IMG/VR virus record: IMGVR_UViG_3300031992_000038
Coordinates: 51,874-115,873 of that record
Direction: 5' to 3' (one strand)
Origin: a virus
Lineage: Duplodnaviria > Caudoviricetes
Length of the DNA: 64,000 nucleotides
Shown one piece after another: positions 1 through 64,000 of the stretch. How positions within the stretch are numbered: the first letter of the stretch is position 1; each line of letters begins with the position of its first letter. The translations under genes were made by a program, and so were the position numbers. The notes beneath the pieces were generated by a model. It was not told the origin of the DNA, did not search any database, and was given only the letters and a program-made list of their open reading frames with translations.

Positions 1-1
1 A

Positions 2-991
2 CTCGTCAGACTGGTCGCCGAAAAGGTCGGAAAGTTAGGCGATTGTTCCGACGTCGCCGGCATGCACAACAGACTGTCCGAACTGATCACGGAGTGCATG
101 GGACGCGAACGGGACAACCGTCCGGCGCTCGAGTCGCTGTGCGCTGATGTCGTCCTCGACATGCTTCAGGTGCCTGACGACATGGTCACGCTTGACGTGA
201 AACTGACCGAGAACATCGATGACTCCTCGCAGAGGCTTCTGCCCGAGTCGGACGACGAATATGAGTACGACAGCCTGTCCGACATGTCGGACATGGAGGA
301 CGAGATAGCGCGCCGCCGCATGATGAACGCCATAGTGACAGGAGCGTCCGTCGCTCTTTCGTCAAACGTAAAATCGTACGTGCAGAACGTGTTCGACATA
401 GACCCGTATCTTCCGTCACTGTACAAGGAGATAATGGAGCTGAACGAGAAACTGCTTTATCTTGACGGGGATGTCAGTGATGAAGGCGGAAGCACAAAAG
501 GCGCCGTTGTGGACGTCAGTCTCGGTTCGCCGGACAAGACAGTCGTGGTCAAGGCGCGGGGCGTGATATTCCCGATGCTGCTGGCCGAGACCATCAAGGG
601 CGTCCTCGAGATAGCGTCTTCCCACGGACTTCCGGACGACATGCGCCGGGCGGAGCACATCATGAAGTGCGCCGACTACAGTTCGTCGGAGGTGTGGGAC
701 ATGCGTCTCGGAACCATCATATGGGACAGGATATACGGACAGACACCGGACGTGGATCCGAGTTATCTGATACTTGCCCTCGCCGAGATGGGCACCGCTG
801 AATTCACCGGCGCCGTTAAAGAGATGATAGCGTGCACGCGCGAGGGAAAGCGCATCGCCGATTCGATATGTGAAGACATCCGCTACGAGTTGGAGCAGGA
901 CGACTTTGACGCCCACATGCACGACATGGCGGACAAGTACCGCATGGACGACAGCGAAGACCCTGACGACGACATGCTAAGAGGATGGTAA
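2..991 (+). CDS. Hypothetical protein upstream of terminase, 5'-truncated by the window edge
   Basis: Frame is open from position 2 through the ATG at 62 to the stop at 991; acidic protein; 15 bp before terL. Confidence 0.75.
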   Translation, partial: LVRLVAEKVGKLGDCSDVAGMHNRLSELITECMGRERDNRPALESLCADVVLDMLQVPDDMVTLDVKLTENIDDSSQRLLPESDDEYEYDSLSDMSDMEDEIARRRMMNAIVTGASVALSSNVKSYVQNVFDIDPYLPSLYKEIMELNEKLLYLDGDVSDEGGSTKGAVVDVSLGSPDKTVVVKARGVIFPMLLAETIKGVLEIASSHGLPDDMRRAEHIMKCADYSSSEVWDMRLGTIIWDRIYGQTPDVDPSYLILALAEMGTAEFTGAVKEMIACTREGKRIADSICEDIRYELEQDDFDAHMHDMADKYRMDDSEDPDDDMLRGW

Positions 992-1006
992 CAAAATTCA
1001 TTTAGG

Positions 1007-2872
1007 ATGAGCAAACAAGAAGAATATCTGAAGTGTTACCAAGACAAGACACGGATATACTTTATAGAACACTACCTGTCCACATACAACGCTGACGACA
1101 GGAAGGAGACCCCGTTCATTCTATTCCCGAGGCAGAAGGAGTTCCTCCGCAGTCTCGCCACCAACCAGAACACGATAGCAATCAAGCACAGGCAGGCCGG
1201 AATCACGACAGTGTCAAGCGCCTGGATAACCGGACAGTGCGTGTTCGCGAACAAGAAGTCGCCGGAGACAGTGCTGTGCATAGGGAACAGTCTTGACATA
1301 TCACAGCAGCTGCTTGACAAAATGGGCACGTTCATCGACCAAGTCCCGAGGTGGATGTGGGGCGGCGACTATTACTCGCCGGACCCGAACAGCCCGAAGA
1401 ACTCCAAGTCCATATTCAAGACGAGGAACCAGAAGATGATAGAACTCGTCAACGGATGCAAACTGTACGCACGCTCGTCAGGACCGCACGCCGCGCGAGG
1501 AATCTCGGCCGTGTCAATACTGATATTCGACGAGGCGGCGTTCATACAGGACGGTCCTGCGGTCTATGCCCAGGCCGTCGCAGCGCAGTCGTCAGTCGGC
1601 GAATCGTCTAGATGCATCATGGTGTCGACACCAAACGGCAAGGACCAATTGTACTACAAGACATACGCCAATGCGATCAGCGGCGAGAACAACTACCATC
1701 CAGTCGAGTTCAAGTGGTTCCAGGACCCGAGGTACAACCGCAACCTCAAATGGTACAAGCTAGACAGTTCGACCGGCGAGATGAAGTGGGACATCGACCA
1801 AGTGGTGAACCGCCGCGGCGACATCGTCTATGATGAGGAAAGATGGCGCTCGCTTGAGCGGGACGGATGGACTCCGACTTCTCCGTGGTTTGAGGGGATG
1901 TGCAAGACACTCAACAATGACGAAATGCGCATAGCGCAGGAGCTGCTCGTGTCATTCCTCGGTTCTTCGGACAACGTTCTCCAACCTGAAGTGATTGACT
2001 TCCACCGCACGGCAAACGTCGTCGACATCACAGACGACTGGCCGCTGCGAGATCCCCTTATAAAGGAGACGTGGATATGGAAAGACCCGGTTCCGTCGCA
2101 CCGATACATCGTGGCGTGCGACGCGTCGACCGGTTCGTCCGAGGACCGCACGGCGATAGAAGTGATAGACATAGACGCCAAAGACGACCGCGGCGTTCCT
2201 TATTTCGACCAAGTGCTCGAATACTACGGGAAAATGACGGGCGACGAGATAGGGGAGATGCTGTACAATTACGGGAGGGCGTACAATGACGCGCTGATCA
2301 TCGTCGACTGCATCGGAGGGTACGGTGACGCCGCGATACTCACGCTCATGAACCTCGGTTACACGAACCTGTACTACGACGAGCCGCAACTGAAGACATA
2401 TGTGGCAATGAACCAATACTCTCCGTCCGCGCAGTCAGACACGCTCCCCGGTTTCAGGTCGAACAACCTGCGCATACAGATGCTGAGCAATTTCGTCACA
2501 CTTCTCAAGACCAACGCGCTCAGAATACGCAGCCGCCGCGTGATCACCGAACTCGAGACATGGGTGTGGAAGAACGGGCGTCCGGACCATATGGACGGCG
2601 CGCATGACGACAGCATAACGTGCCTGGCAATGGGCGGCTTCATCATACAGTTCTACCTCATGAAGAACGAGGAGAGCAAAAGACGCGACGCCGCAATCGT
2701 GAAGTCGTGGTGCGTCAACAACTCATACGAGCGGCGCGAGACGCAGGCCAGCAACGGAACGGCGAACAATCACCCGATGCCGATATATTCGTCGCGCAGC
2801 ATGGAGATGGACCGCCAGCGGAGGCTGCAGGCGATGCTCATGATAGGCGGATTCGGCAGGAAAAAGCGTTGA
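1007..2872 (+). CDS. terL: Terminase large subunit (T4 gp17-like)
   Basis: Walker A-like KHRQAGITT, Walker B ILIFDEAAF, motif III STPNG, nuclease ACDASTG and HDDSI; adjacent to portal. Confidence 0.95.
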   Translation: MSKQEEYLKCYQDKTRIYFIEHYLSTYNADDRKETPFILFPRQKEFLRSLATNQNTIAIKHRQAGITTVSSAWITGQCVFANKKSPETVLCIGNSLDISQQLLDKMGTFIDQVPRWMWGGDYYSPDPNSPKNSKSIFKTRNQKMIELVNGCKLYARSSGPHAARGISAVSILIFDEAAFIQDGPAVYAQAVAAQSSVGESSRCIMVSTPNGKDQLYYKTYANAISGENNYHPVEFKWFQDPRYNRNLKWYKLDSSTGEMKWDIDQVVNRRGDIVYDEERWRSLERDGWTPTSPWFEGMCKTLNNDEMRIAQELLVSFLGSSDNVLQPEVIDFHRTANVVDITDDWPLRDPLIKETWIWKDPVPSHRYIVACDASTGSSEDRTAIEVIDIDAKDDRGVPYFDQVLEYYGKMTGDEIGEMLYNYGRAYNDALIIVDCIGGYGDAAILTLMNLGYTNLYYDEPQLKTYVAMNQYSPSAQSDTLPGFRSNNLRIQMLSNFVTLLKTNALRIRSRRVITELETWVWKNGRPDHMDGAHDDSITCLAMGGFIIQFYLMKNEESKRRDAAIVKSWCVNNSYERRETQASNGTANNHPMPIYSSRSMEMDRQRRLQAMLMIGGFGRKKR

Positions 2873-2918
2873 CTAAGGCAGAACAATTCGGCATTTTTAC
2901 TAAAACAGCGAGAACAAA

Positions 2919-4970
2919 ATGGCAAAACCGACAATTTTTCAAAGACTGACCAACATATTCTCGGACTCCCCCAAGACATCGAAGACTGTCAACAGGTACG
3001 GCATCGACGCCAACGACATACTGTTCAGGACGACCGACAAGGACGAGTTCGACTCAAAGAAACTTGAGTACAGACAGCAGAACTTGCTGGCGAGACAGTG
3101 GAGGCGCGCCCAGTACGACGTGGCCAACAGACAAGTGGCCGGGCTGAACGAGGTGAAACTCATGTACCGCGACGCCGACCTTATGGACACATTCCCCGAG
3201 ATCGGGGCGGCGCTTGACATCGTGTCGGAAGAGGCGTGCACGATAAAGAACAGCGGATACATGGTGAACGTGACCTCGAAGTCCGACCGCGTGGCGTCCA
3301 TACTGAGGGACCTGCTCGTCAACAGGCTGTCAATACACACGACACTTCCGATGGTGTGCCGCAGCATGTGCAAGTACGGCAACACATACATGCTCCTCAA
3401 CACGGACATGGACAACGGCGTGATGGGATGGAAACAGTTGCCGGTCTATGAGATGGAAAGGTACGAGAACGGCATGCTCAACGCATACGCATCACCCGGA
3501 ATAAGCATGTCGGCGATAAACCCTGACAAGTCAACGTCGACCAAGTTCGTGTGGGTCGGGAACAACGAGTTCATCGCCTACCAGAACTGGCAGGTCGCCC
3601 ACTTCAGGCTTCTGTACGACTCGCTGTACCTACCGTACGGCATGTCATATCTCGCAAAGGCGAGGAGGCATTTCCGCATGCTGTCAATGATGGAGGACAT
3701 GATGCTCATATACCGCCTCGAGAGGTCGGTCGAGAGAAGGGTGTTCAAGATAAACGTCGGAACTATCGACGACGCGGACGTTCCGGCATACGTGCAGCAG
3801 ATAGCGGACAACTTCAAGAGGACACCGGTGATCGACCCTATGACCGGTCAGATTGACCTGCGAAAGGGCGTCATGTCGCAGATGGACGACTATTTCATCC
3901 CTGTCAGGGACCCGAACGAGCCGAACCCGATCGAGACACTGGCGGCGGCGCAGAACATGAACGCGATGGACGACATCAAGTTCGTTCAGAACAAAGTCAT
4001 GACAGCGCTCCGAGTGCCAAAGTCGTTCCTGAACTTCGAGGAGGAGAAGGGTGACGGAAAAAACCTGTCGATGCTTGACGTGAGGTTCACGAGGACAGTG
4101 AACAGAATACAGCAGGCGCTTCTCATGGAACTCAACAAGATATGCATCATACACCTGTACCTGCTCGGTTTCGTCGACGACCTCACGAACTTCACACTCA
4201 CTATGAACAACCCGTCCTCACAGGCCGAGATGCTTGAATTCGAGAACCTCGCCAAGAAGATAACCACGGCAAAGGACGCCGTGTCGGACGCTGGAAACGG
4301 AATACCGGTCTACTCGCTCGCAAGGGCGTGGAGGGAAATTCTCGGATGGTCAGACAAGGAAATCGAGGAGAACCTCGACAACCTGCGCCTCGAGAAAGCG
4401 CTCGCGGCGGAACTCGAGAACACGAGCGACATCATCAAGAGGACAAGGATATTCGACAAGATAGACAACGTGTACGGCGAACCCGGCGCAGAATACGGAC
4501 AGTCGTCCGGCGGACAGGGTGACGAAGGTCCCGGCGGCGGAGGCCCCGGCGGAGGAGGATTCGGCGGCGGCATGGGTTCGTTCGATTTCGCTGACGAAGA
4601 AGGCGACATGTCAGGCATGGGAGAAGAAGGCGACATGGGAATGGACATGGCGGCCGGCGAGGATATCGGCGGAGAAGGCGGCGAAGAGACGAATGGCGGG
4701 CCTGAGGCCGCTCCACCGCAAGAGTCGATATCGCGCATGATGGACCGGGCGCTCAAACAGTCGCTCAACGAGCAGGAACGCATCAAGAACGAACTGATTG
4801 AGAAGAGCCGACGGTACACACAGATGCTCAAGGAACGAAAGAGCGGAACGCGCATGACCAACGAACCGTCGACAAGCGAACCAACATTGTCGGACAAGAC
4901 ATTCCTCGTCAACGAGGAACTGAACGCCGTGTCGCAGGAACTCAAGAAGATAATCAACCCCACCAAGTAG
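2919..4970 (+). CDS. Portal protein (T4 gp20-like) with acidic Gly-rich C-terminal extension
   Basis: MEDMMLIYRLERSVERRVFKINVG, DDYFIPVR, IETL, DDIKF..K...ALRVPKS motifs typical of T4-like portals; follows terL. Confidence 0.92.
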   Translation: MAKPTIFQRLTNIFSDSPKTSKTVNRYGIDANDILFRTTDKDEFDSKKLEYRQQNLLARQWRRAQYDVANRQVAGLNEVKLMYRDADLMDTFPEIGAALDIVSEEACTIKNSGYMVNVTSKSDRVASILRDLLVNRLSIHTTLPMVCRSMCKYGNTYMLLNTDMDNGVMGWKQLPVYEMERYENGMLNAYASPGISMSAINPDKSTSTKFVWVGNNEFIAYQNWQVAHFRLLYDSLYLPYGMSYLAKARRHFRMLSMMEDMMLIYRLERSVERRVFKINVGTIDDADVPAYVQQIADNFKRTPVIDPMTGQIDLRKGVMSQMDDYFIPVRDPNEPNPIETLAAAQNMNAMDDIKFVQNKVMTALRVPKSFLNFEEEKGDGKNLSMLDVRFTRTVNRIQQALLMELNKICIIHLYLLGFVDDLTNFTLTMNNPSSQAEMLEFENLAKKITTAKDAVSDAGNGIPVYSLARAWREILGWSDKEIEENLDNLRLEKALAAELENTSDIIKRTRIFDKIDNVYGEPGAEYGQSSGGQGDEGPGGGGPGGGGFGGGMGSFDFADEEGDMSGMGEEGDMGMDMAAGEDIGGEGGEETNGGPEAAPPQESISRMMDRALKQSLNEQERIKNELIEKSRRYTQMLKERKSGTRMTNEPSTSEPTLSDKTFLVNEELNAVSQELKKIINPTK

Positions 4971-5014
4971 ACACAGCAAAATATTTATTGATTGCAAACA
5001 AAAAACGAACATCA

Positions 5015-5902
5015 ATGACAGACTACACTGAAATATTCGAGAAGGCCGGCGAGATGATGGACAAGGCACGCAAACTGTACGGAGAAGGAAACATCACCGG
5101 CGGAAACAAGGCCCGAGAGGAGGCCAACCGGATGTACGAGTCGGCCGAACGATACGCAAACTCAGACGACGGGAAGCTTACCGCGCTTTACGGCGAGAAC
5201 CGAAACTTCGGGATAGTGATGCGCGTGCTGCGCGAAAACGTCAGCAACGGAAACATCGGGGACAAGCACATCAGGAAACTGATACGGGAGTCACTCGGCG
5301 CAATCAAGTCAGACCCGGCGCTCAAGGCCGAGGCCGCCATGTACATGGCGCTCACCGAGTCATCGGACGTGAAGGACAGCGCGGCATACGTGGAGAGAGC
5401 GCTCTCGCTTACCGACGGTTTCAGGGCGCGCGAACTGCGAGAGGCGAACGAACGACTGATAAGGATACTTCAGGAGAACAGGGCGGACGAGTACGTAAAC
5501 ATCCCGGACCGAGACATCGAGATGTACGACATAATCGAGTCCGCCATGCTGACACGCAAAGACCCGTCGCGCATCAACGAGTACATCGAAGACCGAGGCA
5601 AACTGGCCGAGGCGCTGATCACTGACGACGAGGAGAACGGACTGACTGACGACGAGGAGAAACTGATCGAAGACGTCCTCGGCGACGGAGGAAACACGGA
5701 GGAAATCTACAACGGAACGAAGGAAGAAGCGCTCGAGTCCGTCAAGAGGGTATCCGAGCAATCCGGACAGGACGCTGAAACACGCGACAAGCTCAACTCA
5801 ATCTACGAGGACATCATATCCAAGGAGTTCCGTCCGGGTTTTGACGCCCTCAAGGACATCGCCGAATTCGTCGAGATAAAAAATGTCATCGACGGACAAT
5901 AA
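5015..5902 (+). CDS. Hypothetical acidic helical protein, possibly head assembly
   Basis: ORF after portal; TATTTAT at ~4982; ATG at 5015 preferred over TTG at 4988. Confidence 0.7.
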   Translation: MTDYTEIFEKAGEMMDKARKLYGEGNITGGNKAREEANRMYESAERYANSDDGKLTALYGENRNFGIVMRVLRENVSNGNIGDKHIRKLIRESLGAIKSDPALKAEAAMYMALTESSDVKDSAAYVERALSLTDGFRARELREANERLIRILQENRADEYVNIPDRDIEMYDIIESAMLTRKDPSRINEYIEDRGKLAEALITDDEENGLTDDEEKLIEDVLGDGGNTEEIYNGTKEEALESVKRVSEQSGQDAETRDKLNSIYEDIISKEFRPGFDALKDIAEFVEIKNVIDGQ

Positions 5903-5925
5903 CAACACACATCAAACAACTGACC

Positions 5926-6393
5926 ATGACAATAACCGTAGACCGCAAATACAAGATGTCCACATACACCATATCGAACCTGTTCATAGACGGGGAATGG
6001 TTCTGCAACGTGGTGGAGGACAAAGACAGGGGACTCAAGCAGTCCATGAAACCTGACGAGATAAAGAAAATCAAGAAAAAGGACGTGACAGCAATACCCG
6101 CCGGAACGTACAACGTGACGATCAATGTTCCGTCACCGAAATTCTCGACAAAAGCGTTCTACAAGACACACGCCAACGGAGGCAGAGTGCCGAGGATTCT
6201 CGACGTGCCCGGTTTCGACGGCATACTGATACACTGCGGAAGCAACGCCACACACAGTTCAGGTTGCCTCATCGTAGGGTACAACAAGATAAAAGGAGGT
6301 GTCACTGACTCACAGACCGTTTTCAAGGCGTTGTACAAGAAGATGTTAGAAGCAGCAAATAAGGGCGAAAAAATAACCATCAAGATAGGTTAA
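5926..6393 (+). CDS. DUF5675-family protein (L,D-transpeptidase-like H..C motif; possible cell-wall enzyme)
   Basis: YTISNLFIDG, TAIPAGTY, VPGFDGILIHCG, SSGCLIVG. Confidence 0.8.
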   Translation: MTITVDRKYKMSTYTISNLFIDGEWFCNVVEDKDRGLKQSMKPDEIKKIKKKDVTAIPAGTYNVTINVPSPKFSTKAFYKTHANGGRVPRILDVPGFDGILIHCGSNATHSSGCLIVGYNKIKGGVTDSQTVFKALYKKMLEAANKGEKITIKIG

Positions 6394-6500
6394 AGGGTCT
6401 ATACAACTTAACGAGGAAAATCCACCGACGGTTCGCACTATCGGTGGATTTCCTTTATGTATTATGTGCATTTTTCAAAACTAAGGAGACACGCAGAATG

Positions 6501-7628
6501 TCAAATGTCAAAAGCCGCGAACGCTCTCACGCGAAGGCGTTGATTGCCAAAGTCTTCGCCCTTAAGTCTATTGAACACGTTGCCATTGAGTTCGAGGCTC
6601 CACGCGGCTTCTGCATCGCACTCTGAGGAAGACCAACACGCAAGCCCCAAAGAATTGCTGTCATTCGTGAGGTCTCCGAACTGAACGGCTGAGTCACCAA
6701 GAGCAGTGAGCGACTCGTTTATCTTCTTAACTCTTGTGTACAGGTAACCCAATTCTCCGAGCGCTGGCAGGTACCATTGATTTTGCTCTGTCCCAATTGT
6801 GCTGAACAGGTGGCACGCGAACGCTGCGGGATAGTTCGCCGCATCGTTAGCGAATGCGCCGCTTGAATAGGTGTCCTTGATTGCTGACAGGTTGACAAGC
6901 ACTTCTGTGTTCGCCTTGCCGTCCATGTCTGCTAGCGCCTGGCCCGCTGTGAGGTACGATGGGTTCTGAGAGCCGTCTGAAGCATAGGGGGAGATGGCGA
7001 ATGGTGGCTCGTATGGACCATCCCATGGGTCTTCGCCCTCACCGATTTCAGACCACCAAGAGGTCTCGGTGTCCACCGTGTTGTCAATGACGGTTATGGG
7101 ATATGTGCCATTACCGATTATCTCAATCGTCGACATGCCCTTGTATAGGTCGCTCGGGAAGTGCCGATTACCTCTTGATGTCTGCCCGTCACTGAACATT
7201 AAGCTTTGGTAATTCGTCAGTCCTGCGACATCCGTACCTCCCACACCCCACCTAAAGTTCGTGCCGTTGGTCACTGCGTTATCGTTGCCTGTTCCGAGCG
7301 TTCCTTCCTGCGGTGTGACATACGACATGTTGCACAGAGACATGCCCCTACACTTTCCGTCAGGCATGTGCGACGCGGGGATAACAACCACCGCCACAGG
7401 CGTTCCGAGAGAAGCGTTCCATTCATCCTTGCTTGTCGCATTCAGCGTTCCGTTGCTCTCAGCATAGATGATTGAACCCGGAATGTTCTTGTAATCAATG
7501 ACGGCCACCTTGTTGTATGTCACCGTGGTATCCGCGGTGATGTAGCCGACCCAAGGTTCATTGTACCCTTCGCCGTTATAGACAGCGTCATGGGCGGATT
7601 TTGTATCAAATAAATGCAAATAAGCCAT
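6501..7628 (-). CDS. EPWV-tagged protein with DUF1566/C-type-lectin-like C-terminal domain
   Basis: N-term YLHLFDTKSAHDAVY..YNEPWV..TYNK; C-term WYLPALGEL...WSSSE...RVRAFAAF; paralog at 43028-43993. Confidence 0.8.
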   Translation of the reverse strand: MAYLHLFDTKSAHDAVYNGEGYNEPWVGYITADTTVTYNKVAVIDYKNIPGSIIYAESNGTLNATSKDEWNASLGTPVAVVVIPASHMPDGKCRGMSLCNMSYVTPQEGTLGTGNDNAVTNGTNFRWGVGGTDVAGLTNYQSLMFSDGQTSRGNRHFPSDLYKGMSTIEIIGNGTYPITVIDNTVDTETSWWSEIGEGEDPWDGPYEPPFAISPYASDGSQNPSYLTAGQALADMDGKANTEVLVNLSAIKDTYSSGAFANDAANYPAAFACHLFSTIGTEQNQWYLPALGELGYLYTRVKKINESLTALGDSAVQFGDLTNDSNSLGLACWSSSECDAEAAWSLELNGNVFNRLKGEDFGNQRLRVRAFAAFDI

Positions 7629-7736
7629 TTCTTAAGTAATGTTTGTCTTTACATAAATAGCAGTACCATTTTCAGTAACCAACGAAACGGTCGAAACTAA
7701 GACTCCCCTGTTTTAATGAATTTTAACATTAAAAAA

Positions 7737-7768
7737 TTTGTTTCATCCGTAAATTTTACTATCTTTGC
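7737..7768 (+). promoter_or_regulatory. Bacteroidota sigmaA-type promoter (-33 TTTG, -7 TATCTTTG)
   Basis: tttg-tttcatccgtaaattttac-tatctttg immediately before ATG 7772; similar -7 boxes at ~8965, ~10754, ~60731, ~61853. Confidence 0.7.
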
Positions 7769-7771
7769 GGC

Positions 7772-8077
7772 ATGAAAGAGAAGAAGATATTATTCATCAC
7801 CGACCGCCACCAAAACTGTTGGATATGCGAACTGAACAGCGTGAAGTCCGGACTTATACTTACCGACGCCGACTACTCCGTGTCCACCGGTGTGATGACG
7901 CTGCATGACCCTCCTCAGGCGATTGAGAACGAGTCAAACGCCAACGTCAGGGAGGCGACCGAACAGGAAAGGACGATGTTCTTGAGAATAAAGGACAGCA
8001 ATGCTGTCATTGAGCGAGACGAGTCAACCGGAAAGGAGAACAACGAAAAGACTGAAACGAATGGACAAGACAAATGA
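7772..8077 (+). CDS. Hypothetical protein
   Basis: ORF behind promoter, overlaps start of next gene. Confidence 0.65.
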   Translation: MKEKKILFITDRHQNCWICELNSVKSGLILTDADYSVSTGVMTLHDPPQAIENESNANVREATEQERTMFLRIKDSNAVIERDESTGKENNEKTETNGQDK

Positions 8078-8936
8078 CATCATAGGGGCGTGCTACCCCG
8101 GCGGGTACATACGCCAATGCGACTGTGCCGACCTGATGGACAGCATGATAGAACGCGGGGACAAGGTCGACCTCATCGTCACGTCACCGCCGTATGACGA
8201 TCTGAGGACATACGGAGACGTCGCGATATGGAACTTCGACAAGTTCATGGACCGCGCATTGAAGATGGGTGATGTGCTCAATGACGGAGGAGTGCTTGTG
8301 TGGGTCGTCGGAGACGCCACCGTGAAGGGCGGGGAGACAGGCACGTCATTCAGGCAGGCGCTGTTCTTCATGGACGCCGTCGGGTTGAAACTGCACGACA
8401 CAATGATATACGAGAAGAACTCGTCCACATTCCCGGCGAAAAGGACGGGCAACCGATACACGCAGATTTTCGAATACATGTTCGTTTTTGTGAAGGGGAA
8501 AAAACCGCGTGTGGCCAATCTGATATGTGACAAGGCCAACAAATGGGCCGGGCACACGTCTTGGGGCGACCAGATCATATATGAGGTGGACGGCACCCGC
8601 AGCAACCTCGGCAAGACCAAACCGGTGCCGGACTTCAGTCCGCGCACAAACATATGGAAGTACACCGTCGGGTTCAACGGGAGGAAGGGGCATCCGGCAC
8701 AATTCCCGGACCGGCTCGCCCTTGACCATATACTAACGTGGACGAACGAGGGGGACACCGTTTTCGACCCGTTCCTCGGAAGCGGGACAACGGCAATCGC
8801 CGCCATCAGGAGCGGCCGCAGGTTTATCGGGAGCGAGACAAACCCCGAATATTTCGAGATATGCAAGAAGTACATCAGTGCCGAATATGACAAGATGAAA
8901 ACGGATTCTGACGCGAATACAGTTAAAAACTGTTAA
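8061..8936 (+). CDS. Orphan DNA methyltransferase, N4-C/N6-A beta class
   Basis: DLIVTSPPY catalytic motif N-terminal, HPAQFP, VFDPFLGSGTT SAM-binding motif C-terminal. Confidence 0.92.
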   Translation: MDKTNDIIGACYPGGYIRQCDCADLMDSMIERGDKVDLIVTSPPYDDLRTYGDVAIWNFDKFMDRALKMGDVLNDGGVLVWVVGDATVKGGETGTSFRQALFFMDAVGLKLHDTMIYEKNSSTFPAKRTGNRYTQIFEYMFVFVKGKKPRVANLICDKANKWAGHTSWGDQIIYEVDGTRSNLGKTKPVPDFSPRTNIWKYTVGFNGRKGHPAQFPDRLALDHILTWTNEGDTVFDPFLGSGTTAIAAIRSGRRFIGSETNPEYFEICKKYISAEYDKMKTDSDANTVKNC

Positions 8937-8982
8937 TGTACTTGCACAATTCATATTTTTTTATTACCTTTGCGAATAAACT

Positions 8983-9438
8983 ATGAAATATAAAGCGATG
9001 AACAGAAGACTTGGTACAACAATCAGCACGAGCCGTGCGCTCATCGAGGCCGGTGTCGACGCACAGACTGCCGACATGAAGTGGTCGGTTGTTGACGGCG
9101 AGTGGGACCTGGCTCCGCTACATCACGTGTTCAACGTGAAGTCGGAGTCATACAAGAGCGGCAAGGCATATCCGGCGTGGTCATGGGACTGTCTCTTCTC
9201 CATGCTGCCGACCGCAATAACGATAAAGAACAAGAACGGCAACCTCTGCAACTGCAGACTGTCTGTCGTGCGCAACGGCACTGAGATAGTCGAGCACAGG
9301 TACATGCCGATACAGCAGACAGACCCTGACGAGTTCTGTGAGAAGACATGTTCCCATCCCATTCCTGTCGAGTCTGCCGCAGAGATGGTAATTTGGTTAC
9401 ACAAACGTGCGGATGAAGATACAGACGGCAGAAAATAA
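8983..9438 (+). CDS. Hypothetical protein
   Basis: ORF behind TACCTTTG promoter; TADM.W and PAWS motifs. Confidence 0.7.
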   Translation: MKYKAMNRRLGTTISTSRALIEAGVDAQTADMKWSVVDGEWDLAPLHHVFNVKSESYKSGKAYPAWSWDCLFSMLPTAITIKNKNGNLCNCRLSVVRNGTEIVEHRYMPIQQTDPDEFCEKTCSHPIPVESAAEMVIWLHKRADEDTDGRK

Positions 9439-9573
9439 CAACGGAAAGTTTGTCGCACGCTTCAAACCGTGCGCGGTGTGCAAATGGCGAACAATCATGA
9501 CGCCAGATCACACGCAGGCGATGGAGTTTGACACTGCCGAAGACGCACGAATACACATAAAACAAACATATAC

Positions 9574-10338
9574 ATGGAAAAGGTTAATAAGAAACTTAAT
9601 GCAAAAAATAAAATAGTATGCGAATTGAACTCCAAGTTCTATGTGTTCGGGCTGGGCGGAACACCTGCCGGCGAGAAGTACGCGTACAGTGCATACAAAG
9701 TAAACGAAAACAACAACAAAGAGTATTATTTCTCCATTGAAAGCGTAAACAGTGACAAGACTGTCACATTCAACGGAAAGAAATACTCCGACACCGGGTC
9801 ATTGATCAAGGCCGTTGACGAATACAACTCGTCATTAAAGTATCCGATCGCCACTTACGACCCAATGCTCTCTGACCATTGGAGGATGGAGGAACGGGTG
9901 CTGTCCTATCTGAAGGACACTGTCGGTTTCAAGGCACATTCTGACGGTGAGTACGGGTACAGCGACTACGTGCTCGAGACGTCGAACGGGAACAGATTCA
10001 TGACACTCGGATTGTCACGCACGAGCGACAAAGACACCATCCGCGTGTCGTTGGACGGAAAGACCAGCATGATATTCGAGATTACCGACGAGGACTCCGC
10101 AATCAGGACAATAAACGTGTTCCTTATGTCTTCATGCGCAAGCGCAATCAAAATGGCGACAGACGTGAGCGGTTCGCTTTTTGAGGGATTCGCAATGGAC
10201 GACAACATCAAGGAGTTCGACGGGTCAATTCGATGCTTCCTCGACGGCGGATACGACCCGAGGGAAAAAGTGCTCAAACAACTTGAGGATGCGGCGGAGG
10301 CAATCCGTGAAAGTCTAAAACGGGAGTCTGAACGATGA
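9574..10338 (+). CDS. Hypothetical protein
   Basis: 254-aa ORF, ATGA overlap with next gene. Confidence 0.7.
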   Translation: MEKVNKKLNAKNKIVCELNSKFYVFGLGGTPAGEKYAYSAYKVNENNNKEYYFSIESVNSDKTVTFNGKKYSDTGSLIKAVDEYNSSLKYPIATYDPMLSDHWRMEERVLSYLKDTVGFKAHSDGEYGYSDYVLETSNGNRFMTLGLSRTSDKDTIRVSLDGKTSMIFEITDEDSAIRTINVFLMSSCASAIKMATDVSGSLFEGFAMDDNIKEFDGSIRCFLDGGYDPREKVLKQLEDAAEAIRESLKRESER

Positions 10339-10706
10339 GCGGAGGGGCGTACGATTACATACAATGCCGTCTTGACGAGGTTGTCGGTCGTATGGTCAAG
10401 GAGATATCGCTGTTCGGAAAGACGCTTACGCAGCAAGACTATGACCGTCTTGACGAATCCGACAAATGGTGGCATGAGGTGGGAGAACCGCTCGGAAACA
10501 TAACGTCGGAGGAAGCGCTCAAACGCTTCCGCGAGTGCGCCGAGATAGTGGCGAAGGCCCGAATAGCGATTGAACGCGCCGACTACCTTGTGAGCGGTGA
10601 TGACAGTGACGATTCTTTCGTCAAACGATATGACGAGGAAATGGACGCCCTCGGCAAGTCCATGGCGGACGGTTCGTTCTTCAACCCCGAAAAGTATTTC
10701 GACTGA
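10335..10706 (+). CDS. Hypothetical phage protein (MSGG.YDY type)
   Basis: MSGGAYDY...DYLVSGDDSDDSF; translationally coupled. Confidence 0.7.
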   Translation: MSGGAYDYIQCRLDEVVGRMVKEISLFGKTLTQQDYDRLDESDKWWHEVGEPLGNITSEEALKRFRECAEIVAKARIAIERADYLVSGDDSDDSFVKRYDEEMDALGKSMADGSFFNPEKYFD

Positions 10707-10780
10707 TAAAAGTTTTTTTGCACTTTTTATTTTCCCGTGTTCATAAAATTTTGTATCTTTGTGGAAAATTTGTAGCAAAC

Positions 10781-11590
10781 ATGGAGAAATACATCAAGAC
10801 AAACCTGAGGTGGCCGGGCGGAAAATCCCGTATGATGAAGATACTGAAGAATTATCTGCCGGAACGCATCGACAAATACTATGAGACATTTGTCGGTGGA
10901 GGGAGCGTAATGCTGTACATAACGCAGGCTTACCGTCCGTCGGTGAACATCGCCAATGACATAGACGAGTCCCTCATCAACTATTACAGATCCATCAAGG
11001 AAGACCCGTCCGGGGTGATGGAGAAGTGCATGAGCATAAAGGAGAAGTACGGTCCTGACGAGTTCAAAGAAGTGTTCCGAACCCTCGACAGAAACACCGC
11101 ACACGGTTTTTTCATCTACAACAAGTCGTCTTTCTCCGGTATCGGCAGGAATTTCTCCCGTCTGGCGTACATAAGGAATTTCAGCGTTCAGTCAATAAAC
11201 AAGATTTCTGACGTGTCCGGTGTGATACAGGACGTGGATTTCATATGCGCAGACTATCAGGACATCGGAGACCTCGACGGGTTTTTCATATACATGGATC
11301 CGCCATATTACGAGAACAGCAGCAAAGGACTCTACGGCGAGCACGGAAACCTGCACAAGGGGTTCGACCATGACAGGATGTTCGAATGGGTGGAACGGAT
11401 GTCAAAGAGGAACAAAATCATGATAAGCTACGACAATTCAGAATATGTCAGGTCAATGTACAAGGGCTATCACATACACGACTTCGACTTCGTGTACTCA
11501 ATGACAAACACCGGCGGGAACCTGTGCAAGACAGGAAAAGAAATCGTCATAACAAACTATGATGTCAGAAACAATGAGACTCTTCAATAA
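10781..11590 (+). CDS. dam: Dam-family (D12 class) N6-adenine DNA methyltransferase
   Basis: LRWPGGKSR, YYETFVGGGSV, NDID, FIYMDPPYY, EIVITNY. Confidence 0.9.
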   Translation: MEKYIKTNLRWPGGKSRMMKILKNYLPERIDKYYETFVGGGSVMLYITQAYRPSVNIANDIDESLINYYRSIKEDPSGVMEKCMSIKEKYGPDEFKEVFRTLDRNTAHGFFIYNKSSFSGIGRNFSRLAYIRNFSVQSINKISDVSGVIQDVDFICADYQDIGDLDGFFIYMDPPYYENSSKGLYGEHGNLHKGFDHDRMFEWVERMSKRNKIMISYDNSEYVRSMYKGYHIHDFDFVYSMTNTGGNLCKTGKEIVITNYDVRNNETLQ

Positions 11591-11801
11591 AACGGCGCTC
11601 AGAACCTCAGTGGCAGCGGTGGCGGTAGCGGCCGCGGCACTGCTGACGTCATGCGAGCGCGGAAGCAGTAACGGATACACCGTTGTGCACAGGACGGCGT
11701 ACTGGGACTGTCTGAAACTGAACGACAGCACCATACTCTGCATACCAACTGCCGAGATGGGAGACAGCGGAATGTCGCCTACATTGCTGATAGTGAAATA
11801 A
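11574..11801 (+). CDS. Small lipoprotein
   Basis: Basic N-terminus, hydrophobic Ala/Val run, lipobox LTSC. Confidence 0.6.
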   Translation: MRLFNKTALRTSVAAVAVAAAALLTSCERGSSNGYTVVHRTAYWDCLKLNDSTILCIPTAEMGDSGMSPTLLIVK

Positions 11802-11823
11802 CAGACAAAACAAGATACGGAAA

Positions 11824-12279
11824 ATGATATATGTCGGATATCAGGGAATAGGAAAGTCCACATTGTGCCGAAAACACGGCGAATGCGTCGATCTGGAAAG
11901 CTCAGTCTTTTTCGTGGACGGAAAAAGACATCCGGAATGGTACAAGGTATATGCCCGCATGGCGGAGCACCTGTCCGCACAGGGGAAGACCGTGTTCACT
12001 TCGTCACACAAACAGGTCCGCCAGTACATGAACGACAGCGGCATAGCATTCACGGCGGTCACGCCGGCGCCAAGTCTCAAGGACGCATGGACGGAGAAAC
12101 TGCGCGTCAGATACGAGTCAAGCGGCAGCGAAAAGGATTACAAGGCGTGGAAGAACTGCGATGAGATGTTCGAACAGAACATACAGGACATGATGAGCGA
12201 GAAGAACGTGACAGTCATAGAGTCAGAGGACTATGACCTCGGGGAACTGCTTGGAATCACTAAAAACGGGCAGAAATGA
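11824..12279 (+). CDS. P-loop NTPase/kinase-like protein
   Basis: N-terminal GYQGIGKST followed by DLESS. Confidence 0.75.
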   Translation: MIYVGYQGIGKSTLCRKHGECVDLESSVFFVDGKRHPEWYKVYARMAEHLSAQGKTVFTSSHKQVRQYMNDSGIAFTAVTPAPSLKDAWTEKLRVRYESSGSEKDYKAWKNCDEMFEQNIQDMMSEKNVTVIESEDYDLGELLGITKNGQK

Positions 12280-12557
12280 AACTTAAGACAGCATACAGGA
12301 CACAGGTCGCATTCGGCGTCTTCCTTCTCGCCGTCAAGACGCCGTTGTACATAGTGTTCGTTCCATTCGTTCTGATTGCCATGGCATACGACAAGATCAA
12401 GGAATGGTTCGAATGGGCGTACTGGAGCGTCGGAAACCGTCTGCTCAAGTCATCAGACGAAGCCAAGGACGGAGGCATCATCAAGAACAAAAGCATGATA
12501 AGACAGTATACGGCGGCCGACGCTTATCTCAGATTACGTAAAGAACAATTATTATGA
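12276..12557 (+). CDS. Small membrane protein
   Basis: Hydrophobic stretch aa 10-36; ATGA overlaps. Confidence 0.6.
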   Translation: MKLKTAYRTQVAFGVFLLAVKTPLYIVFVPFVLIAMAYDKIKEWFEWAYWSVGNRLLKSSDEAKDGGIIKNKSMIRQYTAADAYLRLRKEQLL

Positions 12558-13042
12558 CTATGGTAAAAGATGGGGCAGAAATTGACAACTTTGTCAAGCA
12601 AGTGAACAAAAAGACATCCGCGGTGGAACGGCTTTTCAAGAGCCGTAAACGCATCGCCAACGAACTTGAGGAAATGTTCCATGACCAGCTGATCCACATG
12701 GTGAACAGTTACGTGAAATTCAAACGCTACGAAACCGACGAAAACGACACATATGCGAAAATAACCGGCATTGACGTAGGCGCAAACTACGCATCCAGCC
12801 CGACATTCCATGTCAACATACGGTTCACGGCAATGAATACGTTTGGCGGGTCTAACGCCCTGTTCTACGCGGAACACGGGGCAAAGACATTCATGTTCCT
12901 GAACGGAGAATTCACCAAAGAATCATATGACAACATGACCACATTCTTCACTACAATCACCGAGGATGAGTTCAAGAATAATGCATACGAAATGTTCGAG
13001 AAGAAACTTAACGAAGAAATACTAACCGACGTGCCGACATGA
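12554..13042 (+). CDS. Hypothetical protein
   Basis: Coupled ORF in operon. Confidence 0.65.
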   Translation: MTMVKDGAEIDNFVKQVNKKTSAVERLFKSRKRIANELEEMFHDQLIHMVNSYVKFKRYETDENDTYAKITGIDVGANYASSPTFHVNIRFTAMNTFGGSNALFYAEHGAKTFMFLNGEFTKESYDNMTTFFTTITEDEFKNNAYEMFEKKLNEEILTDVPT

Positions 13043-13287
13043 AACAACCGAACAACGAACACACTGCTGACGCACTGATCAAGAATGCGTGCGAGATGTG
13101 CGAGAACTACTCGACAAGTGACAAATGCGAGGACAGATACGGATGCCCGGTGTACAACCTGTACCTTATGGCGGCCAACCGTCATGACAGCAACGGACAC
13201 GGAGGTTCATGGGGCACGCTGCCGACACCTCCATCAGAACATGGGCAGTGGGGGACACTTCCGACACCGCCACCCGGAATATGTTGA
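13039..13287 (+). CDS. Small Cys-rich hypothetical protein
   Basis: CxxC..C..C; WGTLPTPP duplicated. Confidence 0.55.
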   Translation: MKQPNNEHTADALIKNACEMCENYSTSDKCEDRYGCPVYNLYLMAANRHDSNGHGGSWGTLPTPPSEHGQWGTLPTPPPGIC

Positions 13288-13505
13288 CACAAGAAAACAC
13301 AATGAGACAATGAGCGACAGTACAATCGAAATGATTATCACGTGCGTGTTTGTCGTGGGTATCGTGTGGATCACACTGCACTACATAACCAAAATGAGCA
13401 GCGACGACACCACTGAGTACATGATGAAAGACGACGACCGGCACCGCGACCCCTACATATGGTGGAGAGAGGAGAGACAGTACGGCAACAAAACAAAGAC
13501 TGACA

Positions 13506-14000
13506 ATGACCGAGACGACAAAGACACTGCAGATATACGTCAGTGACGACGGAATGGAATTCATGGACAAGGAGAAATGCCTACAGCACGAGTCGAGGAC
13601 GGCCGAGATGAGGGATAAGATGAGGTTCTTCAGGGTGTTTCATTCGCCGGATCTGAACGAGACAGGCAACATGACCCGCTCATTCATCCTTGTCGTATAT
13701 TCCGCGTACGGCGTGTTTGAAACTATCGCCGAGAAATACGTCACAGACGTACTTGGCATACCTGCGTTAGGACCGTCCGTGATGGGATACGGCGTACAGC
13801 GGCACTTCTACATCCAAAAATGCAGTGACGGTTATGACGAAGTGCGGTCCGAAATCGCCGACGGGCATGAAGTGACCGTGCTATGCCCGTGGAAAAAGAA
13901 CGAACTCATATTCGGACTTCTCGACCCTGACGGAAGGGACACCAGAGTCAACGACAAAGTGATACTGTTCGACTACATGAAGGAATGGGGATACAAATGA
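13506..14000 (+). CDS. Hypothetical protein
   Basis: Y.SDDG.EF.DKE.C..HE N-terminal motif common in phage ORFs. Confidence 0.65.
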   Translation: MTETTKTLQIYVSDDGMEFMDKEKCLQHESRTAEMRDKMRFFRVFHSPDLNETGNMTRSFILVVYSAYGVFETIAEKYVTDVLGIPALGPSVMGYGVQRHFYIQKCSDGYDEVRSEIADGHEVTVLCPWKKNELIFGLLDPDGRDTRVNDKVILFDYMKEWGYK

Positions 14001-14257
14001 TGAATTACGACGCCACATTCACTTGGATAGACGTCTCCGACGGACTTCCTCCGCGGCAGGAGTTCGTTGACGAGAACGGGAACAAAAGGCTGTCTGACGC
14101 GTCCGTCATTGTGATGGCGACAGACGGCAAGCATCATTACATCACGGCATACGACTACATGTTCGAACAGTGGTGGGCTGAATTTGACTCACTTGTCGAC
14201 GGAATGAAGATAACGCACTGGGGATACCTGCCCGAACTGCCCGGTGAGGCACAATAA
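13997..14257 (+). CDS. DUF551-like protein
   Basis: WIDVSDGLP...ITHWGYLPELP. Confidence 0.65.
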   Translation: MMNYDATFTWIDVSDGLPPRQEFVDENGNKRLSDASVIVMATDGKHHYITAYDYMFEQWWAEFDSLVDGMKITHWGYLPELPGEAQ

Positions 14258-14282
14258 ACATCCAACAAAAACAAACCAAGAA

Positions 14283-14936
14283 ATGTCAACAAGAGCAACA
14301 ATCAAAATCACAGAAGGAGACACGGCGCGATGGCTGTACCACCACAGCGACGGATATCCCGACTGGCTGGGACGAGAACTCGACGACACACTGAAAACCG
14401 AGAGCGCATGGACACTGCCGTCAATATTCACGCGGCTGACAGAGGACGAACAGTACGAGCCCACAGGCGGAATACATGGGGACGAGGAATACGCATATCT
14501 CATAGACTGCGACAACAGGACATTGAAAGGGTATGCCATATACGAGTTCGGAAGCGGGGCGTCGGCCGATTGGACGAACGAGGTGATGCGCAGAGACTAC
14601 AACACAGCGGCGGCACAACCGAAGACGTTCGCGCTGGCCGACTGCTTCATCTGCGAGCACTGCCGCAAAACATGCGCCGGGAACTGCTTCGAGCAACTGT
14701 CGAAAATCCAAAGAGGGGAATGGAAACCCGGCGACAAGGACTACGAGGACAACAAAGACCTTATCGGAAGGAAACAGATAATCAAATGCCTCGGACCTTA
14801 CTGCGACAGACCGTGCGGACTGCAGATGGACAAATTCACGCCATATGACAAGAACGACGGGGTAAGACCGCTGACGGACGCGATAAAATACCTCGGCAAC
14901 AAGGTGAACGAACTGATCGCTGAACTGAACAAATAA
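14283..14936 (+). CDS. Hypothetical protein (MSTR...YxHxDGYP type)
   Basis: MSTRATI..LYHHSDGYP..LG..EYAYLID; Cys-rich C-terminus. Confidence 0.7.
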   Translation: MSTRATIKITEGDTARWLYHHSDGYPDWLGRELDDTLKTESAWTLPSIFTRLTEDEQYEPTGGIHGDEEYAYLIDCDNRTLKGYAIYEFGSGASADWTNEVMRRDYNTAAAQPKTFALADCFICEHCRKTCAGNCFEQLSKIQRGEWKPGDKDYEDNKDLIGRKQIIKCLGPYCDRPCGLQMDKFTPYDKNDGVRPLTDAIKYLGNKVNELIAELNK

Positions 14937-14944
14937 ACACAGAC

Positions 14945-15187
14945 ATGCAAGAGAAAAAGGAAAAGAACCTGTATATGGTGACAACAAGGAGAGGATGGCG
15001 TTTCTATGTGGTCGCCGAGACATTCACCGGCGCGGCGAATGCCGTGAAGCACCGCCTTGACGAGGCGGACTATGGATACTACGTGGACCGGGAGGTGAGA
15101 AGCGTCGAACTGATACGGTCTCAACGGTTCTTCGGGGACAAGCAGATGTTCTCCGGCGACGACGAGATAAACTTCTTCATCTGCTGA
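14945..15187 (+). CDS. Hypothetical protein
   Basis: Last ORF before hairpin terminator. Confidence 0.6.
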   Translation: MQEKKEKNLYMVTTRRGWRFYVVAETFTGAANAVKHRLDEADYGYYVDREVRSVELIRSQRFFGDKQMFSGDDEINFFIC

Positions 15188-15196
15188 CATCAGCAC

Positions 15197-15240
15197 AAAA
15201 AGAACCCGGACGACTCACAATGTTTCCGTCCGGGGTTTTG
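15197..15240. terminator. Bidirectional intrinsic terminator
   Basis: aaaaagaACCCGGACG...CGTCCGGGGTtttg between convergent genes. Confidence 0.6.
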
Positions 15241-15274
15241 TCGTTTCCCATAACGCCGACAGTGTCAATTGACT

Positions 15275-15841
15275 TCAATCATCTGCTCTATATATCGGCA
15301 GCGAGTACATGGAACCGTCACTCCAACGGGTAAGTTGCCAGTAGGAGAAAACCCTGCCGCTGTCAACAGTCCCGTTATAGTAGTCGGATATCGGGACACC
15401 GTCCACCTTTGCCCCAACGCTGTCACAAGTCACCGTAACTATGTCGGCACATTTCGCGAGTTCAGTAAGGGTGATATTGCTACCGTCCAACGACTGAATG
15501 ACATAATCTAACGCCGTTACAGAAATGGATTCTTCGGATGGCTGAACGACAACTGAAGACATATTCGTCGTCGAAGGCAAAATGAAGTATCTTCCATCGC
15601 CGGGATAAAAATGCGTAGTTTCACAGTCCTCATCGACTACCGGTATAAACGAATGGATGATGATACTACCCGGTCTATCCGGTCTTTGTACCGCTGAAAA
15701 ACCGGACTCACACACAAAAACTTCAACGTCAGGCATGTGACCCGCCGCACACGTTATCACGACTGCCGTGTCGTGGAAATATTCCGGCGCCCGACGTATC
15801 ACGTCACTGCTGATGCATCCGTCATGACCTTTCTTTCTCAT
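15275..15841 (-). CDS. Hypothetical protein
   Basis: 188-aa ORF downstream of the EPWV-tagged gene. Confidence 0.55.
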   Translation of the reverse strand: MRKKGHDGCISSDVIRRAPEYFHDTAVVITCAAGHMPDVEVFVCESGFSAVQRPDRPGSIIIHSFIPVVDEDCETTHFYPGDGRYFILPSTTNMSSVVVQPSEESISVTALDYVIQSLDGSNITLTELAKCADIVTVTCDSVGAKVDGVPISDYYNGTVDSGRVFSYWQLTRWSDGSMYSLPIYRADD

Positions 15842-15870
15842 ATCAAACCTTTAGTTTCTAAACATTTATA

Positions 15871-16518
15871 TCAATTGTTCGGTTTCATCATAGTTCCCTT
15901 TATTTGATTAATCTCGAACGCGCCTCCGCTGTAAACGATTCTATATTTTGACTCTGACACATACATTAGCGGAGTTTCCGTCACAGTCCTCGGTATCTCG
16001 CTGACGTCCACACCGTTCAGTGTGGTGAAAAATATCTTTTGTACCTCCTGCCCCTTTTGCTTATAGACACCGTTGCTCTCCTCATACCACGTCTTCTCGA
16101 CAGGTATTATCGCAAAACCGTCCACAAGCAACGACTCGCCAACCGTCAGCGAACTTCCGTCAGCGGACAAGGTCACAGCGCCGTCCGGTATGGGAACATC
16201 ACCGCCGACAGAACTGAACTGATCGTACTTGTTCTGACGGACGAGACTGTAGTCGTGCGGACGGTACCCGAGCAGTGTCGTGTTGTACCTCTCGGTGATA
16301 GGGTTGATAGTCACCGTCAATTCGTTCTTGATGCAGTCGTTGCACCAGTTGTCGATGTCGTAGAGCATGGCGAACGACAGCTCCGGCTTGTTGTAGGTCA
16401 TCACCCCCGAGTCCACCTGAATCGCCACCCAAGGCTCGCGGTAGGATGAATCGTCGTCATATATTGCGTCGTGACTCGCGGAGTCAGCGTATCTGTGCAG
16501 GAATTCAGTGTATCCCAT
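15871..16518 (-). CDS. EPWV-tagged protein
   Basis: FLHRYADSASHDAIY..YREPWV..TYNK; TATTTATA upstream on the coding strand. Confidence 0.75.
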   Translation of the reverse strand: MGYTEFLHRYADSASHDAIYDDDSSYREPWVAIQVDSGVMTYNKPELSFAMLYDIDNWCNDCIKNELTVTINPITERYNTTLLGYRPHDYSLVRQNKYDQFSSVGGDVPIPDGAVTLSADGSSLTVGESLLVDGFAIIPVEKTWYEESNGVYKQKGQEVQKIFFTTLNGVDVSEIPRTVTETPLMYVSESKYRIVYSGGAFEINQIKGTMMKPNN

Positions 16519-16645
16519 TGGTTGTCACAAAAATTTTTTGATTTATTGTTTACAAATATAAATAGGGAACTATAAATATAGGCCCTTGAAAAACACATCT
16601 GCCGATTTTGGCGGTGAAGTCTATTTATGCGTATACGCAAGAGAC

Positions 16646-17326
16646 ATGAAGCATAAAAGACAGTTGAGGAAGCTCGTTGATGAGTGTGTAGATAGATGCT
16701 TGAGAAAATATTTGGACGAAAGCATTAAAACCCACGATGATGAGTTTAATATCTATGAGAAACTTGAAGAACTTGACATTTCCTATGACTTCATCAATGA
16801 CAGGGAAAACATATTGGAAATACGGACACCGGACAACAGCACAAAGGCAAAGGTAAGGCAACTGCTCAATCTCTATGGATGGAAGGAGATAAAGGATAAC
16901 GGATGGTCGGTTTGCGCCGAAAGGATATACGGTGATATATGGAATAATTTCTATGACACTGAAGCAGAAGAAGACGACGAGTACCCTTATGGCGTCGGCA
17001 TCTATTACCACATAACGCCATCCTACAAAGTGCCAAAGATATTGAGGCAAGGACTTACTGTGAGAGAGGGAAACAAACTTGGATACGCAAGAGGTGAGAG
17101 AATATACCTGTTGTCGTACCCGGGACAAGAGTTTGCTTACCATCTGTTCAGAGACCGCAAAGGAAAAACCGAAGTGACCATCCTGCTTGTCGACATCAGA
17201 AAATACCTCGGAAAGCAAATAAACATATATCACGACGATTTCACAAGCGACGACGGGGCTGTCTACACTTATGACTATATTCCGCCCCAATGCATAAAGG
17301 TTTACGAAACCTTTGAAATATCATAG
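16646..17326 (+). CDS. Putative ADP-ribosyltransferase-fold (KptA/Tpt1-like) protein with LTE-like tag
   Basis: YYHITP...ILRQGL...RIYL...IPPQCI; TATTTAT at 16622. Confidence 0.6.
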   Translation: MKHKRQLRKLVDECVDRCLRKYLDESIKTHDDEFNIYEKLEELDISYDFINDRENILEIRTPDNSTKAKVRQLLNLYGWKEIKDNGWSVCAERIYGDIWNNFYDTEAEEDDEYPYGVGIYYHITPSYKVPKILRQGLTVREGNKLGYARGERIYLLSYPGQEFAYHLFRDRKGKTEVTILLVDIRKYLGKQINIYHDDFTSDDGAVYTYDYIPPQCIKVYETFEIS

Positions 17327-17380
17327 ACCTCGTGCCGACAAGTATATCATTGCCTCTATTTATGGATATACGCAAGAAAC

Positions 17381-17980
17381 ATGAAACGTAAAATACAGTT
17401 GACAGAAGGCGAACTCAGGGAGATGGTGAGGGAAAGCGTTGAACGCGTCCTCAATGAGATTGATCAGACGAAGTGGGGCCTTTGGGCGGCTCAGCAAAGA
17501 GAACAGCAAAGAATCGGGAAAAGACCGCTGTCCGCTGCGTCAAAGAGAGTCTTTGACAGAGACTATGCTGGACGCTCCAATATCGCAAAGACACGCTTTT
17601 TTGACGACAAGATAGACGACGACCTGCTTTCAGCGGAAAAAGAATTCAGCAAAAAGCACTTCGATGAGGATCCAAGCAGCGCCGGACGCGTCAGTACAAA
17701 GTTCTCCCCGGACTTGATGACAAGCACCGGAGGCGTCAATGTCCACCAGAGAGCAAACTATATGGGCGGGAAACTGCAAAGAAACCGCGACTACTACATC
17801 AACCCGTACAACCGCGAAGAATGGGGTTCTGCGGACGGCACGAAGGGGTATGACAGCCTTGGTCCGGGAATGTCCGTGAGAAGGAGGAACACACTGCCGA
17901 TGAGCGACGACGCGCGCAGACAGCTGAACGGCGCACTGGATGACCTGTCAGACTACTACGAAAAGGGTCTGGATTATTAA
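17381..17980 (+). CDS. LTE-tagged hypothetical protein
   Basis: MKRKIQLTEGELREMVRESVERVLNE; TATTTAT at ~17357. Confidence 0.75.
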   Translation: MKRKIQLTEGELREMVRESVERVLNEIDQTKWGLWAAQQREQQRIGKRPLSAASKRVFDRDYAGRSNIAKTRFFDDKIDDDLLSAEKEFSKKHFDEDPSSAGRVSTKFSPDLMTSTGGVNVHQRANYMGGKLQRNRDYYINPYNREEWGSADGTKGYDSLGPGMSVRRRNTLPMSDDARRQLNGALDDLSDYYEKGLDY

Positions 17981-18017
17981 CGGACATATACGCCCAAAAA
18001 ACAACACTTGACCGGAC

Positions 18018-19559
18018 ATGAAATATCTGAAGAAATACACGGACACGAAAGACGCGGAGCAAGGCGTATACAACCAGTTCAGGCCGATGGTCGCGCACAA
18101 CAAGTACGGCAGCACCGACACCGTAGTGTACGGCGAGAAGGACATGCTCGAATACAAGGTAGACATACCGGCCGACGGAACATACTGCGTCGTGCCGGAA
18201 CCGATGCGGGACAACACGGCGACCTATTCGCAGATGTTCAACCTCTTCCCCGGCATGATGACCCAACTCTTGATGCAGTGCGGAGACGCGTCAGACATAA
18301 CATCCAAGATACAGAACGGAACATGGAAGGACGAGCATCTGAAAGACTACGGAGAACTCACCGACCATCAGCTGATAAACGCGCTCAAGACATCCGACGG
18401 ACGGGCAAAATACCTCAAGAGCGGATGGGAGCAAAGCGACGAGTTCCGCTCGCTCAAGGTGTTCTATGACACGCCGGCGGTCTACACCGCTTTCGCGAAA
18501 TGGTGCGTCAGACCGACAATGAGACTCTTCTTCCAACGGACGTTCCTGCGCATACTAAACGGCTCGAAGAACGAGACAATACAGTCATCCATACAGAACA
18601 TCGAAGGCGTGTACGTTCCCGTCTATAACACCGAAGATGGCATGTACTGGGCATTCGACGTCGACGAGGCAAACAGGACGGTGACAGTCACAATACCTTC
18701 ACTGCAAGACTACAAGTCCGGAATATCCTCCATTGACCCGCTCACTGCAGCAATAAGATCCGCCTTCCAGTGGGACACAAACCCCATCGTCGACCACGTG
18801 TCGTTCGACACAATACGCGAGTTCTTCAAGATGCCGAGGTCATTCGACTCGGCCGGACTCAACATTGACGACGACATGTCATACCGGCTCGCGTGCATGG
18901 CCTTCTGTGTCATAGGATTGGGGACAGTCGGAATATTCCAATGCACACTGGGATACTACTCGGAATACATGAGGCACAAGGGAATAACAAACGAGGAACT
19001 CGCCGCAGGGGTAACCGCGCAGGAGAACGTCGTGAACGCGCTCATGAGAGTGTGTAAACTCGAAGGGGCGAAGTATTGCGCAGACGGCGCGTTCGGACTT
19101 ATCGCTTCAGGAGGACTGAGACGTCAGATGGGACAGCGAACCTACCCGTCAAGCCCCGTGCGGCAGATAAAGATCGACGGGCAAAACACAGACAGCACCG
19201 ACGGGAACGTGTCCTTGACCGCGGGCGAGCACACCGTGACGCTCACGTCTGACAGGATGCTGACCGGTGGAGGCAAATGGACGTTCGGCGCATCCGAAGA
19301 CGGGACAGGACTCGGAGTGGGCGAATACATCACGGAACTCGGCACAACGATGGCGTCCACGTCGATAGGAAACCTCACGCTTCCGAACTGCAAGAAGATA
19401 AACATCGCCAAGAACGTGGAAGACGTGTACGAAAACGCATCCATCACCGCGCACGAGGACTGCGTGTTCGAAGTGGACAGCAAGAACAGACAACTCACGA
19501 CGAACGGGAAGACACTCTTCAACAAGGAAGGAACAGCGCTGATCACACTTCAGCACTGA
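18018..19559 (+). CDS. Hypothetical protein, divergent EPWV-like N-terminus, LRR-like C-terminus
   Basis: MKYLKKY...PMVA...VVY; C-terminal F.VDS.N...T.NG.TLFNKEGTALI resembles BspA-type LRR caps. Confidence 0.65.
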   Translation: MKYLKKYTDTKDAEQGVYNQFRPMVAHNKYGSTDTVVYGEKDMLEYKVDIPADGTYCVVPEPMRDNTATYSQMFNLFPGMMTQLLMQCGDASDITSKIQNGTWKDEHLKDYGELTDHQLINALKTSDGRAKYLKSGWEQSDEFRSLKVFYDTPAVYTAFAKWCVRPTMRLFFQRTFLRILNGSKNETIQSSIQNIEGVYVPVYNTEDGMYWAFDVDEANRTVTVTIPSLQDYKSGISSIDPLTAAIRSAFQWDTNPIVDHVSFDTIREFFKMPRSFDSAGLNIDDDMSYRLACMAFCVIGLGTVGIFQCTLGYYSEYMRHKGITNEELAAGVTAQENVVNALMRVCKLEGAKYCADGAFGLIASGGLRRQMGQRTYPSSPVRQIKIDGQNTDSTDGNVSLTAGEHTVTLTSDRMLTGGGKWTFGASEDGTGLGVGEYITELGTTMASTSIGNLTLPNCKKINIAKNVEDVYENASITAHEDCVFEVDSKNRQLTTNGKTLFNKEGTALITLQH

Positions 19560-19652
19560 CAAAGGAAAACACACACAAACGCATACAGAGAAAGGGCGGC
19601 GCACGGACAATAGAATCCGGCACCGCCCTTACTTAATGCACGGTAAGAAAAA

Positions 19653-20315
19653 TCAAAGACCCGGAGTGTCGTCCCAGCTGCCGCCGCGCCCGCGGAGACG
19701 ACGGCGCTCCAAACTGCGGATGCCGTCCTTGACAGCGTCAGACACCGCCTTGCCGGCTGTTTTCAGTCCCTTGCCGGCCGCCTTCAGACCCTTTCGCCCG
19801 TAATGATATCCGATACCCGCGCCAAGACCGGCGGCACGGCCTACCTTGCCGCGCCAAGACGTGTCCACCGGGCGGCCGTCGTTGCCGAGCGACGACATGC
19901 CGTTTCCGTCCTCGTCGTACACTGCGGAATAACTTCCTGAACCGCTCTCAAGCCTGTCCGGCCTGTCAGTGCCCGTCCTCACATAGTTCGCCATGTCTTT
20001 CAACGAAGCGTCCATGTCAATGTCGTCGTTGTTCGAACTGCGCACAATGTCGCGGAACTTGTTCCATCCCTGACCCTCGGACAACGCCTCGTTCACCGCA
20101 CGGGAAACCACACCGCGCAGCGCTGACTCGTCTTTCCTCTTGTCACCGCGCCTCGGCAGACGCTTGCGCACCTCACCGGCAGCACGGCGGAAACTCTCCC
20201 TGTCAGGACGCATATCCTCGGGATACTCCATGTCCGCCTCAGACAGACACCCGCGCACAGCGCGCTCGACCATAGAACGGAGATCCGACTCCGTCAACCT
20301 GTATACTCTCGCCAT
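19653..20315 (-). CDS. LTE-tagged hypothetical protein
   Basis: MARVYRLTESDLRSMVERAVRGCLSE plus internal ESALRGVVSRAVNEALSE. Confidence 0.7.
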   Translation of the reverse strand: MARVYRLTESDLRSMVERAVRGCLSEADMEYPEDMRPDRESFRRAAGEVRKRLPRRGDKRKDESALRGVVSRAVNEALSEGQGWNKFRDIVRSSNNDDIDMDASLKDMANYVRTGTDRPDRLESGSGSYSAVYDEDGNGMSSLGNDGRPVDTSWRGKVGRAAGLGAGIGYHYGRKGLKAAGKGLKTAGKAVSDAVKDGIRSLERRRLRGRGGSWDDTPGL

Positions 20316-20490
20316 TGTAACACAAAATTTGCCAAAAAATTATGCACACGTACAGACACAAACCGCACGCCGCAACAAATAAATAGCAACAAACGAACAT
20401 GACAAAACAAATGGCGCCGCAAGACATCGCGGCACCAAAGAAAGACAATATATGTGTGTGGAACATTTGGTTTTTTATCCTCCATTACTC

Positions 20491-21873
20491 TCAGCCGGCC
20501 GTCTCTTCAGGCGGCTCGTCCGGAATGGGTGTGTCGCCCGGATCTGACGGAACGGACGGTTCAACAGCGACGGGGAACGACAGAGACCAATTGCCATCCC
20601 GGAACCGTATGTAGACACAGTTGGACTCACGCTCCGCATCATACGCCTCCGTGTCGCACAGAACGTTGTTGACATACAGATACGTGCACAAGGTGCTGAA
20701 CGGGACGTCGTCAAACTCAGTGCCGCTCAAATCATAGTACACGGCTATCTCAGCGTCAGAACGCACCGGCTCATTGAGATACAGACGGATGACGGCCGAC
20801 GACATGGAATAGTCGAGCGAATCCCCCTCATTCTTAGGTATCACAGTACCCGGACCCGCAGACTCACCACCGCGGACTTCCACATCATCCGCCTTCCTTG
20901 AAGCGACCACCACGGACGGCGACTGCTGCACAACAGGAAGGTTGTACAAGTCAAAGGCGCTGCCGCTAAACGGACATACATAAGCCGTGGAACACTCTTC
21001 ATCCACGCCGAAATCATCACACCACATCATCGGACCGTTCCGGTTCGACCCGTACAGGTCGGACAAATACCATTCACCGTGCACGAAAGTGCCTGACAAC
21101 TGCCACTGACGGATGAACATGTCAGGGATGACAGAACGGACACGGGCAGGAAGACGCTTCGGAGGAAGAGGAGCTTCGCTCTCGGACGGACAATACTCGA
21201 ACAACGGACGGTAAAGCAAAGGGCGAGAAGTGCCGTCAGAAGTGCCCGGATTGATCAGATGATAGACACCGCCCTTACGGACCAACAAGAGACGGAGGCC
21301 GTTCTCGTTGAACAAGTAGTGACCGGGCACATTGATGCTCACAAACGGGCCGGAAATGACATAAGACGAACCCGGACCGTCATCCGTGATGTAACTGTTC
21401 AAGTCGGCAAGCTGCGTGCCCTCGTTAAGCGCAACCACAAAGTCGACATCGGAAACCAAAACGTCATCAAAAGACAGAATACCGTCGCCAAAAACACCAA
21501 ACTGATGCACCTCCTCACGAATGTCAGGAACCGACTCGTCGAGCGTCGCGCCATCGTCGAACATCCTCACAGTGCCGCGCACAGGGTCGCAATTCATCAT
21601 ACGGTCAAGACCGCCCGGCATGTAATACGGCCCAACAGTGTAAAAGGAAGCATCCTCATAAAAATCGAAGAAGAACCACATGTCACTGCCGTAAAGCGAC
21701 ATGTCAGACAATATGGACATATCCAACGGATAAGACACATTGTAACTCACAGAACCGTCAGAACCGTCTACAACACCGACCCAAGGCTCGTAATAGTCAG
21801 GACCGCCGGCCACATACGCAGCGTCATGCGCCGACTTAGTGGAAAACTCGCGCAAATGCTCAATATAAGACAT
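20491..21873 (-). CDS. EPWV-tagged protein
   Basis: HLREFSTKSAHDAAY..YYEPWV..VSYN. Confidence 0.75.
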   Translation of the reverse strand: MSYIEHLREFSTKSAHDAAYVAGGPDYYEPWVGVVDGSDGSVSYNVSYPLDMSILSDMSLYGSDMWFFFDFYEDASFYTVGPYYMPGGLDRMMNCDPVRGTVRMFDDGATLDESVPDIREEVHQFGVFGDGILSFDDVLVSDVDFVVALNEGTQLADLNSYITDDGPGSSYVISGPFVSINVPGHYLFNENGLRLLLVRKGGVYHLINPGTSDGTSRPLLYRPLFEYCPSESEAPLPPKRLPARVRSVIPDMFIRQWQLSGTFVHGEWYLSDLYGSNRNGPMMWCDDFGVDEECSTAYVCPFSGSAFDLYNLPVVQQSPSVVVASRKADDVEVRGGESAGPGTVIPKNEGDSLDYSMSSAVIRLYLNEPVRSDAEIAVYYDLSGTEFDDVPFSTLCTYLYVNNVLCDTEAYDAERESNCVYIRFRDGNWSLSFPVAVEPSVPSDPGDTPIPDEPPEETAG

Positions 21874-22054
21874 AAATGAATTTCACAATATCACACGTTA
21901 TTCCTTTACCGCGCACGGTCAACAAGATGACCGCACACAACTAAAATTAAATATCACACAATACGCCGTAAATGTTGCGATTAGCACAAATTACAAACAA
22001 TAAAACCCATTTTGGTAAAACGTGTTACCGAAATGGATAGGCATACCCTGGAAT

Positions 22055-22400
22055 CGCATTTTTTCCGGAAAAAAATTTTTTCAGAAGGCACATTGCGCAG
22101 AAAAAACAGACCGAAAAGGAAAACGGAGCGAAAACACCGGATGGGATACCGGACACGGGGATTTTTCCGGAAAATTTTTTTAGGCGGGCGAACGGACACG
22201 GGGATGGAGCGCGAGGGGGAAGAGCGGGGGAGGTAAACGGGGGATGGGAAGATGGGGAGGTAAAAATTTTTTCTGCGGGTCAGATGGCGAACCGTGCCCC
22301 CTACCCCGCCGACTGTTAAACTTTGTTAACGGAGTGGGGGGTTACGTAGGGGGGTCTACGGGGGGAGGGGTACATACCCACCCCCTATGCCCCCACCCCT
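22055..22400. other. Non-coding left boundary: TTTTCCGGAAAA palindromes and G-tract clusters
   Basis: Palindrome at ~22060 and ~22163; G runs at 22200-22260 and G6-N7-G6-N5-G6-A-G4 at 22336-22370, then C runs. Confidence 0.7.
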
Positions 22401-22714
22401 ATTTTCACATCATCAGGGTTGCCGTCGCAGTCGCACCATAGGTGGCAAAACTCGTGCCCCTTAATGGGTTCGTAATAGATCATTTCACCAAGTTCAAGGT
22501 AACTGTCCTCAAACACGTCAACGAGGATAAACCCACCGACACTGAGCGGCACACGAAAGGTGTAAATCATTGTCACCCCTTGCAGTACACCGTTAATTTC
22601 ATTGGGTTGGCGGTCAACGAGGGTCACCTCGTACGTATTAAGTAGACTCTCAAGGGTTTGACCTTTGAGACTGTTGTAAGCGTCCTTAATTGCTTTTTTG
22701 AAGATGTTGTCCAT
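22385..22714 (-). CDS. Array cassette gene, hypothetical
   Basis: ORF directly downstream of a repeat module on the minus strand. Confidence 0.65.
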   Translation of the reverse strand: MDNIFKKAIKDAYNSLKGQTLESLLNTYEVTLVDRQPNEINGVLQGVTMIYTFRVPLSVGGFILVDVFEDSYLELGEMIYYEPIKGHEFCHLWCDCDGNPDDVKIGVGA

Positions 22715-22982
22715 AATCCTTATTTTATATTGTTCAACTTCTGTTCCTTAATCACAACACTTAAAGGTAAGCATTTTATTTGAATTGACCAAATATAAAG
22801 TGTTAAAAATATGTTAAAAGTGTAAGTGTTAAAAATGTTAATTAACTTGCGTATGTGCGGAAAAAAACTTACCTTTCAGTGCCGATAGGGGGAGAGGCTT
22901 ACCCTTGCGTGTGGGCAAAAAAAGTGGGCGCAACCATATCGGTGTGCGCCCTCTCTATCGGTGTGCGGTGCGGCGGTGCTTC

Positions 22983-23414
22983 TCAGTCTTCATTTTCCGC
23001 CTCTTCGTACTCCATATCGGCGACTATGCTCTGAATTTCGTATTTGATACCGAATGTGCCGAATGCAGTGTAGTACCAATCTAAGCACCATTCTTGGAAC
23101 TTTGCGAGGTCTTCCTCGCTTATTGTGGCATTGTCAATGCTCTCTATCACGTCATCGAACTTGCCAAAGGGCTCGACCTCGCTTCTTACAAAGTCCTTAA
23201 TGTAGTCCCAATCCTCTCGGATATTCGCAAAATTGCCAATCATTCTTGTATTCTTGAGGTGGACGTACTTTCTCATATCGTCAACGATTGACTCCGCCCT
23301 AAAGTAGGCAAAATCCTCTGCAATGCTCTCCCACTGCTGATAGTCATCGGCAAGTGCGTCTTTGCACACATTGAGTACGCTCTCATAGACGTTGTCCTTA
23401 TTCAAAAATTCCAT
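22983..23414 (-). CDS. Array cassette gene, acidic hypothetical protein
   Basis: 143 aa, Asp/Glu-rich, flanked by modules. Confidence 0.75.
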   Translation of the reverse strand: MEFLNKDNVYESVLNVCKDALADDYQQWESIAEDFAYFRAESIVDDMRKYVHLKNTRMIGNFANIREDWDYIKDFVRSEVEPFGKFDDVIESIDNATISEEDLAKFQEWCLDWYYTAFGTFGIKYEIQSIVADMEYEEAENED

Positions 23415-23696
23415 ATCCTTTTATTTAAGGGGTTAAACTTGTTGGGAGTGTCAATTCCCTTAACTTGACAACTGAAAGGTAAGTATAATATTTGGATTAC
23501 GCAAGGACTTTAACACAATTAACACATTGATTGATGAAATGTTAAAAACGTTAAAACACTTGTGTATGTGCTGAAAAATGCTTACCTTCAAGTGTCGCAA
23601 GACGGGGAGGCTTACCCTCCCGATAGTCGTTTGTGGGCGACAAAGACCACACCCACCCATAGGGGCGAGCGTGGTGCGGTGCGTTGTTCGGTGGTG

Positions 23697-23972
23697 TTAT
23701 TTTACATCCACCTTGATATATTTGAACTTGAACCCCTTTGGCAGTGTTGTCGTTCCCTCGGGGAGACGTCCGCCCATCAGTTGCGCAATGTAGGCGGTGT
23801 CACCCTTCTTTAGGTGCACCTCAATTCGGTTGCAGTCCACTCCGAGGACAGCGGCGGTGTCTTTGTGTCCGACCGCTGAGACAAGTCCGCTTGGAAGTTT
23901 GTCAACCTCGGTGAAAGTCACTTGTGCGGGGGTGTCAATCATTTGGAGCGAGAAAGCATTCAGAAGATACAT
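23697..23972 (-). CDS. acrIII-1: AcrIII-1/DUF1874 (STIV B116/YddF-like) cA4 ring nuclease
   Basis: MYLLNAFSLQM...SAVGHKDTA...NRIEV.L..GD..YIAQ..GRLPEG matches the family motifs YL.NAFS..M, S.(I/V)GH..T, NR, Q...RL.EG. Confidence 0.8.
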   Translation of the reverse strand: MYLLNAFSLQMIDTPAQVTFTEVDKLPSGLVSAVGHKDTAAVLGVDCNRIEVHLKKGDTAYIAQLMGGRLPEGTTTLPKGFKFKYIKVDVK

Positions 23973-24239
23973 AATATACAATTTATAGATTAAACTTTTT
24001 GGGGTTGTCAATCCCTTAACTTGACAAACGGAAGGTAAGTATAAAATCTGAATTGCACAAGCAAATTAACGTTTTTAACAGTTCTGTAGCAAGTATGTTA
24101 AAAGTGTTAAAGTTCTTGCAAGGTTTGGAAAAAATGCTTACCTTCAAGTGCCACCGCACGGGGAGGCTTACCTTTTCGTGTGGGCAAAAAAAGTGGGCGC
24201 AAACCCCTATCGGTGTGCGCCCCTATCGGTGGTCTATTG

Positions 24240-24476
24240 TTATCGGATGCGCATCACGTGCACACCATTGTAGTCAAAATCGGTGATTGTTTGACCTACT
24301 TGCAGAGCGTTGATACGCTTGAAATCGTCTTGGTCAAGACCCATGCGGTCTGCTTCCTCTTCTGTTGAGAATGATTGTACTACTGCTTCCTCGGTGCACG
24401 CCCAATCCAATCCGCCCTCGACTATTGCGAGGAATGTTTTTTGACCTTGCTTTGTCTTAATTCTCAGTTCTTCCAT
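24240..24476 (-). CDS. Array cassette gene, hypothetical
   Basis: 78-aa ORF with its own promoter. Confidence 0.65.
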   Translation of the reverse strand: MEELRIKTKQGQKTFLAIVEGGLDWACTEEAVVQSFSTEEEADRMGLDQDDFKRINALQVGQTITDFDYNGVHVMRIR

Positions 24477-25175
24477 AATACATTATCTTTAATTGTTACA
24501 CCCGTAAGGTAAGCAAAATAATCGGAACTGACAAATTTTTCGGCAATTATTTTTACCACATTAAGATTTTTTAATAATTGTGTTAAAGTATTGTTAAAAG
24601 TGTGTATGGGTATTGCACAATCCAAAAAATTTACTTACCTTTCGGTACAATCATTAAGATAAGGTTTGTGAATTTTTGTGTGTATTATAGTAATACCGCA
24701 CTTGTCCGAGAGGGATAGGTGCGGTAGTTTTTTGTTTCGGTGCGGTCTGCTGCGATGGGTAAGCCTTCCCGTCTTGCGACACTGAAAGGTAAGGAAAATT
24801 CCCCATATACGCAAGAGTTTTAACGTTTTTAACACTTCATCGTTTAATGTGTTAATTGTGTTAAAGTGCTTGCACAATCCAAATATTATGCTTACCTTTC
24901 GATACAATCGTTAAGATAAGGTTTGTGAACTTATATGTGTTCTTTCCGCACACGTCCGCGATGGATAGGTGCGGTTCTTTTTTTGTCTTGGTGCGGTTTG
25001 CGATGGGTAAGCCTCCCCGTCTTGCGACACTTGAAGGTAAGGAAAATTCCCCATATACACAAGGCTTTTAACACTTTTAACATTTGCACTTTAACAATGT
25101 TAAAGATGTTAATTTGCTTGCATAATCCAAATAAAAGACTTACCTTTCGGTTGTAATCATTAAAGGAAAAAAGAT

Positions 25176-25436
25176 ATGAAAAAGAACATTTATCTTGTAG
25201 TGCATTCGTCATACCTTGACAGTCTCTACACCGAGGTGACAATCCACACTGACTATGAGAAGGCAGTTCGCGCATTCGAGACCGACATCGAGGACATCAA
25301 AGAGTCTACCGATGGAGAAGAAGAGGATGAGTACTATCGCCTTTGTGAATATCCCGATGGGCGGAAGAAGTTCAATTTTTTCGACCCATTCAGCAACCAC
25401 GAATATCGGGTTTCGCTTGAAATCCGTGAATTGTGA
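25176..25436 (+). CDS. Array cassette gene, acidic hypothetical protein
   Basis: Follows module leader. Confidence 0.7.
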   Translation: MKKNIYLVVHSSYLDSLYTEVTIHTDYEKAVRAFETDIEDIKESTDGEEEDEYYRLCEYPDGRKKFNFFDPFSNHEYRVSLEIREL

Positions 25437-25487
25437 GAACGGAGGCGGGTGTCTTGCGGCATCCGCCCATTTATCATTAAGATTGAT

Positions 25488-25763
25488 ATGAAAGAGAAGT
25501 TTAATGCTGAAGAATATTACAACAATGAAATGTGCTTTTATAATGGGGGAGCATTTGTCAGCCTCGAGGAAGTACAACAAATCATTGACTATTGTATCAG
25601 TATCGGATACAATAAGGTATCTTCAGACCAAGAATATTACCAAGTAAAACTGATGGGTAGCAATAAGGACGATATATTATATTTCCAAACAAAGCACGAC
25701 CCATGGAATGATGATTGTCTGTCGTGGCATTGGGATTATGGCAGCAGAAGATGGAGCGAATAA
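25488..25763 (+). CDS. Array gene, hypothetical
   Basis: ATG at 25488 after atcattaagattgat leader. Confidence 0.6.
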   Translation: MKEKFNAEEYYNNEMCFYNGGAFVSLEEVQQIIDYCISIGYNKVSSDQEYYQVKLMGSNKDDILYFQTKHDPWNDDCLSWHWDYGSRRWSE

Positions 25764-26094
25764 TGCGTCTTTATTGGGAACATACTACCGCACCCAACCG
25801 AGAGGTATATCCCGGTAGGGTGTGGCAGTACTCAAATGGGTACAATGGTGGGTGTCTTGTGGCATCCGCTTTTTTTTTTTGCGACCTTTCGCAAGGATAA
25901 GCCTCCCCTTGCTGCGCAATGGAAGGTAAGTGTTTTTTCTGACGTGTGCAAGGCTTTTAACGTTTTTAACACTTCATTCGCAAATATGTTAAAAGTGTTA
26001 ATTTGCTTGCGTGTTTCAAATATTATGCTTACCTTTCGTTTGTCAAGTTAAGGGAATGACAACCCAAGAGTTTAACCATTTAAATAATAAGGAT

Positions 26095-26835
26095 ATGATT
26101 ATTTCGGATACAAAGAACATTGCCAACAAAGTGAAGGAACTCAAGCGTGATTGCCGTCCAAGTTACGGTCTTCGTTTCACCATCGTGGGCGAAGAGACCT
26201 TCAATGAGTTCGCCAAGCACTTTGGCAACGTGAAAGAACCATACGTACATTATTCGATGCCCAAGGCCGTTGCTATGGCTGAGAAGTCCAAGGCGACCGA
26301 GGCAAAGATGGTTACCGCCTACCGCATGGAGATGTACAAAGGCACAGATGGGGAGTGCAGTGCGGACGGCACAAAGTTTATGGCAATAGCATATAAGGGC
26401 GAGTATTATCAGATTATCCCTAACGGCAACGCAAGCAGCAGCCGTTTCAGCATCTTCCCCCTTGAAGACAACCGCGAGTATTATCAGAAGGGAGTAGACC
26501 GCAACGAGGGGCATCCCAACCTTATCGGTGCGCTCACCGACAAAAAGATGTCCGAGTGGGCGGAACACATCCGCAAGTATCAAGCGGAGTACGATGCGAA
26601 GGTAGAGAAGAATGCAGCAGAGACCAACGCAGTAATATCTGCATTCAAGAGCGAGGCTGCCGCCGCCGATTGTGTTTCTGAGTTCGGCAAGAATTGTGGG
26701 ACGATTGAGCGCAATGGCGTGCGCATCAAATACCAAGTGAGAGAGGACGGCCGTGTTTCGGTGGAAATGTGCTTGACCAAGTTCCCACGCACGACTGAAG
26801 AGAAATTGGCATACTTTGCCGCTCTGACGAGATAA
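26095..26835 (+). CDS. Array cassette gene, paralog of 39472-40212
   Basis: Shared AI..(K/N)G..Y.I.P and PN.(I/V)G..T.KKM..WA motifs. Confidence 0.75.
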   Translation: MIISDTKNIANKVKELKRDCRPSYGLRFTIVGEETFNEFAKHFGNVKEPYVHYSMPKAVAMAEKSKATEAKMVTAYRMEMYKGTDGECSADGTKFMAIAYKGEYYQIIPNGNASSSRFSIFPLEDNREYYQKGVDRNEGHPNLIGALTDKKMSEWAEHIRKYQAEYDAKVEKNAAETNAVISAFKSEAAAADCVSEFGKNCGTIERNGVRIKYQVREDGRVSVEMCLTKFPRTTEEKLAYFAALTR

Positions 26836-27187
26836 ATCCTACCATATCCTTATATTCGGTGGACATCGCTTGTTCGGTGTCCGCCTATTTTGCGTTAGTT
26901 CGCTTTTGGAACAATTTTTAGAATTTTCCCTATGGGGATTTTTCTGAATGCCGCCAAATCAGTTCCGTTTTGGAACAATTTTAGCGAGGGTAAGCCTTCC
27001 CGTCTTGCGACATTTGAAGGTAAGCATTTCCGGTGACATACGCAAGAGTTTTAACGTTTTTAACATTTCATCGTTTAACATGTTAATTGTGTTAAAGTCC
27101 TTGCACATTCCAAACATTATGCTTACCTTTCAGATGTCAAGTTAAGGGGGTGACCCCGCAAGTTAAACCATCTAATTTTATACGGAT

Positions 27188-27547
27188 ATGAGCGAGAAGA
27201 TTGATGTAAGAACGAACAAGTGTGGAGAGAACACCACGCACATCTCTTTCAGTGTGGACTACAACAAAGGCGGCAGCAACGTATTTAGCGGTCGCAACGA
27301 GAGCAAAGGGGTTTTTGTGTACGTCACCCTGTGCGAAATCGTTGACAAAGGCGACTATGTTTCACGTGCCTTTGAACCCTTCGACAAGCGCAATTTCAAG
27401 TTTTGCGTTATGCCGCTCGCACGCAACTCGCAGAAGAAGGTTGACGCAGTTCGTGACGTTGTTCGTGCCAATGCGGAGAAGATTGCCGCACTTGTTGAGG
27501 AAGGCGACAAGCAACGTGTTATCGACTTTGTCAAGGGTCTAATTTGA
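27188..27547 (+). CDS. Array cassette gene, hypothetical
   Basis: Single ORF between modules. Confidence 0.75.
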   Translation: MSEKIDVRTNKCGENTTHISFSVDYNKGGSNVFSGRNESKGVFVYVTLCEIVDKGDYVSRAFEPFDKRNFKFCVMPLARNSQKKVDAVRDVVRANAEKIAALVEEGDKQRVIDFVKGLI

Positions 27548-27820
27548 ACCACCAACCAACACCAACCGATAGGGGCGCACACCGATAGGGTTGCGCCCAT
27601 TTCTTTTGCCCTTGCGCGAGGGTAAGCCTCCCCGTCTTGCGACACTTGAAGGTAAGTAAATTTTCCCATATACACAAGTCTTTTAACGTTTTTAACATTT
27701 GCACTTTAACAATGTTAAAGATGTTAATTTACTTGTGTGTCTCAAATATTATGCTTACCTTTCAATCGTCAAGTTAAGGGGAGTGACACCCCACCGAGTT
27801 TAACCTATAATAGCAATGAT

Positions 27821-28210
27821 ATGAAGATTTTTCATTTGGTTTTGCCCACCACGGGCGAGTTTACGAAGGGCAATGTTGACACAGTGACCGCAACCGAATT
27901 GGTTGACAAGTACGACCGATGGCTTGGGGACAAGGTTAGTGATGTGCTTGCTCTTGGGATTGGGCAAAGTCTCACTTATGATGGTGTGATTATCATCTGC
28001 GTGAGTGACAAAGTTGAAACCCACAAGAAGACCTACCGCTTTGATGTGACCTATACTGCAGGGGTTGTCGTTGAGGTAGAGGCGTGCAACATCAAGGAGG
28101 CGAAAGAACTCGCCAAAAAGAAAGCGGAGCGTAATTTGACACTGACACACGAAAACGAGACCACAACAGATGTGTGGGTCGTTGATGTGACTGAGAGAGA
28201 GTTTGATTAA
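27821..28210 (+). CDS. Array cassette gene; N-domain shared with next gene, DpnD/PcfM-like C-domain
   Basis: KTYRFDVTY...VVEVEA.N..EA.ELA. Confidence 0.7.
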   Translation: MKIFHLVLPTTGEFTKGNVDTVTATELVDKYDRWLGDKVSDVLALGIGQSLTYDGVIIICVSDKVETHKKTYRFDVTYTAGVVVEVEACNIKEAKELAKKKAERNLTLTHENETTTDVWVVDVTEREFD

Positions 28211-28475
28211 CCGCACACCCATAGACAGGGCGAGTGCCACACACGGCACCGCCCATTTCTTTTGCCCTTGCGTTGGGTAAGCCTCCCCGTCTTGCGACAC
28301 TGAAAGGTAAGGAAAATTTCCCACATACGCAAGAGTTTTAACGTTTTTAACATTTGTGCTTTAACAACGTTAAAGATGTTAATTTGCTTGTGTAATTCAA
28401 ATAAATTACCTACCTTCCAATCGTCAAGTTAAGGGAATGACAAACCCACCGAGTTTAACCTATAATAGCAATAAG

Positions 28476-28925
28476 ATGAAAACATTTCATTTGGTTCTCC
28501 CGACCACGGGCAATTTTACGAAGGGCAACATTGACACAGTGACCGAGAGCGAATTGGTTGATAAGTACGATCGATGGCTTGGGGACAAGGTTAGTGATGT
28601 GCTTGCCCTTGGGATTGGGCAAAGTCTAATCTACGATAGTGTGATTATCATCTGCGTGAGCGGAAAAGTCGGTTATAAATGGTCGTGCAAGTGCTCTGAT
28701 GGTGGTTACACGGATGAGAGCGATAAGGTCTACAAGACCGAGACAGAGGCATACAACGCAATGCGCGATGCCGCACTGACCAAAATGAAGTGGAACACCG
28801 AGCGAGACGAGGAGGTGAGTGAGTTCGGTTGTGTGACCTATGAGGTCATCTTCAGACCGAACGAAATCATTCACAAGTCCTTCAGCGGCACATACACGTA
28901 CCGCGTTGAACCTTCGACCTATTGA
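28476..28925 (+). CDS. Array cassette gene; N-domain duplicated from 27821, different C-domain
   Basis: First ~62 aa nearly identical to the previous gene. Confidence 0.75.
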   Translation: MKTFHLVLPTTGNFTKGNIDTVTESELVDKYDRWLGDKVSDVLALGIGQSLIYDSVIIICVSGKVGYKWSCKCSDGGYTDESDKVYKTETEAYNAMRDAALTKMKWNTERDEEVSEFGCVTYEVIFRPNEIIHKSFSGTYTYRVEPSTY

Positions 28926-29157
28926 CTTTCGTCAACACCGCAAGGTGGGCGAGTACCACACACGGCACCGCCCATTTCTTTTGCCCTTGCGCGAGGATAA
29001 GCTCCCCCTTGCTGCGCAATGGAAGGTAAGCATTTTTCTTGACGTGTGCAAGCCTTTTAACGTTTTTAACACTTCTGTAGCAAGTATGTTAAAAGTGTTA
29101 ATTTGTTTGCGTGTCTCAGTTTTTTTGCCTACCTTCTGAATATAATCTTCAAGGTAT

Positions 29158-29751
29158 ATGAAAACATACAACACAAAAAAGGAAATTGCCGATGCGGTGC
29201 TGCGGTTCGGCACGTATGGCAAATTATACGCAAAATCCGTTTACAACAAGTGGAACGCGTGGGTGAAAGGTGTGTACTACGACAAGCAGTCCGACACCAT
29301 TTGGGTGGACGTTTACGTGCAAGGTGACGACACCGATACGGACGCAAGCGTACGTTATGAGTCGTTTGTGTCCGATGGCGACTATTGCGGTTCGGATGAA
29401 GGCATTAGGTATCGTCTTAGTCAAGCGGTGCGAGAGGAATTTCTGAAGGGTCTTTATGACACGATAGAGCGTCTCAAGGGCGAGACAGACGAGGATAGGC
29501 GCAAGAAAGAACTGCGGTCGTGGAAGTATACCAACCCTGTGGTTGATCGCTTGTACGACACCATCGGCTTACGGCACAAGCAGTATTTCATGCACAAGTG
29601 CCCCGAGTACACTCGCTACTGCGAGGCCAAACGCGTCCTATCCAAATACATAGAAGACCACATTGACCAAATCGCCAAGTTGGACGAGACCCAAGTCAGT
29701 GAGTTGTATTGGTCGGTAATTTGGGACGCATATTTGGCGGCAAAGGGGTGA
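29158..29751 (+). CDS. Array cassette gene, hypothetical
   Basis: Single ORF between modules. Confidence 0.75.
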   Translation: MKTYNTKKEIADAVLRFGTYGKLYAKSVYNKWNAWVKGVYYDKQSDTIWVDVYVQGDDTDTDASVRYESFVSDGDYCGSDEGIRYRLSQAVREEFLKGLYDTIERLKGETDEDRRKKELRSWKYTNPVVDRLYDTIGLRHKQYFMHKCPEYTRYCEAKRVLSKYIEDHIDQIAKLDETQVSELYWSVIWDAYLAAKG

Positions 29752-29967
29752 TGGGTTTTTAACTTGACAATGCGGGCGCACACCGAACAAGGGTTGCGCC
29801 CATTTTTTGCGACCTTGCGCGAGGGTAAGCCTTCCCGTCTTGCGACACTGAAAGGTAAGCAAAATTCTTCACATACACAAGAACTTTAACACTTTTAACA
29901 CTCACACTTTTAACACATTTTTAACATTAAAAATTTGGTCAATCCAAAAAGTTTTCTTACCTTACAG

Positions 29968-30036
29968 ATGTTGAGAGAGGGATACAACCTCAAAGGGCAA
30001 GGATGAAACCTTGGAGTATATTTTCCATCGCGCCCT
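29968..30036 (+). ncRNA. Candidate structured ncRNA, copy 1 of 3
   Basis: Follows promoter; stems TTGAG/CTCAA, CAAGG/CCTTG, GGAG/TTCC; no ORF. Confidence 0.55.
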
Positions 30037-30289
30037 ATTGTGTAATCTTTAATGTTTCTTTTTTTGTAACATTTTTTTAACACTTAAAATTTGCACATGT
30101 CAGATTTTTTTCTTACCTTCAAGTGCCACCGCACGGGGAGGCTTACCTTGCACAGACGGAAAAAGATTTACATCATTAACATTCTTTAACGGAAAATATT
30201 TGGCCGTCCCAAATATTATGCTTACCTTTCAATCGTCAAGTTAAGGGGGCGACACCCCCACAAGTTAAACCTATTAAAATAATAAGGAT

Positions 30290-30853
30290 ATGGCAACACC
30301 AAATTACCACAAGGCTATGACAAAGCAATACCACGTCATCGAGAGCGAGGATGTGAATGTGTACGACTTGTATGAGCAAATCATGGAATGTGACGGCTTC
30401 GAGCAGTCAAACGTCCACCGCACCCGTCGGGGAGACGTTGTTCTCGGCGAGAAGGAGACTGTAGCACGCTACGGCAAGCGATGCACCTTTGACCTTACAC
30501 TGACAATGCTTGTATCGGTCAACTCGGGGTACTACTTCGGGGCAAACGTGGACTACGAACTATATGCGCACATTGACGGGGGCAGTGATTTCATCCTGTC
30601 ATCCTTCGACACCATCGAGGACGCGGTTGACGCCCTGATGGAGGAGGCATTCGACAACGCCGACTACGATTATGTGTGGTTCAACAAGGGTCTTCAGAAG
30701 ACCCACGAGGAGAGCATCCGCAAGATGTACACCGAAGCCATCGAGAAGGCGATGGAAGAAGGCGAGAAAATCTGCGAGAGCATGGCTGACACGCATCTGC
30801 GCTGCATCGGGGTGTTCAGCAACGGCGAGGCGGTCTACGAGGTTGCAGGCTGA
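30290..30853 (+). CDS. Array cassette gene, acidic hypothetical protein
   Basis: SGYY.GA motif and C-terminal GVFSNGEAVYE. Confidence 0.75.
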   Translation: MATPNYHKAMTKQYHVIESEDVNVYDLYEQIMECDGFEQSNVHRTRRGDVVLGEKETVARYGKRCTFDLTLTMLVSVNSGYYFGANVDYELYAHIDGGSDFILSSFDTIEDAVDALMEEAFDNADYDYVWFNKGLQKTHEESIRKMYTEAIEKAMEEGEKICESMADTHLRCIGVFSNGEAVYEVAG

Positions 30854-31008
30854 CGACAAAGCATCGGGGGCGCACACCGCACCGGATGCGCCCCTACATT
30901 ATACTAAAAGTACTCAAATGAGTACAACATTAACAATTATTAACACGCAAGGTATTGCACATGTCAGAAATTTTGCTTACCTTTGCCACATAACAATTTC
31001 AAAAGATT

Positions 31009-31521
31009 ATGCTAAAAGAAACAAATGCGAAAATCAAGCATGGCGCCGTCATTGATATGTGCGCTACCGGTGCCCACGGCGCAAGCCTGAGAGACCGAAA
31101 GAACCTGTCTTCAGTGACCTTGAAGATGGATGGCGGGCGCACGATGTCGTTCAAGGCCATCCGCCACATGGACGGAGAGCATGACCGCCTTGGCGAGACT
31201 GAGATACTTTTTGAGGACTCGGGCCGAGAGGTGTTCTGCGGAACGCTGACCGAACTTGAGAGCCGTCTCTACAACGTCCGCTATCAATATGAGGGCGAGA
31301 TATACAACCGCGAGGAGTTTGAGGATGTGATCAGGGAACTGCTATGCAGCGGTGACCTGTTCTACAACGACACCCCATTGTTGGACGTTGGTGACGTGAT
31401 AGACGTGGCTGAGAGGGAGCGCAAGTGCTATTTGCAGCATTACGTTGGCGGTCTTGGCGAATGCGCCTACCCTGCAAACCTTTTTGTCAAGGTGGTGACG
31501 CTTGACCGCAAGACACGATAA
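31009..31521 (+). CDS. Array gene, hypothetical
   Basis: Canonical TACCTTTG promoter at ~30978. Confidence 0.7.
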   Translation: MLKETNAKIKHGAVIDMCATGAHGASLRDRKNLSSVTLKMDGGRTMSFKAIRHMDGEHDRLGETEILFEDSGREVFCGTLTELESRLYNVRYQYEGEIYNREEFEDVIRELLCSGDLFYNDTPLLDVGDVIDVAERERKCYLQHYVGGLGECAYPANLFVKVVTLDRKTR

Positions 31522-31808
31522 CGATAAGAGGATTTTTGTGTGTTTTTCATGGCGCCGCGCCCGTCCGCGATGGATAGGTGCGGTTTTCTTTTGCCCTTGC
31601 GCAAGGGTAAGCCTCCCCCTTGCTGCGCAATGGAAGGTAAGCATTTCAGATGACATGTGCAAGGCTTTTAACACTTTTAACCTTTGTGCTTTAACAATGT
31701 TAAAGATGTTAATTTGCTTGCACAACCCAAAAAGTTTACTTACCTTTCGTTTGTCAAGTTAAGGGAATGACACCCCACTAAGTTCAACAATCTAAATCAA
31801 GGAAATAT

Positions 31809-32111
31809 ATGTTTGTTCCTAAGAAGGCAGCCCCTGAGGTTGAGAAATACAAGAAAACAATGTTGCGCGGATGCGCGTTCAGAGTTGACTCGGGTCACGA
31901 TTTCATGGATGTGATTGAGCGGCGAGACATCAACAAATGTGACGCAAAGTATGGTGTAGGTCGAGGCGATTTCAGACGTGTGGAGAAGTACACAGACCAA
32001 TTCACGCAAGCTGTAGAAGAACTGAAACAAGAAGGGTACATCGTCAAGAAAGTTCCTTGCGATTGCAGTCCTGCGTGCCAATACCACGCAAATCTGTATT
32101 ACCTTGCGTAA
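31809..32111 (+). CDS. Array cassette gene, hypothetical
   Basis: Single ORF between modules. Confidence 0.7.
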   Translation: MFVPKKAAPEVEKYKKTMLRGCAFRVDSGHDFMDVIERRDINKCDAKYGVGRGDFRRVEKYTDQFTQAVEELKQEGYIVKKVPCDCSPACQYHANLYYLA

Positions 32112-32456
32112 AACGGCACATAACGGCATCAGACGTTAGGATGGTATAACTAATCGCCTTGGCGGGAAAACGCTCTCACAAGCAAAATGTGGGGCATTTT
32201 CCCGCTATCTGCGTCCAAATATGCACACGGATTTATTTTGCGCCCTTGCGCGATGGGTAAGCCTCTCCGTCTTGCGACACTTGAAGGTAAGGAATTTTCC
32301 TGACATGTGCAAGGCTTTTAACGTTTTTAACATTTCAACCATCGATATGTTAATTGTGTTAAAGTGCTTGCACAATCCAAACATTATGCTTACCTTTCAA
32401 TCGTCAAGTTAAGGGGATGACAACCCCATCAAGTTCAACCATCTAAAAGCAAGAAT

Positions 32457-33143
32457 ATGTCAGCACCAATTAAGACAAAGGGTACCTGCGAGCCGCAGGT
32501 AAGTGAGAAAATCTATAACGCAGTTGTAAGCGCGATTGCGCGCCGCGACGAGGGTGTGTCATCCGTCAAGGTGGACGTGAACCTTGTCGGCCACGGCCTC
32601 CGTCCGTTTGGCGACTACGGACAAGGGGCATACATCGACTTTTCGGTGTCGGTTGAAGGGAAAAAGTTTGACGGACTTGGACGCGTGGAGTTGGCGGAGA
32701 CCGCACGCAAACTGAATGGCATCAAGTCGGCATCGGTTGACGTGGAGAGCAAGGGTCTCTACTTCAGTTACGGGAACTTTGCCCCCGACATGGAGTTCCC
32801 GAGCGTGTTCCGAACATTCGGCAAGCCATGCAAGCAGTTCAAGGAACTGCAAAAACTTGCCGCCCGCAAGGGTCTCACAATTGACGTGAAAGACCTCTAC
32901 AAAGTGCGCTTGTTCGGCAAGCGCGGTGTGTATGACGAGAGCGGGGAGCGCGACTACACCGCCTACAATCCGAGACGTTGCGAGAGCATCATCAGCGGCA
33001 TCAAGGCATGGGGGCGCAAGCGAGTAACGCTCAAGGTGGAGACAGTGGACGATGTCGATGACCTTGAATACTCAATCCGCTACGAGACGGAGTGCTACGG
33101 CTCGCGGTTGAAGACCATCCACGTTGAGCGCAAGACCGCATAG
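32457..33143 (+). CDS. Array cassette gene, hypothetical
   Basis: 228-aa ORF after leader. Confidence 0.75.
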   Translation: MSAPIKTKGTCEPQVSEKIYNAVVSAIARRDEGVSSVKVDVNLVGHGLRPFGDYGQGAYIDFSVSVEGKKFDGLGRVELAETARKLNGIKSASVDVESKGLYFSYGNFAPDMEFPSVFRTFGKPCKQFKELQKLAARKGLTIDVKDLYKVRLFGKRGVYDESGERDYTAYNPRRCESIISGIKAWGRKRVTLKVETVDDVDDLEYSIRYETECYGSRLKTIHVERKTA

Positions 33144-33268
33144 GGTAGTACTCAAATGGGTACAACTGGCGGGTGCAATATCCCGCCCACACTTAAACAT
33201 TTTTTAACACTAAAAATTTGGTTAATTCAATTATTTTACTTACCTTTGTATTGTAAATCATTAAGGAT

Positions 33269-33547
33269 ATGTTAAACTACAACAAAATCATCGACAACGA
33301 GAACTTCATCACAGCTATCAGCAACATCTACGGCCGTTGGTTGGACGAGCAGATGTATGAGAGCGGTGACGACTACAGAGACGTCCTTGTCTCCTTGCTG
33401 AAAAAGTACAATGGCGAGGACATTGACATTACAAATGTCAAGTTCCGCAAAAGGCCATTCGGCATCAAGTTCACCACCCCATGCGACAACAAAGTGTGGC
33501 AACTGAAAGTCACAATGCACACCATAGGCATTCAAAGAATAGGGTAA
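33269..33547 (+). CDS. Array gene, hypothetical
   Basis: RWLDE..YE...DY and KRPFG motifs; TACCTTTG promoter at 33241. Confidence 0.7.
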   Translation: MLNYNKIIDNENFITAISNIYGRWLDEQMYESGDDYRDVLVSLLKKYNGEDIDITNVKFRKRPFGIKFTTPCDNKVWQLKVTMHTIGIQRIG

Positions 33548-33827
33548 GCACGATTTGACTATGGGATTGATGACCGCGCCCGTCCGTGATGGATAGGTGC
33601 GGTTCTTCTTTCACCGCTGACACAAAGGTAAGCCTCCCCTTGCTGCGCAATGGAAGGTAAGCATTTTTCTGCGCATGTGCAAGTCTTTTAACGTTTTTAA
33701 CATTCAATATTTCAATATGTTAAAAGTGTTAATTTGCTTGGCCAATCCAAATATTATGCTTACCTTACGGATGTCAAGTTAAGGGGGCGACACCCCCGCA
33801 AGTTCAACCATCTAATTGTAACGAACA

Positions 33828-34133
33828 ATGAAAGAGAAATTCAATGACTTATCGCTAAAGGTGACTATGGCGAGCCTCGCCCTAAAAGCCAAAGTGTACG
33901 AAGAACTTGAACGCCGCGGGGTGGCGGTGCCCGTCCGTGACGATGACGGAAATCCGTTGCGGTGGACCTATTACCATGAAGGGGATGCGGACATAATAAC
34001 AATCACTGACGTTTGCGCCAATGGCGGTCAGATTATGGTCGGCTTTGAGACTTCGGACGGGACACCGACAGAACTCCCGATTTGGGATTTCATTGACGGG
34101 ATTGATATAATTGACTATATCCAATGGGATTAA
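33828..34133 (+). CDS. Array cassette gene, hypothetical
   Basis: ORF after leader. Confidence 0.7.
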   Translation: MKEKFNDLSLKVTMASLALKAKVYEELERRGVAVPVRDDDGNPLRWTYYHEGDADIITITDVCANGGQIMVGFETSDGTPTELPIWDFIDGIDIIDYIQWD

Positions 34134-34146
34134 AAACGTAAAAGGT

Positions 34147-34725
34147 ATGTACACGATTAAACACAACAACAAGATTAAATACAACGATAAGGAAGGCTCG
34201 GTCGGAGAAAACGGCTTGTTTGCCACAATGGAAGAGGCATGCGCCGAGTTGGAGAAAATGGAGGACCGCCTTATCGCAGAGTTCGGCGAAACCCCATACG
34301 ACTGCTCAGAGGACAGGGACGATGATGAGCGCCTGACTTGGTTCATCCTGCTCAACAACAAGACGCACTCCTCATGCGAGGCGTGGGTGGACGTTGACGA
34401 GCAGACCAAACACGCGGAGAACGTCAACTATCTGAACCATTGCATCGGTATCATGTACAACGGGGAAACCGATAGCGGCACGGAACTTGAGGCATACACG
34501 CCTGCAGGCGAGGACATGATTATCAACCTTGATAAACTGACACGGGCTGAGTTCCTTTCGTGGGTAGACGATTTTGACATCAACGAACGCGTCGTGATGT
34601 GGTGGCCTAACGGACACAAAGCAGAGGGGCAAGGGGTGCCGTTCAACAACATCATGGAGCATTACTTGGACTACCAAAAGTTCCTCAACACAATGCGCCA
34701 AATCGCAGAGGGAATGCCGTATTAG
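34147..34725 (+). CDS. Array gene, acidic hypothetical protein
   Basis: ELEAYTPAGEDMII motif; second gene of cassette. Confidence 0.7.
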   Translation: MYTIKHNNKIKYNDKEGSVGENGLFATMEEACAELEKMEDRLIAEFGETPYDCSEDRDDDERLTWFILLNNKTHSSCEAWVDVDEQTKHAENVNYLNHCIGIMYNGETDSGTELEAYTPAGEDMIINLDKLTRAEFLSWVDDFDINERVVMWWPNGHKAEGQGVPFNNIMEHYLDYQKFLNTMRQIAEGMPY

Positions 34726-34975
34726 GAAAAGCAATTCTATCGTAGTTCCGTGTGCGCTCGCCCACAACAGGGTGGGCGCATACATTTTATCCGCACCGCC
34801 GGCGCGAGGGTAAGCCTCCCCGTCTTGCGACACTTGAAGGTAAGCATTTTCCTCTACGCGTGCAAGGCTTTTAACACTTTTAACACTTCTGTAGCGTATA
34901 TGTTAAAAACGTTAATTTGCTTGTGTAATTCAGATATTATGCTTACCTTTCGTATGTAATCATTAAGGATATGGC

Positions 34976-35146
34976 ATGAAAAAGAAAAAAGACAACACTA
35001 ACATCATCACCGCAATTTTTTGGTGGTTCGGTGTATTGGTCGGAATACCGGCCGCAGCGTTAAGCGCGTTCAAGTTGGACGCCGGTGGATTTCTCATCTT
35101 TGCACTGCTTTCAGTGCCGTGTATATATACTTCGTTTAACCATTAA
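34976..35146 (+). CDS. Small two-TM membrane protein (56 aa, not in the ORF track)
   Basis: MKKKKDNTNIITAIFWWFGVLVGIPAAALSAFKLDAGGFLIFALLSVPCIYTSFNH directly after leader. Confidence 0.6.
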   Translation: MKKKKDNTNIITAIFWWFGVLVGIPAAALSAFKLDAGGFLIFALLSVPCIYTSFNH

Positions 35147-35153
35147 AAAGCAA

Positions 35154-35564
35154 ATGATTATGGGACAGTTTTCGTGGTTCACGCAAGACACACACCACCG
35201 CATCCAAAACGGGCACAAGTTCCGTGTGGTCATGGCGGACAACAATGGCAACAAGTACGTAGAGGATTGTTATGAAGGCTATGGAGTCTTCGGCGGCAAG
35301 GACTATTATGCACTGCTCGCCGAGATGAACGGCCACACGCTCGCAGAGTTCAACGGAGACGAGGAAGCGTTGCGTCTCAAGGGCATTGAACTTGCGTTTG
35401 ACGGGCACCCAGAGGGGAACAACCCCAACGTGCTGCATCCTTCGCTCACCGAGAGCGGGGACTACATGGACGGAACGCCGCCCGAGATTGACCCAAATCA
35501 GGGGTTCGATGACTTTTGGCTGAGACCCTATGAGGGCAACGAGGAGGACGAGGAATACTTGTAA
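35154..35564 (+). CDS. Array gene, hypothetical
   Basis: MGQFSW...YEGYGVFGGKDYY...DPNQG motif set. Confidence 0.75.
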   Translation: MIMGQFSWFTQDTHHRIQNGHKFRVVMADNNGNKYVEDCYEGYGVFGGKDYYALLAEMNGHTLAEFNGDEEALRLKGIELAFDGHPEGNNPNVLHPSLTESGDYMDGTPPEIDPNQGFDDFWLRPYEGNEEDEEYL

Positions 35565-35790
35565 TAACTTGACAATGCGGGCGGATGCCACACACGGCAC
35601 CGCCCATTTCTTTTGCCCAAACGCAAGGGTAAGCCTTCCCGTCTTGCGACACTTGAAGGTAAGGAAAAATCCCCACATGCGCAAGTGTTTTAACGTTTTT
35701 AACATTTCATCAAACAATGTGTTAATTGTGTTAAAGTGCTTGTATAATTCAGATATTATGCTTACCTTTCGGATGTAATCATTAAAGATA

Positions 35791-36045
35791 ATGTATATGG
35801 ACTACCAACAAATAAACGAGATGCTCATGGACGCGTGCCGAGAGCAAATAAAAAAGTTCGATGGCGAGTTAAACCTAACGTCCAACAACTACGGGTTCTG
35901 CACCGCGTGGTTGGAAGACGATGAAGTGTGGTGGGACAAGGACTTAGACCACATGGATAGCGAGATGAGCGAGACTACAGAACTCTCCGCTCTGTTGGAC
36001 ACAATCTTAAAGACCGAAAAGGAACTTGAGGATGAAAAGCAATAG
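35791..36045 (+). CDS. Array cassette gene, acidic hypothetical protein
   Basis: ORF after leader. Confidence 0.65.
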   Translation: MYMDYQQINEMLMDACREQIKKFDGELNLTSNNYGFCTAWLEDDEVWWDKDLDHMDSEMSETTELSALLDTILKTEKELEDEKQ

Positions 36046-36223
36046 GACATACGAAACAGGCTATTCAATGGGATACGATTGGGTGGCCTATGAGGGCGGC
36101 AACCCATCACGCGTTGTGTCCGAACTGCGGGCGAGGGGCGCATCCCCAAGACAACAATGGGGTGTGGCATTTATGCAAGGCGCAAGGGATGCCGCGCAGG
36201 GACTGCCAAGGAAATACAACTAA
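36032..36223 (+). CDS. Array gene, hypothetical
   Basis: Overlaps previous stop. Confidence 0.55.
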   Translation: MKSNRTYETGYSMGYDWVAYEGGNPSRVVSELRARGASPRQQWGVAFMQGARDAAQGLPRKYN

Positions 36224-36511
36224 ACCACGCGACATAGGGATAAATCATGCGTAATTTATAGTTTTGGCCGCCGCACTTGTCCGAGAGGGATAGGTGCGGT
36301 TCTTCTTTCACCGCCGGCACGAGGGTAAGCCTCCCCGTCTTGCGACACTTGAAGGTAAGCATTTTCTGTGACATGCGCAAGTCTTTTAACGTTTTTAACA
36401 CTTCTGTAGTGTATATGTTAAAGATGTTAATTTGCTTGCACAAACCGGAACTTTTACTTACCTTTCGTTCAGAAATCAAGGGATAATCCCAAGATATGAA
36501 AAGCGTCTGTC

Positions 36512-36715
36512 ATGATTATAATAACATTTAGGATAGAAGAAGCGGGAACCTTCGATAAGGTCGCGGTTCATTGCGCTGACAACATCGAGGCGCGATGCGT
36601 CATTGGGTATGTCATTGGGTTACGCAAGGTGTCTAACGTCCGAATGAACCGATGCGGACGATGCGCAAAGGGGACCAAGCATTACACGAAGGACGAGTTC
36701 TTCAGTCGTTACTAA
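36512..36715 (+). CDS. Array cassette gene, hypothetical
   Basis: ORF between promoters. Confidence 0.55.
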   Translation: MIIITFRIEEAGTFDKVAVHCADNIEARCVIGYVIGLRKVSNVRMNRCGRCAKGTKHYTKDEFFSRY

Positions 36716-36794
36716 GTGTTAAAAGTGTTAATTTGCTTGCACAATCCAAATATTATGCTTACCTTTCGTATGTAATCATTAAAGGAAAAATATT

Positions 36795-36992
36795 ATGAGA
36801 GTAACAAACATCCTATGGGACACTGACGGGGAGAGCGTTGACCTCCCAACCGAGGTCGATATTATTGACAACATCGACGAGGACGAGGTGGCCGACTACC
36901 TGTCGGACGAGTACGGATATTTGGTGGAAAGTTTTTTTCTGCCGGAGAAAGAGACTGAGTTTTACGACAATCTGGACAACTGGATTGGATGA
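36795..36992 (+). CDS. Array gene, very acidic small protein
   Basis: NILWDTDGE..DLPTEV...VADYLSDEYGYLVESF. Confidence 0.7.
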   Translation: MRVTNILWDTDGESVDLPTEVDIIDNIDEDEVADYLSDEYGYLVESFFLPEKETEFYDNLDNWIG

Positions 36993-37025
36993 GAGATAAT
37001 TGTTAAACCACAAAAAATCCCAACA

Positions 37026-37433
37026 ATGGAAATGGAAAAAGAACTCAAAATCAACGGCTATCCCGCCTATCAGGCAACCGCCGAGAACATTATGGCCGCA
37101 TACGAGGCCGCCGAGAGTGAGACCGAGAAGGCTGAAATCGCCAAGTACTACATGGAGAGCCGACTCAAGTATGAGGTGTGCCGCAAAGACGAGACCAAGG
37201 ACGAGAACTTCGGCCGCAAGTTCGAAGACTTTGTAAACGGCCCTATGTGCGACCCACGCAAGGTGGCCGACCGAATGGCCCGTGCGCACCGCTACCTCGT
37301 TCAGAAGATGTTCGAGGTCTGCTACGAGTTCATCCGCATCCTCGCAGAGCATTTCGACAAAGGATGGTACGACCCGCGAGACGAATGGGCATGCAAGACC
37401 TCCAAGAAGATTTGGGAGACCATCAACGGCTGA
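37026..37433 (+). CDS. Array gene, hypothetical
   Basis: HRYLVQ...YDPRDEWAC motif. Confidence 0.7.
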   Translation: MEMEKELKINGYPAYQATAENIMAAYEAAESETEKAEIAKYYMESRLKYEVCRKDETKDENFGRKFEDFVNGPMCDPRKVADRMARAHRYLVQKMFEVCYEFIRILAEHFDKGWYDPRDEWACKTSKKIWETING

Positions 37434-37763
37434 CAATATCCTTTTTAACTTGACTGACGTGACAGAGCGGAACCGGCAATGGCCGGTCCGCCCTGTCGGG
37501 ACAGGAGCGGAACCGAAACGAGCGGTCTGCCCTGTCCCACTTTTTTGTGCCCTTGCGCGATGGGTAAGCCTCTCCGTCTTGCGACACTTGAAGGTAAGGA
37601 ATTTTCCTGACATGTGCAAGGCTTTTAACGTTTTTAACATCTCTATGTTGAATATGTTAAAAGTGTTAATTTGCTTGGCCAATCCAAATAAATTACCTAC
37701 CTTCCCATTGTCAAGTTAAGGGAGTGACACCCCGCAAAGTTCAACCCTCTATATAGTCAAGTT

Positions 37764-37949
37764 ATGGAGAACGAAAAGAAAAAAGAATTTATCATAAATT
37801 TCCGTTGCTCGGCGGTCATCGAGGCCGAGAGCGGTCGTGAGGCGATGGAGATTTTTCAGAACATGGACCTCCGCCTGCCGGAGAACGTGGAGTTCACCGA
37901 ATATATCAATGTCTTGGACACGAACACCTTTGAGGAGGTTGAGGTATGA
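37764..37949 (+). CDS. Array cassette gene, DpnD/PcfM-like small protein
   Basis: KEFIINF...VIEAES..EA. Confidence 0.6.
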   Translation: MENEKKKEFIINFRCSAVIEAESGREAMEIFQNMDLRLPENVEFTEYINVLDTNTFEEVEV

Positions 37950-38305
37950 ACTACGACTACACATTTGAACAGGAGTACAAGGACGACAAGCGCAAAGAGA
38001 GTTTTCTGTTCTTCTCGTTGGGTATCGTTCAGGTGCCCTACTACAATAACTCCTACGGCTACCGCACCTACCGGTTCCCACGAACATACAGGGGAGACCG
38101 AATGGTGATTGAGTTCACCGAATACCTCAGGGAGAAGGGTCGCGGGTATGAACTGAACTACATATTCTGTCCCGAGTGGGAGCAGCAGGTCGCAGACACA
38201 GGCCCTCTTCCACCCAAACCGGAAAAGCGCAGTCTGTTCTCACGGATAGCGGGCCTTTTCAAGCGAGAGAAGGAGGTCCCATTGCAGACCACACGGAAGA
38301 TTTGA
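37946..38305 (+). CDS. Array gene, hypothetical
   Basis: ATGA-coupled. Confidence 0.65.
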   Translation: MNYDYTFEQEYKDDKRKESFLFFSLGIVQVPYYNNSYGYRTYRFPRTYRGDRMVIEFTEYLREKGRGYELNYIFCPEWEQQVADTGPLPPKPEKRSLFSRIAGLFKREKEVPLQTTRKI

Positions 38306-38560
38306 GCATACGGGCGGTTGACACATGTCACCGCCCATTTCATTCACCCTTTCGCAAGGGTAAGCCTCCCCGTGCGGTGGCACTTGAAGGTAAGGAATTT
38401 TCCTGACATGTGCAAGGCTTTTAACGTTTTTAACATTTGCACTTTAATAATGTTAAAAGTGTTAATTTGCTTGCATAGTTCAAATTTTATGCTTACCTTT
38501 CGTTTGTCAAGTTAAGGGAATTGACACTCCCACAAAGTTCAACCATCTAAAATCAAGGAT

Positions 38561-39184
38561 ATGGAAACGAAGAAAATATTCAAGTTGGTGTCTGTGACCA
38601 TTAAGGACGGCGCAACAAAGTCGAACTCTCAGGTCTTTGCAAGTCGGCAAGAAGCCGAGGAGCGAATTGACGTGGAGAAAGCCATAGTGAACCGCCGAGG
38701 AGACTACATTGTAACGGAAGACATGGCCATGTCACCCGACCGCGAGACCATCCACATTTGGAAAATCGTTGAAGAGGAGATTGAAATGGGGTATTACCCC
38801 GTGTCGTATGTGACCCGCGGTGTCGTGTTGGTCAAGGCAATTGACGAGTATGATGCCTACGACAAAGTGGGTCAATACCGCATCGCGCCGAACCTGCCCG
38901 ACAACTTTGACGGCACCGTTATCGAACTAACTGTAGAATATGACAGTAGTGACAAAAATGCGGCTGATGACGTCATAAAGGATTGGGGCACGTGCTGCGA
39001 CCTTGACGAGTGCAATAGTGCCTATGAACTCGGCGGCATCAAAACCACCATCCACGACTATGAGGATGACGACAGGAACCATAGTAAGTATTACACAGAC
39101 TTCGATGAGTGGTGGACATCACTCACGCCAGAGAAGCGGCGCAACATCTTCGCCACCATCAACAAATGGAACTATATTGTATAG
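38561..39184 (+). CDS. Array cassette gene, multi-domain hypothetical protein
   Basis: 207-aa ORF between modules. Confidence 0.75.
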   Translation: METKKIFKLVSVTIKDGATKSNSQVFASRQEAEERIDVEKAIVNRRGDYIVTEDMAMSPDRETIHIWKIVEEEIEMGYYPVSYVTRGVVLVKAIDEYDAYDKVGQYRIAPNLPDNFDGTVIELTVEYDSSDKNAADDVIKDWGTCCDLDECNSAYELGGIKTTIHDYEDDDRNHSKYYTDFDEWWTSLTPEKRRNIFATINKWNYIV

Positions 39185-39471
39185 TTCCATCAACAAATGG
39201 AAATAGCGACAACCGCATACAGGGCGAGTGCCACACACGGCACCGCCCGTTTCATTTGCCCACACACAAAGGTAAGCCTCCCCTTGCTGCGCAATGGAAG
39301 GTAAGCAAAATTCTCCACATGTGCAAGCCTTTTAACACTTTTAACACTTCATACATCAATATGTTAAAAAGGTTAATTTGCTTGCACAACCCAGATAAAA
39401 GGCTTACCTTTCAATCGTCAAGTTAAGGGGAGTGACACCCCCGCAAGTCCAACCATCTAAACGATGCAAGT

Positions 39472-40212
39472 ATGATACATTTCGCAAGCAAAACAGAATT
39501 CATCGAAATGACCCGTGCCGCCGAGGCCGAGGCGAGAACCTCCACATTTGCCGCCAAGAAGGGGTATGTGGATGACCTGAACGTCTTGTCTCAGGTTTTC
39601 GGTGAGACCACGAATCCGATACTCCCATACTTTAGCAGTGAAATTGAGAAATTCATGGGGAAGGCCAAGGACGTTGAGTTCGTGAACTACTATGAGTTCA
39701 CGATATATGCGGACATATTCAGAAATGACGGGCATGCACGTCCCGGCACACTCAGTGCAAAAACCGCCATCAAGTGGAATGGTGCGTTGTACGACATATT
39801 CCCCGCCGACAATAACGGAAAGACGTTTGAGTTCGCCATCGCAGGCGATGAGCGAAAGTACCGCCGCTTGCCGGACGGGTACTACACCAACCTCGTCAAG
39901 CCCAACAATGTGGGTTCTATGACCGCCAAGAAGATGACCGCATGGGCGAGTTATCTGACTGACAAAGCAGGTGTCTATGACAAGACGATGAACGAGAGAG
40001 ACCTTAAGGTGAAGCGGTTCGTGTGCCGCTTGCGCGAGCAGTTCGGCGACCTTCCATCAATCGGAGAGCGCAGCGGAAAGGTGGTGATGAATAACCTGAA
40101 ATTGGAGTACCGCGCCGACACTGACGGGATTTTGTCCGCCACATTGGGCATCGTCAAAAATCCGTACATTGCGGAAGAATGCCTTGACACGTTCATTTCA
40201 ATGGTCAAGTAG
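39472..40212 (+). CDS. Array cassette gene, paralog of 26095-26835
   Basis: Shared motifs and the same 246-aa length. Confidence 0.75.
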   Translation: MIHFASKTEFIEMTRAAEAEARTSTFAAKKGYVDDLNVLSQVFGETTNPILPYFSSEIEKFMGKAKDVEFVNYYEFTIYADIFRNDGHARPGTLSAKTAIKWNGALYDIFPADNNGKTFEFAIAGDERKYRRLPDGYYTNLVKPNNVGSMTAKKMTAWASYLTDKAGVYDKTMNERDLKVKRFVCRLREQFGDLPSIGERSGKVVMNNLKLEYRADTDGILSATLGIVKNPYIAEECLDTFISMVK

Positions 40213-40491
40213 AGACACACGCGGCGAGCAAAGCAGAGAACGGGCGGATTCCACACACACGGCACCGCCCATTTCTTTTGCCCAAACGCAAGGGTAAGCC
40301 TTCCCGTCTTGCGACACTGAAAGGTAAGCAAATTTCCCAACATACGCAAGGCTTTTAACACTTTTAACATTCAATATTTTAAAATGTTAAAAATGTTAAT
40401 TTGCTTGGCCAATCCAAATAAATTACCTACCTTCCCATCGTCAAGTTAAGGGAATGACACCCCACAAGTTAAACCATCTAAATCTACGGAT

Positions 40492-40950
40492 ATGATTAAT
40501 ATGGATTATTGCAAATTTGAAAACACCTACAATGCCATTGATGAGTGTCTGACGGCACTCCAAGAGCAGAAAGAGGTGCGCGAGGGCGAACTCGAATATG
40601 CCCACAAGATTGCCGACCAACTCGACACATTCAAGGGCGAGTTGGAGCGTTACGAATCAGTTATGCGCAAGGGAGGGTACCGTTACATATCGGCCGACCC
40701 GCATGGGTTTGTTGAGTTGTCAATGAACCGAGAAATGGCCACTACGGCCTATCATTTCGGTCAGTGTGACGAAGACGCAATGGCGGTGGCTCAGGAACCC
40801 TACATGCAAGGTCAGTTTGCCCAAGTGAACGATGAACGCCTCAAGAACTCGCTTGAATCGTGCGGAATATCAACCGAGGGAACGAGGGAAGAGTTAGAGA
40901 CACGATGCGTGTTCATGGCCGCAGGAATGTGGTGCGATGAATATCTATAA
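40492..40950 (+). CDS. Array cassette gene, hypothetical
   Basis: N-terminal NMDYCKFENT...ECL motif. Confidence 0.75.
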   Translation: MINMDYCKFENTYNAIDECLTALQEQKEVREGELEYAHKIADQLDTFKGELERYESVMRKGGYRYISADPHGFVELSMNREMATTAYHFGQCDEDAMAVAQEPYMQGQFAQVNDERLKNSLESCGISTEGTREELETRCVFMAAGMWCDEYL

Positions 40951-40962
40951 ATGTGATGCGCT

Positions 40963-41142
40963 ATGTTCTACATTTGGCAAGATGAGATCGAAGACCTTCA
41001 GTCGTATATCAGCATGGCACAGAACATGATAGAGCGTGAACGCTCTCTGGGGCATGACGTGTCAAACCTGATTGAGGACATCAAGCAGTGGAAACGTGAA
41101 ATCGTAGTGATACAAGAACACAACAAGCCCATGTTCTTTTAA
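40963..41142 (+). CDS. Array gene, 59-aa hypothetical protein (not in the ORF track)
   Basis: MFYIWQDEIEDLQSY...KPMFF fills the gap before the terminator. Confidence 0.5.
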   Translation: MFYIWQDEIEDLQSYISMAQNMIERERSLGHDVSNLIEDIKQWKREIVVIQEHNKPMFF

Positions 41143-41411
41143 AAAGGCATTGGGCAACATAGGACGGGCGGGGATTAAGTTTCCCGCCCGTTTCATTTTC
41201 TTGTCCGCAAGGGTAAGCCTCCCCGTCTTGCGACACTGAAAGGTAAGAAAAAATCCACACATGCGCAAGGCTTTTAACACTTTTAACATTTCACATTTCG
41301 ATATGTTAAAAATGTTAATTTGCTTGGCCAATCCAAATAAAATGCTTACCTTTCAATCGTCAAGTTAAGGGAATGACACCCCATAAAGTTCAATCCATAA
41401 AATGAAATAAT

Positions 41412-41570
41412 ATGGCAGCAATGAAATGGTGGAAGGTAGAGGTAAAGCGGTATGGCAAGCCCGTACAGGTGTACGAACTCCACACGCGCAGCACGAAGGG
41501 CGCGATTGTCCGCGAGGAATGCCTTAAGGCTCCGGACGTGGAGTATTACTATTTGACCAAGTTGGATTAA
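41412..41570 (+). CDS. Array cassette gene, 52 aa (not in the ORF track)
   Basis: MAAMKWWKVEVKRYGKP...YLTKLD directly after leader. Confidence 0.55.
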   Translation: MAAMKWWKVEVKRYGKPVQVYELHTRSTKGAIVREECLKAPDVEYYYLTKLD

Positions 41571-41684
41571 CAGATTTTTAACACTAAAAATTTGGCCAAT
41601 CCAAAAAAATTACTTACCTTTCAATCGTCAAGTTAAGGGAATTGACACTCCCGCAAAGTTCAACCATCTAAATGTAAAACGACA

Positions 41685-42143
41685 ATGAACGTGTTTAAAA
41701 TTCAGTACGAACAAATTATCGGTGGCGACCTCATGGTACAGAAGGAGGAATTCTATGAGTGTGTCGAGGACGCGGCCGACCGAATGAAGGAACTTTCGGA
41801 ATGCAAGTGGTTCAAGGACATCAAGTCCATTCCACAATCTGATTGCGAGATTTCCGCCAACAACAAAGGTCAGATTACTCTGATTGAGGTCTCAAACGGA
41901 TGGTCCACGAACCGCTTCACCGCATACATGAGCGCGGAGCAGGTCACGCCAAAGAAGAAGCGTCAGTGCGTTGCACTCCACTTCACGGTCTTCATGGACG
42001 TTCCAAACGTAGTCGGCGAGACCGATGATGAGGCTGAGCGGAACGCGATGGAAATGGTGAAAGATGACATCGATGCCATCCACGAGATTGCGAAAAAGCA
42101 CGGCGGCGGATGCCTCCTCAAAGTCACTGAATTCCACGACTGA
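41685..42143 (+). CDS. Array cassette gene, hypothetical
   Basis: ORF after leader. Confidence 0.7.
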   Translation: MNVFKIQYEQIIGGDLMVQKEEFYECVEDAADRMKELSECKWFKDIKSIPQSDCEISANNKGQITLIEVSNGWSTNRFTAYMSAEQVTPKKKRQCVALHFTVFMDVPNVVGETDDEAERNAMEMVKDDIDAIHEIAKKHGGGCLLKVTEFHD

Positions 42144-42220
42144 GCAGTACTCAAATGAGTACAAATAAACAATAACAAACCACACGGGCGGGGCAACCCG
42201 CCCGATAAAAAGACTACGAT

Positions 42221-42502
42221 ATGACACAGATTCTATTAATGACAAACGACAACACCAAGCAGACGCTTGCGGCCAATATCCCCAACGGCGAACTCGATTT
42301 CTTTGAGCGCCTGTCAACCCTCGGCGGCTTCCTGAGATTCCACATTTCGGTTTACGGGATCGACACCAACCTCACATACCACGCCGATTACGGCACATTC
42401 GTCACCAAGGGCGAGTGCATCGCATGGCTCAGCAAAAACGTGTTCGGCGGAACACTGACGACCAAATGTTTCAACGACCTCAAAAAGACACTGATGCGAT
42501 GA
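42221..42502 (+). CDS. Array gene, hypothetical
   Basis: ORF coupled to next. Confidence 0.6.
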   Translation: MTQILLMTNDNTKQTLAANIPNGELDFFERLSTLGGFLRFHISVYGIDTNLTYHADYGTFVTKGECIAWLSKNVFGGTLTTKCFNDLKKTLMR

Positions 42503-42747
42503 GCAGGCACATACAATACCAATGCAACTGCGCCGGCGTGAGCATCGAGGAATGGAACGGCCTGATGAAGGGGGCGAGACCCTGCTCATACAAAAACCTG
42601 TGCAGACTTATCAAGCGAGACGAGCCAGACATGTATGAGGACCTCATGTTGGACTACTACAACCCCTATGCAGACCAATGCAAGCAGACTAAGACACATT
42701 ACATACTCGTCAGTTCAATGACGGAGTATTTCTTCAAGAAGATATAA
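42499..42747 (+). CDS. Array gene, hypothetical
   Basis: MSRHIQY...L.LDYYNPY...TKTHYILV.S..EYFF. Confidence 0.65.
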   Translation: MSRHIQYQCNCAGVSIEEWNGLMKGARPCSYKNLCRLIKRDEPDMYEDLMLDYYNPYADQCKQTKTHYILVSSMTEYFFKKI

Positions 42748-43027
42748 TCGTTTGCGTTTTTAGATGGTGTGTGGCGGAATGGTAACGAATCCATCCGCCA
42801 CGCTTTTTTCGTCCTCACCGCAAAGGTAAGCCTCCCCGTGCGGTGGCACTTGAAGGTAAGAAATTTCCGTGAAATGCGCAAGTTAATTAACACTTTTAAC
42901 ATTTCAACTTTTAACAAATTTTTAACACAATATATTTGACCATTCCAAATAAAATGCTTACCTTTCAATCGTCAAGTTAATGGGAGTGACACCCCCGAAA
43001 GTTCAACCATCTAAAAGCAGAACAACA

Positions 43028-43993
43028 ATGAAAGCAAAACCAAAAGTCGGTGACATCATCTACTATGACGGAAACAAACTGAAGGCCACAAGCAAGAAGA
43101 AATGGAGCGCGTCGCTCGGCACACCCGTGGCGGTGGTGGTTATCCCTGCCTCCCACATGCCTGACGGAAAGTGCAGGGGAATGTCGCTGTGCAACATGTC
43201 GTACAAGACACCGCAGACGGGCACGCTCGGAACGGGCAACGACAACGCTGAGGCCAACGGCACGAATCTGATGTGGGGCGTTCACGGAACGGATGTCTCG
43301 GGTCTGACGAACTACGGCAACATCATGTCCACAAAAGGAATAACAATGCTCGATTTCGGTCTCTTTCCGAGCGACCTGTTCAAGGGCGTGATAACAATGC
43401 TCGATTTCGTGAAGAGACCGGGTGTCCTGTTCGATGGAATGGACACCCAAAACAATGAGGACGACACCGAGACCGCTTGGATGAAGACAAGAGAAGCACG
43501 CGCAATCTCCCCCTACGCCTCTGACGGCTCACAGAACCCAGCGTACATCACCGCGGGTCAGGCCCTCGCCGACATGGACGGCAAGGCGAACACAAAGGTT
43601 ATTGCCAACCTCTCCGCAATCAAGGACACCTATTCGGGTGGAGCGTTCGAGAACATTGAGGAGAACTACCCCGCAGCGTTCGCTTGCACCCTTTTCAGCA
43701 CACGCGGAACCTCTCAAGGTGATTGGTACCTCCCAGCAATGGGTGAGTTGGGCTATCTGTACACGCGTATCAAGAGAATCAACGAGTCTCTCGCCGCACT
43801 CGGCACATCAGCCGTTCAGTTCGGCGACCAAACGAAGGACCTCTCTTCTTTGGGCTCTTGGTGTTGGTCTTCGACAAAGTGCTATAGTTACGCATCATAC
43901 GGACTAACCTACTATGGCGGTTTTTTCGGCGGCGGTAGGGAACTCAACGAAGATGACTACCGAGTGAGGGCATTCGCTGCATTTGACTTATAA
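43028..43993 (+). CDS. DUF1566/C-type-lectin-like protein, untagged paralog of 6501-7628
   Basis: Long near-identical blocks, e.g. ASLGTPVAVVVIPASHMPDGKCRGMSLCNMSY. Confidence 0.85.
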   Translation: MKAKPKVGDIIYYDGNKLKATSKKKWSASLGTPVAVVVIPASHMPDGKCRGMSLCNMSYKTPQTGTLGTGNDNAEANGTNLMWGVHGTDVSGLTNYGNIMSTKGITMLDFGLFPSDLFKGVITMLDFVKRPGVLFDGMDTQNNEDDTETAWMKTREARAISPYASDGSQNPAYITAGQALADMDGKANTKVIANLSAIKDTYSGGAFENIEENYPAAFACTLFSTRGTSQGDWYLPAMGELGYLYTRIKRINESLAALGTSAVQFGDQTKDLSSLGSWCWSSTKCYSYASYGLTYYGGFFGGGRELNEDDYRVRAFAAFDL

Positions 43994-44273
43994 TGTGTTC
44001 CGCGACCTATTGGGCGAGTGCCACACACGGCACCGCCCATTTCATTCGCCCTTGCGCGTGGATAAGCCTCCCCGTCTTGCGACATTGGAAGGTAAGAATT
44101 TTTCCTGACATGCGCAAGTTAATTAACACTTTTAACACTTCCGAAAAAAGTTTATCTAATTAACATTCTTTAGCAGAATATATTTGGCCAATCCAAATTT
44201 TATGCTTACCTTTCGGTTGTCAAGTTAAGGGGATTGACACCCCCACAAGTTCAACCATCTAAATCTTTAGATT

Positions 44274-45365
44274 ATGATTATCAACAACGCTTTCGCAAAC
44301 GCAGCAGCAGTCATCAACCCCACAACGGCAACACCCGCCGCACCCGCGTGGGCACTTTTCGGAACCACCTACGACAAGCCCGTCACCATTGACGAGGTCT
44401 TTGAGGACGACAAGACGGGCCTTAATTATGAGGTCACTGAGCAGCCCATTGTCCGTGTTCCTCAGAGCGTCATTGACGCAATCCGCGCAGGTGAGCCGTT
44501 CAATTGGGAGCCCAACCCCAACACCATCATCGACACCCACAAGGCCACAGTCTACGGAACTGACGGGGCAACGCTCGGTGTCGTAGGTCAGTCCTATGGA
44601 GTGGTCCAAAACCGCAAGGCCATGGAGTTCATCAACTTCATCGAGGAGTGCAGCGGTCACAAGCCCGAAATCGTTGCAGCGGGTTATCTCGGCAAGGGCG
44701 AGAGAATGTTCGTCACCGCACGTTTGGGAGAGGACGTGTACATCGGCAAGGATGACGCCGTCACGAACTATGTGGTGTTCACAAACTCGCATGACGGGTC
44801 AGGCTCGGTCACCGCAATGCTGACACCCATCCGAGTGGTGTGCCAAAACACGCTCAACATGGCACTGAAACAGACCGCCAACAAGCTGTCGTTCCGTCAC
44901 ACCTCAAAGGTTGAGGAGCGTCTCGACTTCCAAATTGCCGCCAACCGCGAGCGCGCCGCCGCCGTGTTCAAGCAGTACAATGTGTTCACCGAGCAGTTCA
45001 TCGCCGCAATGCTCGACCTGAAGGACCAAGACGTGACCAAGGCCGACACGATGGAGTTCGCCGCACGGATGTTCATGAGCCCCGCACAACTCAAGTTGTG
45101 GAACCTCGCAGACCGAGACATGGACAAGGTGGACGAGATCCCCACCCGTATGAAGAACAACGTGAACGCGTTGCTCTCCGCAATCGAGAGCGGTATCGGT
45201 CAGGCTCAGCACCGAGGGACAAAGTTGTGGCTGCTCAACGGCCTCACGACCTACCTGCACAACGAACGCAAGTGGTCCACACCGCAGGACGAGTACAAGT
45301 CGCTGATGGAAGGTGACGGACTGAAAAAGGTGCAGAAGGCATACGAATGGCTCAAAGCGGCCTGA
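44274..45365 (+). CDS. DUF932/DUF945 phage-plasmid protein
   Basis: LGVVG..Y.VVQN..A..F, G.L..GER.F, NSHDGSGS, TPIRVVCQNTL, RHT, GT..W..NG.T.Y. Confidence 0.88.
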   Translation: MIINNAFANAAAVINPTTATPAAPAWALFGTTYDKPVTIDEVFEDDKTGLNYEVTEQPIVRVPQSVIDAIRAGEPFNWEPNPNTIIDTHKATVYGTDGATLGVVGQSYGVVQNRKAMEFINFIEECSGHKPEIVAAGYLGKGERMFVTARLGEDVYIGKDDAVTNYVVFTNSHDGSGSVTAMLTPIRVVCQNTLNMALKQTANKLSFRHTSKVEERLDFQIAANRERAAAVFKQYNVFTEQFIAAMLDLKDQDVTKADTMEFAARMFMSPAQLKLWNLADRDMDKVDEIPTRMKNNVNALLSAIESGIGQAQHRGTKLWLLNGLTTYLHNERKWSTPQDEYKSLMEGDGLKKVQKAYEWLKAA

Positions 45366-45740
45366 CGCACGACACACCACACGGAGCGGGCGGTTGACAC
45401 ATGTCACCGCCCGTTTCTTTTGCCCTTTCGCAAAGGTAAGCCTCCCCGTGCGGCAGCACTTGAAGGTAAGCATTTCCGGTGACATACGCAAGGCTTTTAA
45501 CGTTTTTAACACTTCTGTAGCGCGTATGTTAAAAGTGTTAAAGTCATTGCACAAATGAAAAATTTTCCTTACCTTCCATTGCGCAGCGAGGGGAAGCTTA
45601 CCCACGCGGTCACAACCACACCTTCATTTTTAACAAATTATTAACATTTTATATTTGGCCAATCCAAATAAAATGCTTACCTTTCAATCGTCAAGTTAAG
45701 GGGAATGACAACCCCAACAAGTTGAACCATCTAAATCTCT

Positions 45741-46229
45741 ATGATTATGAAAAAGTTACATCAAGTAATGGTAAAAGAAGCATTTGCAAACCTCAACTGC
45801 GTGGTGTCTGACAACCTCGCCGCACACATTGGCGAGAACGGAAAAGTGGACGCTACGGCGTTCCGAATCGCGTTGGACGCGTACAACCGCTATCAGGAGG
45901 ACGAATGCGATGGATGTGATTACGTCTTCAACATCAGCAACCAAGATGACCTGTCGGTTCTTGTCAAGTGCGGAACAACAGCACAGGAAATCGCCGACAT
46001 GGTGGCAACCGGTTTCACGATGTTCCACGTGGGGTACAACTACCCGAAGCCGCAACCACTTTCACAAATGGACGTGTGCCGCGCCATCATCGGTATTTCG
46101 GACGCACTGACGAACACCGCGATGCTGCTGCAAAACCAAAGCAGCGACTACTCCAAGTTCCTTGACTTCTTCCTCTATGACGAGGTGATGAAGGAAACAG
46201 ACCTGTACGCGCTTCTCACCAAGCAGTAA
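45741..46229 (+). CDS. Array cassette gene, hypothetical
   Basis: ORF after leader. Confidence 0.7.
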   Translation: MIMKKLHQVMVKEAFANLNCVVSDNLAAHIGENGKVDATAFRIALDAYNRYQEDECDGCDYVFNISNQDDLSVLVKCGTTAQEIADMVATGFTMFHVGYNYPKPQPLSQMDVCRAIIGISDALTNTAMLLQNQSSDYSKFLDFFLYDEVMKETDLYALLTKQ

Positions 46230-46537
46230 CGGCGGCGGACACATACGGACGCGGGCGAGTGCCACACACGGCACCCGCCCATTTCTTTTGCCCGCACACA
46301 CACACAAAGGTAAGCCTCCCCGTCTTGCGACATTTGAAGGTAAGCCTCCCCGTCTTGCGACATTGGAAGGTAAGCAAATTTTCCCATATACGCAAGTTAA
46401 TTAACATTTTTAACATTTCAACTTTTAACACATTTTTAACACTTTAAATTTGGCCAATTCAAAAAAATGTCTTACCTTTCAGATGTCAAGTTAAGGGAGT
46501 GACATCCCACAAGTTAAACCATCTAAATGCAGCAGAT

Positions 46538-46852
46538 ATGAAACTACTGACGAAAGCAATTGAGAACAAGTTGGCAAAGCGGCCCCTTTACTCGCAAGAC
46601 GGAAAGGGCGGAGAGGCCGAAATCATCGTGAAATTCTTCAACCCATGCGGAGCGGGCACATGGTATGTGCTTGAGGGAGAGAAGCAAGCAAACGGAGATT
46701 GGTACTTTTTCGGTCTTGCCGAAATCGGTTACGGGCTTGAATACGGATATTTCTCGCTCAACGAACTGAATAGCCTGCGCTTGCCGTTCGGACTGACCAT
46801 CGAGAGAGACCTGTATTTCAGCGGCAAGGTTAAGGACGTTATGAAAGACTGA
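46538..46852 (+). CDS. DUF2958-family protein
   Basis: KFFNPCGAGTWY..E...FFGL....EYGYFSL.EL....IERDLYF. Confidence 0.85.
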   Translation: MKLLTKAIENKLAKRPLYSQDGKGGEAEIIVKFFNPCGAGTWYVLEGEKQANGDWYFFGLAEIGYGLEYGYFSLNELNSLRLPFGLTIERDLYFSGKVKDVMKD

Positions 46853-46858
46853 CACGCC

Positions 46859-47068
46859 ATGATAGAGTTCAAATATACCGATGTTGTCCTCTATGACGGG
46901 GACACCGAGACCGAGAGCGGAGAGGCGCACAAAGTTCTTTCAATTGACGAGACGGGCGCCCACATGGACAACGGGGAGACGTGGTGCTATGGCGACCTGA
47001 GCGACTATGAGTTCGGCATCCTTTCCAAATCATTAGAACACGAACTGCAAAAACTGACAGAACAATGA
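46859..47068 (+). CDS. Array gene, hypothetical
   Basis: Operon with DUF2958 gene. Confidence 0.6.
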   Translation: MIEFKYTDVVLYDGDTETESGEAHKVLSIDETGAHMDNGETWCYGDLSDYEFGILSKSLEHELQKLTEQ

Positions 47069-47364
47069 AGGAAGAAATTATCAAACAAGTGGCGGCATAC
47101 GTCACATGCGGATGGGGGTACACATACCCCAAGAACGTGACCTGCGACACAAGCGAGGGGACAATCACGCTCAACGAACTGACGCAGACCATAGACGATA
47201 ACATATCGCTCACCTACTCCACAGGTGACGGACGAATTGCGGTGAAACGTCTCGCGGACTTCACCGAGAGGGAAATGGTGGAAATCATCAACAAGGCCGT
47301 GCTGACCAAGTTTTGGGGCAACGCGCTCACAAAGGAACTGAAAGAAAACAACATCAAACTCTAA
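47065..47364 (+). CDS. Array gene, hypothetical
   Basis: ATGA-coupled. Confidence 0.6.
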   Translation: MKEEIIKQVAAYVTCGWGYTYPKNVTCDTSEGTITLNELTQTIDDNISLTYSTGDGRIAVKRLADFTEREMVEIINKAVLTKFWGNALTKELKENNIKL

Positions 47365-47368
47365 GGAT

Positions 47369-47647
47369 ATGAAACTGACAGAAAACGACATCAAGCGACT
47401 GAGACGAATAGGGTACATGGACCACGATATTACGTGGATAGAGAAAGACCTCTACAACGACCGCTACACCTATGAACTATACCGAACCGACAACGGCAAG
47501 AAGGTAAAGGACCTGACGGCCGAGAACGCAATCAGGTGGGTAGGGCGCAAGAATTTCCTTTCAGGGATAGGTCGGGCCTGCTTCCACCATACGGCGGTCA
47601 GAGAGGGCAAAAACGGACGTTACGTGTTTTTTGAATGCAACGACTAA
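47369..47647 (+). CDS. Array gene, hypothetical
   Basis: GR..FLSG..RA.FH.TA.R motif. Confidence 0.65.
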   Translation: MKLTENDIKRLRRIGYMDHDITWIEKDLYNDRYTYELYRTDNGKKVKDLTAENAIRWVGRKNFLSGIGRACFHHTAVREGKNGRYVFFECND

Positions 47648-47866
47648 CCGCACGACCAACACCACAGAACGGGCGAGTGCCACACACGGCACCCGCCCAT
47701 TTTTTTGCGCCCACACGCGATGGGTAAGCCTCTCCCCCTATCGGCACTTAAAGGTAAGATTTTTTCTTGACATGTGCAAGGACTTTAACACTTTTAACAT
47801 TTCAACTTTTAACAAAGTTTTAACACTCAAAATTTGGCCGTTCCACATAAAATGCTTACCTTCTGA

Positions 47867-47935
47867 ATGTTGGGAGAACAGAAATCTCCCAAAGGGCAAG
47901 GATAAGACCTTGGAGTATAATCTCCGACGCGCCTT
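47867..47935 (+). ncRNA. Candidate structured ncRNA, copy 2 of 3
   Basis: TTGGGAGA/TCTCCCAA, CAAGG/CCTTG, GGAG/CTCC stems after promoter. Confidence 0.55.
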
Positions 47936-48078
47936 GAAATATAGAATATATTGTTTGTTTATCTTTAACAAATTTTTAACACTTTATTTTTGGCCGTTCC
48001 AAAATTTTTACTTACCTTTCGGTTGTCAAGTTAAGGGGAGTGACACCCCCGCAAGTTGAACCATCTAAACGCAGAACA

Positions 48079-48330
48079 ATGGACATCTACACCATCGCAT
48101 TCGCAACAACCAACGGCGGAGACCTCTACATGGAGACAAAGGTCTACACCGACAAGAGCCTCGCAATGTACGCCCTGCGCGGATACGCTGAGAGCATCAT
48201 CGAGGACAACGCGCTCGACACCGACGCGGACACGCTCATCGCACAGCACACGACCACCTACCCCACAGGGGTGAAAATGCTCACCTACAACGGGGAGTAC
48301 ATGGTCGAACTCAAGAACGTCAAACTCTAA
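48079..48330 (+). CDS. Array cassette gene, hypothetical
   Basis: ATG after conserved leader. Confidence 0.65.
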   Translation: MDIYTIAFATTNGGDLYMETKVYTDKSLAMYALRGYAESIIEDNALDTDADTLIAQHTTTYPTGVKMLTYNGEYMVELKNVKL

Positions 48331-48335
48331 ACAAA

Positions 48336-48803
48336 ATGACCGATATGGGAAGGTATACAGACATCTATGCCGAAGTGCGCACTGACTACAACGCTGACGG
48401 GTTCACCTGCATCGACGCGTGGCGCACAGATGACGACAACGAGGAGGGACGCACAGTGGCCGTGGTCCACGAGAGCGGGGACGTCTACTACAACGAGCCC
48501 GAGGCCCGCAGAAGCCAAATGGTGACCGAGGCCGTTGCGCAGGTAAGGGCCCGTGCGCAAACCCTCAACGAGCAACGGATGCTCGAGCAGCACATGACCG
48601 ACTATTGGCACGATGACAGAATCGCCGAGATCGACGACATCTGCTGCCTCATGGACCAAGACGGGGACGAGGTAAAACTCGCACGGCTCGCAGAGGAATA
48701 CAAGGGATGCGACCCCAAGGCCGAACACGACCGACTGATGCGCGAGTGCCTCGAGGAGGCGTTCCGAAACTACCTCAACAAGTACTACCAAGTACCCAAA
48801 TGA
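48336..48803 (+). CDS. Array gene, hypothetical
   Basis: IDAW.TDDDNEEG..VA motif. Confidence 0.7.
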   Translation: MTDMGRYTDIYAEVRTDYNADGFTCIDAWRTDDDNEEGRTVAVVHESGDVYYNEPEARRSQMVTEAVAQVRARAQTLNEQRMLEQHMTDYWHDDRIAEIDDICCLMDQDGDEVKLARLAEEYKGCDPKAEHDRLMRECLEEAFRNYLNKYYQVPK

Positions 48804-48876
48804 GTACAATCAGACAACACTAACTAACAACAACGGGGCGGCACGAACAACCACCCAACAAAAAACAACTACGACA

Positions 48877-49440
48877 ATGACACTAAGGACAAAGCAGCAG
48901 GTGGCCGAGCGAATCACCAAACTGCTCGCAATAATCGACAAGAACGACAAGACAAAGGTCTCAGCCCTCATGCGCAAGAACGACATGGAGCAACTGCTCC
49001 GTATGGAGAGCGAACTCACGGCCAAGGCGCAGGCGGCCGTCGGATGCGCGCCGCAACCCGCAATCACAGCCGAGGAACTCGACCAAGCGAAACGGGCATA
49101 CCTCGATGACATGGAGCGACTCGCCGAGCGAGTCAACAAAGCACTCAAGCAGTCGGGATACGGGTTCACGTTCACCACACCCACAGGGCCATCGTCATCG
49201 CTGAAGATGGACGGGGAGACTATCTACACCTCACTGAACGACAAGGGACAGATAAGAATCACCATCCCTTCGGCCACAATCACTCCCGAGACCGAACACA
49301 GCAAGACAACGCTCCTCGGACAAGCGGCGAGACTTTGCGGGGACATCGCCACGCTCGGGACAATGGAGGACGCACTGCGCACATCCTCGCGCAGGCTGAC
49401 CGAACTCGCAGGACTGAACAAACAACACAAAGCACAATAG
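48877..49440 (+). CDS. Array gene, hypothetical
   Basis: 187-aa ORF. Confidence 0.65.
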   Translation: MTLRTKQQVAERITKLLAIIDKNDKTKVSALMRKNDMEQLLRMESELTAKAQAAVGCAPQPAITAEELDQAKRAYLDDMERLAERVNKALKQSGYGFTFTTPTGPSSSLKMDGETIYTSLNDKGQIRITIPSATITPETEHSKTTLLGQAARLCGDIATLGTMEDALRTSSRRLTELAGLNKQHKAQ

Positions 49441-49447
49441 GACGACA

Positions 49448-49660
49448 ATGGGAAAGACAATCAAAATCAAGGTGGCCGACACCTTCAGCGGACAATCACT
49501 CACATTCCGCACAACCGCCGACAAACTCGCGGCGGAAGGACGATGGACATGGCTCACGCGCTCACAACGCAGCAGACTTGAACAAGCGTTCGGCAAACCG
49601 AGATGCTACTACTGCACAATCCTCACAAGCGAGGACAACGAATTCCACGCATACAACTAA
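49448..49660 (+). CDS. Array gene, hypothetical
   Basis: Operon position. Confidence 0.55.
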   Translation: MGKTIKIKVADTFSGQSLTFRTTADKLAAEGRWTWLTRSQRSRLEQAFGKPRCYYCTILTSEDNEFHAYN

Positions 49661-49673
49661 CCGACAAAAGGAC

Positions 49674-49961
49674 ATGGACAGACAGAAGGCGAACAGAATG
49701 GCGGAAGCCATACTATCGGATAAGACGATGGCAAAACACGTACTGAAACACGAATGGCTGAGCGGCTCGTCCACAATGGTCGCACCGCTGACAATCGGAG
49801 CGAACTACGCAAGCGCGCAGGTGGACACCGACAAACCGAACACGCTGAACAAAGCAATCAGACGAATCGTTGACAACAACACGGACCTGTTCGGAGACGG
49901 GCGGTTCTGCAAGTCTGACGGAAGCTGCCCAAGCGAGGTGAGATTCTACTACGCGGACTGA
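49674..49961 (+). CDS. Array gene, hypothetical
   Basis: ATG at 49674 after previous stop. Confidence 0.6.
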   Translation: MDRQKANRMAEAILSDKTMAKHVLKHEWLSGSSTMVAPLTIGANYASAQVDTDKPNTLNKAIRRIVDNNTDLFGDGRFCKSDGSCPSEVRFYYAD

Positions 49962-50301
49962 ACACCAAACTACCGATAAAAACAACAATCCCCACTCATC
50001 AAAACCAACCTGATGAATGGGGGTTGTTCGCTTTTGGAACAATTTTTAAAATTTTCCCTATGGGGATTTTCCCGAACAAGGCGAATTCAGTTCCGTTTTG
50101 GAACAATTTTACCAAAGGTAAGCCTTCCCGTCTTGCGACATTTGAAGGTAAGCATTTTCCTCGACATGTGCAAGAGATTTAACTTTTTTAACACTTCTGT
50201 AGCAAGTATGTTAAAAGTGTTAATTACATTGGCCGTTCCAAATATTTTGCTTACCTTCCATCCGTAAAATGAAAGTTAAACCATAAACAAAACATCAGAC
50301 T

Positions 50302-50691
50302 ATGAACTATCTCAGTTATCACCTGAATGACGGGGCGGACTGGCAAGCAAGAGCAGTCCTCGCGTGTCTCGGAACATGCGGAGTCCCCGAGAACGTGGAC
50401 CTCAACGTGGCACGCTATCAGAACGGACGCGAGCAGGGGTACATCTTCACCGCACGCGTGAAACACACCGAGAGACAGCGCAATTACGCCGTATATGAGC
50501 ATCGCAACTCTGACGACCTTTGCGTGGTAGTGAACGACACGCACACATTCGGAGAACCCGCCTCAGAAATCATCTACGAAGGCATGAAGGACAAGTGGGA
50601 CACCACAAAGGACTTCCGCTGCGGGCAAATCCTTGAATGCGCTGAATGGATTCAGGACGACATCAGCGAGTGGGCGCAGCAGGAGAACTGA
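50302..50691 (+). CDS. Array cassette gene, hypothetical
   Basis: NGREQGY and EHRNSD motifs. Confidence 0.75.
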   Translation: MNYLSYHLNDGADWQARAVLACLGTCGVPENVDLNVARYQNGREQGYIFTARVKHTERQRNYAVYEHRNSDDLCVVVNDTHTFGEPASEIIYEGMKDKWDTTKDFRCGQILECAEWIQDDISEWAQQEN

Positions 50692-50809
50692 CAACACGCA
50701 CATACAGACAACCGATGACGGCCCGAGAACGCTGCACAAAGCGACCCGGGCCGCCAACGTAACCAAAAACAACGATTTCAGCGAACCGCCCAAAACGCTC
50801 AACAAAACC

Positions 50810-50932
50810 TCCTGCAAATTATAGCGAAATCAGTTCGCAGGAGCGGCGGGCACTGGATGACATCCCGTTCAGCGAAATCCCTGCGAATATCAACGAATTT
50901 CCTGCGAATTATAGCGAAATTGCTTGGCAGGG
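50810..50932. repeat. Short imperfect direct repeats (CCTGCRAAT..AGCGAAAT)
   Basis: cctgcaaattatagcgaaat at ~50811, cctgcgaatat at ~50880, cctgcgaattatagcgaaat at ~50901. Confidence 0.6.
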
Positions 50933-51015
50933 AAACGGACACTGGAACCTTGCGTTTTTAACACATTTTTAACATAATATATTTGGCCATTCCAAATATT
51001 ATTCTTACCTTTCAA

Positions 51016-51086
51016 ATGTTGGGAGAGGAACACCACCGCTCCCAAAGGGCAAGGGTAAGTCCTTGGAGTATAATCTCCGACGCGCA
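51016..51086 (+). ncRNA. Candidate structured ncRNA, copy 3 of 3
   Basis: TTGGGAG/CTCCCAA, CAAGG/CCTTG, GGAG/CTCC stems after promoter. Confidence 0.55.
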
Positions 51087-51779
51087 CTGCACTCTCCTCC
51101 TGAAAAACATACCTCTCTTAACAATCATTAACGCGCCAATCATTGCACATTCCCCGTTTTTTTCCTACCTTACGGATGTCAAGTGAGGGATACACCCCCG
51201 CACGACCGACAACACAGAACGACAAAATGAAAACGGCAATGGCAACACAGAGCAGAAGCGCACACGCAAGCGCAAGACAACAAGGGGACACCCGACCGCA
51301 CGCGCCGCCATCAGAACAACGGCGACCGGAACGCACCAGCATACACACGCACGGCCCGCACTACACCCGAGCCGCAACGGACGCCCAACTAACACAAATC
51401 ACCGCACGACAACAGACGGGAAAACTTACAATCCGTAACCGCACCCCCATACGGAACAAAAACGGATTGTAATATAAAAGCGGTATTTTTGTGACAAATT
51501 ATAACAAATGACAAGATAAGGACAAATGACGAAGGAAAATATGTTAAAGGTCATGGCGGCACATTCATACATGGATGACCGGCAGAGGAGGCTTGCGGTC
51601 TCCACAGCGATGAGGCTGAACAGCAAGACCGAGACGGAGGCGATGTACCGAATGTTCAGGGAACGGGCGCTCACGGCCGACACATGCCTCAGGGCACTCG
51701 CCACACCGAGAAGAATGAGGGACAGGGCGCAACACACGACCCCTCGTACTCAAATGAGTACAAACAACATCAGACGCAC

Positions 51780-52238
51780 ATGGGAAAGAAAGACAAGACC
51801 ACAAGGCTCGCGCTGAAGATAGCGGAGGAACTCGGGACTGAACAGCCCACTGAAAGCAAGACCACCAACTCCGCATACATCGCTGACGCTCTCGGGAGCG
51901 GGCTGGACGTGCGCGTCAGCGACCACCTGACACGGCCGAAGGCGGGCGAGGCGCAGATAATCCTCAACAACGACGGCACAGTCTCGGCGGTGCTCGGGCT
52001 CTACATCCTCACTGTCAGCAGAAGGGACATCATCACAACGCTCAAGGCGTGGGCCTTCGCAAGGATGACGCAGAGCAAGGACGCGGCGGACGGGATAATC
52101 AACGGACTCAAGGAGGAACTCGCACAGGCAAAGGAGGAGGCAAGACCGATGCGAGGACTGACACCGGCGCAGAAACGGGACGTGGAGACCTACATCGCAA
52201 AAAAATTCAAAACGGAAGGGGCGACCAAAAAACCGTGA
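51780..52238 (+). CDS. Hypothetical protein (S.Y...VRVSDH motif)
   Basis: TTNSAYI...VRVSDH; last ORF of the array. Confidence 0.65.
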   Translation: MGKKDKTTRLALKIAEELGTEQPTESKTTNSAYIADALGSGLDVRVSDHLTRPKAGEAQIILNNDGTVSAVLGLYILTVSRRDIITTLKAWAFARMTQSKDAADGIINGLKEELAQAKEEARPMRGLTPAQKRDVETYIAKKFKTEGATKKP

Positions 52239-52439
52239 TTTTGGTTAGTGCGGATTTTATCTCCTATGCACAGTTAACCATTTTTAACAATTCGAGGGAG
52301 GGGAATGGAGCGGACATACAATCGGACTATTGTAAAAATATTAACAAAGTTTAACATAAATTGTATAAAATTACGAAGGTTAAAGTTTGTTAAAGGGCGA
52401 GCGCCGGAATGTTAAAATTTGCAAAGGGGATACGCGGCA

Positions 52440-52610
52440 CACAGTCCTGTCCCGCCCCTTTTCCCATTCGCCTACCGCCCATTCCCACCACTTCTCTCGC
52501 CCTCTTTTCCCCTCCCGCACCTATCTCTCTCCTCTCCCCCGTCCTCTGCGCCCGCCCCGTGTACTCAAATGGGTACAAATGCGCGCGCGTGCACGCGTGC
52601 GCGTGTGCTG
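52440..52610. other. Non-coding right boundary: C/T-rich tract, palindrome copy and alternating purine-pyrimidine run
   Basis: C runs at 52450-52558; gcgcgcgcgtgcacgcgtgcgcgtgtgc at 52581-52608. Confidence 0.65.
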
Positions 52611-52777
52611 TCCGTTTTCGTCCGTGTCCTTCAACGGGTCCCGTCACGTCTGCGTAACCCTTTGCGCGTGAGGCGTTTCCATTTTCTGTATGGGTATACT
52701 CTTTTTGTACGCTGCAATTAAAAAGAATGGCGGGAAGATTTGTTTCCCCGCCATTCCCTTTTGTATGTCTTTCTCTC

Positions 52778-53887
52778 TTACAGAAAGTCCATTTCCGCGA
52801 AGCACGACCATCCGTTGGCGTTGTGTGAGATACCGCCGAAACTGTACCGGTAGAGTGTCGCCCCGCCGCCTCCGTTCTGTCCGACGTTGAATGTGTAAGT
52901 GTTCGCCTCCGCTCCGTCCATGATGAGTGTCATCGAGCAGGCGGTGTACTTGTACTGTTCTGCGGGCACGAACCCGGATTTGTCCCACACTTCTTCTGAT
53001 TGGTGCAGCAGGTTCTGCGTCATCAGCGGCGTTGACGTTGCCGTGATTGTCTGGTTGGGTGTTCCGTCGCCCGTTCTCGACACGATGGTGTAGAACGCCG
53101 TCATCGGCGCCGCCGTGAACATGACTCCGTCTGCGCTCACTGTGCCAAGTTCTCCGGCATGCAGTGTGGCTTCCGCTGTCAGTATCTGTGAGGCGTGCTG
53201 CACCGCCTTGATGTCCACCTTGTAGACTTTCCCCTTGGCCGGCAAGTATTCCATGTCTATCTGCGCCGGTGTGACTGTCACCTTCGGGAATCCCGAGTAT
53301 GCTGTCAGCGTGTCGGAGGTGATGAACCGGACAAAGTATCTTATGTCCGTTTTGAGGTCGAATATGTAGTAAGGTGACGGGAGGGTGCTCACCGATTCGG
53401 CACCGCTATTTCTCGGTGTGGCCTCCACCGTTATTGTTCCTCCGTCCGCGAACTCCCTTGTTCCGAAGTCGTACTCCGTCTTTCCGTCCGCCACGAGTAT
53501 GTATGTGGCGTCCTCGGGCACTGTCACCGTGCCATCCGTCTTGTATGTCGTCACCACCGCGGCCGCGCAGTCCACCGCGGAGTTCTGCGCTATCCGTTTC
53601 CCGATGTAGTTTACCCTTTCCGTTTCTGCTATCGGCTGTGCGAGCAGGCACATCTTGCGCTGCGCTGTGGTGCCGAACAATATGCCGTCCACGACGACCA
53701 GCGTTTCGTTGTCGTACATGGAGGTGTCCTTTGCCGCCTGTTCGAGGGGCAGGCTTCTCTTGTTGTACGTGAGCGCGGCGGTCTGCTCGGTCAGGGCTAC
53801 CCACGGCTCGTCGTAGGCGTCCCCGTTGTAGTCTGCGTCGTGCTGCGCCTGCGTGCTGTACAGGTGGAGATACTTTGGTGTCCTCAT
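52778..53887 (-). CDS. EPWV-tagged protein
   Basis: YLHLYSTQAQHDADY..YDEPWV..TYNK; N-terminal ~70 aa similar to 56841. Confidence 0.8.
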   Translation of the reverse strand: MRTPKYLHLYSTQAQHDADYNGDAYDEPWVALTEQTAALTYNKRSLPLEQAAKDTSMYDNETLVVVDGILFGTTAQRKMCLLAQPIAETERVNYIGKRIAQNSAVDCAAAVVTTYKTDGTVTVPEDATYILVADGKTEYDFGTREFADGGTITVEATPRNSGAESVSTLPSPYYIFDLKTDIRYFVRFITSDTLTAYSGFPKVTVTPAQIDMEYLPAKGKVYKVDIKAVQHASQILTAEATLHAGELGTVSADGVMFTAAPMTAFYTIVSRTGDGTPNQTITATSTPLMTQNLLHQSEEVWDKSGFVPAEQYKYTACSMTLIMDGAEANTYTFNVGQNGGGGATLYRYSFGGISHNANGWSCFAEMDFL

Positions 53888-54020
53888 TGTTGTTATCCTG
53901 TTGTTTTGTGTTTATTTTTCCGACACGTTTTCTGTGTTTTCCCTATAAATATTTTCCTGTGTTTTTCCCCGTCCCCGTTATTTATGGTAATGATGCCACA
54001 AAGGGCATGATTGTCATTAT

Positions 54021-55046
54021 ATGGTTCCAGTACAATATCTCCACAAGTTCTCCGACGCTTCCGCCCACGACTCCGTGTATGACGGCGCCGGTTACGCAGA
54101 GCCTTGGTGTGCCCTCACCGCTTCCACGGGTGTTGTCACGTACAACAAGGCCCGCCGAATTGCCGTGTCGTTCTCCACGCTGTGCGACCCTTCGAACTAC
54201 CGTGCTGAGCAGACCCTCATCTACGTCCGCCGCGACGATTCGTCATATGTGACCGATTTCTATCTGAACGGTTCGGGATATGACATTGACAGTCTGGCGA
54301 ACGATTACGGTTCTGTCCCTTGTCAGTACAGTGTCTCAGTGACGACTGATTCCCCTGTCGTGACCGCGGAATGGTTCTCTGACGCGTTGTCACGTTCCCT
54401 TCCTTTCACTCTCGTTACCACCGAGTCTGATTTCGGCGACCTTGCTGTCAAGGAGACCGTGTCCCACAGCGCGAACCCTAACACGACCTACCGCTTCTAC
54501 GACCTCGGCGCCGGCAGGCAGGTGGACGCGTTGACCTACACCTGGGACGGTGTGGGTATGCTGGAGGACATTCCTTGGGCGTTCATTGAGCCGACGGGTC
54601 TTGACCGCGGGTTCTCTGCACCGTCTTCTGTTCCTTCGGTGCGGGCGGTCGACGACTACAATGTCGGTTCTGTGTCTCTTCTGCCTGTGTTGGTCGAGGA
54701 GTCGGGATGGTCGGTGGACCTCGGCGAGAACCTTGGCGGCGGGTACAGCATGTCGTATCAGGGTGACTCGGGGTCGTGCCTCGTTAACGGCTGGCCTCGC
54801 GGGTCGTTGGCGTCGGCCGACTTGTCGGGCGGCGGTTTTGACGTTGTCGAGACTGTGATGATGTCCAACGGCGCCGTGAATTACAGTTCGCACATCGGCG
54901 CGACGTACATGGAGGACGGTTCGGGCGCCAGCCTGACCGGACGCGTCATAACCGCAGGCGGTTCTGCTGTCGGCACCATTGGCAGCAATGGCGGATGGCT
55001 CAGCAAGACTGGCGGTGAATATGATTACTTCAACAACGAAAAATAG
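54021..55046 (+). CDS. EPWV-tagged protein
   Basis: YLHKFSDASAHDSVY..YAEPWC..TYNK; TATTTAT at ~53979. Confidence 0.8.
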   Translation: MVPVQYLHKFSDASAHDSVYDGAGYAEPWCALTASTGVVTYNKARRIAVSFSTLCDPSNYRAEQTLIYVRRDDSSYVTDFYLNGSGYDIDSLANDYGSVPCQYSVSVTTDSPVVTAEWFSDALSRSLPFTLVTTESDFGDLAVKETVSHSANPNTTYRFYDLGAGRQVDALTYTWDGVGMLEDIPWAFIEPTGLDRGFSAPSSVPSVRAVDDYNVGSVSLLPVLVEESGWSVDLGENLGGGYSMSYQGDSGSCLVNGWPRGSLASADLSGGGFDVVETVMMSNGAVNYSSHIGATYMEDGSGASLTGRVITAGGSAVGTIGSNGGWLSKTGGEYDYFNNEK

Positions 55047-55051
55047 CATAT

Positions 55052-56779
55052 ATGAGAGAATTTCTGCATTTATACGGAACTCAGTCCGAGTGGTCGTCTG
55101 ACTACAATGGTGCTGCGTACTATCAGCCGTGGGTGTCCTACGAGAAGGAGAACCGCACGGTGGCGTACAACAAGAGGAAGAGGCTGGTTGTGCTGACGTC
55201 GGCCTCTGACAGCAAGACTTACGACGGCACTGTGTTGGCGAACGACGAGGTGACCGTGTCCGGCGATGGGTTCAAGTCCGGCGAGGGCGCTGTGTATGAC
55301 TTCGGGGGCGAGCAGGTGCTTGTCGGCGCGAGCGATAACACTTTCGCTTACGCGCTGAACCCGGGCACGAACGCCTCGGACTACGACATCCGCGTCGAGT
55401 TCGGCACGCTTGAGGTGACCGACGGAACGGGCGCTGAAGAGGAACCTGTGGATCCCGAGTTTGTTGTGACCATGCTTGTGGACGAAACGTCTTCGGGTGA
55501 AGGACCCTACAAATTGAGGGACACCGTGTACTATGAAGTGACCGCGACGAACATATACGAGGAAAGGAAGGACATCAGTCTGTCGTCCATTGAGGGCGTG
55601 ACGCTTGACCGGGTTTATTTCAGCGGCGTCGAGGGCGGGCAAACCGTGACCACGCAGGCGCGTTATGGCATTACTGAGGCGGACATCGAAAGAGGCGAGT
55701 TCACCGCGTCTGTCACGGCAAGTGTCGGCAATCTGTCCAAACGTGCGGATTGCGCCATTGCCACCGAATCCCCCAACCCGGTCATGACAATAGGCATAGA
55801 AACGTTGACGACGCCGCCCGCAGGCATGGAATACTTCCCACTGGACGAAACGATACAATATGAAGTCACCGTGACAAATGACGGGAACATGTCGCTGAGC
55901 GAAATACGAGTCTCGTCAACAGACGGTACTATAAGACTAAACGGTCTGGCACCTGGAGAGTCAGAGACACGTCAATTCTCTCATATGGTGACAGAAGAAG
56001 ATATAGCGGCCGAAGAAATCAATGTCGCTTGGACAGGAACCGCTAAAAATTCTTTACTTGAACCGACAATTGTTAATGGCAACCAGTTAGTAGAGGCACC
56101 CGAGGAACCGAATCCCGTGCTCACCATTATTCCGCAAACAGTGTCAGTGCCATTTAACGGGGAATATTACACACTTGGCGAATGGATTCAATATCAAATA
56201 ACCGTGGAAAATGCCGGGAACCTGACGTTGACCAACATTGAAATTTCATCATCCGATGATAGTGATACATTCGATTCTCTAAGTCCTGGCTCATCCCAAA
56301 TGCGTCAATTCTCTCATGTGGTGACAGAAGCAGATGTACTTGCTGCCGGAGTCAACGTGGAATGGACCGGAACCGCTGACAATCCTTCCACTTACCCAAC
56401 GAGTGTCGAGAATGTTTCTATACAGGAGCAAATCGAGGGGCCGAATCCTCATGCGACCATAAGTTTCAATGTCACGTCGGAACCAGAGAATGGGGAATAT
56501 TACACTTTGGGTGAGACCGTTGAATATGATGTCACTGTGACAAACGACGGGAACCTCACGATGAACAACTTCGAGTTGGAGTCGTCTGATGGCGACACGT
56601 TCAGTCCAGCCAATCCGCTAGGACCGCTTGAATCGGTGAAAGACCAGTTCTACCACGATGTCACCCAGACCGACGTCGACAATGAAACTGTCGAGATAAC
56701 ATGGACTGGCACCGCAAACAACCCGTCGTCCGTTCCAACTGTCCTGCCATCGAACGTTTTGTCCGAGCCTGCCGGGTAA
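55052..56779 (+). CDS. EPWV-tagged adhesin-like protein with MBG-like and four Ig-like (DUF11/DUF7507-type) repeats
   Basis: SASDSKTYDG; repeated LGE.(I/V).Y.(V/I)TV.N.GN.T.....H.VT..D. Confidence 0.8.
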   Translation: MREFLHLYGTQSEWSSDYNGAAYYQPWVSYEKENRTVAYNKRKRLVVLTSASDSKTYDGTVLANDEVTVSGDGFKSGEGAVYDFGGEQVLVGASDNTFAYALNPGTNASDYDIRVEFGTLEVTDGTGAEEEPVDPEFVVTMLVDETSSGEGPYKLRDTVYYEVTATNIYEERKDISLSSIEGVTLDRVYFSGVEGGQTVTTQARYGITEADIERGEFTASVTASVGNLSKRADCAIATESPNPVMTIGIETLTTPPAGMEYFPLDETIQYEVTVTNDGNMSLSEIRVSSTDGTIRLNGLAPGESETRQFSHMVTEEDIAAEEINVAWTGTAKNSLLEPTIVNGNQLVEAPEEPNPVLTIIPQTVSVPFNGEYYTLGEWIQYQITVENAGNLTLTNIEISSSDDSDTFDSLSPGSSQMRQFSHVVTEADVLAAGVNVEWTGTADNPSTYPTSVENVSIQEQIEGPNPHATISFNVTSEPENGEYYTLGETVEYDVTVTNDGNLTMNNFELESSDGDTFSPANPLGPLESVKDQFYHDVTQTDVDNETVEITWTGTANNPSSVPTVLPSNVLSEPAG

Positions 56780-56840
56780 TCCTCCGCCCGCCGTTTGCGG
56801 GGGAGGCGTTCCCGATATTTATTAAAAACATCATCCTGCT

Positions 56841-57911
56841 ATGGTAGAATATTATCTTCACTTGTTTCCAGACACTGCTTCGCACGACGCCGTTTACGAC
56901 GGGGATCAATACCGCGAGCCTTGGGTCGCTCTGACCGAGCAGACCTCCGCCGTGACTTACAACAGGCCGCCGTCATGGACGTTTGACGAGGCGATCTTGG
57001 ACCTGTCACTGTACGACCAAGAGAAACTTGTCGTCGAGGACCTCGGCGCAGACGGGTACTACATGTATCTGTCGAACTCCGCGCAGACCGTGCAGTCGAT
57101 CATGTCTGACGGGATAAACTTCAGCGCCGCCGTCAATGTGCGGGGCCGCGAGATGACCATACCTTCCGACGCGTCATTCAAGTTGATCGCCTATCAAGAG
57201 GTGTCGTTGCCGGGAAGGGAGTTCACCTATGACGATATCACCGTCCAGACCGGCGGCAGCGAGGACTACTACGTCTACCTCTACGACTTCTCGACGGATG
57301 TCGTGAAAAGGGTCCATTGTGTCACCGGCGGGTCGACTTACTTTGAGATACCCTACAACTTCACGGCGGTGCCGTTGACGCAGCGCGAGTTCTCGAGCAA
57401 GCGTCTCCGCGAGAAGCTGGACGTCGACCTTGTGCAGCATCTTCCCGTGCTTACGGACAATGTTTACGGCGGGTCTTATGTCCGTGAAAACTACTACAAC
57501 GAAGACGGCATATTCGTGTTCACTAACGACGTCGGAACTGAGGATCCGGAATATTTGGTGGAAGTAATGTGCGGCGTCAAGCTCTCTGACTTCTTCACCG
57601 TCAACTCGATGAGCGGTGACGCTTCCAACCTGTTCACGATGGACATAACAAGGAAGCCGTTCTGGACCGACAATGTGCAGGTTTCTTATTGGGACTATCA
57701 GTTAAGATATTGGTATGACGGTGTTCTTCCTGAGACGGGATTCGATATCCCGAGGGAGGTTGACTTCTACGTGAGATTGACGATAGACGGAACTGAGGTC
57801 GCGAGGTCCGAGGCGAATAATTTGACTAATTACGCAGAATTTTACAAAGGCTCGAAGTTCAGTAATCAAGGCAACGGATTCAACGTTGAGGTTATGACTG
57901 AAGTGCGGTAG
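56841..57911 (+). CDS. EPWV-tagged protein
   Basis: YLHLFPDTASHDAVY..YREPWV..TYNR; TATTTAT at ~56816. Confidence 0.8.
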   Translation: MVEYYLHLFPDTASHDAVYDGDQYREPWVALTEQTSAVTYNRPPSWTFDEAILDLSLYDQEKLVVEDLGADGYYMYLSNSAQTVQSIMSDGINFSAAVNVRGREMTIPSDASFKLIAYQEVSLPGREFTYDDITVQTGGSEDYYVYLYDFSTDVVKRVHCVTGGSTYFEIPYNFTAVPLTQREFSSKRLREKLDVDLVQHLPVLTDNVYGGSYVRENYYNEDGIFVFTNDVGTEDPEYLVEVMCGVKLSDFFTVNSMSGDASNLFTMDITRKPFWTDNVQVSYWDYQLRYWYDGVLPETGFDIPREVDFYVRLTIDGTEVARSEANNLTNYAEFYKGSKFSNQGNGFNVEVMTEVR

Positions 57912-57953
57912 ACGGATTCATGAAATAATGTTTAGAAAAACATCAAAACTGTC

Positions 57954-58223
57954 ATGAATAAGAAACGTGTAATAAGGCTTACGGAGTCAGACATCCGCAG
58001 GATTGTGAGGGAATCAGTTAAGGACGAATTCTTATCTTCCCTCAGTCAGCCGGACGACGACGTGGCCGCCGAGACGCTTTCTCTCGCCAGGTCTGCGTAC
58101 GATAGTCTGTGCCGTCTGAACCGCTTTGCGGCCGACAACGACATGTATGAGCTCGCCCGCGACAGCGCTGCGCTGGCCAAGTATGCCGGCGACCTTGTCG
58201 GGCGCATCGAGGCGTCGATGTGA
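57954..58223 (+). CDS. LTE-tagged small protein
   Basis: VIRLTESDIRRIVRESV. Confidence 0.7.
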   Translation: MNKKRVIRLTESDIRRIVRESVKDEFLSSLSQPDDDVAAETLSLARSAYDSLCRLNRFAADNDMYELARDSAALAKYAGDLVGRIEASM

Positions 58224-58336
58224 CATCTTCCGGTTCACTTCTGCCGGACTGTGTGGCGGGCGTTTGCGTCCGCCGCTTCTTTTTTTGCAATTATCTGAAC
58301 GAGATGACTATATTTAAAACAAAACAATGAAGAAAC

Positions 58337-59032
58337 ATGAAGCGGGCAATAAGACTCACTGAAGGTGATTTAAAACGGATGGTAAAAGAATCGGTCAACA
58401 AGATTCTCAATGAAGAGGATGGTTTCAGGCAAGTCGACGACCTGAACGCCTATGTTGCCTCAAATGGACTGAAAATGAGACCTGCGTCCAAATTCCAAAG
58501 GGTCAATGCACAAAGCGGCAAACGTTACATTGACCAATATGGTAAACAGAATGGGATGGACAAAAGGCAGATAGGAAGAATGGTTAGGCGAGGTGGCGCC
58601 CCGCTCACTACTGTCGCAGGTGACGGGACACAAGAGACAAACAACATGGTCACAAGGAACCATACCGTCTTGAACAACGTTGGCAACACCTCAAACAGAT
58701 GGGCAGTTGAGACACCCACATTCAAAAGGAAATATGAGCGAGACCCTTCAAATGGAGGAACATATAAGCCGAAAGGTGGACCAATGAACGCCGCACAGAT
58801 AAATGAGCCAATATCGTTCACGGCGCCTTGGGGAGAGAAGATGAATGTGGATAAAGGCGGTTATATCCTTCAAGACCCAGACAACCCCAACGACATATAC
58901 GGCATCAGCGGTAAGGATTTTGACTCGACATACAGGTTTAATGAGGGGAAAAACAGAATTAGAATTTCTGAGGCACAGTTGCGTCAGATAATCAAAGAAA
59001 GTGTTCAGGGCGTGTTGGATGAAGGCATATAA
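58337..59032 (+). CDS. LTE-tagged protein with PGDYG-like domain
   Basis: IRLTEGDLKRMVKESVNKILNE; APWGE.M....GGYI....YGI...DF..TY; second tag copy at the C-terminus. Confidence 0.75.
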   Translation: MKRAIRLTEGDLKRMVKESVNKILNEEDGFRQVDDLNAYVASNGLKMRPASKFQRVNAQSGKRYIDQYGKQNGMDKRQIGRMVRRGGAPLTTVAGDGTQETNNMVTRNHTVLNNVGNTSNRWAVETPTFKRKYERDPSNGGTYKPKGGPMNAAQINEPISFTAPWGEKMNVDKGGYILQDPDNPNDIYGISGKDFDSTYRFNEGKNRIRISEAQLRQIIKESVQGVLDEGI

Positions 59033-59230
59033 CCCAATGTGTGGTTAATCCACGCATTTTCATGGTTAATCCACATCACGCAATCTTAATTCACGCCAAG
59101 TGACAATCAGAAACGCTCCAATAGGGGCGTTTTTCTTGTAGTGAACCGCTAAAGTCCGTTTACAAGAAAATCCATCTATGCCCTGAGTTAGCGCACAGAT
59201 GGATTTGTTGTCTGTTGTCAAATGTTTATC

Positions 59231-60589
59231 TTACGCGGACGCGGTCTCAACGGTCCATCCTGTCGGGATTCCGTTGACACCAGTAACATTCCAATTCGCA
59301 GCGCTGTTCTTGACGAAGGTTCCTGATGATGCGACACCATTAACCCAATTAAGTGTATAGTCGTCTGATGGTGTAGTTGTAAACATCGCCTTGATATAAT
59401 TCAATGATGCGCAACCACGGAATAATCCACTATAGCAATAGTCAGCCAACGTTGTCGCAGGAAGTTCTGGTGCTGCGGTCAATGACGTGCAGTTTCTGAA
59501 TATACTTTCGTAACAGCCATCAGTCAACGTTGTCGCCGGCAGTTCTGGCGCTGTGACCAATGAAGTACAATCTATAAACATACCTTGGTAGCAATATATA
59601 TCCAACGTTGTTGCAGGAAGAACAGGTGCTTCGGTCAATGACGTGCAACTTGTGAACATACCTTGGTAGCAATATTTAGTCAACGTTGTCGCAGGAAGTT
59701 CAGGCGCGGTCGTCAATGATGTGCAACCTTTGAACATGCCAGTGTAGCAGAACTGAGCCAACGTTGTCGCAGGAAGCGCAGGTGCTGTAGTCAATGATGT
59801 GCAATCTTGGAACATGCCGTCGTAGCAATACCGAGCCAACGTCGTCGCCGGAAGCACAGGCGCCGCTGCCAATGATGTGCAACCATTGAACATGTTGGAG
59901 TAGCAAATATCAGACAACGTTGTCGCAGGAAGAACTGGTGCCTCTGTCAATGCGGTGCAATCTTGGAACATGTTTCTGTAACAATTCATTGCCAACGTGG
60001 TCGCTGGAAGTTCAGGCGCGGTCGTCAATGAGGTGCAACCACTGAACATGCTGCCGTAGCAATACTCAGCCAACGTTGTTGCTGGAAGAACCAATTTATC
60101 CGCGGAAGTCAATCCAACTGAGTTTACGAACAGGTCATAAAATGCGTAATTCTTATTAGAAAAATCTGTTACACTATCAAACCCATCTCCATACAGCAAG
60201 GAGTAAGGATTTCCCATCGCCTCATAACGGCCAGTTGACCCGAAACTTCCAATTCCGCTATAATCCTCTGGTGTCAATGTTGCCTTGAACATAATTGTCC
60301 CACCGGCGCTCACTGTCGGGGTGCTCGTATTCTCCGCTAGTTCTGTCCACGTCTCGCCTCCGTCAATAGAGTAGTTTACTCCGGATTTAGTGAAAGAGAA
60401 TGTTCCGTCCTCAAGTGCTTTGAATGTCAAATATTTCTCAGCCCATCCCTTGTTGTATGTCACAAGTTCCGAGCCGTCGTCCACGCACGCCACCCATGGT
60501 TCGTGATATTCACCGCCATCCCCATAGGAGCGGGCGGTGTCGTGTTGTTGCTTGGTGCTAAACTCGTGAAGAAATTTTGTATATGCCAT
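59231..60589 (-). CDS. EPWV-tagged BspA-like leucine-rich-repeat protein
   Basis: About nine 26-aa repeats LPATTL...CY..MF..CTSLT.AP; N-term FLHEF..HD..YHEPWV..TYNK. Confidence 0.88.
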   Translation of the reverse strand: MAYTKFLHEFSTKQQHDTARSYGDGGEYHEPWVACVDDGSELVTYNKGWAEKYLTFKALEDGTFSFTKSGVNYSIDGGETWTELAENTSTPTVSAGGTIMFKATLTPEDYSGIGSFGSTGRYEAMGNPYSLLYGDGFDSVTDFSNKNYAFYDLFVNSVGLTSADKLVLPATTLAEYCYGSMFSGCTSLTTAPELPATTLAMNCYRNMFQDCTALTEAPVLPATTLSDICYSNMFNGCTSLAAAPVLPATTLARYCYDGMFQDCTSLTTAPALPATTLAQFCYTGMFKGCTSLTTAPELPATTLTKYCYQGMFTSCTSLTEAPVLPATTLDIYCYQGMFIDCTSLVTAPELPATTLTDGCYESIFRNCTSLTAAPELPATTLADYCYSGLFRGCASLNYIKAMFTTTPSDDYTLNWVNGVASSGTFVKNSAANWNVTGVNGIPTGWTVETASA

Positions 60590-60768
60590 TTGTTGTTCGT
60601 TTTTTGTTTTGTACCGATAAATAGTACAGGCAACCATTACATAGGATACACAAGGCACATCCTTTCATTATAACATACTTCCGTTTAGTTTTTTTAACAC
60701 GCTTCGCTTGTCTGTCCGTCCGCTTTTCATTACCTTTGCGGCAGTGCAATGTGAAATACATTTTGGGC

Positions 60769-61140
60769 ATGGAAAAGATTGAGGACATCAGCGGATGGGT
60801 GGCAAGGACCGCTCAAGAAATTTACGAGAAAGAAAAAGAGGGTAAAAACCCATGGTCTTTATATTACGGGGGTTATCTTGACGCGGTGCGCGTTGTTGGA
60901 GAGAAAGCCCTTTTGTCCGGCGCTCTGTTCGGATTTGACCTCGCGACAAAGGTTGCGTCGAAGTGGCTGCATGAGAGAATCCGTCCGGTTGACGAACCGG
61001 AACAGGAGTTTGACGAGGACGGGCAGCCGTTGGCAGAGAGTTTCCTCAATCGGGCAAAGGCCAGATGTGAGGAAGCGGACAAAGTTGTCGACGAGTTCAA
61101 GAGATGGATGGAACAATTCAAGAAAGAAAGCAAAAAATAG
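60769..61140 (+). CDS. Hypothetical protein
   Basis: Behind TACCTTTG promoter. Confidence 0.65.
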   Translation: MEKIEDISGWVARTAQEIYEKEKEGKNPWSLYYGGYLDAVRVVGEKALLSGALFGFDLATKVASKWLHERIRPVDEPEQEFDEDGQPLAESFLNRAKARCEEADKVVDEFKRWMEQFKKESKK

Positions 61141-61144
61141 AAAC

Positions 61145-61492
61145 ATGGACAGAGAAACAGTGATTAATGTCCTTCACGAGTGCCTCGAAAAGACAGGTGC
61201 GCAGAAGGAACTTGAGGAGATGGCGAGCAGCTTTTTGTATTTGATGACATCCGTCTACGACGCAATGGCAATGGCCGCAGACCGTCTGTGTGACGAGAAA
61301 ACGTGGAATAAGGTGGAAGACAAGAAACCGGAAGACAACACTGTCGTGGTGACATACTATCGGATGCCAGAATTCGGCGACGACACTTCACTGACTCAGG
61401 TCTGCGGCTATGACGATGTTGACGGTTTTGAGATGCACAACGGACACCGCGTGACACACTGGAGACCGTTGCCGGCGAACCCGGAAGATTAA
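61145..61492 (+). CDS. DUF551-like protein
   Basis: WNKVEDKKP...VTHWRPLP. Confidence 0.65.
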   Translation: MDRETVINVLHECLEKTGAQKELEEMASSFLYLMTSVYDAMAMAADRLCDEKTWNKVEDKKPEDNTVVVTYYRMPEFGDDTSLTQVCGYDDVDGFEMHNGHRVTHWRPLPANPED

Positions 61493-61512
61493 CAGAAACA
61501 AAACAAACAACT

Positions 61513-61764
61513 ATGGAGGAAGTAACCAAAGAGATTCTAGACACTCCAATTGAAAGGGAGGTCGAGGAAGCGATTGAGCAGTACGCCGACGGAACGAACG
61601 ACATCGAAGTGTTCGAGAAGGGATTCAGGGCCGGACTACAGTACATGGGCGAGCGTATGATGGTCTCAATGACCGAGGCGTTCAAAATACCGCCAGAAGC
61701 GTTTGAAGAGGAAAAGGAGGATGACGACCTGTGGGGCAGATGCCCTCTTGATTTGTCTAGTTAA
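61513..61764 (+). CDS. Acidic hypothetical protein
   Basis: Operon position. Confidence 0.6.
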   Translation: MEEVTKEILDTPIEREVEEAIEQYADGTNDIEVFEKGFRAGLQYMGERMMVSMTEAFKIPPEAFEEEKEDDDLWGRCPLDLSS

Positions 61765-61909
61765 CTACCCACAAACTAAAGATTTATGTGATTCCTTGGT
61801 TTGTTTTTTAAAAAAAAATGTTAATCCTCTTGCGTGTTTGAAAAATTTTACTTACCTTTGGCGCAGATGTTGAACATAAAATGTTTTAACCGCTATAAAG
61901 TATGATTTT

Positions 61910-62518
61910 ATGGACAAACGTTACAAGTTCGTAAGGTTCCTTGACAGATACTCCAACGAGCCGGGGAAGACCTGGTGGTTCGTGGCGCGTAGCGCGTCCG
62001 ATGTAATGGAGCATTCCGAGAAGATACTGAAGCCTTTGTTCCAGGTCGGTTTTGACTCCGCAGTAAAGGACCTATGCGATGCCGCGTTCAAGTATGGTGA
62101 CATCAATCTAAGGAACCATCCTACTGACCCGGTATCCTCTCTGATACAGACTATCAGTTCAATAACATACGAGGACAGTCCTCTTGCGTTCTATGAGACA
62201 GGCAACGGGCTTCTTCGCGACGCAATAAGCGGAAGGCTGAAGTCGGTGGCAAAGGGTAAGGAGATATACCTCGAGAACGGCGTGCGCGAGTTCGGCGGGA
62301 AGGCCGACGACATCATAGAGACGGTGTATTCCGACGACCTCGTGTATCCGGACGAGAAGAGACCCACGTTCGACGATGTCAGGTTCATACAGTGGACAGG
62401 CGGCGAGCATTGGTACGCGAAGGTCGGGAGCATTGACATCGTGGACGAGAACGGGAACCAGAAGTGGTCAACAAGGAAAGAGGCCGAAGATGCCGCAAGG
62501 CGTTGGCTTGAACAATAA
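61910..62518 (+). CDS. Hypothetical protein
   Basis: C-terminal QW.GG.HWYAK.G....G.QKW.T..EA; own promoter. Confidence 0.7.
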   Translation: MDKRYKFVRFLDRYSNEPGKTWWFVARSASDVMEHSEKILKPLFQVGFDSAVKDLCDAAFKYGDINLRNHPTDPVSSLIQTISSITYEDSPLAFYETGNGLLRDAISGRLKSVAKGKEIYLENGVREFGGKADDIIETVYSDDLVYPDEKRPTFDDVRFIQWTGGEHWYAKVGSIDIVDENGNQKWSTRKEAEDAARRWLEQ

Positions 62519-62535
62519 ACCAAAACGAAAAAATC

Positions 62536-63255
62536 ATGACAGTCATATGGTCAAACCACGGCGACAACGACACCGCATTGCTTGAGAACATATGGAAGGG
62601 CATTGACGGTGTCAATGTGGTCGAGCTGAACAAGGAAACCAAAGACATAGACTGGGCCATAATCAGCGCGATATTGGCGGAGAACGACACGCTGGTATTC
62701 GCCGGACACGGCTCGCGTAATGGTCTATTCAACCCGTCGTTCGACGGTTACGCCTTCAGCGCGGAGGATGTCGGTTTCGTGAAGGCGAAGAATGTGTTCT
62801 GCATATGGTGCAACGCCTACGACTTCTGTGTCGACAACGACCTGCAGTGCCTTGCCACGTCCATGTTCATAAGCAACGTCGATGAGGCGATGTCGAACTG
62901 CATTGAGTCGGACGCCGCGTCGATTGACAGTTGTGACCTTCGGTTCTACGCCGAGTGCAACTATTGTCTGAAGGAGGGCATGCCGATGAGGGACATGTAT
63001 TCCTACTTGGTCTCAAGGGTTGACGACGACAGCGAGGTTGACAGGTTCAACAGGGGCGGATTGGGACTTGTCGGCAAGTCTCTCGGGGATGTGGTTTCGA
63101 TTCTTTGCGACTTTGTCAAGAAGCAGAAGAGCATTCCGCCGGAATACGCGCAACTCGTGAACGACAACTTCTGGGATTTGGTTGGACATTCTTCTGAGAC
63201 GGACGTGTCTCAGTCTGATGTAAACAATGGAGGGGCATTCGATGGCGTTCGTTGA
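62536..63255 (+). CDS. Hypothetical protein with GHG...IWC.A (caspase/gingipain-like dyad pattern)
   Basis: VFAGHGS..GLF, CIWCNA, MFIS..DEA. Confidence 0.6.
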   Translation: MTVIWSNHGDNDTALLENIWKGIDGVNVVELNKETKDIDWAIISAILAENDTLVFAGHGSRNGLFNPSFDGYAFSAEDVGFVKAKNVFCIWCNAYDFCVDNDLQCLATSMFISNVDEAMSNCIESDAASIDSCDLRFYAECNYCLKEGMPMRDMYSYLVSRVDDDSEVDRFNRGGLGLVGKSLGDVVSILCDFVKKQKSIPPEYAQLVNDNFWDLVGHSSETDVSQSDVNNGGAFDGVR

Positions 63256-63447
63256 AGGGACAATAAGTGACGGCCAATCCGTCAGGGGCATTCCATATCT
63301 TCAGGTGAGGTGTCCATGGGACGGTGAAATCATCGACGCTGTAGATTGCTGGTATTGCAAGGCCCATTCCGCGGCCGGCGGATGCCACCTTATGCACAAG
63401 CCATTGTCGCAGTCAAGTTCACACAACAAAGAAAGCAAGAAAAAGAC

Positions 63448-63717
63448 ATGGATAACGAGAATTATCTCGGCTGTAGCAGGCCGATGACGGACAGGCTGAA
63501 GGCGAGGCTTGATGCCTCCAGAATGTGGGGAAACATGGTTGCCGACAGTGAAGACAAGCACCTTGCGACGCTGAATTTTGAGTGCGGCGCGATGTGGGGA
63601 GAAAAGAGCACAATCGCCGACGTATGCGAGTGGATTAAGTCAAACATCGGAAAGTACACCAGCGGAGATGTTAATGTGGACCGTTTGTGCAAGGATTTGA
63701 TGGTTCAGATGCAATAG
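63448..63717 (+). CDS. Hypothetical protein
   Basis: F..GA.W and VCEWIKSN motifs typical of Bacteroidota phage small ORFs. Confidence 0.6.
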   Translation: MDNENYLGCSRPMTDRLKARLDASRMWGNMVADSEDKHLATLNFECGAMWGEKSTIADVCEWIKSNIGKYTSGDVNVDRLCKDLMVQMQ

Positions 63718-63769
63718 ATGGAATATGGTAAGAAAAGTTTGATGAAGGATTACATAATGATAGATTGAT

Positions 63770-64000
63770 ATGGAAAAAATATTCGATTTCGTTAGAAATC
63801 TTTGGGTTAATATATTCCAGCAACCAGTATATTCAATTGATATTTTATGGTTGGTCCGTAAAAATGCCCATAATGAGGTTTGTCGCTACGACGGGTTATG
63901 TGAGGCAATCGTCGGAGCATGTTATGAACTCGGAATACCCATTGAAAATCATTATAAAATCAGAAAACACCTCCTAGACAGGGATACTGCACGTATGCTA
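63770..64000 (+). CDS. Hypothetical protein, 3'-truncated
   Basis: Frame from ATG 63770 is open to the window end. Confidence 0.5.
   Translation, partial: MEKIFDFVRNLWVNIFQQPVYSIDILWLVRKNAHNEVCRYDGLCEAIVGACYELGIPIENHYKIRKHLLDRDTARML

Follow-up and report, generated by a model that had tools for sequence, protein, structure and literature searches.

Ten genes share an N-terminal tag

The window analysed here, a 64,000-nucleotide stretch of a 115,873-bp phage record, contains eight genes whose products open with the same segment of about 40 residues, which we call the tag. When the record's 1537 stop-to-stop frames were all searched with a profile HMM built from these eight N termini, ten ORFs matched (E 3e-28 to 1e-20), the next frame lying at E 0.86. 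Every one of the eight proteins in which the motif was originally predicted was recovered, and two further copies, beyond that prediction, were found upstream of the window; in all ten ORFs the match starts at the start codon. The features, in window coordinates unless marked otherwise, are as follows.

6501..7628, minus strand: tagged gene 1, 375 aa (HMM E 7.5e-26), body with a C-type-lectin fold
about 7509-7628, minus strand: tag of gene 1, residues 1-40
6501-6650, minus strand: last ~150 nt of gene 1, resembling the variable region (VR) of a diversity-generating retroelement (DGR) and with VR-like variation
7653..7659, minus strand: TATTTAT site of gene 1, 31 nt upstream
15871..16518, minus strand: tagged gene 2, 215 aa; tag at ~16372-16518 (E 6.3e-27)
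20491..21873, minus strand: tagged gene 3, 460 aa; tag at ~21724-21873 (E 8.1e-24)
52778..53887, minus strand: tagged gene 4, 369 aa; tag at ~53747-53887 (E 3.1e-28)
54021..55046, plus strand: tagged gene 5, 341 aa; tag at 54021-54161, EPWC variant (E 4.2e-27)
55052..56779, plus strand: tagged gene 6, 575 aa; tag at 55052-55186, QPWV variant (E 2.4e-24)
56841..57911, plus strand: tagged gene 7, 356 aa; tag at 56841-56978 (E 1.1e-26)
59231..60589, minus strand: tagged gene 8, 452 aa from the ATG at 60589; tag at ~60440-60589 (E 8.5e-23)
16558-16564, 16572-16578, 53945-53951 and 60617-60623, minus strand: equivalent TATTTAT sites
53979-53985 and 56816-56822, plus strand: equivalent TATTTAT sites
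record positions 25343-26338, plus strand: tagged ORF outside the window, found with the tag HMM
record positions 50156-51250, minus strand: tagged ORF outside the window, found with the tag HMM

As predicted, tagged genes lie on both sides of a cassette array that occupies 22.4-52.2 kb. The ninth, divergent copy originally placed at 18018..19559 (+) found no support, with E > 1 against three tag HMMs, an hhalign probability of 1.6% and only the first ~11 residues in common with the tag. All ten tags of the record are of the EPWV type with an 'HDAVY' helix and share the invariant residues L6, Y24, P27, W28, Y40 and N41. Synonymous codons vary freely (CCT, CCG and CCA for the invariant proline; GTC, GTG and GTA for valine), and third-position identity at the tag's identical residues is 40%, which places the conservation at the protein level.

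Upstream sites and bodies of the tagged genes

Most tagged genes were originally noted to have a TATTTAT-type upstream site, and this is what we find: TATTTAT lies 25-64 nt upstream of six of the eight genes in the window and upstream of both copies outside it. Most tag genes carry the promoter-like site CTATTTAT, which in related contigs precedes 11 of 13 tag genes at a distance of 20-45 nt. Over the 116 kb there are 29 TATTTAT sites, against ~16 expected from base composition, and 19 of the 29 are located 8-100 nt upstream of an ORF start on the same strand. The motif is common to the tag genes, a 929-aa tail-fibre-like gene and the head-module gene that follows the portal. Gene 3 has no TATTTAT within 100 nt upstream; gene 6 starts 5 nt past gene 5 and is without a promoter motif of its own. 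For gene 8, the ATG at 60589 is favoured over the GTG at 60658 because a TATTTAT lies 34 nt upstream of the ATG.

With the tag removed, the bodies of the ten genes fall into seven classes, that is, one three-member C-type-lectin family, one weak pair formed by genes 4 and 7 (22.5% identity over 315 aa, E 9e-6) and five singletons, so that the bodies, predicted to be unrelated, are nearly so, the lectin family and the weak pair excepted. The body of gene 1 begins at residue 41 in a full-length AF2 model of pLDDT 93.4, and its residues 41-373 match the fold of 4eps (Z 14.0), the C-terminal domain of Lcl (Z 9.3), Mtd (Z 6.5) and TvpA (Z 6.5), upholding the C-type-lectin-like domain anticipated there. 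The BspA-like LRRs were likewise borne out by Pfam in gene 8 (PF13306 LRR_5, E 2.5e-8). Where MBG/Ig-like repeats had been suggested, the Ig-like part holds, gene 6 containing three DUF7507 repeats (PF24346, E 5e-33, three stretches), and the MBG domain went unconfirmed. The body of gene 2 gave no Pfam or PHROG match and its fold is unassigned; an ESM Atlas search with the body of gene 3 returned sub-threshold leads only. In the wider tag family, LRR_5 occurs in 14 of 83 longer matches, and DUF7507, Lcl_C, BACON and viral BACON domains occur as well. Neither collagen-like repeats nor a conserved protease-site or cleavage motif was found behind the tag.

A link to DGRs comes from relatives, in which the tagged C-type-lectin protein is the DGR target and is followed by bAvd and RT. 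In two of these (L018 and L019), 17 of 17 VR/TR mismatches fall at TR adenines and 0 of 79 elsewhere, and a second DGR case, at the P0306 locus, involves a divergent tag subtype. The three lectin paralogues of the present record vary at 33 of 45 TR-adenine columns compared with 21 of 79 others (p 6e-7); RT, Avd and TR were not found in the 116-kb record, which amounts to 32% of the genome.

Predicted structure of the tag

The tag is modelled as an autonomous folded beta-alpha-beta-beta mini-domain of ~40 residues, with a pLDDT of 88 when the tag of gene 7 is modelled by AF2 on its own and of 87-89 within the full-length model. The original prediction of a docking peptide is thus right about a common N-terminal module and wrong about the peptide, which is better described as a small folded domain. 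It was also right that the tag is not a signal peptide: the sequence is hydrophilic and aromatic, and together with the beta-alpha-beta-beta model this speaks against a Sec/Tat or lipoprotein signal. The best fold match, a weak one, is the trimerisation domain of collagen XVIII/XV (Z 4.4, rmsd 2.5, 42 of 54 residues), followed by the N termini of several tailspikes and tail fibres at Z 2.4-3.0 (K1 lyase 10-49, GVE2 ORF18 3-47, Kp7 gp52 14-63, AS12 gp42 16-67) and by Mtd residues 5-40 at Z 2.0. Since the best of these weak matches are trimerisation units and tailspike N termini, part of the tag's role may be trimerisation; all structural matches of the tag model lie below Z 5 and could reflect a common small fold.

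Distribution beyond this record

Sequence searches with the tag against Pfam, NCBIfam, PHROGs and the PDB gave only noise, so that it matches no described domain in these collections, and the ESM Atlas gave sub-threshold leads only. Among GenBank phages, tblastn with two tag subtypes and a divergent full-length homologue found neither the tag nor a cultured relative of this phage, megablast of 20 kb gave no match, and we found no earlier description of the tag in the literature. An exhaustive search of 1.84 billion representatives, by contrast, placed the tag at the N terminus of 654 protein clusters (E <= 1e-3). Of the matches in the 150 clusters listed, nearly all begin at residue 10 or earlier; a few lie further in, at residue 94 at most, and these look like products of wrongly assigned start codons. 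The six tagged examples that we examined lie on contigs of 40-360 kb or on fragments of ~340-370 kb phages, and a narrow tag pattern led to two IMG/VR loci. Scanning 185,579 cellular species genomes with the strict core pattern Y-N-G-x2-Y-x-E-P-W-V gave zero true matches and one chance match, in a Ginsengibacter MAG, which the tag HMM ruled out. The six phage contigs and this one strict pattern support a tag restricted to phages.

Divergent tag subtypes retain the same architecture. Within a genome, the tags on unrelated heads share a subtype (92% identical in L023), and mean tag identity is 0.51 within genomes versus 0.41 between them, a likeness that could stem from recent duplication or gene conversion and not from co-evolution with a partner. 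The tag genes are spread out among genes for replication and metabolism instead of being grouped in a tail module; one adjoins the terminase-portal module, and in one contig (L011) a tag gene directly follows the baseplate-wedge gene. A second, different leader family is present in the same genome.

A candidate virion anchor for interchangeable heads

We favour, at a probability of roughly 0.55, the reading that the tag is a virion-anchor module, probably trimerising, for interchangeable receptor-binding heads. A large family of paralogous phage proteins, receptor-binding or adhesin in type, would stand on the tag as their common structural foot; the tag would probably trimerise and plug each protein into a shared socket on the particle of a distant T4-like jumbo myovirus, where the tagged proteins are presumed to reside. 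The socket could sit on the baseplate, on a primary tail fibre, or on the surface of the capsid or tail. Binding would fall to the interchangeable heads at the C terminus (C-type lectin, BspA LRR, Ig-like repeats and other folds), and some of them would be diversified further by a DGR. The modular receptor-binding display proposed originally therefore stands in so far as one N-terminal module is joined to interchangeable adhesin-type domains of the receptor-binding class, one of them a DGR target in relatives; docking at one common virion site and binding of mucus are putative.

Against this anchor reading stand the scattering of the tag genes away from a tail module and the negative searches for RT, Avd and TR in the 116-kb record. 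Ten or more heads for one socket also raise a stoichiometry problem, and at least ten heads per third of a genome would be easier to accommodate on the hundreds of equivalent sites of a jumbo capsid than on six at the baseplate. This is one attraction of placing the socket on the capsid or tail surface, as in Hoc/Soc-like or head-fibre-like decoration, with heads that serve adherence to surfaces or glycans and not primary host recognition. Such a placement would agree with the Ig-like and BACON heads, which are typical of decoration proteins, and with the tag gene beside the terminase-portal module; if the tag trimerises, as its weak fold match suggests, the plug would also fit local threefold capsid sites. 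Nevertheless, C-type-lectin heads diversified by a DGR classically form the tips of tail fibres (PMC10743442), the L011 tag gene follows a baseplate-wedge gene and homology to capsid decoration proteins was not detected, so that we regard this variant as unlikely, though the likeliest of the alternatives. Two observations, a closest fold match to a domain dedicated to trimerisation and the dispersal of tag genes outside structural modules, would also accord with a tag that only oligomerises, yielding soluble multivalent lectins that are released at lysis or act in or on the host and are not part of the virion. We consider this rather improbable: it leaves unexplained why the unrelated heads of one genome share a tag subtype that differs between genomes, a strict N-terminal tag with a variable C terminus is the layout of receptor-binding proteins, and the tag genes share their promoter motif with structural-type genes.

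In T4-type phages, proteins that are internal or injected bear a capsid-targeting sequence, an N-terminal peptide of ~10 aa that the prohead protease cuts off. A comparable packaging signal, loading cargo into the head for injection, could be imagined here, given an N-terminal element common to diverse proteins in a T4-like phage and the second leader family. The tag, however, is modelled as a folded domain of 40 residues and not as a short cleavable peptide, no conserved protease-site motif lies behind it, and the bodies belong to extracellular types of domain (lectin, LRR, Ig), one of them a DGR target; such a role is very improbable. Least credible of all is conservation at the DNA or RNA level, as a translation-initiation element or as a site for recombinational exchange of cassettes, with a functionless peptide. 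Tag genes do flank the cassette array, and shared 5' ends could promote recombination; against this stand the several synonymous codons at invariant residues and the low third-position identity, a peptide predicted to fold with high confidence, and subtypes that keep the same architecture while diverging in sequence.

Comparison with known systems

A conserved N-terminal anchor followed by a variable C-terminal head is a textbook principle. As this arrangement is already known and the domain is undescribed, what is new here is a domain family and its scale, not a mechanism. The closest parallels to the anchor reading are branched systems with several receptor-binding proteins, such as RBP2 of the Klebsiella phages KP32, K11 and KP34, in which a 'conserved peptide' occurs with T4gp10-like branching domains (PMC6872550; PMC13352976), and the jumbo phage phiKp24 with its fourteen putative tail fibres (PMC9700779). 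Like these, the present set combines a conserved N-terminal structural part with interchangeable C-terminal specificity domains (ten tags, seven body classes) and many paralogous heads in one (jumbo) myovirus, and the tag model weakly resembles tailspike N termini. Unlike these, the tag has no sequence similarity to their anchor domains, a single domain heads all paralogues where theirs have N termini of graded length, the heads have lectin, LRR and Ig adhesin folds in place of beta-helix depolymerases, and the genes are dispersed over the genome. A search for the T4gp10-like domain PF07880 gave no match in three fragments, 13-32% complete, and none in control genomes either, which deprives the negative of weight.

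The tagged lectins share with Mtd of Bordetella phage BPP-1, TvpA and Lcl-type proteins a C-type-lectin fold at the C terminus, the VR lying at the 3' end, and, as in DGR variable proteins, relatives have the order target-avd-TR-RT. A small N-terminal domain stands before the body, and Mtd residues 5-40 align to the tag. The resemblance of the bodies is at fold level only (Z 6.5, 14% identity), the tagged lectin protein has no beta-sandwich middle domain, and non-lectin proteins, which are not DGR targets, carry this tag too. The collagen XV/XVIII (multiplexin) trimerisation domain has the same size and beta-alpha-beta-beta order as the tag; it is an animal protein with 5-7% identity and on present evidence certainly not homologous. 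Tentaclins carry their lectin at the N terminus, the reverse topology (PMC10743442), and were rejected as members of the tag family.

If the tag is a virion anchor, one 40-residue profile would reveal the receptor-binding and adhesin repertoire of this clade, hundreds of clusters in all, in uncultured giant phages, where structural genes otherwise escape recognition, and their DGR targets, BspA-type LRR proteins and Ig/BACON proteins would form one functional class. A plug with an interchangeable head, including DGR-ready lectin heads, would then offer a compact natural scaffold for phage display or host-range studies in laboratory systems. More speculatively, and with considerable doubt on our part, the arrangement could be a lineage-wide plug-and-display system of 330-390 kb uncultured jumbo phages, in which dozens of adhesin heads, some hypermutated by a DGR and some perhaps switched on and off by a poly-G tract in the tag, would compete through a folded trimeric plug for a common socket, giving combinatorially heterogeneous virions that hedge bets on host or surface recognition. 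The sample names of the uncultured jumbo phages in this lineage suggest rumen or gut.

Tag copies and the bodies behind them

A profile HMM built from the eight in-window N-termini and run against all 1537 stop-to-stop frames of the record recognized exactly ten ORFs (E 3e-28 to 1e-20; next best E 0.86), that is, the eight themselves plus two extra copies of the ~40-residue N-terminal 'EPWV' tag upstream of the window. The original prediction had placed the tag at the start of eight proteins and a divergent version at that of a ninth, and translation of the nine ORFs bears out the eight; the supposed 'divergent' copy at 18018(+) has only a 'KYLKKYTDTKD' start in common, fails three HMMs and hhalign, and was therefore left out of our count of ten. 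The same prediction held that the proteins diverge into unrelated bodies behind the tag. C-type-lectin, BspA LRR_5 and Ig-like bodies were indeed found, but not all are unrelated: with the tags removed, the ten bodies form seven classes.

Body classes of the ten tagged proteins (genes named by window start)
6501(-) and the two copies upstream of the window: C-type-lectin family, three members
52778(-) and 56841(+): weak pair
15871(-), 20491(-), 54021(+), 55052(+) and 59231(-): singletons, five genes

Pfam assigns BspA LRR_5 to the body of 59231 and three DUF7507 Ig-like repeats to that of 55052. The predicted model of the 6501 body has a C-type-lectin fold, with structural matches to 4eps (Z 14.0), the Lcl C-domain (Z 9.3), and Mtd, the BPP-1 retroelement target, and TvpA (Z 6.5). 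A fourth lectin paralogue (P0180, 337 aa), on a 330-kb contig of the same phage, carries a Lys/Pro-rich N-terminus where the tag is expected and may be a tag-less variant or have a mis-called start.

Fold and putative function of the tag

The tag has no match in Pfam, NCBIfam, the PHROG families or PDB sequences. AlphaFold2, given a 27-sequence alignment, models it as a confident mini-domain (pLDDT 88) with a strand at residues 6-9, a helix at 12-19 and strands at 29-32 and 37-40. When gene 6501 is modelled at full length (pLDDT 93.4), these elements recur and the lectin body starts at residue 41. The tag had been described as a docking peptide rather than a signal peptide; there is no signal sequence, as claimed, but the model is of a folded domain and not of a linear peptide. 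The collagen XVIII/XV trimerisation domain comes closest to it in structure (Z 4.4, rmsd 2.5, 42/54 residues), followed by residues 5-40 of Mtd (Z 2.0), and comparison with N-terminal parts of several tailspike and tail-fibre proteins (K1 lyase 10-49, GVE2 ORF18 3-47, Kp7 gp52 14-63, AS12 gp42 16-67) gave Z 2.4-3.0. These matches are weak and in the chance range for small folds, and may serve as a lead towards a 'trimeric N-terminal foot'.

The layout seen here, in which many paralogues share a conserved N-terminal domain but differ in their C-terminal binding heads, is that of modular receptor-binding proteins, and we therefore favour, with a probability of roughly 55%, a putative docking role in which the tag is a virion-anchor, probably trimerising, module. 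That the tagged proteins decorate the capsid or tail surface is a serious alternative, though we give it well under half that weight. Gene context offers one tagged gene (141 aa) directly after a baseplate-wedge gene (L011, a related locus), the other tag genes lying among replication and metabolic genes. A purely oligomerising tag, with no virion attachment, is somewhat less likely again, and a capsid-targeting signal is improbable. Six residues are invariant in the ten-tag alignment (L6, Y24, P27, W28, Y40, N41), and codons differ at invariant tag residues (Pro CCT/CCG/CCA, Val GTC/GTG/GTA and others; third-position identity 40%), so selection on the tag acts at the protein level; a nucleotide-level element is the least probable reading of all.

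The principle of a conserved anchor with a variable head is already known. For such a virion anchor, the closest described systems are those of Klebsiella phages, whose architecture combines an anchor, branching domains and a conserved peptide (PMC6872550; docking peptide validated in PMC13352976), and of the jumbo phage phiKp24 with its fourteen putative tail fibres (PMC9700779). The tag domain family itself is large and undescribed in the libraries searched.

Distribution and subtypes

A profile search run exhaustively over 1.84 billion representatives returned 654 clusters at E<=1e-3, of which 89 reach E<=1e-10. Among the 150 matches listed, the tag begins no later than residue 10 in nearly every case, the few later starts look like mis-called ones, and about a dozen carry a 'GLPSGxLW' module by motif; the bodies in the 83 longer matches include LRR_5 (14), DUF7507, Lcl_C, BACON and viral BACON. 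The contigs that carry the tag reach 360 kb, and two tagged IMG/VR fragments of 44-62 kb are 13-17% complete. The strict core pattern gave one match in 185,579 species genomes, itself not a tag. Several tag genes per locus also occur in relatives (four consecutively in L014/L015, three in L016, two in L018).

In remoter homologues of the lectin protein the tag takes the form of divergent subtypes, e.g., 'MDYLKLF...KPNVSHC...VHYNP', and this KPNVS subtype, too, is found in front of LRR_5 and other bodies, on contigs of 363-393 kb. An HMM from the non-EPW subtypes alone still detects the window tags (E 4e-7 to 0.07), so all belong to one superfamily with lineage-specific subtypes. The helix type follows the genome ('HDAVY' in all ten record tags, 'EFxEAY' in L014, 'AFTEAY' in L016), mean tag identity is 0.51 within genomes versus 0.41 between them, and in L023 the tags of two unrelated genes, one lectin and one LRR, are 92% identical. 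Such genome-specific subtypes fit coevolution with a single partner in each genome, yet they would look no different after gene conversion or recent duplication. In a related 368-kb phage from two samples, a poly-G run (L023:5600-5611, G12; L024:5600-5609, G10) breaks the tag of an LRR gene in its Gly loop, where G11 would be in frame; this reflects either slippage phase variation or a homopolymer assembly error.

Link to a diversity-generating retroelement

In two related loci (L018/L019), the accessory gene bAvd and a reverse transcriptase come after P0008, a tagged lectin protein with 57% identity to gene 6501. The 3' end of P0008 pairs with a template repeat, and over the 124-nt core 17/17 mismatches fall at template adenines and 0/79 at other positions. 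This gene order recurs at a second locus, where the tag is of a divergent subtype. A search of the record's 116 kb found no reverse transcriptase, Avd or template repeat. Its three lectin paralogues, each with an end that resembles a variable region (at window 6501-6650 in gene 6501), retain the framework of that region and differ at 33/45 template-adenine columns versus 21/79 others (Fisher p 6e-7).

Source phage

CheckV rates the record 32% complete, implying a genome of ~360 kb, and a protein identical to the gene 6501-7628 product is present on a 330,287-bp contig. The window opens with large terminase and portal genes; the terminase is of a distant T4 gp17 type (~26% identity to those of Flavobacterium phage immuto and T4-like cyanophages) and no DNA-level match to GenBank phages was found. 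Together these features point to a jumbo myovirus-like phage that is uncultured. The sample labels on related contigs (STEW18/19, WILK20, TONG22 and PRJEB21624) are ones that we take to be from rumen studies. From the domain repertoire, its sole basis, the putative host is a member of the Bacteroidota.

Promoter-like motif and gene context

TATTTAT occurs 29 times in the record against ~16 expected from composition, and 19 of the 29 sites are followed by a same-strand start at a distance of 8-100 nt. The genes concerned include 8/10 tag genes, in line with the claim that most have such sites, as well as the gene after the portal, one of 929 aa with matches to tail-fibre PHROGs, and members of a second leader family. 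Upstream of 11/13 tag genes on related contigs, CTATTTAT stands at 20-45 nt. By analogy with T4 TATAAATA, the site would mark a class of phage promoters, possibly late ones.

Other genes of the record
Record 7290-10079(-), upstream of the window (L020): 929-aa protein, several tail-fibre PHROG matches, TATTTAT 27 nt upstream, no tag; candidate primary fibre or socket
Window 4988-5902(+), 3' of the portal: 304-aa acidic, helix-rich protein, possible scaffold, TATTTAT upstream
Window 5926-6393(+), also past the portal: phrog_1501 protein, function not assigned
Window 8001-8936(+): DNA methyltransferase, phrog_67
Window 10718-11590(+): DNA methyltransferase, phrog_56
Window 16646-17326(+): second leader, weaker
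Window 17381-17980(+): second leader
Window 19653-20315(-): second leader
Window 58337-59032(+): second leader, recurring at the C-terminus

The two methyltransferase genes have the head module on one side and the tag genes on the other. The second N-terminal leader is unrelated to the tag (consensus ~R-L-T-E-x-[DE]-L-x-x-M-V-x-E-[SA]-V), and every gene with it has TATTTAT upstream. IS1595-family transposases adjoin tag genes in three related contigs (L015:2378-3358(-), L018:4396-5154(+), L019:541-1563(+)) and likewise in the upstream part of the record.

Follow-up and report, generated by a model that had tools for sequence, protein, structure and literature searches.

A repeated promoter-terminator module organizes a 30-kb cassette array in an uncultured rumen phage

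Within the 64,000-nucleotide window analyzed here, meaning the whole stretch of DNA under study, about 36 autonomous transcription units are separated by copies of one homologous regulatory module. We assign a probability of about 0.7 to the reading of this array as an early region made of promoter-terminator module cassettes, transcribed by the host polymerase and recombining via the modules on the PeSL principle, in a phage of rumen Bacteroidota. The source phage, uncultured and obtained from rumen samples, has a genome of ~330 kb and a T4-type portal and terminase. Its host is most likely a member of the Bacteroidota; the best matches of the portal among isolated phages are Flavobacterium phages (34%). 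A search for a host link via CRISPR or prophage found none, and scans of genome collections returned no matches.

Anatomy of the modules and their cargo

The array (22385..52238, both strands, with modules from 22.3 to 51.5 kb) holds ~50 small ORFs, 28 full modules and ~12 promoter-only modules. The core motif GGTAAGCCTCCCC, allowing up to two mismatches, has 33 matches in the window where 0.6 would be expected; only 3 of them fall outside 22.8-50.2 kb, and a scan of the whole 116-kb contig found it almost restricted to the array stretch. A repeat search returned families of 20-28 copies that span terminator, core, palindrome, promoter box and leader. The preliminary description of this DNA as an array of repeated terminator, core, inverted repeat and leader is thereby confirmed, and it was also correct that four genes (22385-24476) point leftward and all others rightward.

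A full module begins with a GC hairpin and T tract, followed by the core GGTAAGCCTCCCC with a small hairpin, then by two mirror-image YTTG-N20-TACCTT promoters around four TTAAC boxes, and finally by a conserved leader ending 9-12 nt upstream of the ATG. The GC-rich hairpin with a T-rich tail was present in 26 of the 28 full modules, with energies of -12 to -27 kcal/mol, and ended 17-31 nt before the core. The mirror TACCTT boxes are 97 nt apart in 22 modules, 96 nt in 5 and 108 nt in 1. Five modules have direct rather than inverted inner boxes, and these keep the length, ends and spacing of the others. The full architecture had been described for nearly every intergenic space; it holds for the 28 full modules, whereas roughly one promoter in three is a short form that lacks both terminator and core. 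Likewise, cassettes carry 0-5 genes rather than the 1-4 first reported, three units being non-coding and two empty.

Read directly, the sequence shows 36 CTTACCTT boxes in forward orientation, and downstream of each comes a leader with its ATG, a non-coding unit or a terminator. Because the box precedes three different kinds of downstream unit, namely those with a type-1 leader (GTCAAGTTAAGGG-TGACA-CCC..AAGTTnAACCATCTAAA), those with a type-2 leader (TGTAATCATTAAAGGA) and the non-coding units, it would be the shared promoter. The leader hairpin was energetically unremarkable, with z-scores of -1.1 to +0.8. The modules are given below, with L-numbers denoting contigs of relatives.

22764..22903 (-): full module, 'direct' TTAACA-box class, core and mirror promoters, driving 22385-22714
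23476..23616 (-): full palindromic module, driving 22983-23414
24032..24172 (-): full palindromic module, driving the AcrIII-1-like gene
24476..24640: point where the two halves diverge, leftward from a promoter box at 24506 (-) and rightward from one at 24634 (+)
24758..24898 (+): full palindromic module
25006..25146 (+): full palindromic module, type-2 leader
25896..26035 (+): full palindromic module, type-1 leader
26989..27129 (+): full palindromic module
27621..27761 (+): full palindromic module
28276..28416 (+): full palindromic module, left partner, with its terminator, in the L015 deletion crossover
28996..29135 (+): full palindromic module, right partner in the L015 deletion crossover
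29824..29963 (+): full module, 'direct' box class, driving non-coding unit A
30112..30228 (+): promoter box, inverted core (30135-30147, -) and short promoter, driving 30290-30853
30976..30983 (+): promoter-only box, driving 31009-31521
31606..31746 (+): full palindromic module
32256..32396 (+): full palindromic module
33239..33246 (+): promoter-only box, type-2 leader
33627..33766 (+): full palindromic module, right half in the L011 hybrid junction
34809..34949 (+): full palindromic module, type-2 leader
35628..35768 (+): full palindromic module, type-2 leader
36324..36464 (+): full palindromic module
36717..36798 (+): promoter-only module, type-2 leader, repeat family D4
37563..37703 (+): full palindromic module
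38359..38499 (+): full palindromic module
39271..39410 (+): full palindromic module
40293..40433 (+): full palindromic module, left half in the L011 hybrid junction
41212..41352 (+): full palindromic module
41566..41620 (+): promoter-only module, type-1 leader, repeat family D9
42825..42964 (+): full module, 'direct' box class
44061..44212 (+): full module, the sole one with 108-nt spacing
45435..45575 (+): full palindromic module, forward box running into an inverted core (45590-45602, -)
45616..45683 (+): promoter-only module, driving 45741-46229, repeat family D9
46309..46478 (+): full module, 30-nt core unit tandemly duplicated (46309, 46339)
47723..47862 (+): full module, 'direct' class, driving non-coding unit B
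47951..48018 (+): promoter-only module, driving a five-gene cassette (48079-49961), repeat family D9
50117..50257 (+): full palindromic module
50944..51011 (+): promoter-only module, driving non-coding unit C, repeat family D9
51116..51171 (+): last promoter box, degenerate leader, repeat family D10

Pfam families were recognized in 3 of the 50 cargo ORFs scanned (DUF932, DUF2958 and STIV_B116/AcrIII-1), one further ORF gave a weak match, and 46 had no family. The AcrIII-1-like protein matches PDB entries 2x4i, 2j85 and 6scf with E values of 2e-4 to 4e-3. The earlier proposal of anti-defense cargo can point to this one gene and is weak for the 46 ORFs without a family. Cargo paralogues 1 and 2 are alike in their first 65 residues only (88%). 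The cargo and other units referred to in the text are as follows.

23697..23972 (-): AcrIII-1/STIV_B116-like protein, 91 aa, GH motif kept, Pfam PF08960
24634..24733 (+): empty cassette 1, with promoter, short type-2 leader and terminator, no ORF of at least 30 aa, repeat family D20
24891..24983 (+): empty cassette 2, duplicate of cassette 1 with a 248-nt period
27821..28210 (+): cargo paralogue 1, 129 aa
28476..28925 (+): cargo paralogue 2, 149 aa, absent from L015
29964..30060 (+): copy A of the structured non-coding unit
35791..36045 (+): 84-aa cargo protein, missing from L013
36795..36992 (+): 65-aa cargo protein, missing from L013, homologue elsewhere in L022
44274..45365 (+): DUF932/TIGR03299 protein, 363 aa
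46538..46852 (+): DUF2958 protein, 104 aa
47863..47955 (+): copy B of the structured non-coding unit
51012..51110 (+): copy C of the structured non-coding unit

Promoter class and gene classes

The pattern YTTG-N20-TACCTT occurs 66 times, 63 of these inside the array (34 on the plus and 29 on the minus strand), and the same boxes at other spacers from N16 to N23 gave 0-2 matches each. The published Bacteroidetes promoter consensus is TTTG at -33 and TAnnTTTG at -7 (PMC7366714). The array promoter has the same -33/-7 geometry as this sigma-A consensus, and TACCTTTC differs from TAnnTTTG at the last base. Outside the array, TTTG-N20-TACCTTTG stands alone upstream of ~10 genes, with free spacers. 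An SD-like motif was found upstream of only one of the 77 non-array genes and one of the 49 array genes, with enrichment of A before the start, as has been described for Bacteroidota genes, which have few SD sites (PMC7366714).

The two sets of genes are distinguished by their upstream motifs. Of the 49 array genes, 33 have TACCTT within 110 nt of the start and none has TATTTA within 60 nt; of the 77 non-array genes, 8 have the former and 20 the latter at these distances. The structural genes carry the TATTTA motif, unlike the array genes, suggesting that array genes and TATTTA genes belong to separate temporal classes. From its promoter class the array would be expressed early. Since the promoter fits the Bacteroidota sigma-A form, SD sites are lacking and structural genes use TATTTA, we infer an early region transcribed by the host polymerase, a hyperplastic stretch that would serve host takeover or accessory functions.

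An RNA polymerase or a sigma factor encoded by the phage could instead recognize the promoter, with CTTACCTT and its spacer as a phage-specific promoter, which we consider unlikely. The conservation within the array does extend well past a minimal host promoter (AATCCAAATATTATGCTTACCTTTC), but the common descent of the modules together with gene conversion accounts for this, and where the promoter stands alone outside the array, nothing but TTTG, N20 and TACCTTTG is retained, as would be expected of a host-type consensus. The departing last base of the -7 box is in favor of a phage factor, against which stands the identity of the geometry with the published -33/-7 layout. Also in favor, the 116 kb examined represent about one third of the genome, and a sister lineage has a sigma-54 type promoter on homologous cargo, so the promoter class is changeable.

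Under the host-polymerase reading, the intrinsic terminator of a full module would halt the upstream unit, and two back-to-back promoters of the host primary-sigma type would follow, each with a -33 box YTTG, 20 nt, and a -7 box TAccTT(T/C). The four TTAAC boxes between them are a putative shared activator, repressor or UP site. From the forward promoter the message would start a few bases past TACCTTTC and open with the type-1 or type-2 leader, which places an A-rich tract at -10 to -15 of an ATG lacking a Shine-Dalgarno site. The mirror promoter, whose activity is predicted, would fire backward into the small variable hairpin and GGGGAGGCTTACC.

Recombination among modules and in relatives

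The modules of the window are mosaic. From one segment to the next a module's nearest neighbor changes, distances correlate between segments at 0.10-0.23, and p = 0.001 was obtained in a PHI-like permutation test. Contigs of relatives, all short-read assemblies, contain variants with junctions inside modules. From the rumen variant L015, paralogue 2 and one module are missing; the crossover falls within the shared terminator, and the junction is a clean hybrid bearing its own substitutions. In L011, a hybrid module joins 40.3 kb to 33.6 kb head to tail; its two copies are identical, so an assembly loop is possible. The sister lineage (L010 and L022) has the same cargo families in changed order behind its sigma-54-type promoters, and L010 differs from L022 by four cassette indels at these promoters that contain unique sequence and have borders with only ~17-20 nt in common. 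These comparisons support gene gain, loss and duplication in the relatives by recombination that probably took place inside modules.

The earlier claim that module recombination reshuffles genes thus finds backing in the mosaics and in L015, L011 and L010/L022, but not in L013, where three of the indels have breakpoints at leader or gene borders. One indel in L018 lies outside any module. With such breakpoints, module-to-module exchange would not be the sole process, and perhaps not the main one. Gene order is rearranged in the sister lineage, whereas the close relatives (88-98% nucleotide identity) are mostly syntenic with the array and colinear over 5-11 kb.

That colinearity, the L013 indels at gene borders and the identical L011 copies would fit a static regulon, in which the modules repeat shared control signals without shuffling and the variants are assembly artifacts or illegitimate indels. 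The L020 junction also fits, lying within a 31-nt identical stretch, a length we take to be the k-mer size of the Logan assemblies. We nonetheless regard a static regulon as improbable. The mosaicism is seen in the window itself, independently of the relatives' assemblies, and the L015 hybrid has its own substitutions. The L011 hybrid needs k-mers across a crossover between modules only 68% alike, the border identity of the L010/L022 indels falls below k = 31, and homologous cargo is ordered differently between the lineages.

The inverted repeat and the kind of array

Symmetric positions of the palindrome pair in 68% of cases, compared to 31-42% in slid controls. Pairing was higher on average in the shuffles (70%), all 500 of which also exceeded the observed covariation score, and the -7/-33 spacers of the mirror promoters are non-complementary. 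With no compensatory change between its arms, the palindrome appears to be a mirror of putative protein-binding boxes rather than a folded attC- or Frpo-like hairpin.

The ~115-bp palindrome might alternatively be a selfish MITE-like element that spread into intergenic spaces, as Correia elements have in Neisseria. Its ends are perfect inverted repeats of 8-9 bp (GAAGGTAAG...CTTACCTTTC), a constant 97 nt apart, and both have outward promoters. This origin is very unlikely in our estimate, as each copy sits in a fixed register between terminator plus core and leader, both flanks show conservation, differ from one another and bear no target-site duplication, nearly all copies lie within one 30-kb region of the 116 kb, the five modules with direct inner boxes keep length and ends, and a cognate transposase was not found.

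Least credible is the integron-like reading, in which the repeat acts as ssDNA or cruciform (attC, Frpo-type or an N4-type hairpin promoter) for a recombinase or polymerase: the repeat is indeed a long imperfect inverted repeat with an AT-rich center, the preliminary description linked DUF932 and DUF2958 to anti-defense or early regions of mobile elements, and the recombinase search covered about one third of the genome, but the arms do not covary, the five direct-box modules cannot form the stem yet keep the spacing, every cassette has its own promoter, and no tyrosine or serine recombinase (integrase or resolvase) was found in the 116 kb searched. The term 'integron-like' is therefore not supported, while the failure to see a recombinase in the window extends to the whole 116 kb. 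Moreover, variant crossovers fall at differing module sites (terminator; -33 region; -7 box and leader), where identity is longest, which argues for homologous rather than site-specific exchange.

The closest known kind to these modules are the PeSLs of T4-type phages, a precedent for module-borne gene shuffling in phages (PMC2839356; PMC4122927) and an analogue aptly chosen in the preliminary description. By this analogy, the array appears to be a larger, mirror-symmetric variant of PeSL cassettes. General recombination of the phage would take the modules as crossover points because they are long (~200 nt) and alike, and such crossovers would delete, duplicate and re-join cassettes while each gene retains its promoter and terminator.

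Phage, probable host, and cargo of the array

The 115,873-bp IMG/VR viral contig, of which bases 51874-115873 were analyzed here, had a CheckV completeness of 32%. Two other contigs, of 330,287 and 92,597 bp, carry exact copies of many proteins encoded in the window, and the phage is therefore huge. The portal protein matched the Pfam family Portal_T4 with an E value of 5e-78, and the portal gene and a T4-type large terminase gene both lie upstream of the array. The nearest portals among isolated phages were those of Flavobacterium phages, at 34% identity, and the host is probably a member of the Bacteroidota. The contigs carrying variants of the locus derive from assemblies labelled SHIW14, STEW19, and others, which, judged by the labels alone, we take to be sheep- and cattle-rumen studies.

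A blastn search of phage records returned no match, and viral contigs searched with the DUF932 protein and both array-flanking proteins yielded no related loci. A homologue search with the left-flank protein retrieved only itself. The module patterns had no match in viral contigs or genome contigs, and their sole match in metagenome contigs was L009, a near-identical fragment of 1.2 kb. A 1206-aa ORF (L025) is located 4 kb before the window at G000:C1:44204-47824, and no close relative of it was found in the genome collection.

Four cargo genes (22385-24476) point leftward and all others rightward, as the preliminary description had stated. Of the 50 cargo ORFs, 46 lacked a Pfam family. One had a weak match, in addition to the three genes with named families:

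Cargo genes with a named protein family (window coordinates)
23697-23972, minus strand: STIV_B116/AcrIII-1-like protein (DUF1874), PF08960 at 3e-8
44274-45365: DUF932 protein (Pfam), NCBIfam TIGR03299
46538-46852: DUF2958 protein (Pfam)

The AcrIII-1-like protein matched PDB entries 2x4i, 2j85, and 6scf, and the GH motif was retained in the alignment (AVGHKDT versus SIGHDST). By sequence, this protein would be a ring nuclease of the AcrIII-1 family in which the region of the catalytic His is kept. PHROGs, NCBIfam, and PADLOC searches of the 50 cargo ORFs added nothing functional, with NCBIfam and PADLOC yielding TIGR03299 and four weak matches (E values of 2e-5 to 6e-3), and ESM Atlas look-ups of two cargo proteins returned nothing usable. 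The suggestion that the cargo serves in anti-defense is supported by sequence for one AcrIII-1-like gene only. The tandem paralogues at 27821-28210 and 28476-28925 have their module, leader, and first 65 residues (88%) in common and have unrelated C-terminal halves; they are either a family with a common N-terminal domain or the product of an intragenic crossover.

Three promoter-driven units (window 29964-30060, 47863-47955, and 51012-51110) contain no ORF and have a common predicted three-stem structure, in which P1 (UUGAG/CUCAA or UUGGGAG/CUCCCAA) is followed by AAGGGC...GCGCC enclosing two hairpins. Copy A is ~98% conserved in L013, a contig from an 88%-identical lineage. These units are candidates for a new small RNA. 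No tRNA was detected, and no credible Rfam family was found in the whole window at gathering thresholds or in non-coding unit B at E values up to 10. Two further cassettes in tandem (24634-24733 and 24891-24983) consist of a promoter, ~50 nt with a type-2-like leader, and a strong terminator, and neither contains an ORF of at least 30 aa. Both empty cassettes are retained in the related contigs L015 and L016. They may be what is left after cargo was lost, or else tiny genes for an RNA or a peptide.

Module anatomy and the predicted mirror promoters

The preliminary description had reported that the same terminator, core, palindrome, and leader recur ahead of the small genes, and this architecture was borne out. 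Every part listed corresponded to repeat families of 20-28 copies each, and direct reading gave 28 full modules and 36 forward CTTACCTT boxes. The motif GGTAAGCCTCCCC occurred 33 times in the window versus 0.6 expected and, over the whole contig, was almost confined to the array stretch, with modules at 22-51 kb. All but 2 of the 28 full modules (26) have, ending 17-31 nt before the core, a GC-rich hairpin of -12 to -27 kcal/mol that is followed by a T-rich tail, and these hairpins are predicted terminators that would be able to stop upstream transcription. The core hairpin was found in three or four sequence variants with the stem retained, and covariation support for it was modest. A tandem duplication of the 30-nt core unit (GGTAAGCCTCCCC, hairpin, TTGAA) occupies 46309-46368, consistent with slippage between flanking GGTAAG direct repeats.

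Common to every unit was YTTG-N20-TACCTT, found 66 times in the window, with 63 of these copies inside the array (34 plus-strand, 29 minus-strand), and spacers other than N20 within N16-N23 gave 0-2 matches each. From the counts on the two strands, each full module carries two mirror-image copies. The forward box leads into the type-1 leader in ~21 units, the type-2 leader TGTAATCATTAAAGGA in ~8, and a non-coding unit in 3; since one box precedes three different downstream units, it is a predicted common promoter and not part of one leader. Some ~10 genes outside the array are preceded by a lone TTTG-N20-TACCTTTG, in which the spacer is free.

The primary-sigma consensus of Bacteroidetes has TTTG near -33 and TAnnTTTG at -7 (quoted in PMC7366714), and the mRNAs of these bacteria are without Shine-Dalgarno sites and are A-rich at -11 to -15 (PMC7366714). 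The geometry of YTTG-N20-TACCTT equals this -33/-7 consensus, which is that of Bacteroidetes, the phylum of the host being itself a probable assignment. Shine-Dalgarno sites are absent from genes throughout the contig, with Shine-Dalgarno-like motifs upstream of a single gene in each class (1 of 77 outside the array, 1 of 49 inside it), and the TCTAAA of the type-1 leader sits 9-12 nt before the ATG. A TATTTA within 60 nt of the start was found for 20 of the 77 non-array genes, structural and other, versus none of the 49 array genes. Given the Bacteroidetes-type promoter, the lack of Shine-Dalgarno sites, and the limitation of TATTTA to non-array genes, we infer that the array is a host-polymerase early-class region, apart from a T4-like late class. 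The motif TATTTA(T/A) stands ~25-45 nt before the ATG (for example, at window 5015, 6501, 15871, 16646, 17381, 52778, 54021, and 56841) and is likely a late promoter resembling the TATAAATA of T4.

The leader could also be read as containing a sigma-70 promoter (TGACA-N17-TCTAAA). This sequence is absent from the type-2 and non-coding units, yet these share the upstream box, and the reading was also ruled out by a sister lineage that has a homologous leader tail downstream of its own promoter. The leader hairpin was no more stable than shuffled sequence. A 35-aa ORF (MCKAFNVFNI...) recurs in the modules (23460-23660 on the minus strand, 31655-31762, 33675-33782, 37612-37719, and others); as it spans the TTAAC boxes and the promoter, it was judged to be a side effect of the repeat rather than a gene.

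The distance between the two TACCTT boxes is 97 nt in 22 modules, 96 nt in 5, and 108 nt in 1, and the spacing is unchanged in L013. In an ungapped alignment of 22 palindromic modules, 68% of symmetric positions were able to pair versus 31-42% in slid controls; this value lies below the 70% mean of shuffles that break the linkage between arms, and the covariation score of the arms was below all 500 shuffles. The pairing stems from boxes that are invariant (in each arm a -7 box, a -33 box, and two copies of TTAAC), and the -7/-33 spacers do not pair. In five modules the inner boxes are in direct orientation and the 96-nt spacing is kept. The pattern argues for a mirror of boxes and not a hairpin, in which two divergent promoters would surround a shared four-box site as a protein-DNA architecture.

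The lack of covariation, the non-pairing spacers, and the direct-box modules together stand against an attC-like fold, an RNase III stem, and a hairpin promoter. For a single-strand or hairpin promoter of the kind represented by Frpo and the N4 early promoters, no compensatory change was seen, and the five direct-box modules keep their 96-nt spacing. A MITE or Correia-like element would have the inverted ends that are present here, but one flank consists of the conserved core and the other of the leader, target-site duplication was not found, and the copies are confined to one region and not dispersed.

Recombination in the array, its relatives, and a sister lineage

When the modules were aligned, as the preliminary description had proposed, the left, center, and right thirds had different nearest neighbors, the distance matrices of the thirds correlated at only 0.10-0.23, and a PHI-like permutation test gave p = 0.001. 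The discordant thirds and the test result show that the modules are mosaics.

Breakpoints inside modules or promoters were found in L015, L011, and the sister lineage L010/L022. L015, 98% identical over 9 kb, lacks the second tandem paralogue and one module, with the crossover within the terminator common to the two flanking modules. In L011, window 37532-40481 is followed by 33620-43164, and at the junction the 40.3-kb and 33.6-kb modules meet in a clean hybrid whose crossover lies in their shared -33 region. Such a hybrid would be left by a tandem duplication of 6.9 kb or by excision of a circle, and, as the two copies in L011 are identical, an assembly loop could also account for it. L020 joins the 30.2-kb and 45.7-kb modules with a crossover in a 31-nt identical stretch, a length equal to the k-mer size of the Logan assemblies, and was for that reason not counted as evidence of rearrangement.

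Breakpoints at gene borders were found in L013 and L018. L013 and L014 (88% identical) are colinear with the array over 10.9 kb, lack one gene of 84 aa and one of 65 aa, and carry an additional one of 90 aa; the breakpoints are at leader and gene borders and do not run from module to module. L018 (93% identical) has a 1.44-kb insertion (L018:2573-4012 versus window 52726-52750) at the right edge of the array, just outside it, which encodes a 269-aa and a 132-aa gene, and the block before a BspA-type LRR protein is replaced (L018:6379-9932). This is a second variable region, with a probable role in host recognition. From the two kinds of breakpoint, both homologous exchange between modules and ordinary gene-border indels occur.

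L010 and L022, two Logan contigs from different runs that are 94% alike, adjoin a homologue of window gene 56841-57911. Their small genes are homologous to the window cargo, and the order differs.

Window cargo with homologues in L010/L022, and percentage identity
35791-like: 46%
32457-like: 43%
37026-like: 31%
C-terminal part of 34147: 86-88%
45741-like: 35%
36795-like: 60%

The C-terminal 100 residues of window 34147-34725 correspond to a stand-alone 109-aa protein in the sister lineage (L010:2176-2505 and L022:1970-2299). With the other shared cargo only 31-60% identical, the sequences suggest that this gene or domain was recently exchanged between the lineages.

The window-type module was not found in L010/L022. 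There, each gene is preceded by a hairpin, TGGCAY-N5-TTGCW, a covarying hairpin, ACAACCTTTAAA, ~10 nt, and the ATG, and ~15 small genes are so preceded (L010:250-7800 and L022:1-7800). The motif TGGCAY-N5-TTGCW, which we take to be the sigma-54 -24/-12 consensus, had 10 matches in 7.8 kb versus 0.01 expected, on the coding strand only, and the leader tail of the sister lineage resembles the CAACCATCTAAA of the window. L010 and L022 differ by four cassette indels with borders within the sigma-54-type promoters. Four TGTCAG repeats, resembling an enhancer site, lie upstream of a promoter at L010:1640-1700. A literature search for sigma-54-type promoter arrays in phages found no report. As read from these sequences, the reordered cargo, the four cassette indels, and the different promoter mark a conserved hyperplastic locus: its cargo would vary in order and in content, and so would the class of its promoters.

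The preliminary description had envisaged a plug-in platform in which recombination between modules adds, deletes, and reorders genes. The mosaic modules, L015, L011, and L010/L022 uphold module-mediated, PeSL-like shuffling, the promoter-early stem-loops (PeSLs) being those of T4-type phages, but some indels lie at gene borders. Likewise, cassette content and order do differ in the sister lineage and in L015, but close relatives are mostly syntenic. We consider it probable, at roughly 0.7, that the locus is an early-region array whose repeated modules serve as recombination seams.

The mirror promoter faces the small hairpin and GGGGAGGCTTACC. One further proposal, which is tentative and rather unlikely as a whole, is that the module is a bidirectional control unit of fixed geometry. 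The mirror promoter in ~28 modules would give a short multicopy RNA (the covarying hairpin and GGGGAGGCUUACC) or antisense transcription into the preceding cassette, and this RNA would set the timing of early expression or insulate it, in concert with a protein bound to the four TTAAC boxes and to the type-1 leader. The promoter block would be exchangeable between sister phages, being of Bacteroidota sigma-A type here and of sigma-54 -24/-12 type in L010/L022, with the leader tail (CAACCWTYTAAA, ~10 nt, ATG) and the cargo families kept. If true, this proposal implies that some huge phages run accessory genes on sigma-54.

Comparison with known arrays and implications

PeSLs are known in RB49/phi1, PST/T4, and nt-1/KVP40 (Arbiol et al. 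2010, PMC2839356; Comeau et al. 2014, PMC4122927). Each is a composite of ~100 bp that combines a terminator stem-loop with an AT-rich upstream tract and a strong early promoter of sigma-70-like type, and a genome has ~50 of them, gathered in hyperplastic regions ahead of ORFans. Exchange between these motifs accounts for indels that distinguish close relatives and also produces mini-circles, and deletion, duplication, or the formation of a mini-circle is expected to leave chimeric motifs at the junctions (PMC2839356, PMC4122927). The array is similar in its tens of copies of a composite of predicted terminator and probable host-type early promoter, in its clustering in a hyperplastic region before ORFans in a phage with T4-type head genes, and in motifs that serve as the seams at which relatives differ by insertion, deletion, or replacement. 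With its stem-loops, its position, and breakpoints within the motifs, it would have the features by which a PeSL array is recognized. The module differs from a PeSL in being ~200 nt and not ~100 bp, in having two mirror promoters at a fixed 97-bp distance with four TTAAC boxes between them, and in having an extra conserved core downstream of the mirror promoter. A long, conserved 5' leader replaces the Shine-Dalgarno site, the probable promoter is of Bacteroidota -33/-7 type where that of the PeSL is sigma-70, and the copies lie together in a single contiguous array of 30 kb. The PeSL literature offers no explanation for the mirror promoter, the fixed 97-bp distance, or the sister array with sigma-54-type promoters.

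The early region of T4, the pre-early region of T5, and the terminal-redundancy region of SPO1 have reiterated host-type promoters and dense small genes of unknown function; the promoters are strong and are read by unmodified host RNA polymerase, and late genes use a different short motif. The array resembles these regions in its dense small genes, nearly each with a predicted strong promoter, and in a separate motif for the putative late genes. Their promoters, however, share a functional consensus only, whereas here whole 200-nt modules are homologous, mosaic, and bidirectional.

An integron array is likewise a one-directional row of small unrelated accessory genes between imperfect inverted repeats, but the label of an integron-like array was not supported. 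As the preliminary description had noted for the window, no recombinase is visible: tyrosine and serine recombinases (PF00589 and PF00239) had no match in the 116-kb contig, which is 32% complete by CheckV, and the controls were positive. The repeats have invariant sequence boxes without covariation, the opposite of the conserved fold with variable sequence of attC, and the cassettes are not promoterless, with 36 forward promoter boxes in the array and terminators in 26 of 28 full modules. The variable crossover points in L015 and L011 indicate homologous exchange rather than integron-type junctions.

With at least 60 natural copies, the module offers a probable Bacteroidota promoter of known geometry, together with two leaders that lack Shine-Dalgarno sites, and these are potential expression parts to try out in the genetics of Bacteroides or Prevotella. 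The ~46 ORFans, which an AcrIII-1-like gene flanks, form a defined set of candidates for host takeover or counter-defense. In PeSLs, regulatory repeats double as recombination seams, so that accessory genes are swapped without loss of their expression signals. The array extends this principle to an uncultured huge rumen phage, probably infecting Bacteroidota, and suggests that it is general among large phages with T4-type heads.

Follow-up and report, generated by a model that had tools for sequence, protein, structure and literature searches.

Small ORFan genes in the phage DNA analysed here (a stretch of 64,000 nucleotides, hereafter the window, which forms the final 64 kb of an IMG/VR contig of 115.9 kb with a rated completeness of 32%) are separated by repeated intergenic modules, in which a second promoter arm mirrors the gene-facing promoter and is followed by a conserved 30-bp unit. 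The comparisons presented below place these modules securely among the PeSL-type (promoter-early stem-loop) cassettes, with a promoter of Bacteroidota type, and argue just as securely that the mirrored arm is maintained as a promoter-like site, at which the host polymerase likely binds and starts. The cassette class is already known, and the mirrored arm with its unit is what is new. The overall reading that we favour, and that we judge moderately probable, is that the modules are PeSL-type terminator/early-promoter cassettes of a T4-like jumbo phage with an added mirrored promoter, again of Bacteroidota type, whose outward arm would insulate the cassette and/or exert antisense control.

The contig encodes a T4-type portal (PF07230, E=4.9e-78) and the N-domain of a T4-type large terminase, and derives from a T4-like jumbo phage with a probable Bacteroidota host, the host being assigned from the form of the promoters alone. 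A blastn search with 26.0-33.9 kb of the window against the INPHARED phages returned no match, the window contains no tRNA genes, and neither a sigma factor nor an integrase was found in the 116-kb contig, a weak negative given that the contig spans about a third of the genome. Near-identical fragments (L129, L130, L136, L137 and L138; 97.5-99.3% identity), which originate from at least four assemblies and were collected through a metagenome scan and exact-protein look-ups, provided natural variants, among which coding DNA differs by 0.9% (11.6 kb compared). The exact-protein look-ups returned no record for three cassette proteins and, for a fourth, a record without DNA.

Alignment of 29 oriented copies with MAFFT defined the repeat unit as an intergenic module of 190-250 bp that recurs between 22.76 and 50.26 kb of the window. 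The modules are the spacers between small ORFan genes that run leftward below approximately 24.55 kb and rightward above it, with the gene pair at 24506/24613 as the point where the array truly diverges. Between 22 and 51 kb there are about 45 small coding ORFs, and nine of the ten cassette proteins tested belong to no Pfam family. Proteins with a recognizable family comprise a DUF932 protein encoded within a cassette (44274-45365), a DUF7507/DUF11 repeat protein (55052-56779) and a BspA-type leucine-rich-repeat protein (59231-60658). Read in the orientation of the gene, each module consists of a terminator hairpin with its T tract, a short second hairpin, the 30-bp unit and a promoter arm on the opposite strand, four TTAAC/GTTAA boxes flanking a variable 15-nt centre, the gene-strand arm, a conserved leader and the ATG. 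The unit itself comprises a CTTACC box, a G-run and a mini-hairpin, all on the strand opposite to the gene. The first-pass annotation had delimited an example copy at 26989-27135. That element is real and its description accurate, with two TTG-N20-TACCTT arms (27017-27045 on the minus strand, 27101-27129 on the plus strand) and mirrored TTAAC/GTTAA boxes, but the repeat to which it belongs is the far larger module. The array and the features of this focal copy are as follows:

22764..50257, no strand: the whole array, with 28 back-to-back promoter modules and a single genuinely divergent gene pair (24506/24613), defined by arms, spacing and coding strand
26858..26885, plus strand: terminator-like hairpin and T tract after the upstream gene (26056-26835)
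26989..26994, minus strand: box 2, a second CTTACC 30 bp downstream of the CTTACC in the outward -7 box
26995..27001, minus strand: G-run of the unit, GGGAAGG in the focal copy and GGGGAGG in most copies
27002..27013, minus strand: mini-hairpin 12-mer of class A, with loop GCAA and stem GTC/GAC, located where outward transcription is predicted to start
27017..27045, minus strand: outward promoter arm, with the -33 TTG at 27043-27045 and the -7 box CTTACCTT at 27017-27024
27051..27065, minus strand: upstream boxes of the outward arm, TGTTAAAA-N2-GTTAA, at about -43 and -53
27066..27080, no strand: module centre, variable in sequence and fixed in length
27081..27129, plus strand: gene-facing upstream boxes and promoter arm (TTG 27101-27103; CTTACCTT 27122-27129)
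27130..27187, plus strand: conserved L1 leader up to the ATG at 27188, with GTCAAGTTAAGGG at the predicted +1 followed by a G/C hairpin and by AAGTTYAACC
27188..27547, plus strand: focal cassette gene, 119 aa, no Pfam family

Several other copies depart from this layout or differ from their counterparts in the natural variants:

28391..28946, plus strand: whole cassette (unit, both arms, leader, 162-aa gene and terminator), missing from L137 and L138
30091..30228, plus strand: sense-oriented promoter with a class C unit, the gene's own promoter following at 30200
38371..38383, minus strand: hairpin of class C in the window and of class A in L129
44089..44212, no strand: the only module with an inter-arm distance of 95 bp in place of 84, longer by 11 bp or one helical turn
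45423..45683, no strand: module with the unit behind both arms (45463 minus, 45547 plus) and then a separate gene promoter (45655 plus), a layout like that of the related phage G001
46309..46374, minus strand: tandem pair of units (46309/46339)

The promoter arms follow a consensus, TTG-N20-TACCTT, that occurs 72 times in the window against 0.26 occurrences expected by chance. Its spacing is invariant: a -33-type TTG, mostly within CTTG or TTTG, lies exactly 20 nt upstream of the box in 72/72 sites, every one of which reads TAccTT. Back-to-back pairs of the consensus make up 28 intergenic modules, and a further 14 sites are unpaired, including some beyond the limits of the array (8942, 60708, 61830). 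The box extends into a terminal TG in only five of the 72 sites, none of them in a back-to-back module; these full TAccTTTG boxes, at 8942, 30955, 33218, 60708 and 61830, may mark a second class of promoters differing in strength or timing, whereas module promoters carry C or A at the last position. The primary-sigma promoter of Bacteroidota has TTTG at about -33 and TAnnTTTG at -12 to -5 (PMC7366714, PMC9723704). The arms resemble it in the TTG placed 20 nt upstream of a TA-nn-TT box, and the relatives G001, G003, G004 and G007 have the exact TAnnTTTG, their TTG-N20-TACCTTTG corresponding to the published Bacteroidota -33/-7 consensus. They differ from it in that the two free positions are fixed as CC and preceded by CT, in that the final G is replaced by C or A in the modules, and in the phased TTAAC/GTTAA boxes found upstream in this phage. 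Because of the Bacteroidota geometry, of the exact box in the relatives and of an L1 leader whose sequence conservation in the alignment starts exactly at the predicted +1, the arms are read as sigma-A-type promoters; we infer that they are early promoters for the host sigma factor and that the host belongs to the Bacteroidota. The G at -5 of the Bacteroidota consensus is missing from the module promoters, which may therefore need a phage factor. A sigma-70 reading of the arms (TTGCAC-N17-TACCTT) has the right spacing and was rejected because the TACCTTTG of the relatives is closer to the Bacteroidota box. A MotA-box reading of TGCTTAC was also discarded, since TGCTT is present in only part of the arms and no suitable box lies downstream.

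The distance between arms is 84 bp in 22 modules, 83 bp in five and 95 bp in one, and the corresponding gap between arms is 55, 54 and 66 bp, with a centre whose sequence varies freely. Such a distance, rigid and helically phased around a freely varying centre, would be expected if the outward arm acted as DNA and not through its RNA, either as a second polymerase site that boosts the neighbouring promoter through shared upstream boxes and divergent supercoiling, or as a decoy for host RNA polymerase. The four upstream boxes shared within 55 bp, the approximately 60 strong-looking promoters present in 28 kb and the recurrence of the layout in G001 with one more helical turn are all consistent with a role of this kind. 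It would, however, leave the G-run, box 2 and the dyad that follow the outward -7 box in 30/30 copies unexplained, and the 14 stand-alone promoters would work without a partner. We regard an action at the DNA level as unlikely.

According to a codon-usage log-likelihood test, only plus-strand ORFs code between 25 and 50 kb and only minus-strand ORFs between 22.3 and 24.5 kb. With coding confined to the gene-side strand, no ORF is served by the outward arm, which points antisense into the upstream terminator and gene. The claim that the arm facing away from the gene is always followed by the unit was borne out, as all 30 arms that face no gene run into a 29-30-bp unit, including the previously reported cases of a unit on both arms (45463 minus and 45547 plus) and behind a rightward promoter (30091 plus). 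Conversely, no unit in the window lacks an outward arm, except for the second copy of one tandem pair. Conservation of the outward arms (n = 30) equals or exceeds that of the gene-facing L1 arms (n = 21), upstream boxes included, and each arm type has its own spacer signature, which indicates that the two types have not simply been homogenized with each other.

The natural variants point to constraint on the same elements. Across four near-identical variants, only 2/283 positions differ within the outward-arm boxes, as opposed to 33/309 spacer, between-box and tail positions (Fisher P=6e-8); positions neighbouring the boxes differ in 8-16% of cases, the upstream boxes of the outward arm differ at 1/151 positions, and the gene-facing arms present the same pattern of constraint. 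The conservation of outward-arm boxes among variants may be due in part to conversion from other modules and not to direct selection. With both arms matching the phage consensus and the Bacteroidota -33/-7 geometry, and with the outward boxes protected among variants, the original description of each module as a back-to-back promoter palindrome stands. The changes seen in outward-arm boxes consist of an upstream box at 25081 mutated from TGTTAA to TATTAA in L136/L137 and of one C before TTG.

Comparison with the variants also revealed that modules exchange parts and move. At 38371-38383 the window carries a class C hairpin and L129 a class A hairpin, so that 7 of the 22 mismatches in the contig fall within 13 nt, and more than 100 bp on each side of this switch are 100% identical to L129. 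The tandem units at 46309/46339 are present as two copies in the window and as a single one in L130. The 556-bp complete cassette at 28391-28946 is missing from L137 and L138, with the junction of the indel located in a terminator/T-tract stretch common to both flanking modules. The modules are substrates for cassette gain and loss, and hairpin blocks move by short-patch recombination. The terminators upstream of the units between 22 and 50 kb fall into few repeated sequence families, such as the ...CCACACACGGCACCGCCC... type present in at least six modules, and these families are the source of the homology at which the cassette indel arose. For window positions 44229-45389, four independent public assemblies (L131-L135) place the gene on contigs of about 1.15 kb that start and stop close to where the modules begin; the repeated modules probably disrupt short-read assembly, which would account for the short contigs here. 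Mobility of this kind raises the question of whether the mirrored arm and unit could be functionless, a by-product of inverted duplication that has spread with the cassettes through recombination and concerted evolution. Block switching, the change in unit copy number and the cassette indel are what such an origin would entail, direct CTTACC repeats border the unit, as expected of a slippage product, and related phages do without the mirrored arm. Nevertheless, the outward boxes are conserved while their spacers differ by 8-16%, the arm types retain different spacer signatures, no outward arm has lost its unit even though direct repeats should favour loss, and a phage with only 53% portal identity has the layout too. 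A by-product without function is regarded as very unlikely.

The 13-mer GGGGAGGCTTACC of the unit (at most two mismatches) was found 33 times in the window against 0.68 expected, approximately 30 of these being true copies between 22.9 and 50.1 kb. All 30 outward arms have a box 2, which reads CTTATC in three copies and CTTACC in the others. The spacing of 30 bp between the two CTTACC boxes, which had been described as fixed, holds in 25 copies and is 29 bp in the remaining five. Among the variants, box 2 differs at 1/66 positions, and the G-run and box 2 together at 2/132, against 6/44 in the tail. The 12-mer at the predicted start occurs in four classes:

Class A, GTC-GCAA-GAC: 17 copies
Class B, TTGC-GCA-GCAA: 6 copies
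Class C, GTGC-CACC/TGCC-GCAC: 5 copies
Class D, a 2-bp inner stem only: 2 copies (22847 plus, 47751 minus)

In a random 12-mer, a Watson-Crick stem closing at the last base reaches at least 4 bp with a probability of 0.8% and at least 3 bp with a probability of 6%, and the dyads in three of the classes are therefore not attributable to chance. The stem variants listed in the first-pass annotation are all present where it placed them, but the covariation that it deduced from them is weak. The class A stem is shifted by 2 nt relative to the stems of classes B and C, so that the three classes pair in different registers; in a fixed register, RNAalifold returned a covariation term of -0.41, with one genuine double change, G:C to U:A, between classes B and C. 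Since the L129 switch lies between identical flanks, the classes change by block exchange: the hairpin is exchanged among ready-made variants and not altered by stepwise compensation, so that true covariation is doubtful. The dyad is present in classes A, B and C and almost absent from class D. The proposal that structure is under selection retains the dyad kept in three of the four classes, which is unlikely to arise by chance, but is weakened by block exchange, by the differing registers and by the weakness of the stems.

In folding predictions, energies of -1.5 to -7 kcal/mol make the inner hairpins marginal, and these hairpins often do not correspond to the minimum-energy fold. In class A the predicted start coincides with the 5' border of the stem; in classes B and C it falls inside the stem, whose 5' strand would be left partly untranscribed by a canonical start, unless transcription starts at a conserved A four nt earlier. 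When the -7 box is included, a two-tier hairpin forms in every class, more strongly on the outward strand; it would be absent from the outward transcript, because an RNA started at this promoter does not contain the -7 box. Of 26 informative copies, 22 gave a better fold for the outward strand than for the gene strand, which is weak evidence in view of the G-rich composition of the outward strand, and one U.G pair, at 45547 plus, is permitted on the outward strand only. Database searches with the unit were mostly negative: Rfam gave no match at E<=1 for 22-52 kb nor at the gathering score for the whole window, the sole match in IMG/VR was due to chance (L009), and metagenome contigs contributed one chance match (L128) and one true near-identical fragment (L129), so that in these two collections the unit sequence is confined to near-identical variants. 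Translation of a peptide from the GGAGG of the unit was rejected, as no conserved start codon lies 5-10 nt downstream (the next bases are TTG, CTC, ATC or ACG) and antisense ORFs score as non-coding. An origin of the unit as a diverged mirror copy of the start of the L1 leader was given no weight, the alignment being suggestive only (P=0.07).

These properties bear directly on the possibility that the outward arm produces a trans-acting small RNA in about 30 copies, with a 5' stem-loop, GGGGAGG and CUUACC, its targets being ribosomes, RNA polymerase or messages of the host or the phage. The promoter and the first 30 nt of the predicted transcript are conserved, the G-run and box 2 are nearly invariant among variants, and both the better folding of the outward strand and the U.G pair tolerated there would suit an RNA. 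No defined 3' end was found, however: no hairpin with a U tract occurs downstream of the unit in the outward direction, where there is only the reversed upstream terminator preceded by an A tract, and with no terminator after the unit the predicted outward RNA has no defined end. Moreover, no Rfam family matches, the stems of 3-4 bp are marginal and in class D almost nonexistent, formal covariation is weak, the strand asymmetry may simply mirror G-rich composition, and G001 does not conserve the unit, its transcripts having a different predicted start. A small RNA of this type is considered unlikely. A third leader type, L3, which was observed at 29935-30090, 47834-47989 and 50983-51142 of the window, is a candidate small RNA or leader element. 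Its promoter is followed by approximately 120 nt of conserved non-coding sequence with two hairpins and no gene, and then by the next promoter; the first stem varies in length (TTGGGAGA/TCTCCCAA, TTGGGAG/CTCCCAA or TTGAG/CTCAA), and a T-rich tail comes after the second hairpin.

The two-tier fold on one strand, common to all classes, together with the cassette-like array and the imperfect palindrome, could also be taken as a sign that the unit or palindrome operates as folded single-stranded DNA, either as an attC-like recombination site or as a hairpin promoter of the Frpo/N4 type. Integron attC sites and Frpo do share with the modules an imperfect palindrome associated with gene cassettes or promoter boxes. 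In contrast to an integron, however, each cassette here has its own promoter and terminator, and no integrase was found in the 116-kb contig (approximately 32% of the genome), where a search for tyrosine recombinases (PF00589) returned no match, a weak negative at this coverage. The cassette breakpoint lies in ordinary homology (terminator and T tract) and not in the unit, the arms are complementary at their boxes only, and a T4-like phage, for which a dsDNA lifestyle can be presumed from its T4-type packaging genes and from what is known of the family, is not expected to have the single-stranded entry stage that an Frpo-like promoter would exploit. Both single-stranded alternatives raised in the first-pass annotation are considered extremely unlikely.

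Related uncultured jumbo phages carry TTG-N20-TACCTTTG in front of small genes, in G003, G004 and G007 as plain one-way promoter cassettes. In IMG/VR, the back-to-back pattern is present in many copies only in G001, an uncultured jumbo phage of 401 kb whose portal is 53% identical; the approximately 50 other matches are singletons. G001 has seven back-to-back pairs with arms 94-95 bp apart, and its outward arms point antisense into coding genes. These outward arms have a common conserved start, GCAGTGGGG..., which is unlike the unit of the window and is followed by variable hairpins, and the gene is served by a separate promoter further on, a layout found in the window at 45463/45547/45655 and at 30091/30200. 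Since the start differs while the layout is shared, the mirrored promoter recurs at considerable distance and the unit sequence does not. In pairs such as L073 14195-14436, the gene-side arm is followed by about 90 nt of non-coding sequence (GCAGTGGGAAAACAG and a variable hairpin) and then by a second promoter for the gene; both arms of the G001 palindrome therefore lead into non-coding sequence. Four tRNA genes lie within the promoter-cassette array of G001 (L073, G001 360-380 kb, positions 6256-6329, 7953-8038, 11669-11743 and 14576-14648, all on the minus strand), and an Rfam search of this array returned only tRNAs.

In the insulation and antisense reading that we favour, the gene-facing promoter would start the conserved leader and serve the cassette gene, and the mirrored promoter faces the upstream terminator and the antisense strand of the upstream gene. 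The 30-bp unit corresponds to the predicted start region of the outward promoter, with the dyad on the predicted start, followed by the G-run and a partial second -7-like box. Host RNA polymerase would bind, and probably fire, at the outward arm, and either the polymerase or a short antisense RNA over the terminator and the 3' end of the upstream message could insulate the cassette from read-through. The antisense RNA and/or the polymerase might also help to clear early messages, and the two divergent promoters may reinforce each other. Insulation or antisense control is favoured because the arm always lies directly behind the terminator, is aimed at it and is phased with its partner. Several observations weigh against this reading: convergent transcription would be costly for upstream gene expression, one-way promoters suffice in closer relatives such as G007, the sequence of the unit is restricted to near-identical variants, and the predicted outward RNA has no terminator after the unit.

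Partial precedents exist for such an arrangement. Cis-antisense RNAs can start just downstream of a gene and run over its 3' end, as lambda oop RNA does with respect to cII, and convergent promoters cause transcriptional interference. Like the oop promoter, the outward arm is placed after the terminator of a gene and aimed back into it; unlike it, the arm is repeated about 30 times within a mobile cassette, and its predicted antisense RNA lacks a terminator. Sigma-dependent promoter-proximal pausing at a -10-like element takes place at lambda PR', where Q loads. The resemblance here is that part of the -7 box recurs 29-30 bp on in 30/30 copies, within the predicted early transcribed region and on its non-template strand; the differences are that the element is further downstream than in the classical cases, that only CTTACC is copied and that G001 has no such box. 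By analogy, the unit might constitute a built-in insulator, in which polymerase from the outward arm is held near its promoter by the start-site hairpin and by a sigma-dependent pause at the second -7-like box, head-on behind the terminator, thereby blocking read-through and rendering each cassette transcriptionally autonomous. The hairpin classes would then tune or address the parked polymerase, for instance for a phage factor that later releases antisense RNA to shut off early genes. We offer this more specific mechanism only tentatively and give it a small chance of being correct.

PeSL cassettes have been described in the T4-type phages RB49/phi1, T4/PST and KVP40/nt-1 (Arbiol et al. 2010, PMC2839356; Comeau et al. 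2014, PMC4122927). The window shares with these systems a T4-type genome, as judged by portal and terminase, a hyperplastic region of small ORFans, and a composite of terminator stem-loop, host-type early promoter and leader that is repeated many times, here on sequence evidence. As in the published cases, the copies differ slightly and recombine, and whole cassettes distinguish close relatives, the breakpoints falling within the element; the cassette indel fits the published descriptions well, the other exchanges more loosely. The assignment to the PeSL type follows from this whole-cassette difference, with its breakpoint inside a module, and from the change in unit copy number. The phage departs from the known systems in two respects: its promoter is of the Bacteroidota -33/-7 type and not of the sigma-70 type, and its module of 190-250 bp includes a mirror-image second promoter at a fixed distance with a 30-bp unit behind it. 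The PeSL papers (PMC2839356, PMC4122927) describe one-way, sigma-70-type elements only and mention no antisense, bidirectional or inverted arrangement.

PeSL cassettes explain the shuffling of accessory genes in T4-type phages, and the same logic appears to operate with Bacteroidota-type promoters in uncultured jumbo phages, where natural variants directly display cassette gain and loss, changes in unit copy number and patch conversion. The feature added to this scheme is a backward promoter that appears to be selectively maintained, helically phased with its partner and provided with a conserved start element, and that recurs at 53% portal identity. For these phages, the promoter consensus aids the annotation of early genes. 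Should the outward arm prove active, the way in which dense arrays of mobile expression cassettes insulate themselves would become a testable question, and the modules would supply compact bidirectional promoter parts for Bacteroidota genetics.

Follow-up and report, generated by a model that had tools for sequence, protein, structure and literature searches.

A candidate family of multicopy small-RNA genes in the early cassette array of a giant Bacteroidales phage lineage

Introduction

What does a phage promoter drive when no open reading frame follows it? Three sites on a viral DNA stretch of 64,000 nucleotides (hereafter the window; positions 51,874 to 115,873 of IMG/VR record IMGVR_UViG_3300031992_000038) raise this question. 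An initial annotation had read them as a triplicated, ~70-nt structured RNA, folded as a multi-way junction and carried as cargo in slots otherwise used by protein genes. Here, the sites were compared with related phages, host genomes and RNA family libraries.

Three promoter-led units in the window

The sites at 29968-30036, 47867-47935 and 51016-51086 were all confirmed, on the + strand. At 3/3 of them, a Bacteroidota-type promoter (TTTG-N20-TACCTT, in its longer form TTTG-N20-(C)TTACCTT) lay directly 5' of the element and no conserved ORF followed. A 161-nt alignment of the three copies showed a mean column identity of 82%. The core pattern AAGGGCAAGG-N6-CCTTGGAGTATA matched exactly three times in the window, against zero matches expected from shuffled sequences, and a covariance model found the same three copies and no others, whether it was run on the window or on all 115.9 kb of the record. 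Promoter consensus and the spacing from -7 box to start, from which transcription starts were predicted, were taken from published work (PMC6847099). The resulting features were as follows.

29884-29965, + strand: copy 1 promoter module, with phased TTTAACA boxes, -33 TTTG (29934) and -7 box TACCTTAC (29958-29965); predicted start near 29970
29970-30040, + strand: copy 1 RNA, predicted transcript with a provisional 3' end
29971-29975 and 29989-29993, + strand: copy 1 optional 5' hairpin (TTGAG/CTCAA)
29996-29997, + strand: copy 1 GG, followed by hairpin P2 at 29998-30013 (CAAGG-ATGAAA-CCTTG)
30014-30026, + strand: copy 1 conserved word GAGTATATTTTCC, then C-rich tail ATCGCGCCC
29986-30038: copy 1 covariance-model match, 59.1 bits
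47807-47864, + strand: copy 2 promoter module, with TTTTAACA boxes, -33 TTTG and -7 box TACCTTCT (47857-47864); predicted start near 47869
47869-47940, + strand: copy 2 RNA, predicted transcript
47870-47877 and 47885-47892, + strand: copy 2 5' hairpin (TTGGGAGA and TCTCCCAA)
47895-47896, + strand: copy 2 GG, followed by P2 at 47897-47912 (CAAGG-ATAAGA-CCTTG)
47913-47925, + strand: copy 2 word GAGTATAATCTCC, then tail GACGCGCC
47885-47937: copy 2 covariance-model match, 57.3 bits
50956-51013, + strand: copy 3 promoter module, with TTTTAACA boxes, -33 TTTG and -7 box TACCTTTC (51006-51013); predicted start near 51018
51018-51090, + strand: copy 3 RNA, predicted transcript
51019-51025 and 51039-51045, + strand: copy 3 5' hairpin (TTGGGAG/CTCCCAA) with a 13-nt loop
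51048-51049, + strand: copy 3 GG, followed by P2 at 51050-51065 (CAAGG-GTAAGT-CCTTG)
51066-51078, + strand: copy 3 word GAGTATAATCTCC, then tail GACGCGCA
51038-51090: copy 3 covariance-model match, 52.9 bits

As annotated initially, the 5' hairpin (stem 1) was changed on both sides, from TTGAG/CTCAA in copy 1 to TTGGGAG(A)/(T)CTCCCAA in copies 2 and 3, and the loop of P2 (stem 2) differed among the three copies around a constant CAAGG/CCTTG stem. The predicted fold of copy 2 had an energy of -23.8 kcal/mol (z -3.0). No reading frame is conserved: copy 3 is frameshifted by an indel of 4 nt in its stem-1 loop, and elements in relatives either lack the ATG or carry ATG-TGA.

The surrounding early cassette array

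The three units fill slots in an array of ~30 promoter-led cassettes (22764-51170), most others of which consist of a leader, GTCAAGTTAAGGGG..CCCC..CAAGTT, and a small ORF. A wider form of the cassette-promoter pattern occurred 29 times in the window, with zero occurrences expected. A terminator hairpin with T-run follows the gene ending at 29751. Three array genes had Pfam matches.

23697-24011, - strand: AcrIII-1-like gene (PF08960)
44274-45365: DUF932 gene
46499-46852: DUF2958 gene

The terminase was T4-like: it shared 26% identity with the one from Flavobacterium phage immuto, and its matches included cyanophage gp17-type terminases. The array has clearly undergone shuffling and includes empty cassettes as well as captured genes; the phage also has its own 36-nt Cas12a repeat. 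In the PeSL cassettes of T4-type phages, a strong host-type early promoter and a stem-loop terminator frame small ORFans (PMC2839356). Correspondingly, the window showed a T4-type phage, small ORFs, host-type promoters and stem-loop terminators, together with a hyperplastic small-ORFan region and signs of shuffling. Its promoters differ, however, in being of the -33/-7 type found in Bacteroidota and in carrying phased TTAACA boxes. Moreover, PeSLs are the regulatory frames of cassettes, whereas the element is the cargo of some cassettes. The view of the element as cargo was supported: it behaves as a self-contained promoter and RNA unit that occupies cassette slots like protein genes do.

A family in one phage lineage

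Rather than a local triplication, the element was found to be a family of ~160 copies in related giant rumen and gut phages. Across 460 kb of phage contigs from rumen and gut, a pattern scan and the covariance model together yielded 159 model matches (E <= 1e-4); large contigs carried 3-8 copies each, clustered within 5-21 kb. Terminases of the element-bearing phages were 61-64% identical to that of the window phage, and all copies belong to one giant Bacteroidales phage lineage. Among 150 Bacteroidales genomes, the covariance model gave no convincing copy outside three probably phage-derived contigs of one MAG; the single weak matches in these genomes were all promoter-less and 4/5 lay in apparent coding sequence. 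No copies were found in GenBank phages.

Known RNA families were also considered. The Rfam check called for by the initial annotation yielded no match at gathering score in the window (Rfam 15, hammerhead and other small ribozymes included), and individual copies gave none at E <= 10 or E <= 1. Between them, these searches took in 21 copies from relatives and two from G001 besides the three of the window. No Rfam 15 family model for riboswitches, small ribozymes, FopS, JUMPstart, C4 or ToxI matched. ARAGORN predicted no tRNA gene in the window, in line with the annotation, and the P2 loop of 6 nt differs from the 7-nt anticodon loop required of a tRNA or tmRNA. An RNA anti-CRISPR or solitary repeat unit was rejected likewise: the core pattern occurred in no array of 185,579 species genomes, the covariance model revealed no repeat-like runs in the 150 Bacteroidales genomes, and the element did not resemble the phage's own Cas12a repeat. 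These results supported the classification of the element as phage-specific and undescribed in the libraries searched. Each window site is a genuine copy of this putative small-RNA gene family.

A 31-nt core with a single covarying hairpin

The conserved core comprised 31 nt: GG, a 5-bp hairpin, one purine and the 12-nt word AGUAUAKUCUCC. While the helix sequence is free and the loop follows the consensus G-U-R-A-M-A, the word is almost invariant across the family; columns 30-41 had near-zero entropy next to a helix that runs through 15 stem types. P2 was paired in 143/143 distinct sequences, a percentage that, like those for conservation, is somewhat inflated because about half of the members were gathered with a pattern fixing AAGG/CCTT, GG and most of the word, and because the family alignment was itself fitted to the covariance model. 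The ~80 model-only copies carried most of the covariation. Compensatory changes were seen at 5/5 pairs, with 120 double-change cells versus 28 in shuffles, and the same helix was recovered independently by RNAalifold and by mutual information. Covariation thereby proved the P2 hairpin. Since the alignment held 21 G.U pairs and no A.C pair, with no unpaired cell, the structure forms on the promoter-sense strand.

The core is surrounded by a purine-rich 5' arm, which sometimes forms a hairpin, and by a G-poor, C-containing 3' tail. As a conserved object, the proposed ~70-nt multi-way junction did not survive this comparison: only stem 2 was upheld by covariation, stem 1 is optional, and RNAalifold on the family retained P2 alone. 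The GGGC/GCCC closing stem, intact in copy 1, is partial in copy 2 and contains a G.A mismatch in copy 3, and proved not to be a family feature. Pairing between 5' and 3' flanks was no better than with permuted partners (-4.76 versus -4.58 kcal/mol), and a downstream CC was present in 37% of copies versus 29% by chance. A third stem (GAG/CUC) also failed, its first pair (29-40) being unpaired in 58/143 family members.

Promoter linkage and orientation

In 122/140 copies, TTG-N18-22-TAnnTT[TA]N was located immediately 5' of the element, and most others retained the -7 box. The median distance from the end of the -7 box to GG was 21 nt, and the core begins at ~+5 to +30. The next gene was a same-strand ORF for 77/115 callable copies and an opposite-strand ORF for 38/115, while 16 were ambiguous. 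Thus, the element is not an obligate mRNA leader. In contig L070, 4/4 copies oppose genes. Co-oriented copies had the start of the downstream gene at a tight distance (median 142 nt), and a second complete promoter with its own upstream boxes always lay between element and next gene. In L038 and L039, a 144-nt tRNA-like fold separates promoter and element, which are ~190 nt apart. No consistent intrinsic terminator was detected 3' of the element; a T4+ run occurred in 99/140 copies, within ~70 nt 3' of the word (median 25 nt). As expected of small-RNA genes, the elements have their own promoter in most copies, contain no conserved ORF and are conserved in relatives. The element was shown to be promoter-linked, autonomous and restricted to phages.

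A possible trans-acting, protein-binding RNA

We tentatively propose, with slightly less than even confidence, that the element is an autonomous, early, multicopy small-RNA gene whose product acts in trans by binding a conserved protein as decoy or cofactor. An early promoter of the host-sigma-A type would yield a ~60-150-nt non-coding RNA, on which the hairpin would present the near-invariant word for high-affinity binding by a single conserved protein, either a host factor or a phage protein. With 3-8 paralogous copies kept in the early cassette region, many such RNAs could be made at once from strong early promoters, and during host takeover could either titrate the protein, as decoy or sponge, or arm it, as cofactor. 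For the element, we infer transcription, RNA ends, partner and effect alike. A near-zero-entropy word beside a freely varying helix argues for sequence-specific recognition; the T4-like terminase, the promoter-terminator array and the AcrIII-1-like gene point to an early, anti-defence setting. The initial idea of a decoy for a defence or RNA-binding protein finds only circumstantial support in the early-type promoters, the multicopy dosage, the invariant word and the AcrIII-1-like neighbour. Against this reading, the two-thirds co-orientation with a tightly spaced gene also fits a role in cis, and an invariant 12-mer would be expected of a base-pairing seed no less than of a protein site.

Racrs and viral sgRNAs are small non-coding phage RNAs with their own promoters in anti-defence regions, which occupy a host immune protein and combine a constant scaffold with a variable flank (PMC10651486; bioRxiv 10.64898/2026.06.01.729453). 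The element shares their phage origin, own promoter, anti-defence region and layout of scaffold and flank. In contrast, they mimic a CRISPR repeat or guide scaffold, and the freely varying stem of the element is unlike a Cas-specific repeat. It is conceivable, though doubtful, that the element represents a novel type of RNA factor for counter-defence or host takeover. Within minutes of infection, several paralogous RNAs would flood the cell and, by means of hairpin and word, would bind a conserved host protein and put it out of action; this protein would be either a sensor or effector of immunity or a factor for RNA processing or termination. No known host RNA, whether CRISPR repeat, tRNA or another, would be mimicked.

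Alternative explanations

A base-pairing sRNA family, in which AGUAUAKUCUCC would be the seed for pairing to a conserved site (complement GGAGAMUAUACU) in an mRNA of host or phage, appears unlikely, even if an invariant, single-stranded-looking word adjoining a generic hairpin in an autonomous unit would suit it. Dosage would then act as in FopS or Qrr. Bacteroides thetaiotaomicron encodes many paralogous, ~65-70-nt FopS/GibS sRNAs per genome, which have their own canonical sigma-ABfr (-33/-7) promoters and are bound by the protein RbpB (PMC11697453). Like the 14 FopS sRNAs (PMC11697453), the element is multicopy, has canonical Bacteroidota promoters of the -33/-7 type and joins a shared conserved block to a variable remainder. 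However, FopS sRNAs are host-encoded, with the seed at a single-stranded 5' end followed by a terminator hairpin, whereas in the phage-encoded element the invariant word lies 3' of the hairpin; the deposited FopS Rfam model did not match element copies. Furthermore, the window held no complementary site beyond the elements' own antisense strand, nor did five rpsU leaders. Complementarity to Bacteroidales 16S and partial 23S rRNA was not above background, with energies weaker than those of shuffled queries, and pairing of the upstream GG and AG with CUCC could partly occlude the word.

Quite improbable is a cis-acting transcription-control element in the nascent RNA, similar to nut/put or ops/JUMPstart, that, by pausing RNA polymerase or by loading a factor, would permit terminator read-through into downstream cassettes. 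Antitermination by lambda nut (boxA/boxB) and by HK022 put takes place in cis, on the polymerase that transcribes them, so that these elements always have the orientation of the genes they serve. The element resembles them in being promoter-proximal, in combining an invariant linear 12-mer with a 5-bp hairpin that is boxB-like and has a purine-rich, GNRA-like loop, and in occurring several times per phage genome; G31 and C41 are 10 nt apart, a spacing that we take to resemble the G(-10)/Y(-1) pause consensus. The 77 co-oriented copies would also be expected from such an element. Yet it shares no sequence similarity with nut/put, one third of its copies converge on the 3' end of the next gene, a full second promoter intervenes throughout, and the copies in L038 and L039 are far from their promoter, behind a tRNA-like RNA. 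The co-orientation expected of a nut/put-type antitermination RNA was contradicted by the convergent copies, including all those in L070.

An aptamer acting in trans, which as an RNA sponge would soak up either a metabolite or a nucleotide used in immune signalling, is very unlikely. Invariant junction and loop nucleotides around a freely covarying helix, a small, compact core, and the AcrIII-1-like ring nuclease in the same array, which implies that the phage contends with cyclic-oligoadenylate signalling, would be consistent with it. However, with one supported helix, of 5 bp, the 31-nt core is very small to form a selective pocket, and the element resembles no Rfam riboswitch class and is without an expression platform.

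Hardly probable at all is a DNA-level site at which a HUH-type nickase, transposase or recombinase would read the hairpin and flanking word in single-stranded DNA and which would mark sites of cassette mobility or replication: relaxase and Rep nic sites have a similar architecture and the array is shuffled, but a fixed short distance 3' of a same-strand promoter would be needless for a DNA site, G.T without A.C indicates use of one strand (which fits RNA, and the top strand alone of DNA), and the presence of the element in only 3/~30 window cassettes shows that it is not a cassette boundary.

The tRNA gene region of T4 also encodes two small, stable non-coding RNAs, C and D, which are single-copy, longer and tRNA-like at their 3' end. 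The element is likewise a putative small non-coding RNA among tRNA genes, with one variant behind a tRNA-like RNA, but it is multicopy and not tRNA-like. tRNA genes were located in the same regions as the element copies.

Putative Small-RNA Units in a Promoter-Led Cassette Array

The three units share the layout given in the initial annotation, ATG-TTG(R)GAG...CTC(Y)CAA-AGGG-CAAGG-N6-CCTTG-GAGTATAWTYTCC-RWCGCGC, and each starts a few bases 3' of CTTACCTT:

29968-30036, +, small RNA, copy 1
47867-47935, +, small RNA, copy 2
51016-51086, +, small RNA, copy 3

When these copies were aligned over 161 nt, mean column identity was 82%. The core pattern matched exactly three times in the window, as compared with no matches in 100 shuffles, and a covariance-model search of the window and the whole record yielded no further copy. 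As stated in the annotation, the units are not open reading frames (ORFs), since no reading frame was conserved among copies or relatives. A coding peptide was rejected: copies 1 and 2 have 12-aa frames, but copy 3, whose first loop differs in length by 4 nt, does not keep this frame, and relatives lack the ATG or read ATG-TGA instead. The 115.9-kb IMG/VR viral contig, of which the window represents bases 51874-115873, has a CheckV completeness of 32%, corresponding to a full genome of roughly 360 kb.

Each copy is preceded by TTTG-N20-TACCTT(N2), a Bacteroidota -33/-7 type promoter (TTTG / TAnnTTTG). Based on the location of the -7 element in such promoters (-12 to -5; PMC6847099), the G of the 'ATG' was predicted to be the transcription start, which gives starts near 29970, 47869, and 51018. 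Further upstream are TTTAACA boxes, two to four in number and ~11 bp apart. A wider cassette-promoter pattern had 29 matches in the window, located between 22.7 and 51 kb (0 expected), and most of these promoters are followed by a small ORF with a conserved mRNA leader. All three RNA units sit in this array, in agreement with their proposed role as occupants of cassette slots. As a whole, the array resembles the promoter-early stem-loop (PeSL) cassettes of T4-type phages (PMC2839356). The three units would show that RNA, and not only ORFans, can be cargo in such early arrays of T4-like phages. A second ORF-less unit, directly 3' of copy 1 (30072-30167), consists of a promoter (30075-30119) and CAAGTGCCACCGCACGGGGAGGCTTACC, followed by the boxes of the next promoter. 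Similar hairpins, flanked by GGTAAG/CTTACC, occur after terminators (e.g., 29815-29860 and 47715-47760).

Several genes in or near the array gave Pfam matches:

23697-24011, -, 104-aa cassette protein with a match to PF08960 (STIV B116-like; 34.5 bits, cut-off 26)
44274-45365, DUF932 protein (Pfam match, 143 bits)
46499-46852, DUF2958 protein (Pfam match, 69 bits), in a cassette neighboring that of the DUF932 protein
L097 (locus covering sequence just upstream of the window) 4205-8569, Cas12a (1206 aa; Pfam RuvC_1, NUC, and REC1 of Cpf1), followed by 11 repeats

PF08960, which we take to be the AcrIII-1 ring-nuclease family, suggests that the array is at least partly devoted to anti-defense. 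In conjugative elements, both DUF932 and DUF2958 are often encoded in leading or anti-restriction regions. Cas12a and its repeat array are located at about 44204-48568 of the record's contig.

A 31-nt Core With One Covarying Helix

The annotation described a conserved structure of ~70 nt, organized as a multi-way junction. Comparison with relatives reduced the invariant part to a core of 31 nt, composed of GG, the 5-bp helix P2 (stem 2 of the annotation), the loop G-U-R-A-M-A, one purine, and the word AGUAUAKUCUCC. P2 was paired in all 143 distinct sequences, with 21 G.U pairs and no unpaired cells, and both-sided changes occurred at all five of its pairs (UA/CG 95/48; AU/GC 115/27; GC/AU/UA 114/23/6). 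Double-change cells numbered 120, versus 28 ± 4 in shuffles, in an alignment that was fitted to the covariance model, with about half of the sequences gathered by a pattern in which AAGG/CCTT was fixed and most of the covariation carried by copies found by the model only. Sliding the partner by one column caused pairing to collapse, and mutual information and RNAalifold each returned exactly P2 and nothing else. Stem 2 is thus firmly established, and is the strongest part of the finding. The occurrence of G.U without A.C in P2 places helix formation on the promoter-sense strand, in line with what a transcript predicts.

Other elements of the proposed junction did not extend to the whole family. 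In stem 3 (GAG/CUC), A was opposite C in 58 of the 143 sequences. The closing stem (GGGC/GCCC) can form in a GC-richer subgroup that includes copy 1, is partial in copy 2, and contains a G.A mismatch in copy 3. Stem 1 is present, with unrelated sequences, in the three window copies and many relatives, and is an optional 5' hairpin across the family, whose shortest members have only 8-12 nt 5' of GG. Family-wide pairing of the 5' and 3' flanks was no better than with permuted partners, and a downstream CC, a possible partner of GG, was hardly more frequent than by chance; closing-stem P1 and GG-to-downstream-CC pairing, both no better than controls, were therefore rejected. Pseudoknot formation by the P2 loop with the 3' tail (GUGAC/GUCAC) was likewise rejected, as covariation was absent. 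Purines dominate the 5' arm (56% A, 7% C), and G is scarce in the tail. A candidate alternative GGAG/CUCC helix, interrupted by P2 and pairing the upstream GG and AG with CUCC, is 99.5% pairable and never varies.

In one subfamily (loci L010, L011, L012, L020, L022, L041, L049, L066, and L077; e.g., L011 3695-3760, - strand), UUGG-GGAG-C-AUUUUUAUUU follows the CUCC of the word. CUCC consequently has two possible partners, the upstream GG..AG and a downstream segment with which it can form a short hairpin ahead of a U-run. This choice could represent an alternative-pairing or terminator arrangement, specific to this subgroup.

Distribution of the Family

Relatives were collected from several collections with degenerate core patterns, and a covariance model trained on 67 of them was run over 460 kb of fetched loci. 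The model identified 159 copies, ~80 of which fell outside the search pattern, so what had appeared to be a local triplication represents three members of a family of ~160 copies. Relatives occurred in IMG/VR contigs of 55-282 kb, in contigs assigned to two MAGs, one of them a yak-rumen Paludibacteraceae MAG, and in 60 metagenome contigs, from rumen and human gut wherever record names give a source. Large contigs each contained 3-8 copies, clustered in 5-21 kb and always located some 30-65 kb from the terminase gene. The terminases of four large relatives showed 61-64% identity to that of the window, which is T4-like; its best isolate match was Flavobacterium phage immuto (26% identity), followed by cyanophage gp17-type terminases.

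No copy was found among 50,697 GenBank phage records. In 150 Bacteroidales genomes, the covariance model gave strong matches only in the MAG that holds phage contigs. Five weak matches (22-24 bits), all in promoter-less sequence and four in apparent coding sequence, were read as chance, and a host homologue copied by the phage was rejected. Judged from these collections, the small RNA is confined to giant Bacteroidales phages of an uncultivated lineage. The gene-family part of the interpretation favored below is, taken alone, considered highly probable. Few families from metagenomes are as well defined as this one, with its ~160 copies, one covarying helix, an invariant 12-mer, and strict promoter linkage.

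No Rfam 15 family matched, even at permissive thresholds. Together with tRNA searches, which bore out the annotation's statement that the units are not tRNAs, this result ruled out a tRNA, tmRNA, or known ribozyme or riboswitch. A CRISPR-repeat mimic was also rejected: the core occurred in no array among 185,579 species genomes and is unrelated to the phage's own 36-nt Cas12a repeat (ending in AAATACCTACTTGTGTAGGT), while Cas12a is absent from the four relatives with 61-64% identical terminases, which do bear the RNA.

Autonomy of the Unit

A full promoter was present just upstream of 122 out of 140 copies, and most others retained the -7 box. The next ORF was on the same strand for 77 copies (median distance to ATG 142 nt), on the opposite strand for 38, and ambiguous for 16; at locus L070, four copies are oriented opposite to all seven genes. 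When a gene follows the element, in the window as well as in relatives, it is preceded by another full promoter, which has TTAACA boxes of its own and lies between element and gene. Moreover, at loci L038 and L039, a 144-nt tRNA-like fold is inserted between promoter and element. Together, these observations favor a small RNA that stands on its own over an mRNA leader or a cis element of the nut/put type.

The 144-nt insert (L038 2010-2160, - strand, and the matching part of L039; -43.8 kcal/mol) is closed by the stem GGCTCA/TGAGCC and has a T-arm without mismatches, GGGG-TTCGATT-CCCC. It was called by neither ARAGORN nor Rfam; from its predicted fold, it may represent an atypical tRNA-like RNA that shares a transcript with the element. 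Several element-bearing regions also hold tRNA genes. An ORF-less stretch of ~190 bp at L033 9350-9540, 3' of two tandem RNA units, is filled with TTAAC(A) boxes, about 14 in all and roughly 10-12 bp apart. This density is far above that of ordinary promoters; the stretch could serve as a protein-binding array or be an origin-like region.

Possible Function

Regulatory and decoy RNAs of phages, such as RNA anti-CRISPRs, viral sgRNAs, and tRNA decoys, are only starting to be recognized and, to our knowledge, almost nothing is known about them in phages of Bacteroidales, the dominant bacteria of gut and rumen. Free variation of P2, combined with an unchanged loop and adjacent word across terminases diverged to ~62% identity, suggests that one conserved partner recognizes the RNA in a sequence-specific manner; the invariant 12-mer would be the mark of this partner. 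The presence of several copies behind strong early-type promoters suggests dosage, and autonomy of the unit suggests action in trans. A protein-binding RNA, made early and acting as decoy or cofactor, is tentatively favored as a complete statement, at slightly less than even probability. Small RNAs with which phages occupy host proteins have precedents in Racrs (PMC10651486) and viral sgRNAs, but the present family matches none of these, nor any curated RNA family.

A seed-pairing sRNA, by analogy with the host's FopS family (PMC11697453), appears distinctly less likely. No target for the word was found elsewhere in the window. Pairing of the word with Bacteroidales 16S or 23S rRNA was rejected, with energies weaker than those of shuffled words, as was pairing with the rpsU (bS21) leader, which had no site in five genomes. 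A cis-acting pause or antitermination element is somewhat less probable still; a nut/put-type element is disfavored by the 38 copies that face an opposite-strand ORF and by the intervening promoter. A small-molecule aptamer is improbable and a DNA-level site slightly more so.

For a protein-binding RNA, the 31-nt core is a possible bait for pull-downs from Prevotella or Bacteroides lysates, which might reveal first targets of these uncultivated ~360-kb phages after infection.

The conserved leader of the cassette mRNAs (~50 nt; ~20 sites in window 26040-48080, e.g., 48019-48080) reads (A)TCGTCAAGTTAAGGGG-AGTGACA-CCCC-GCAAGTTCAACCATCTAAA, followed by an AAGGA-type ribosome-binding motif and ATG, with a GGGG/CCCC stem whose length and sequence differ from copy to copy. 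The covariance model did not match the window's leaders. The P2 loops of the window's three RNAs do not contain the loop word UGACA, which is common to the leader hairpin (GGGG-AGUGACA-CCCC) and the P2 loops of many relatives; this shared word could be coincidental or mark a common RNA-binding factor.
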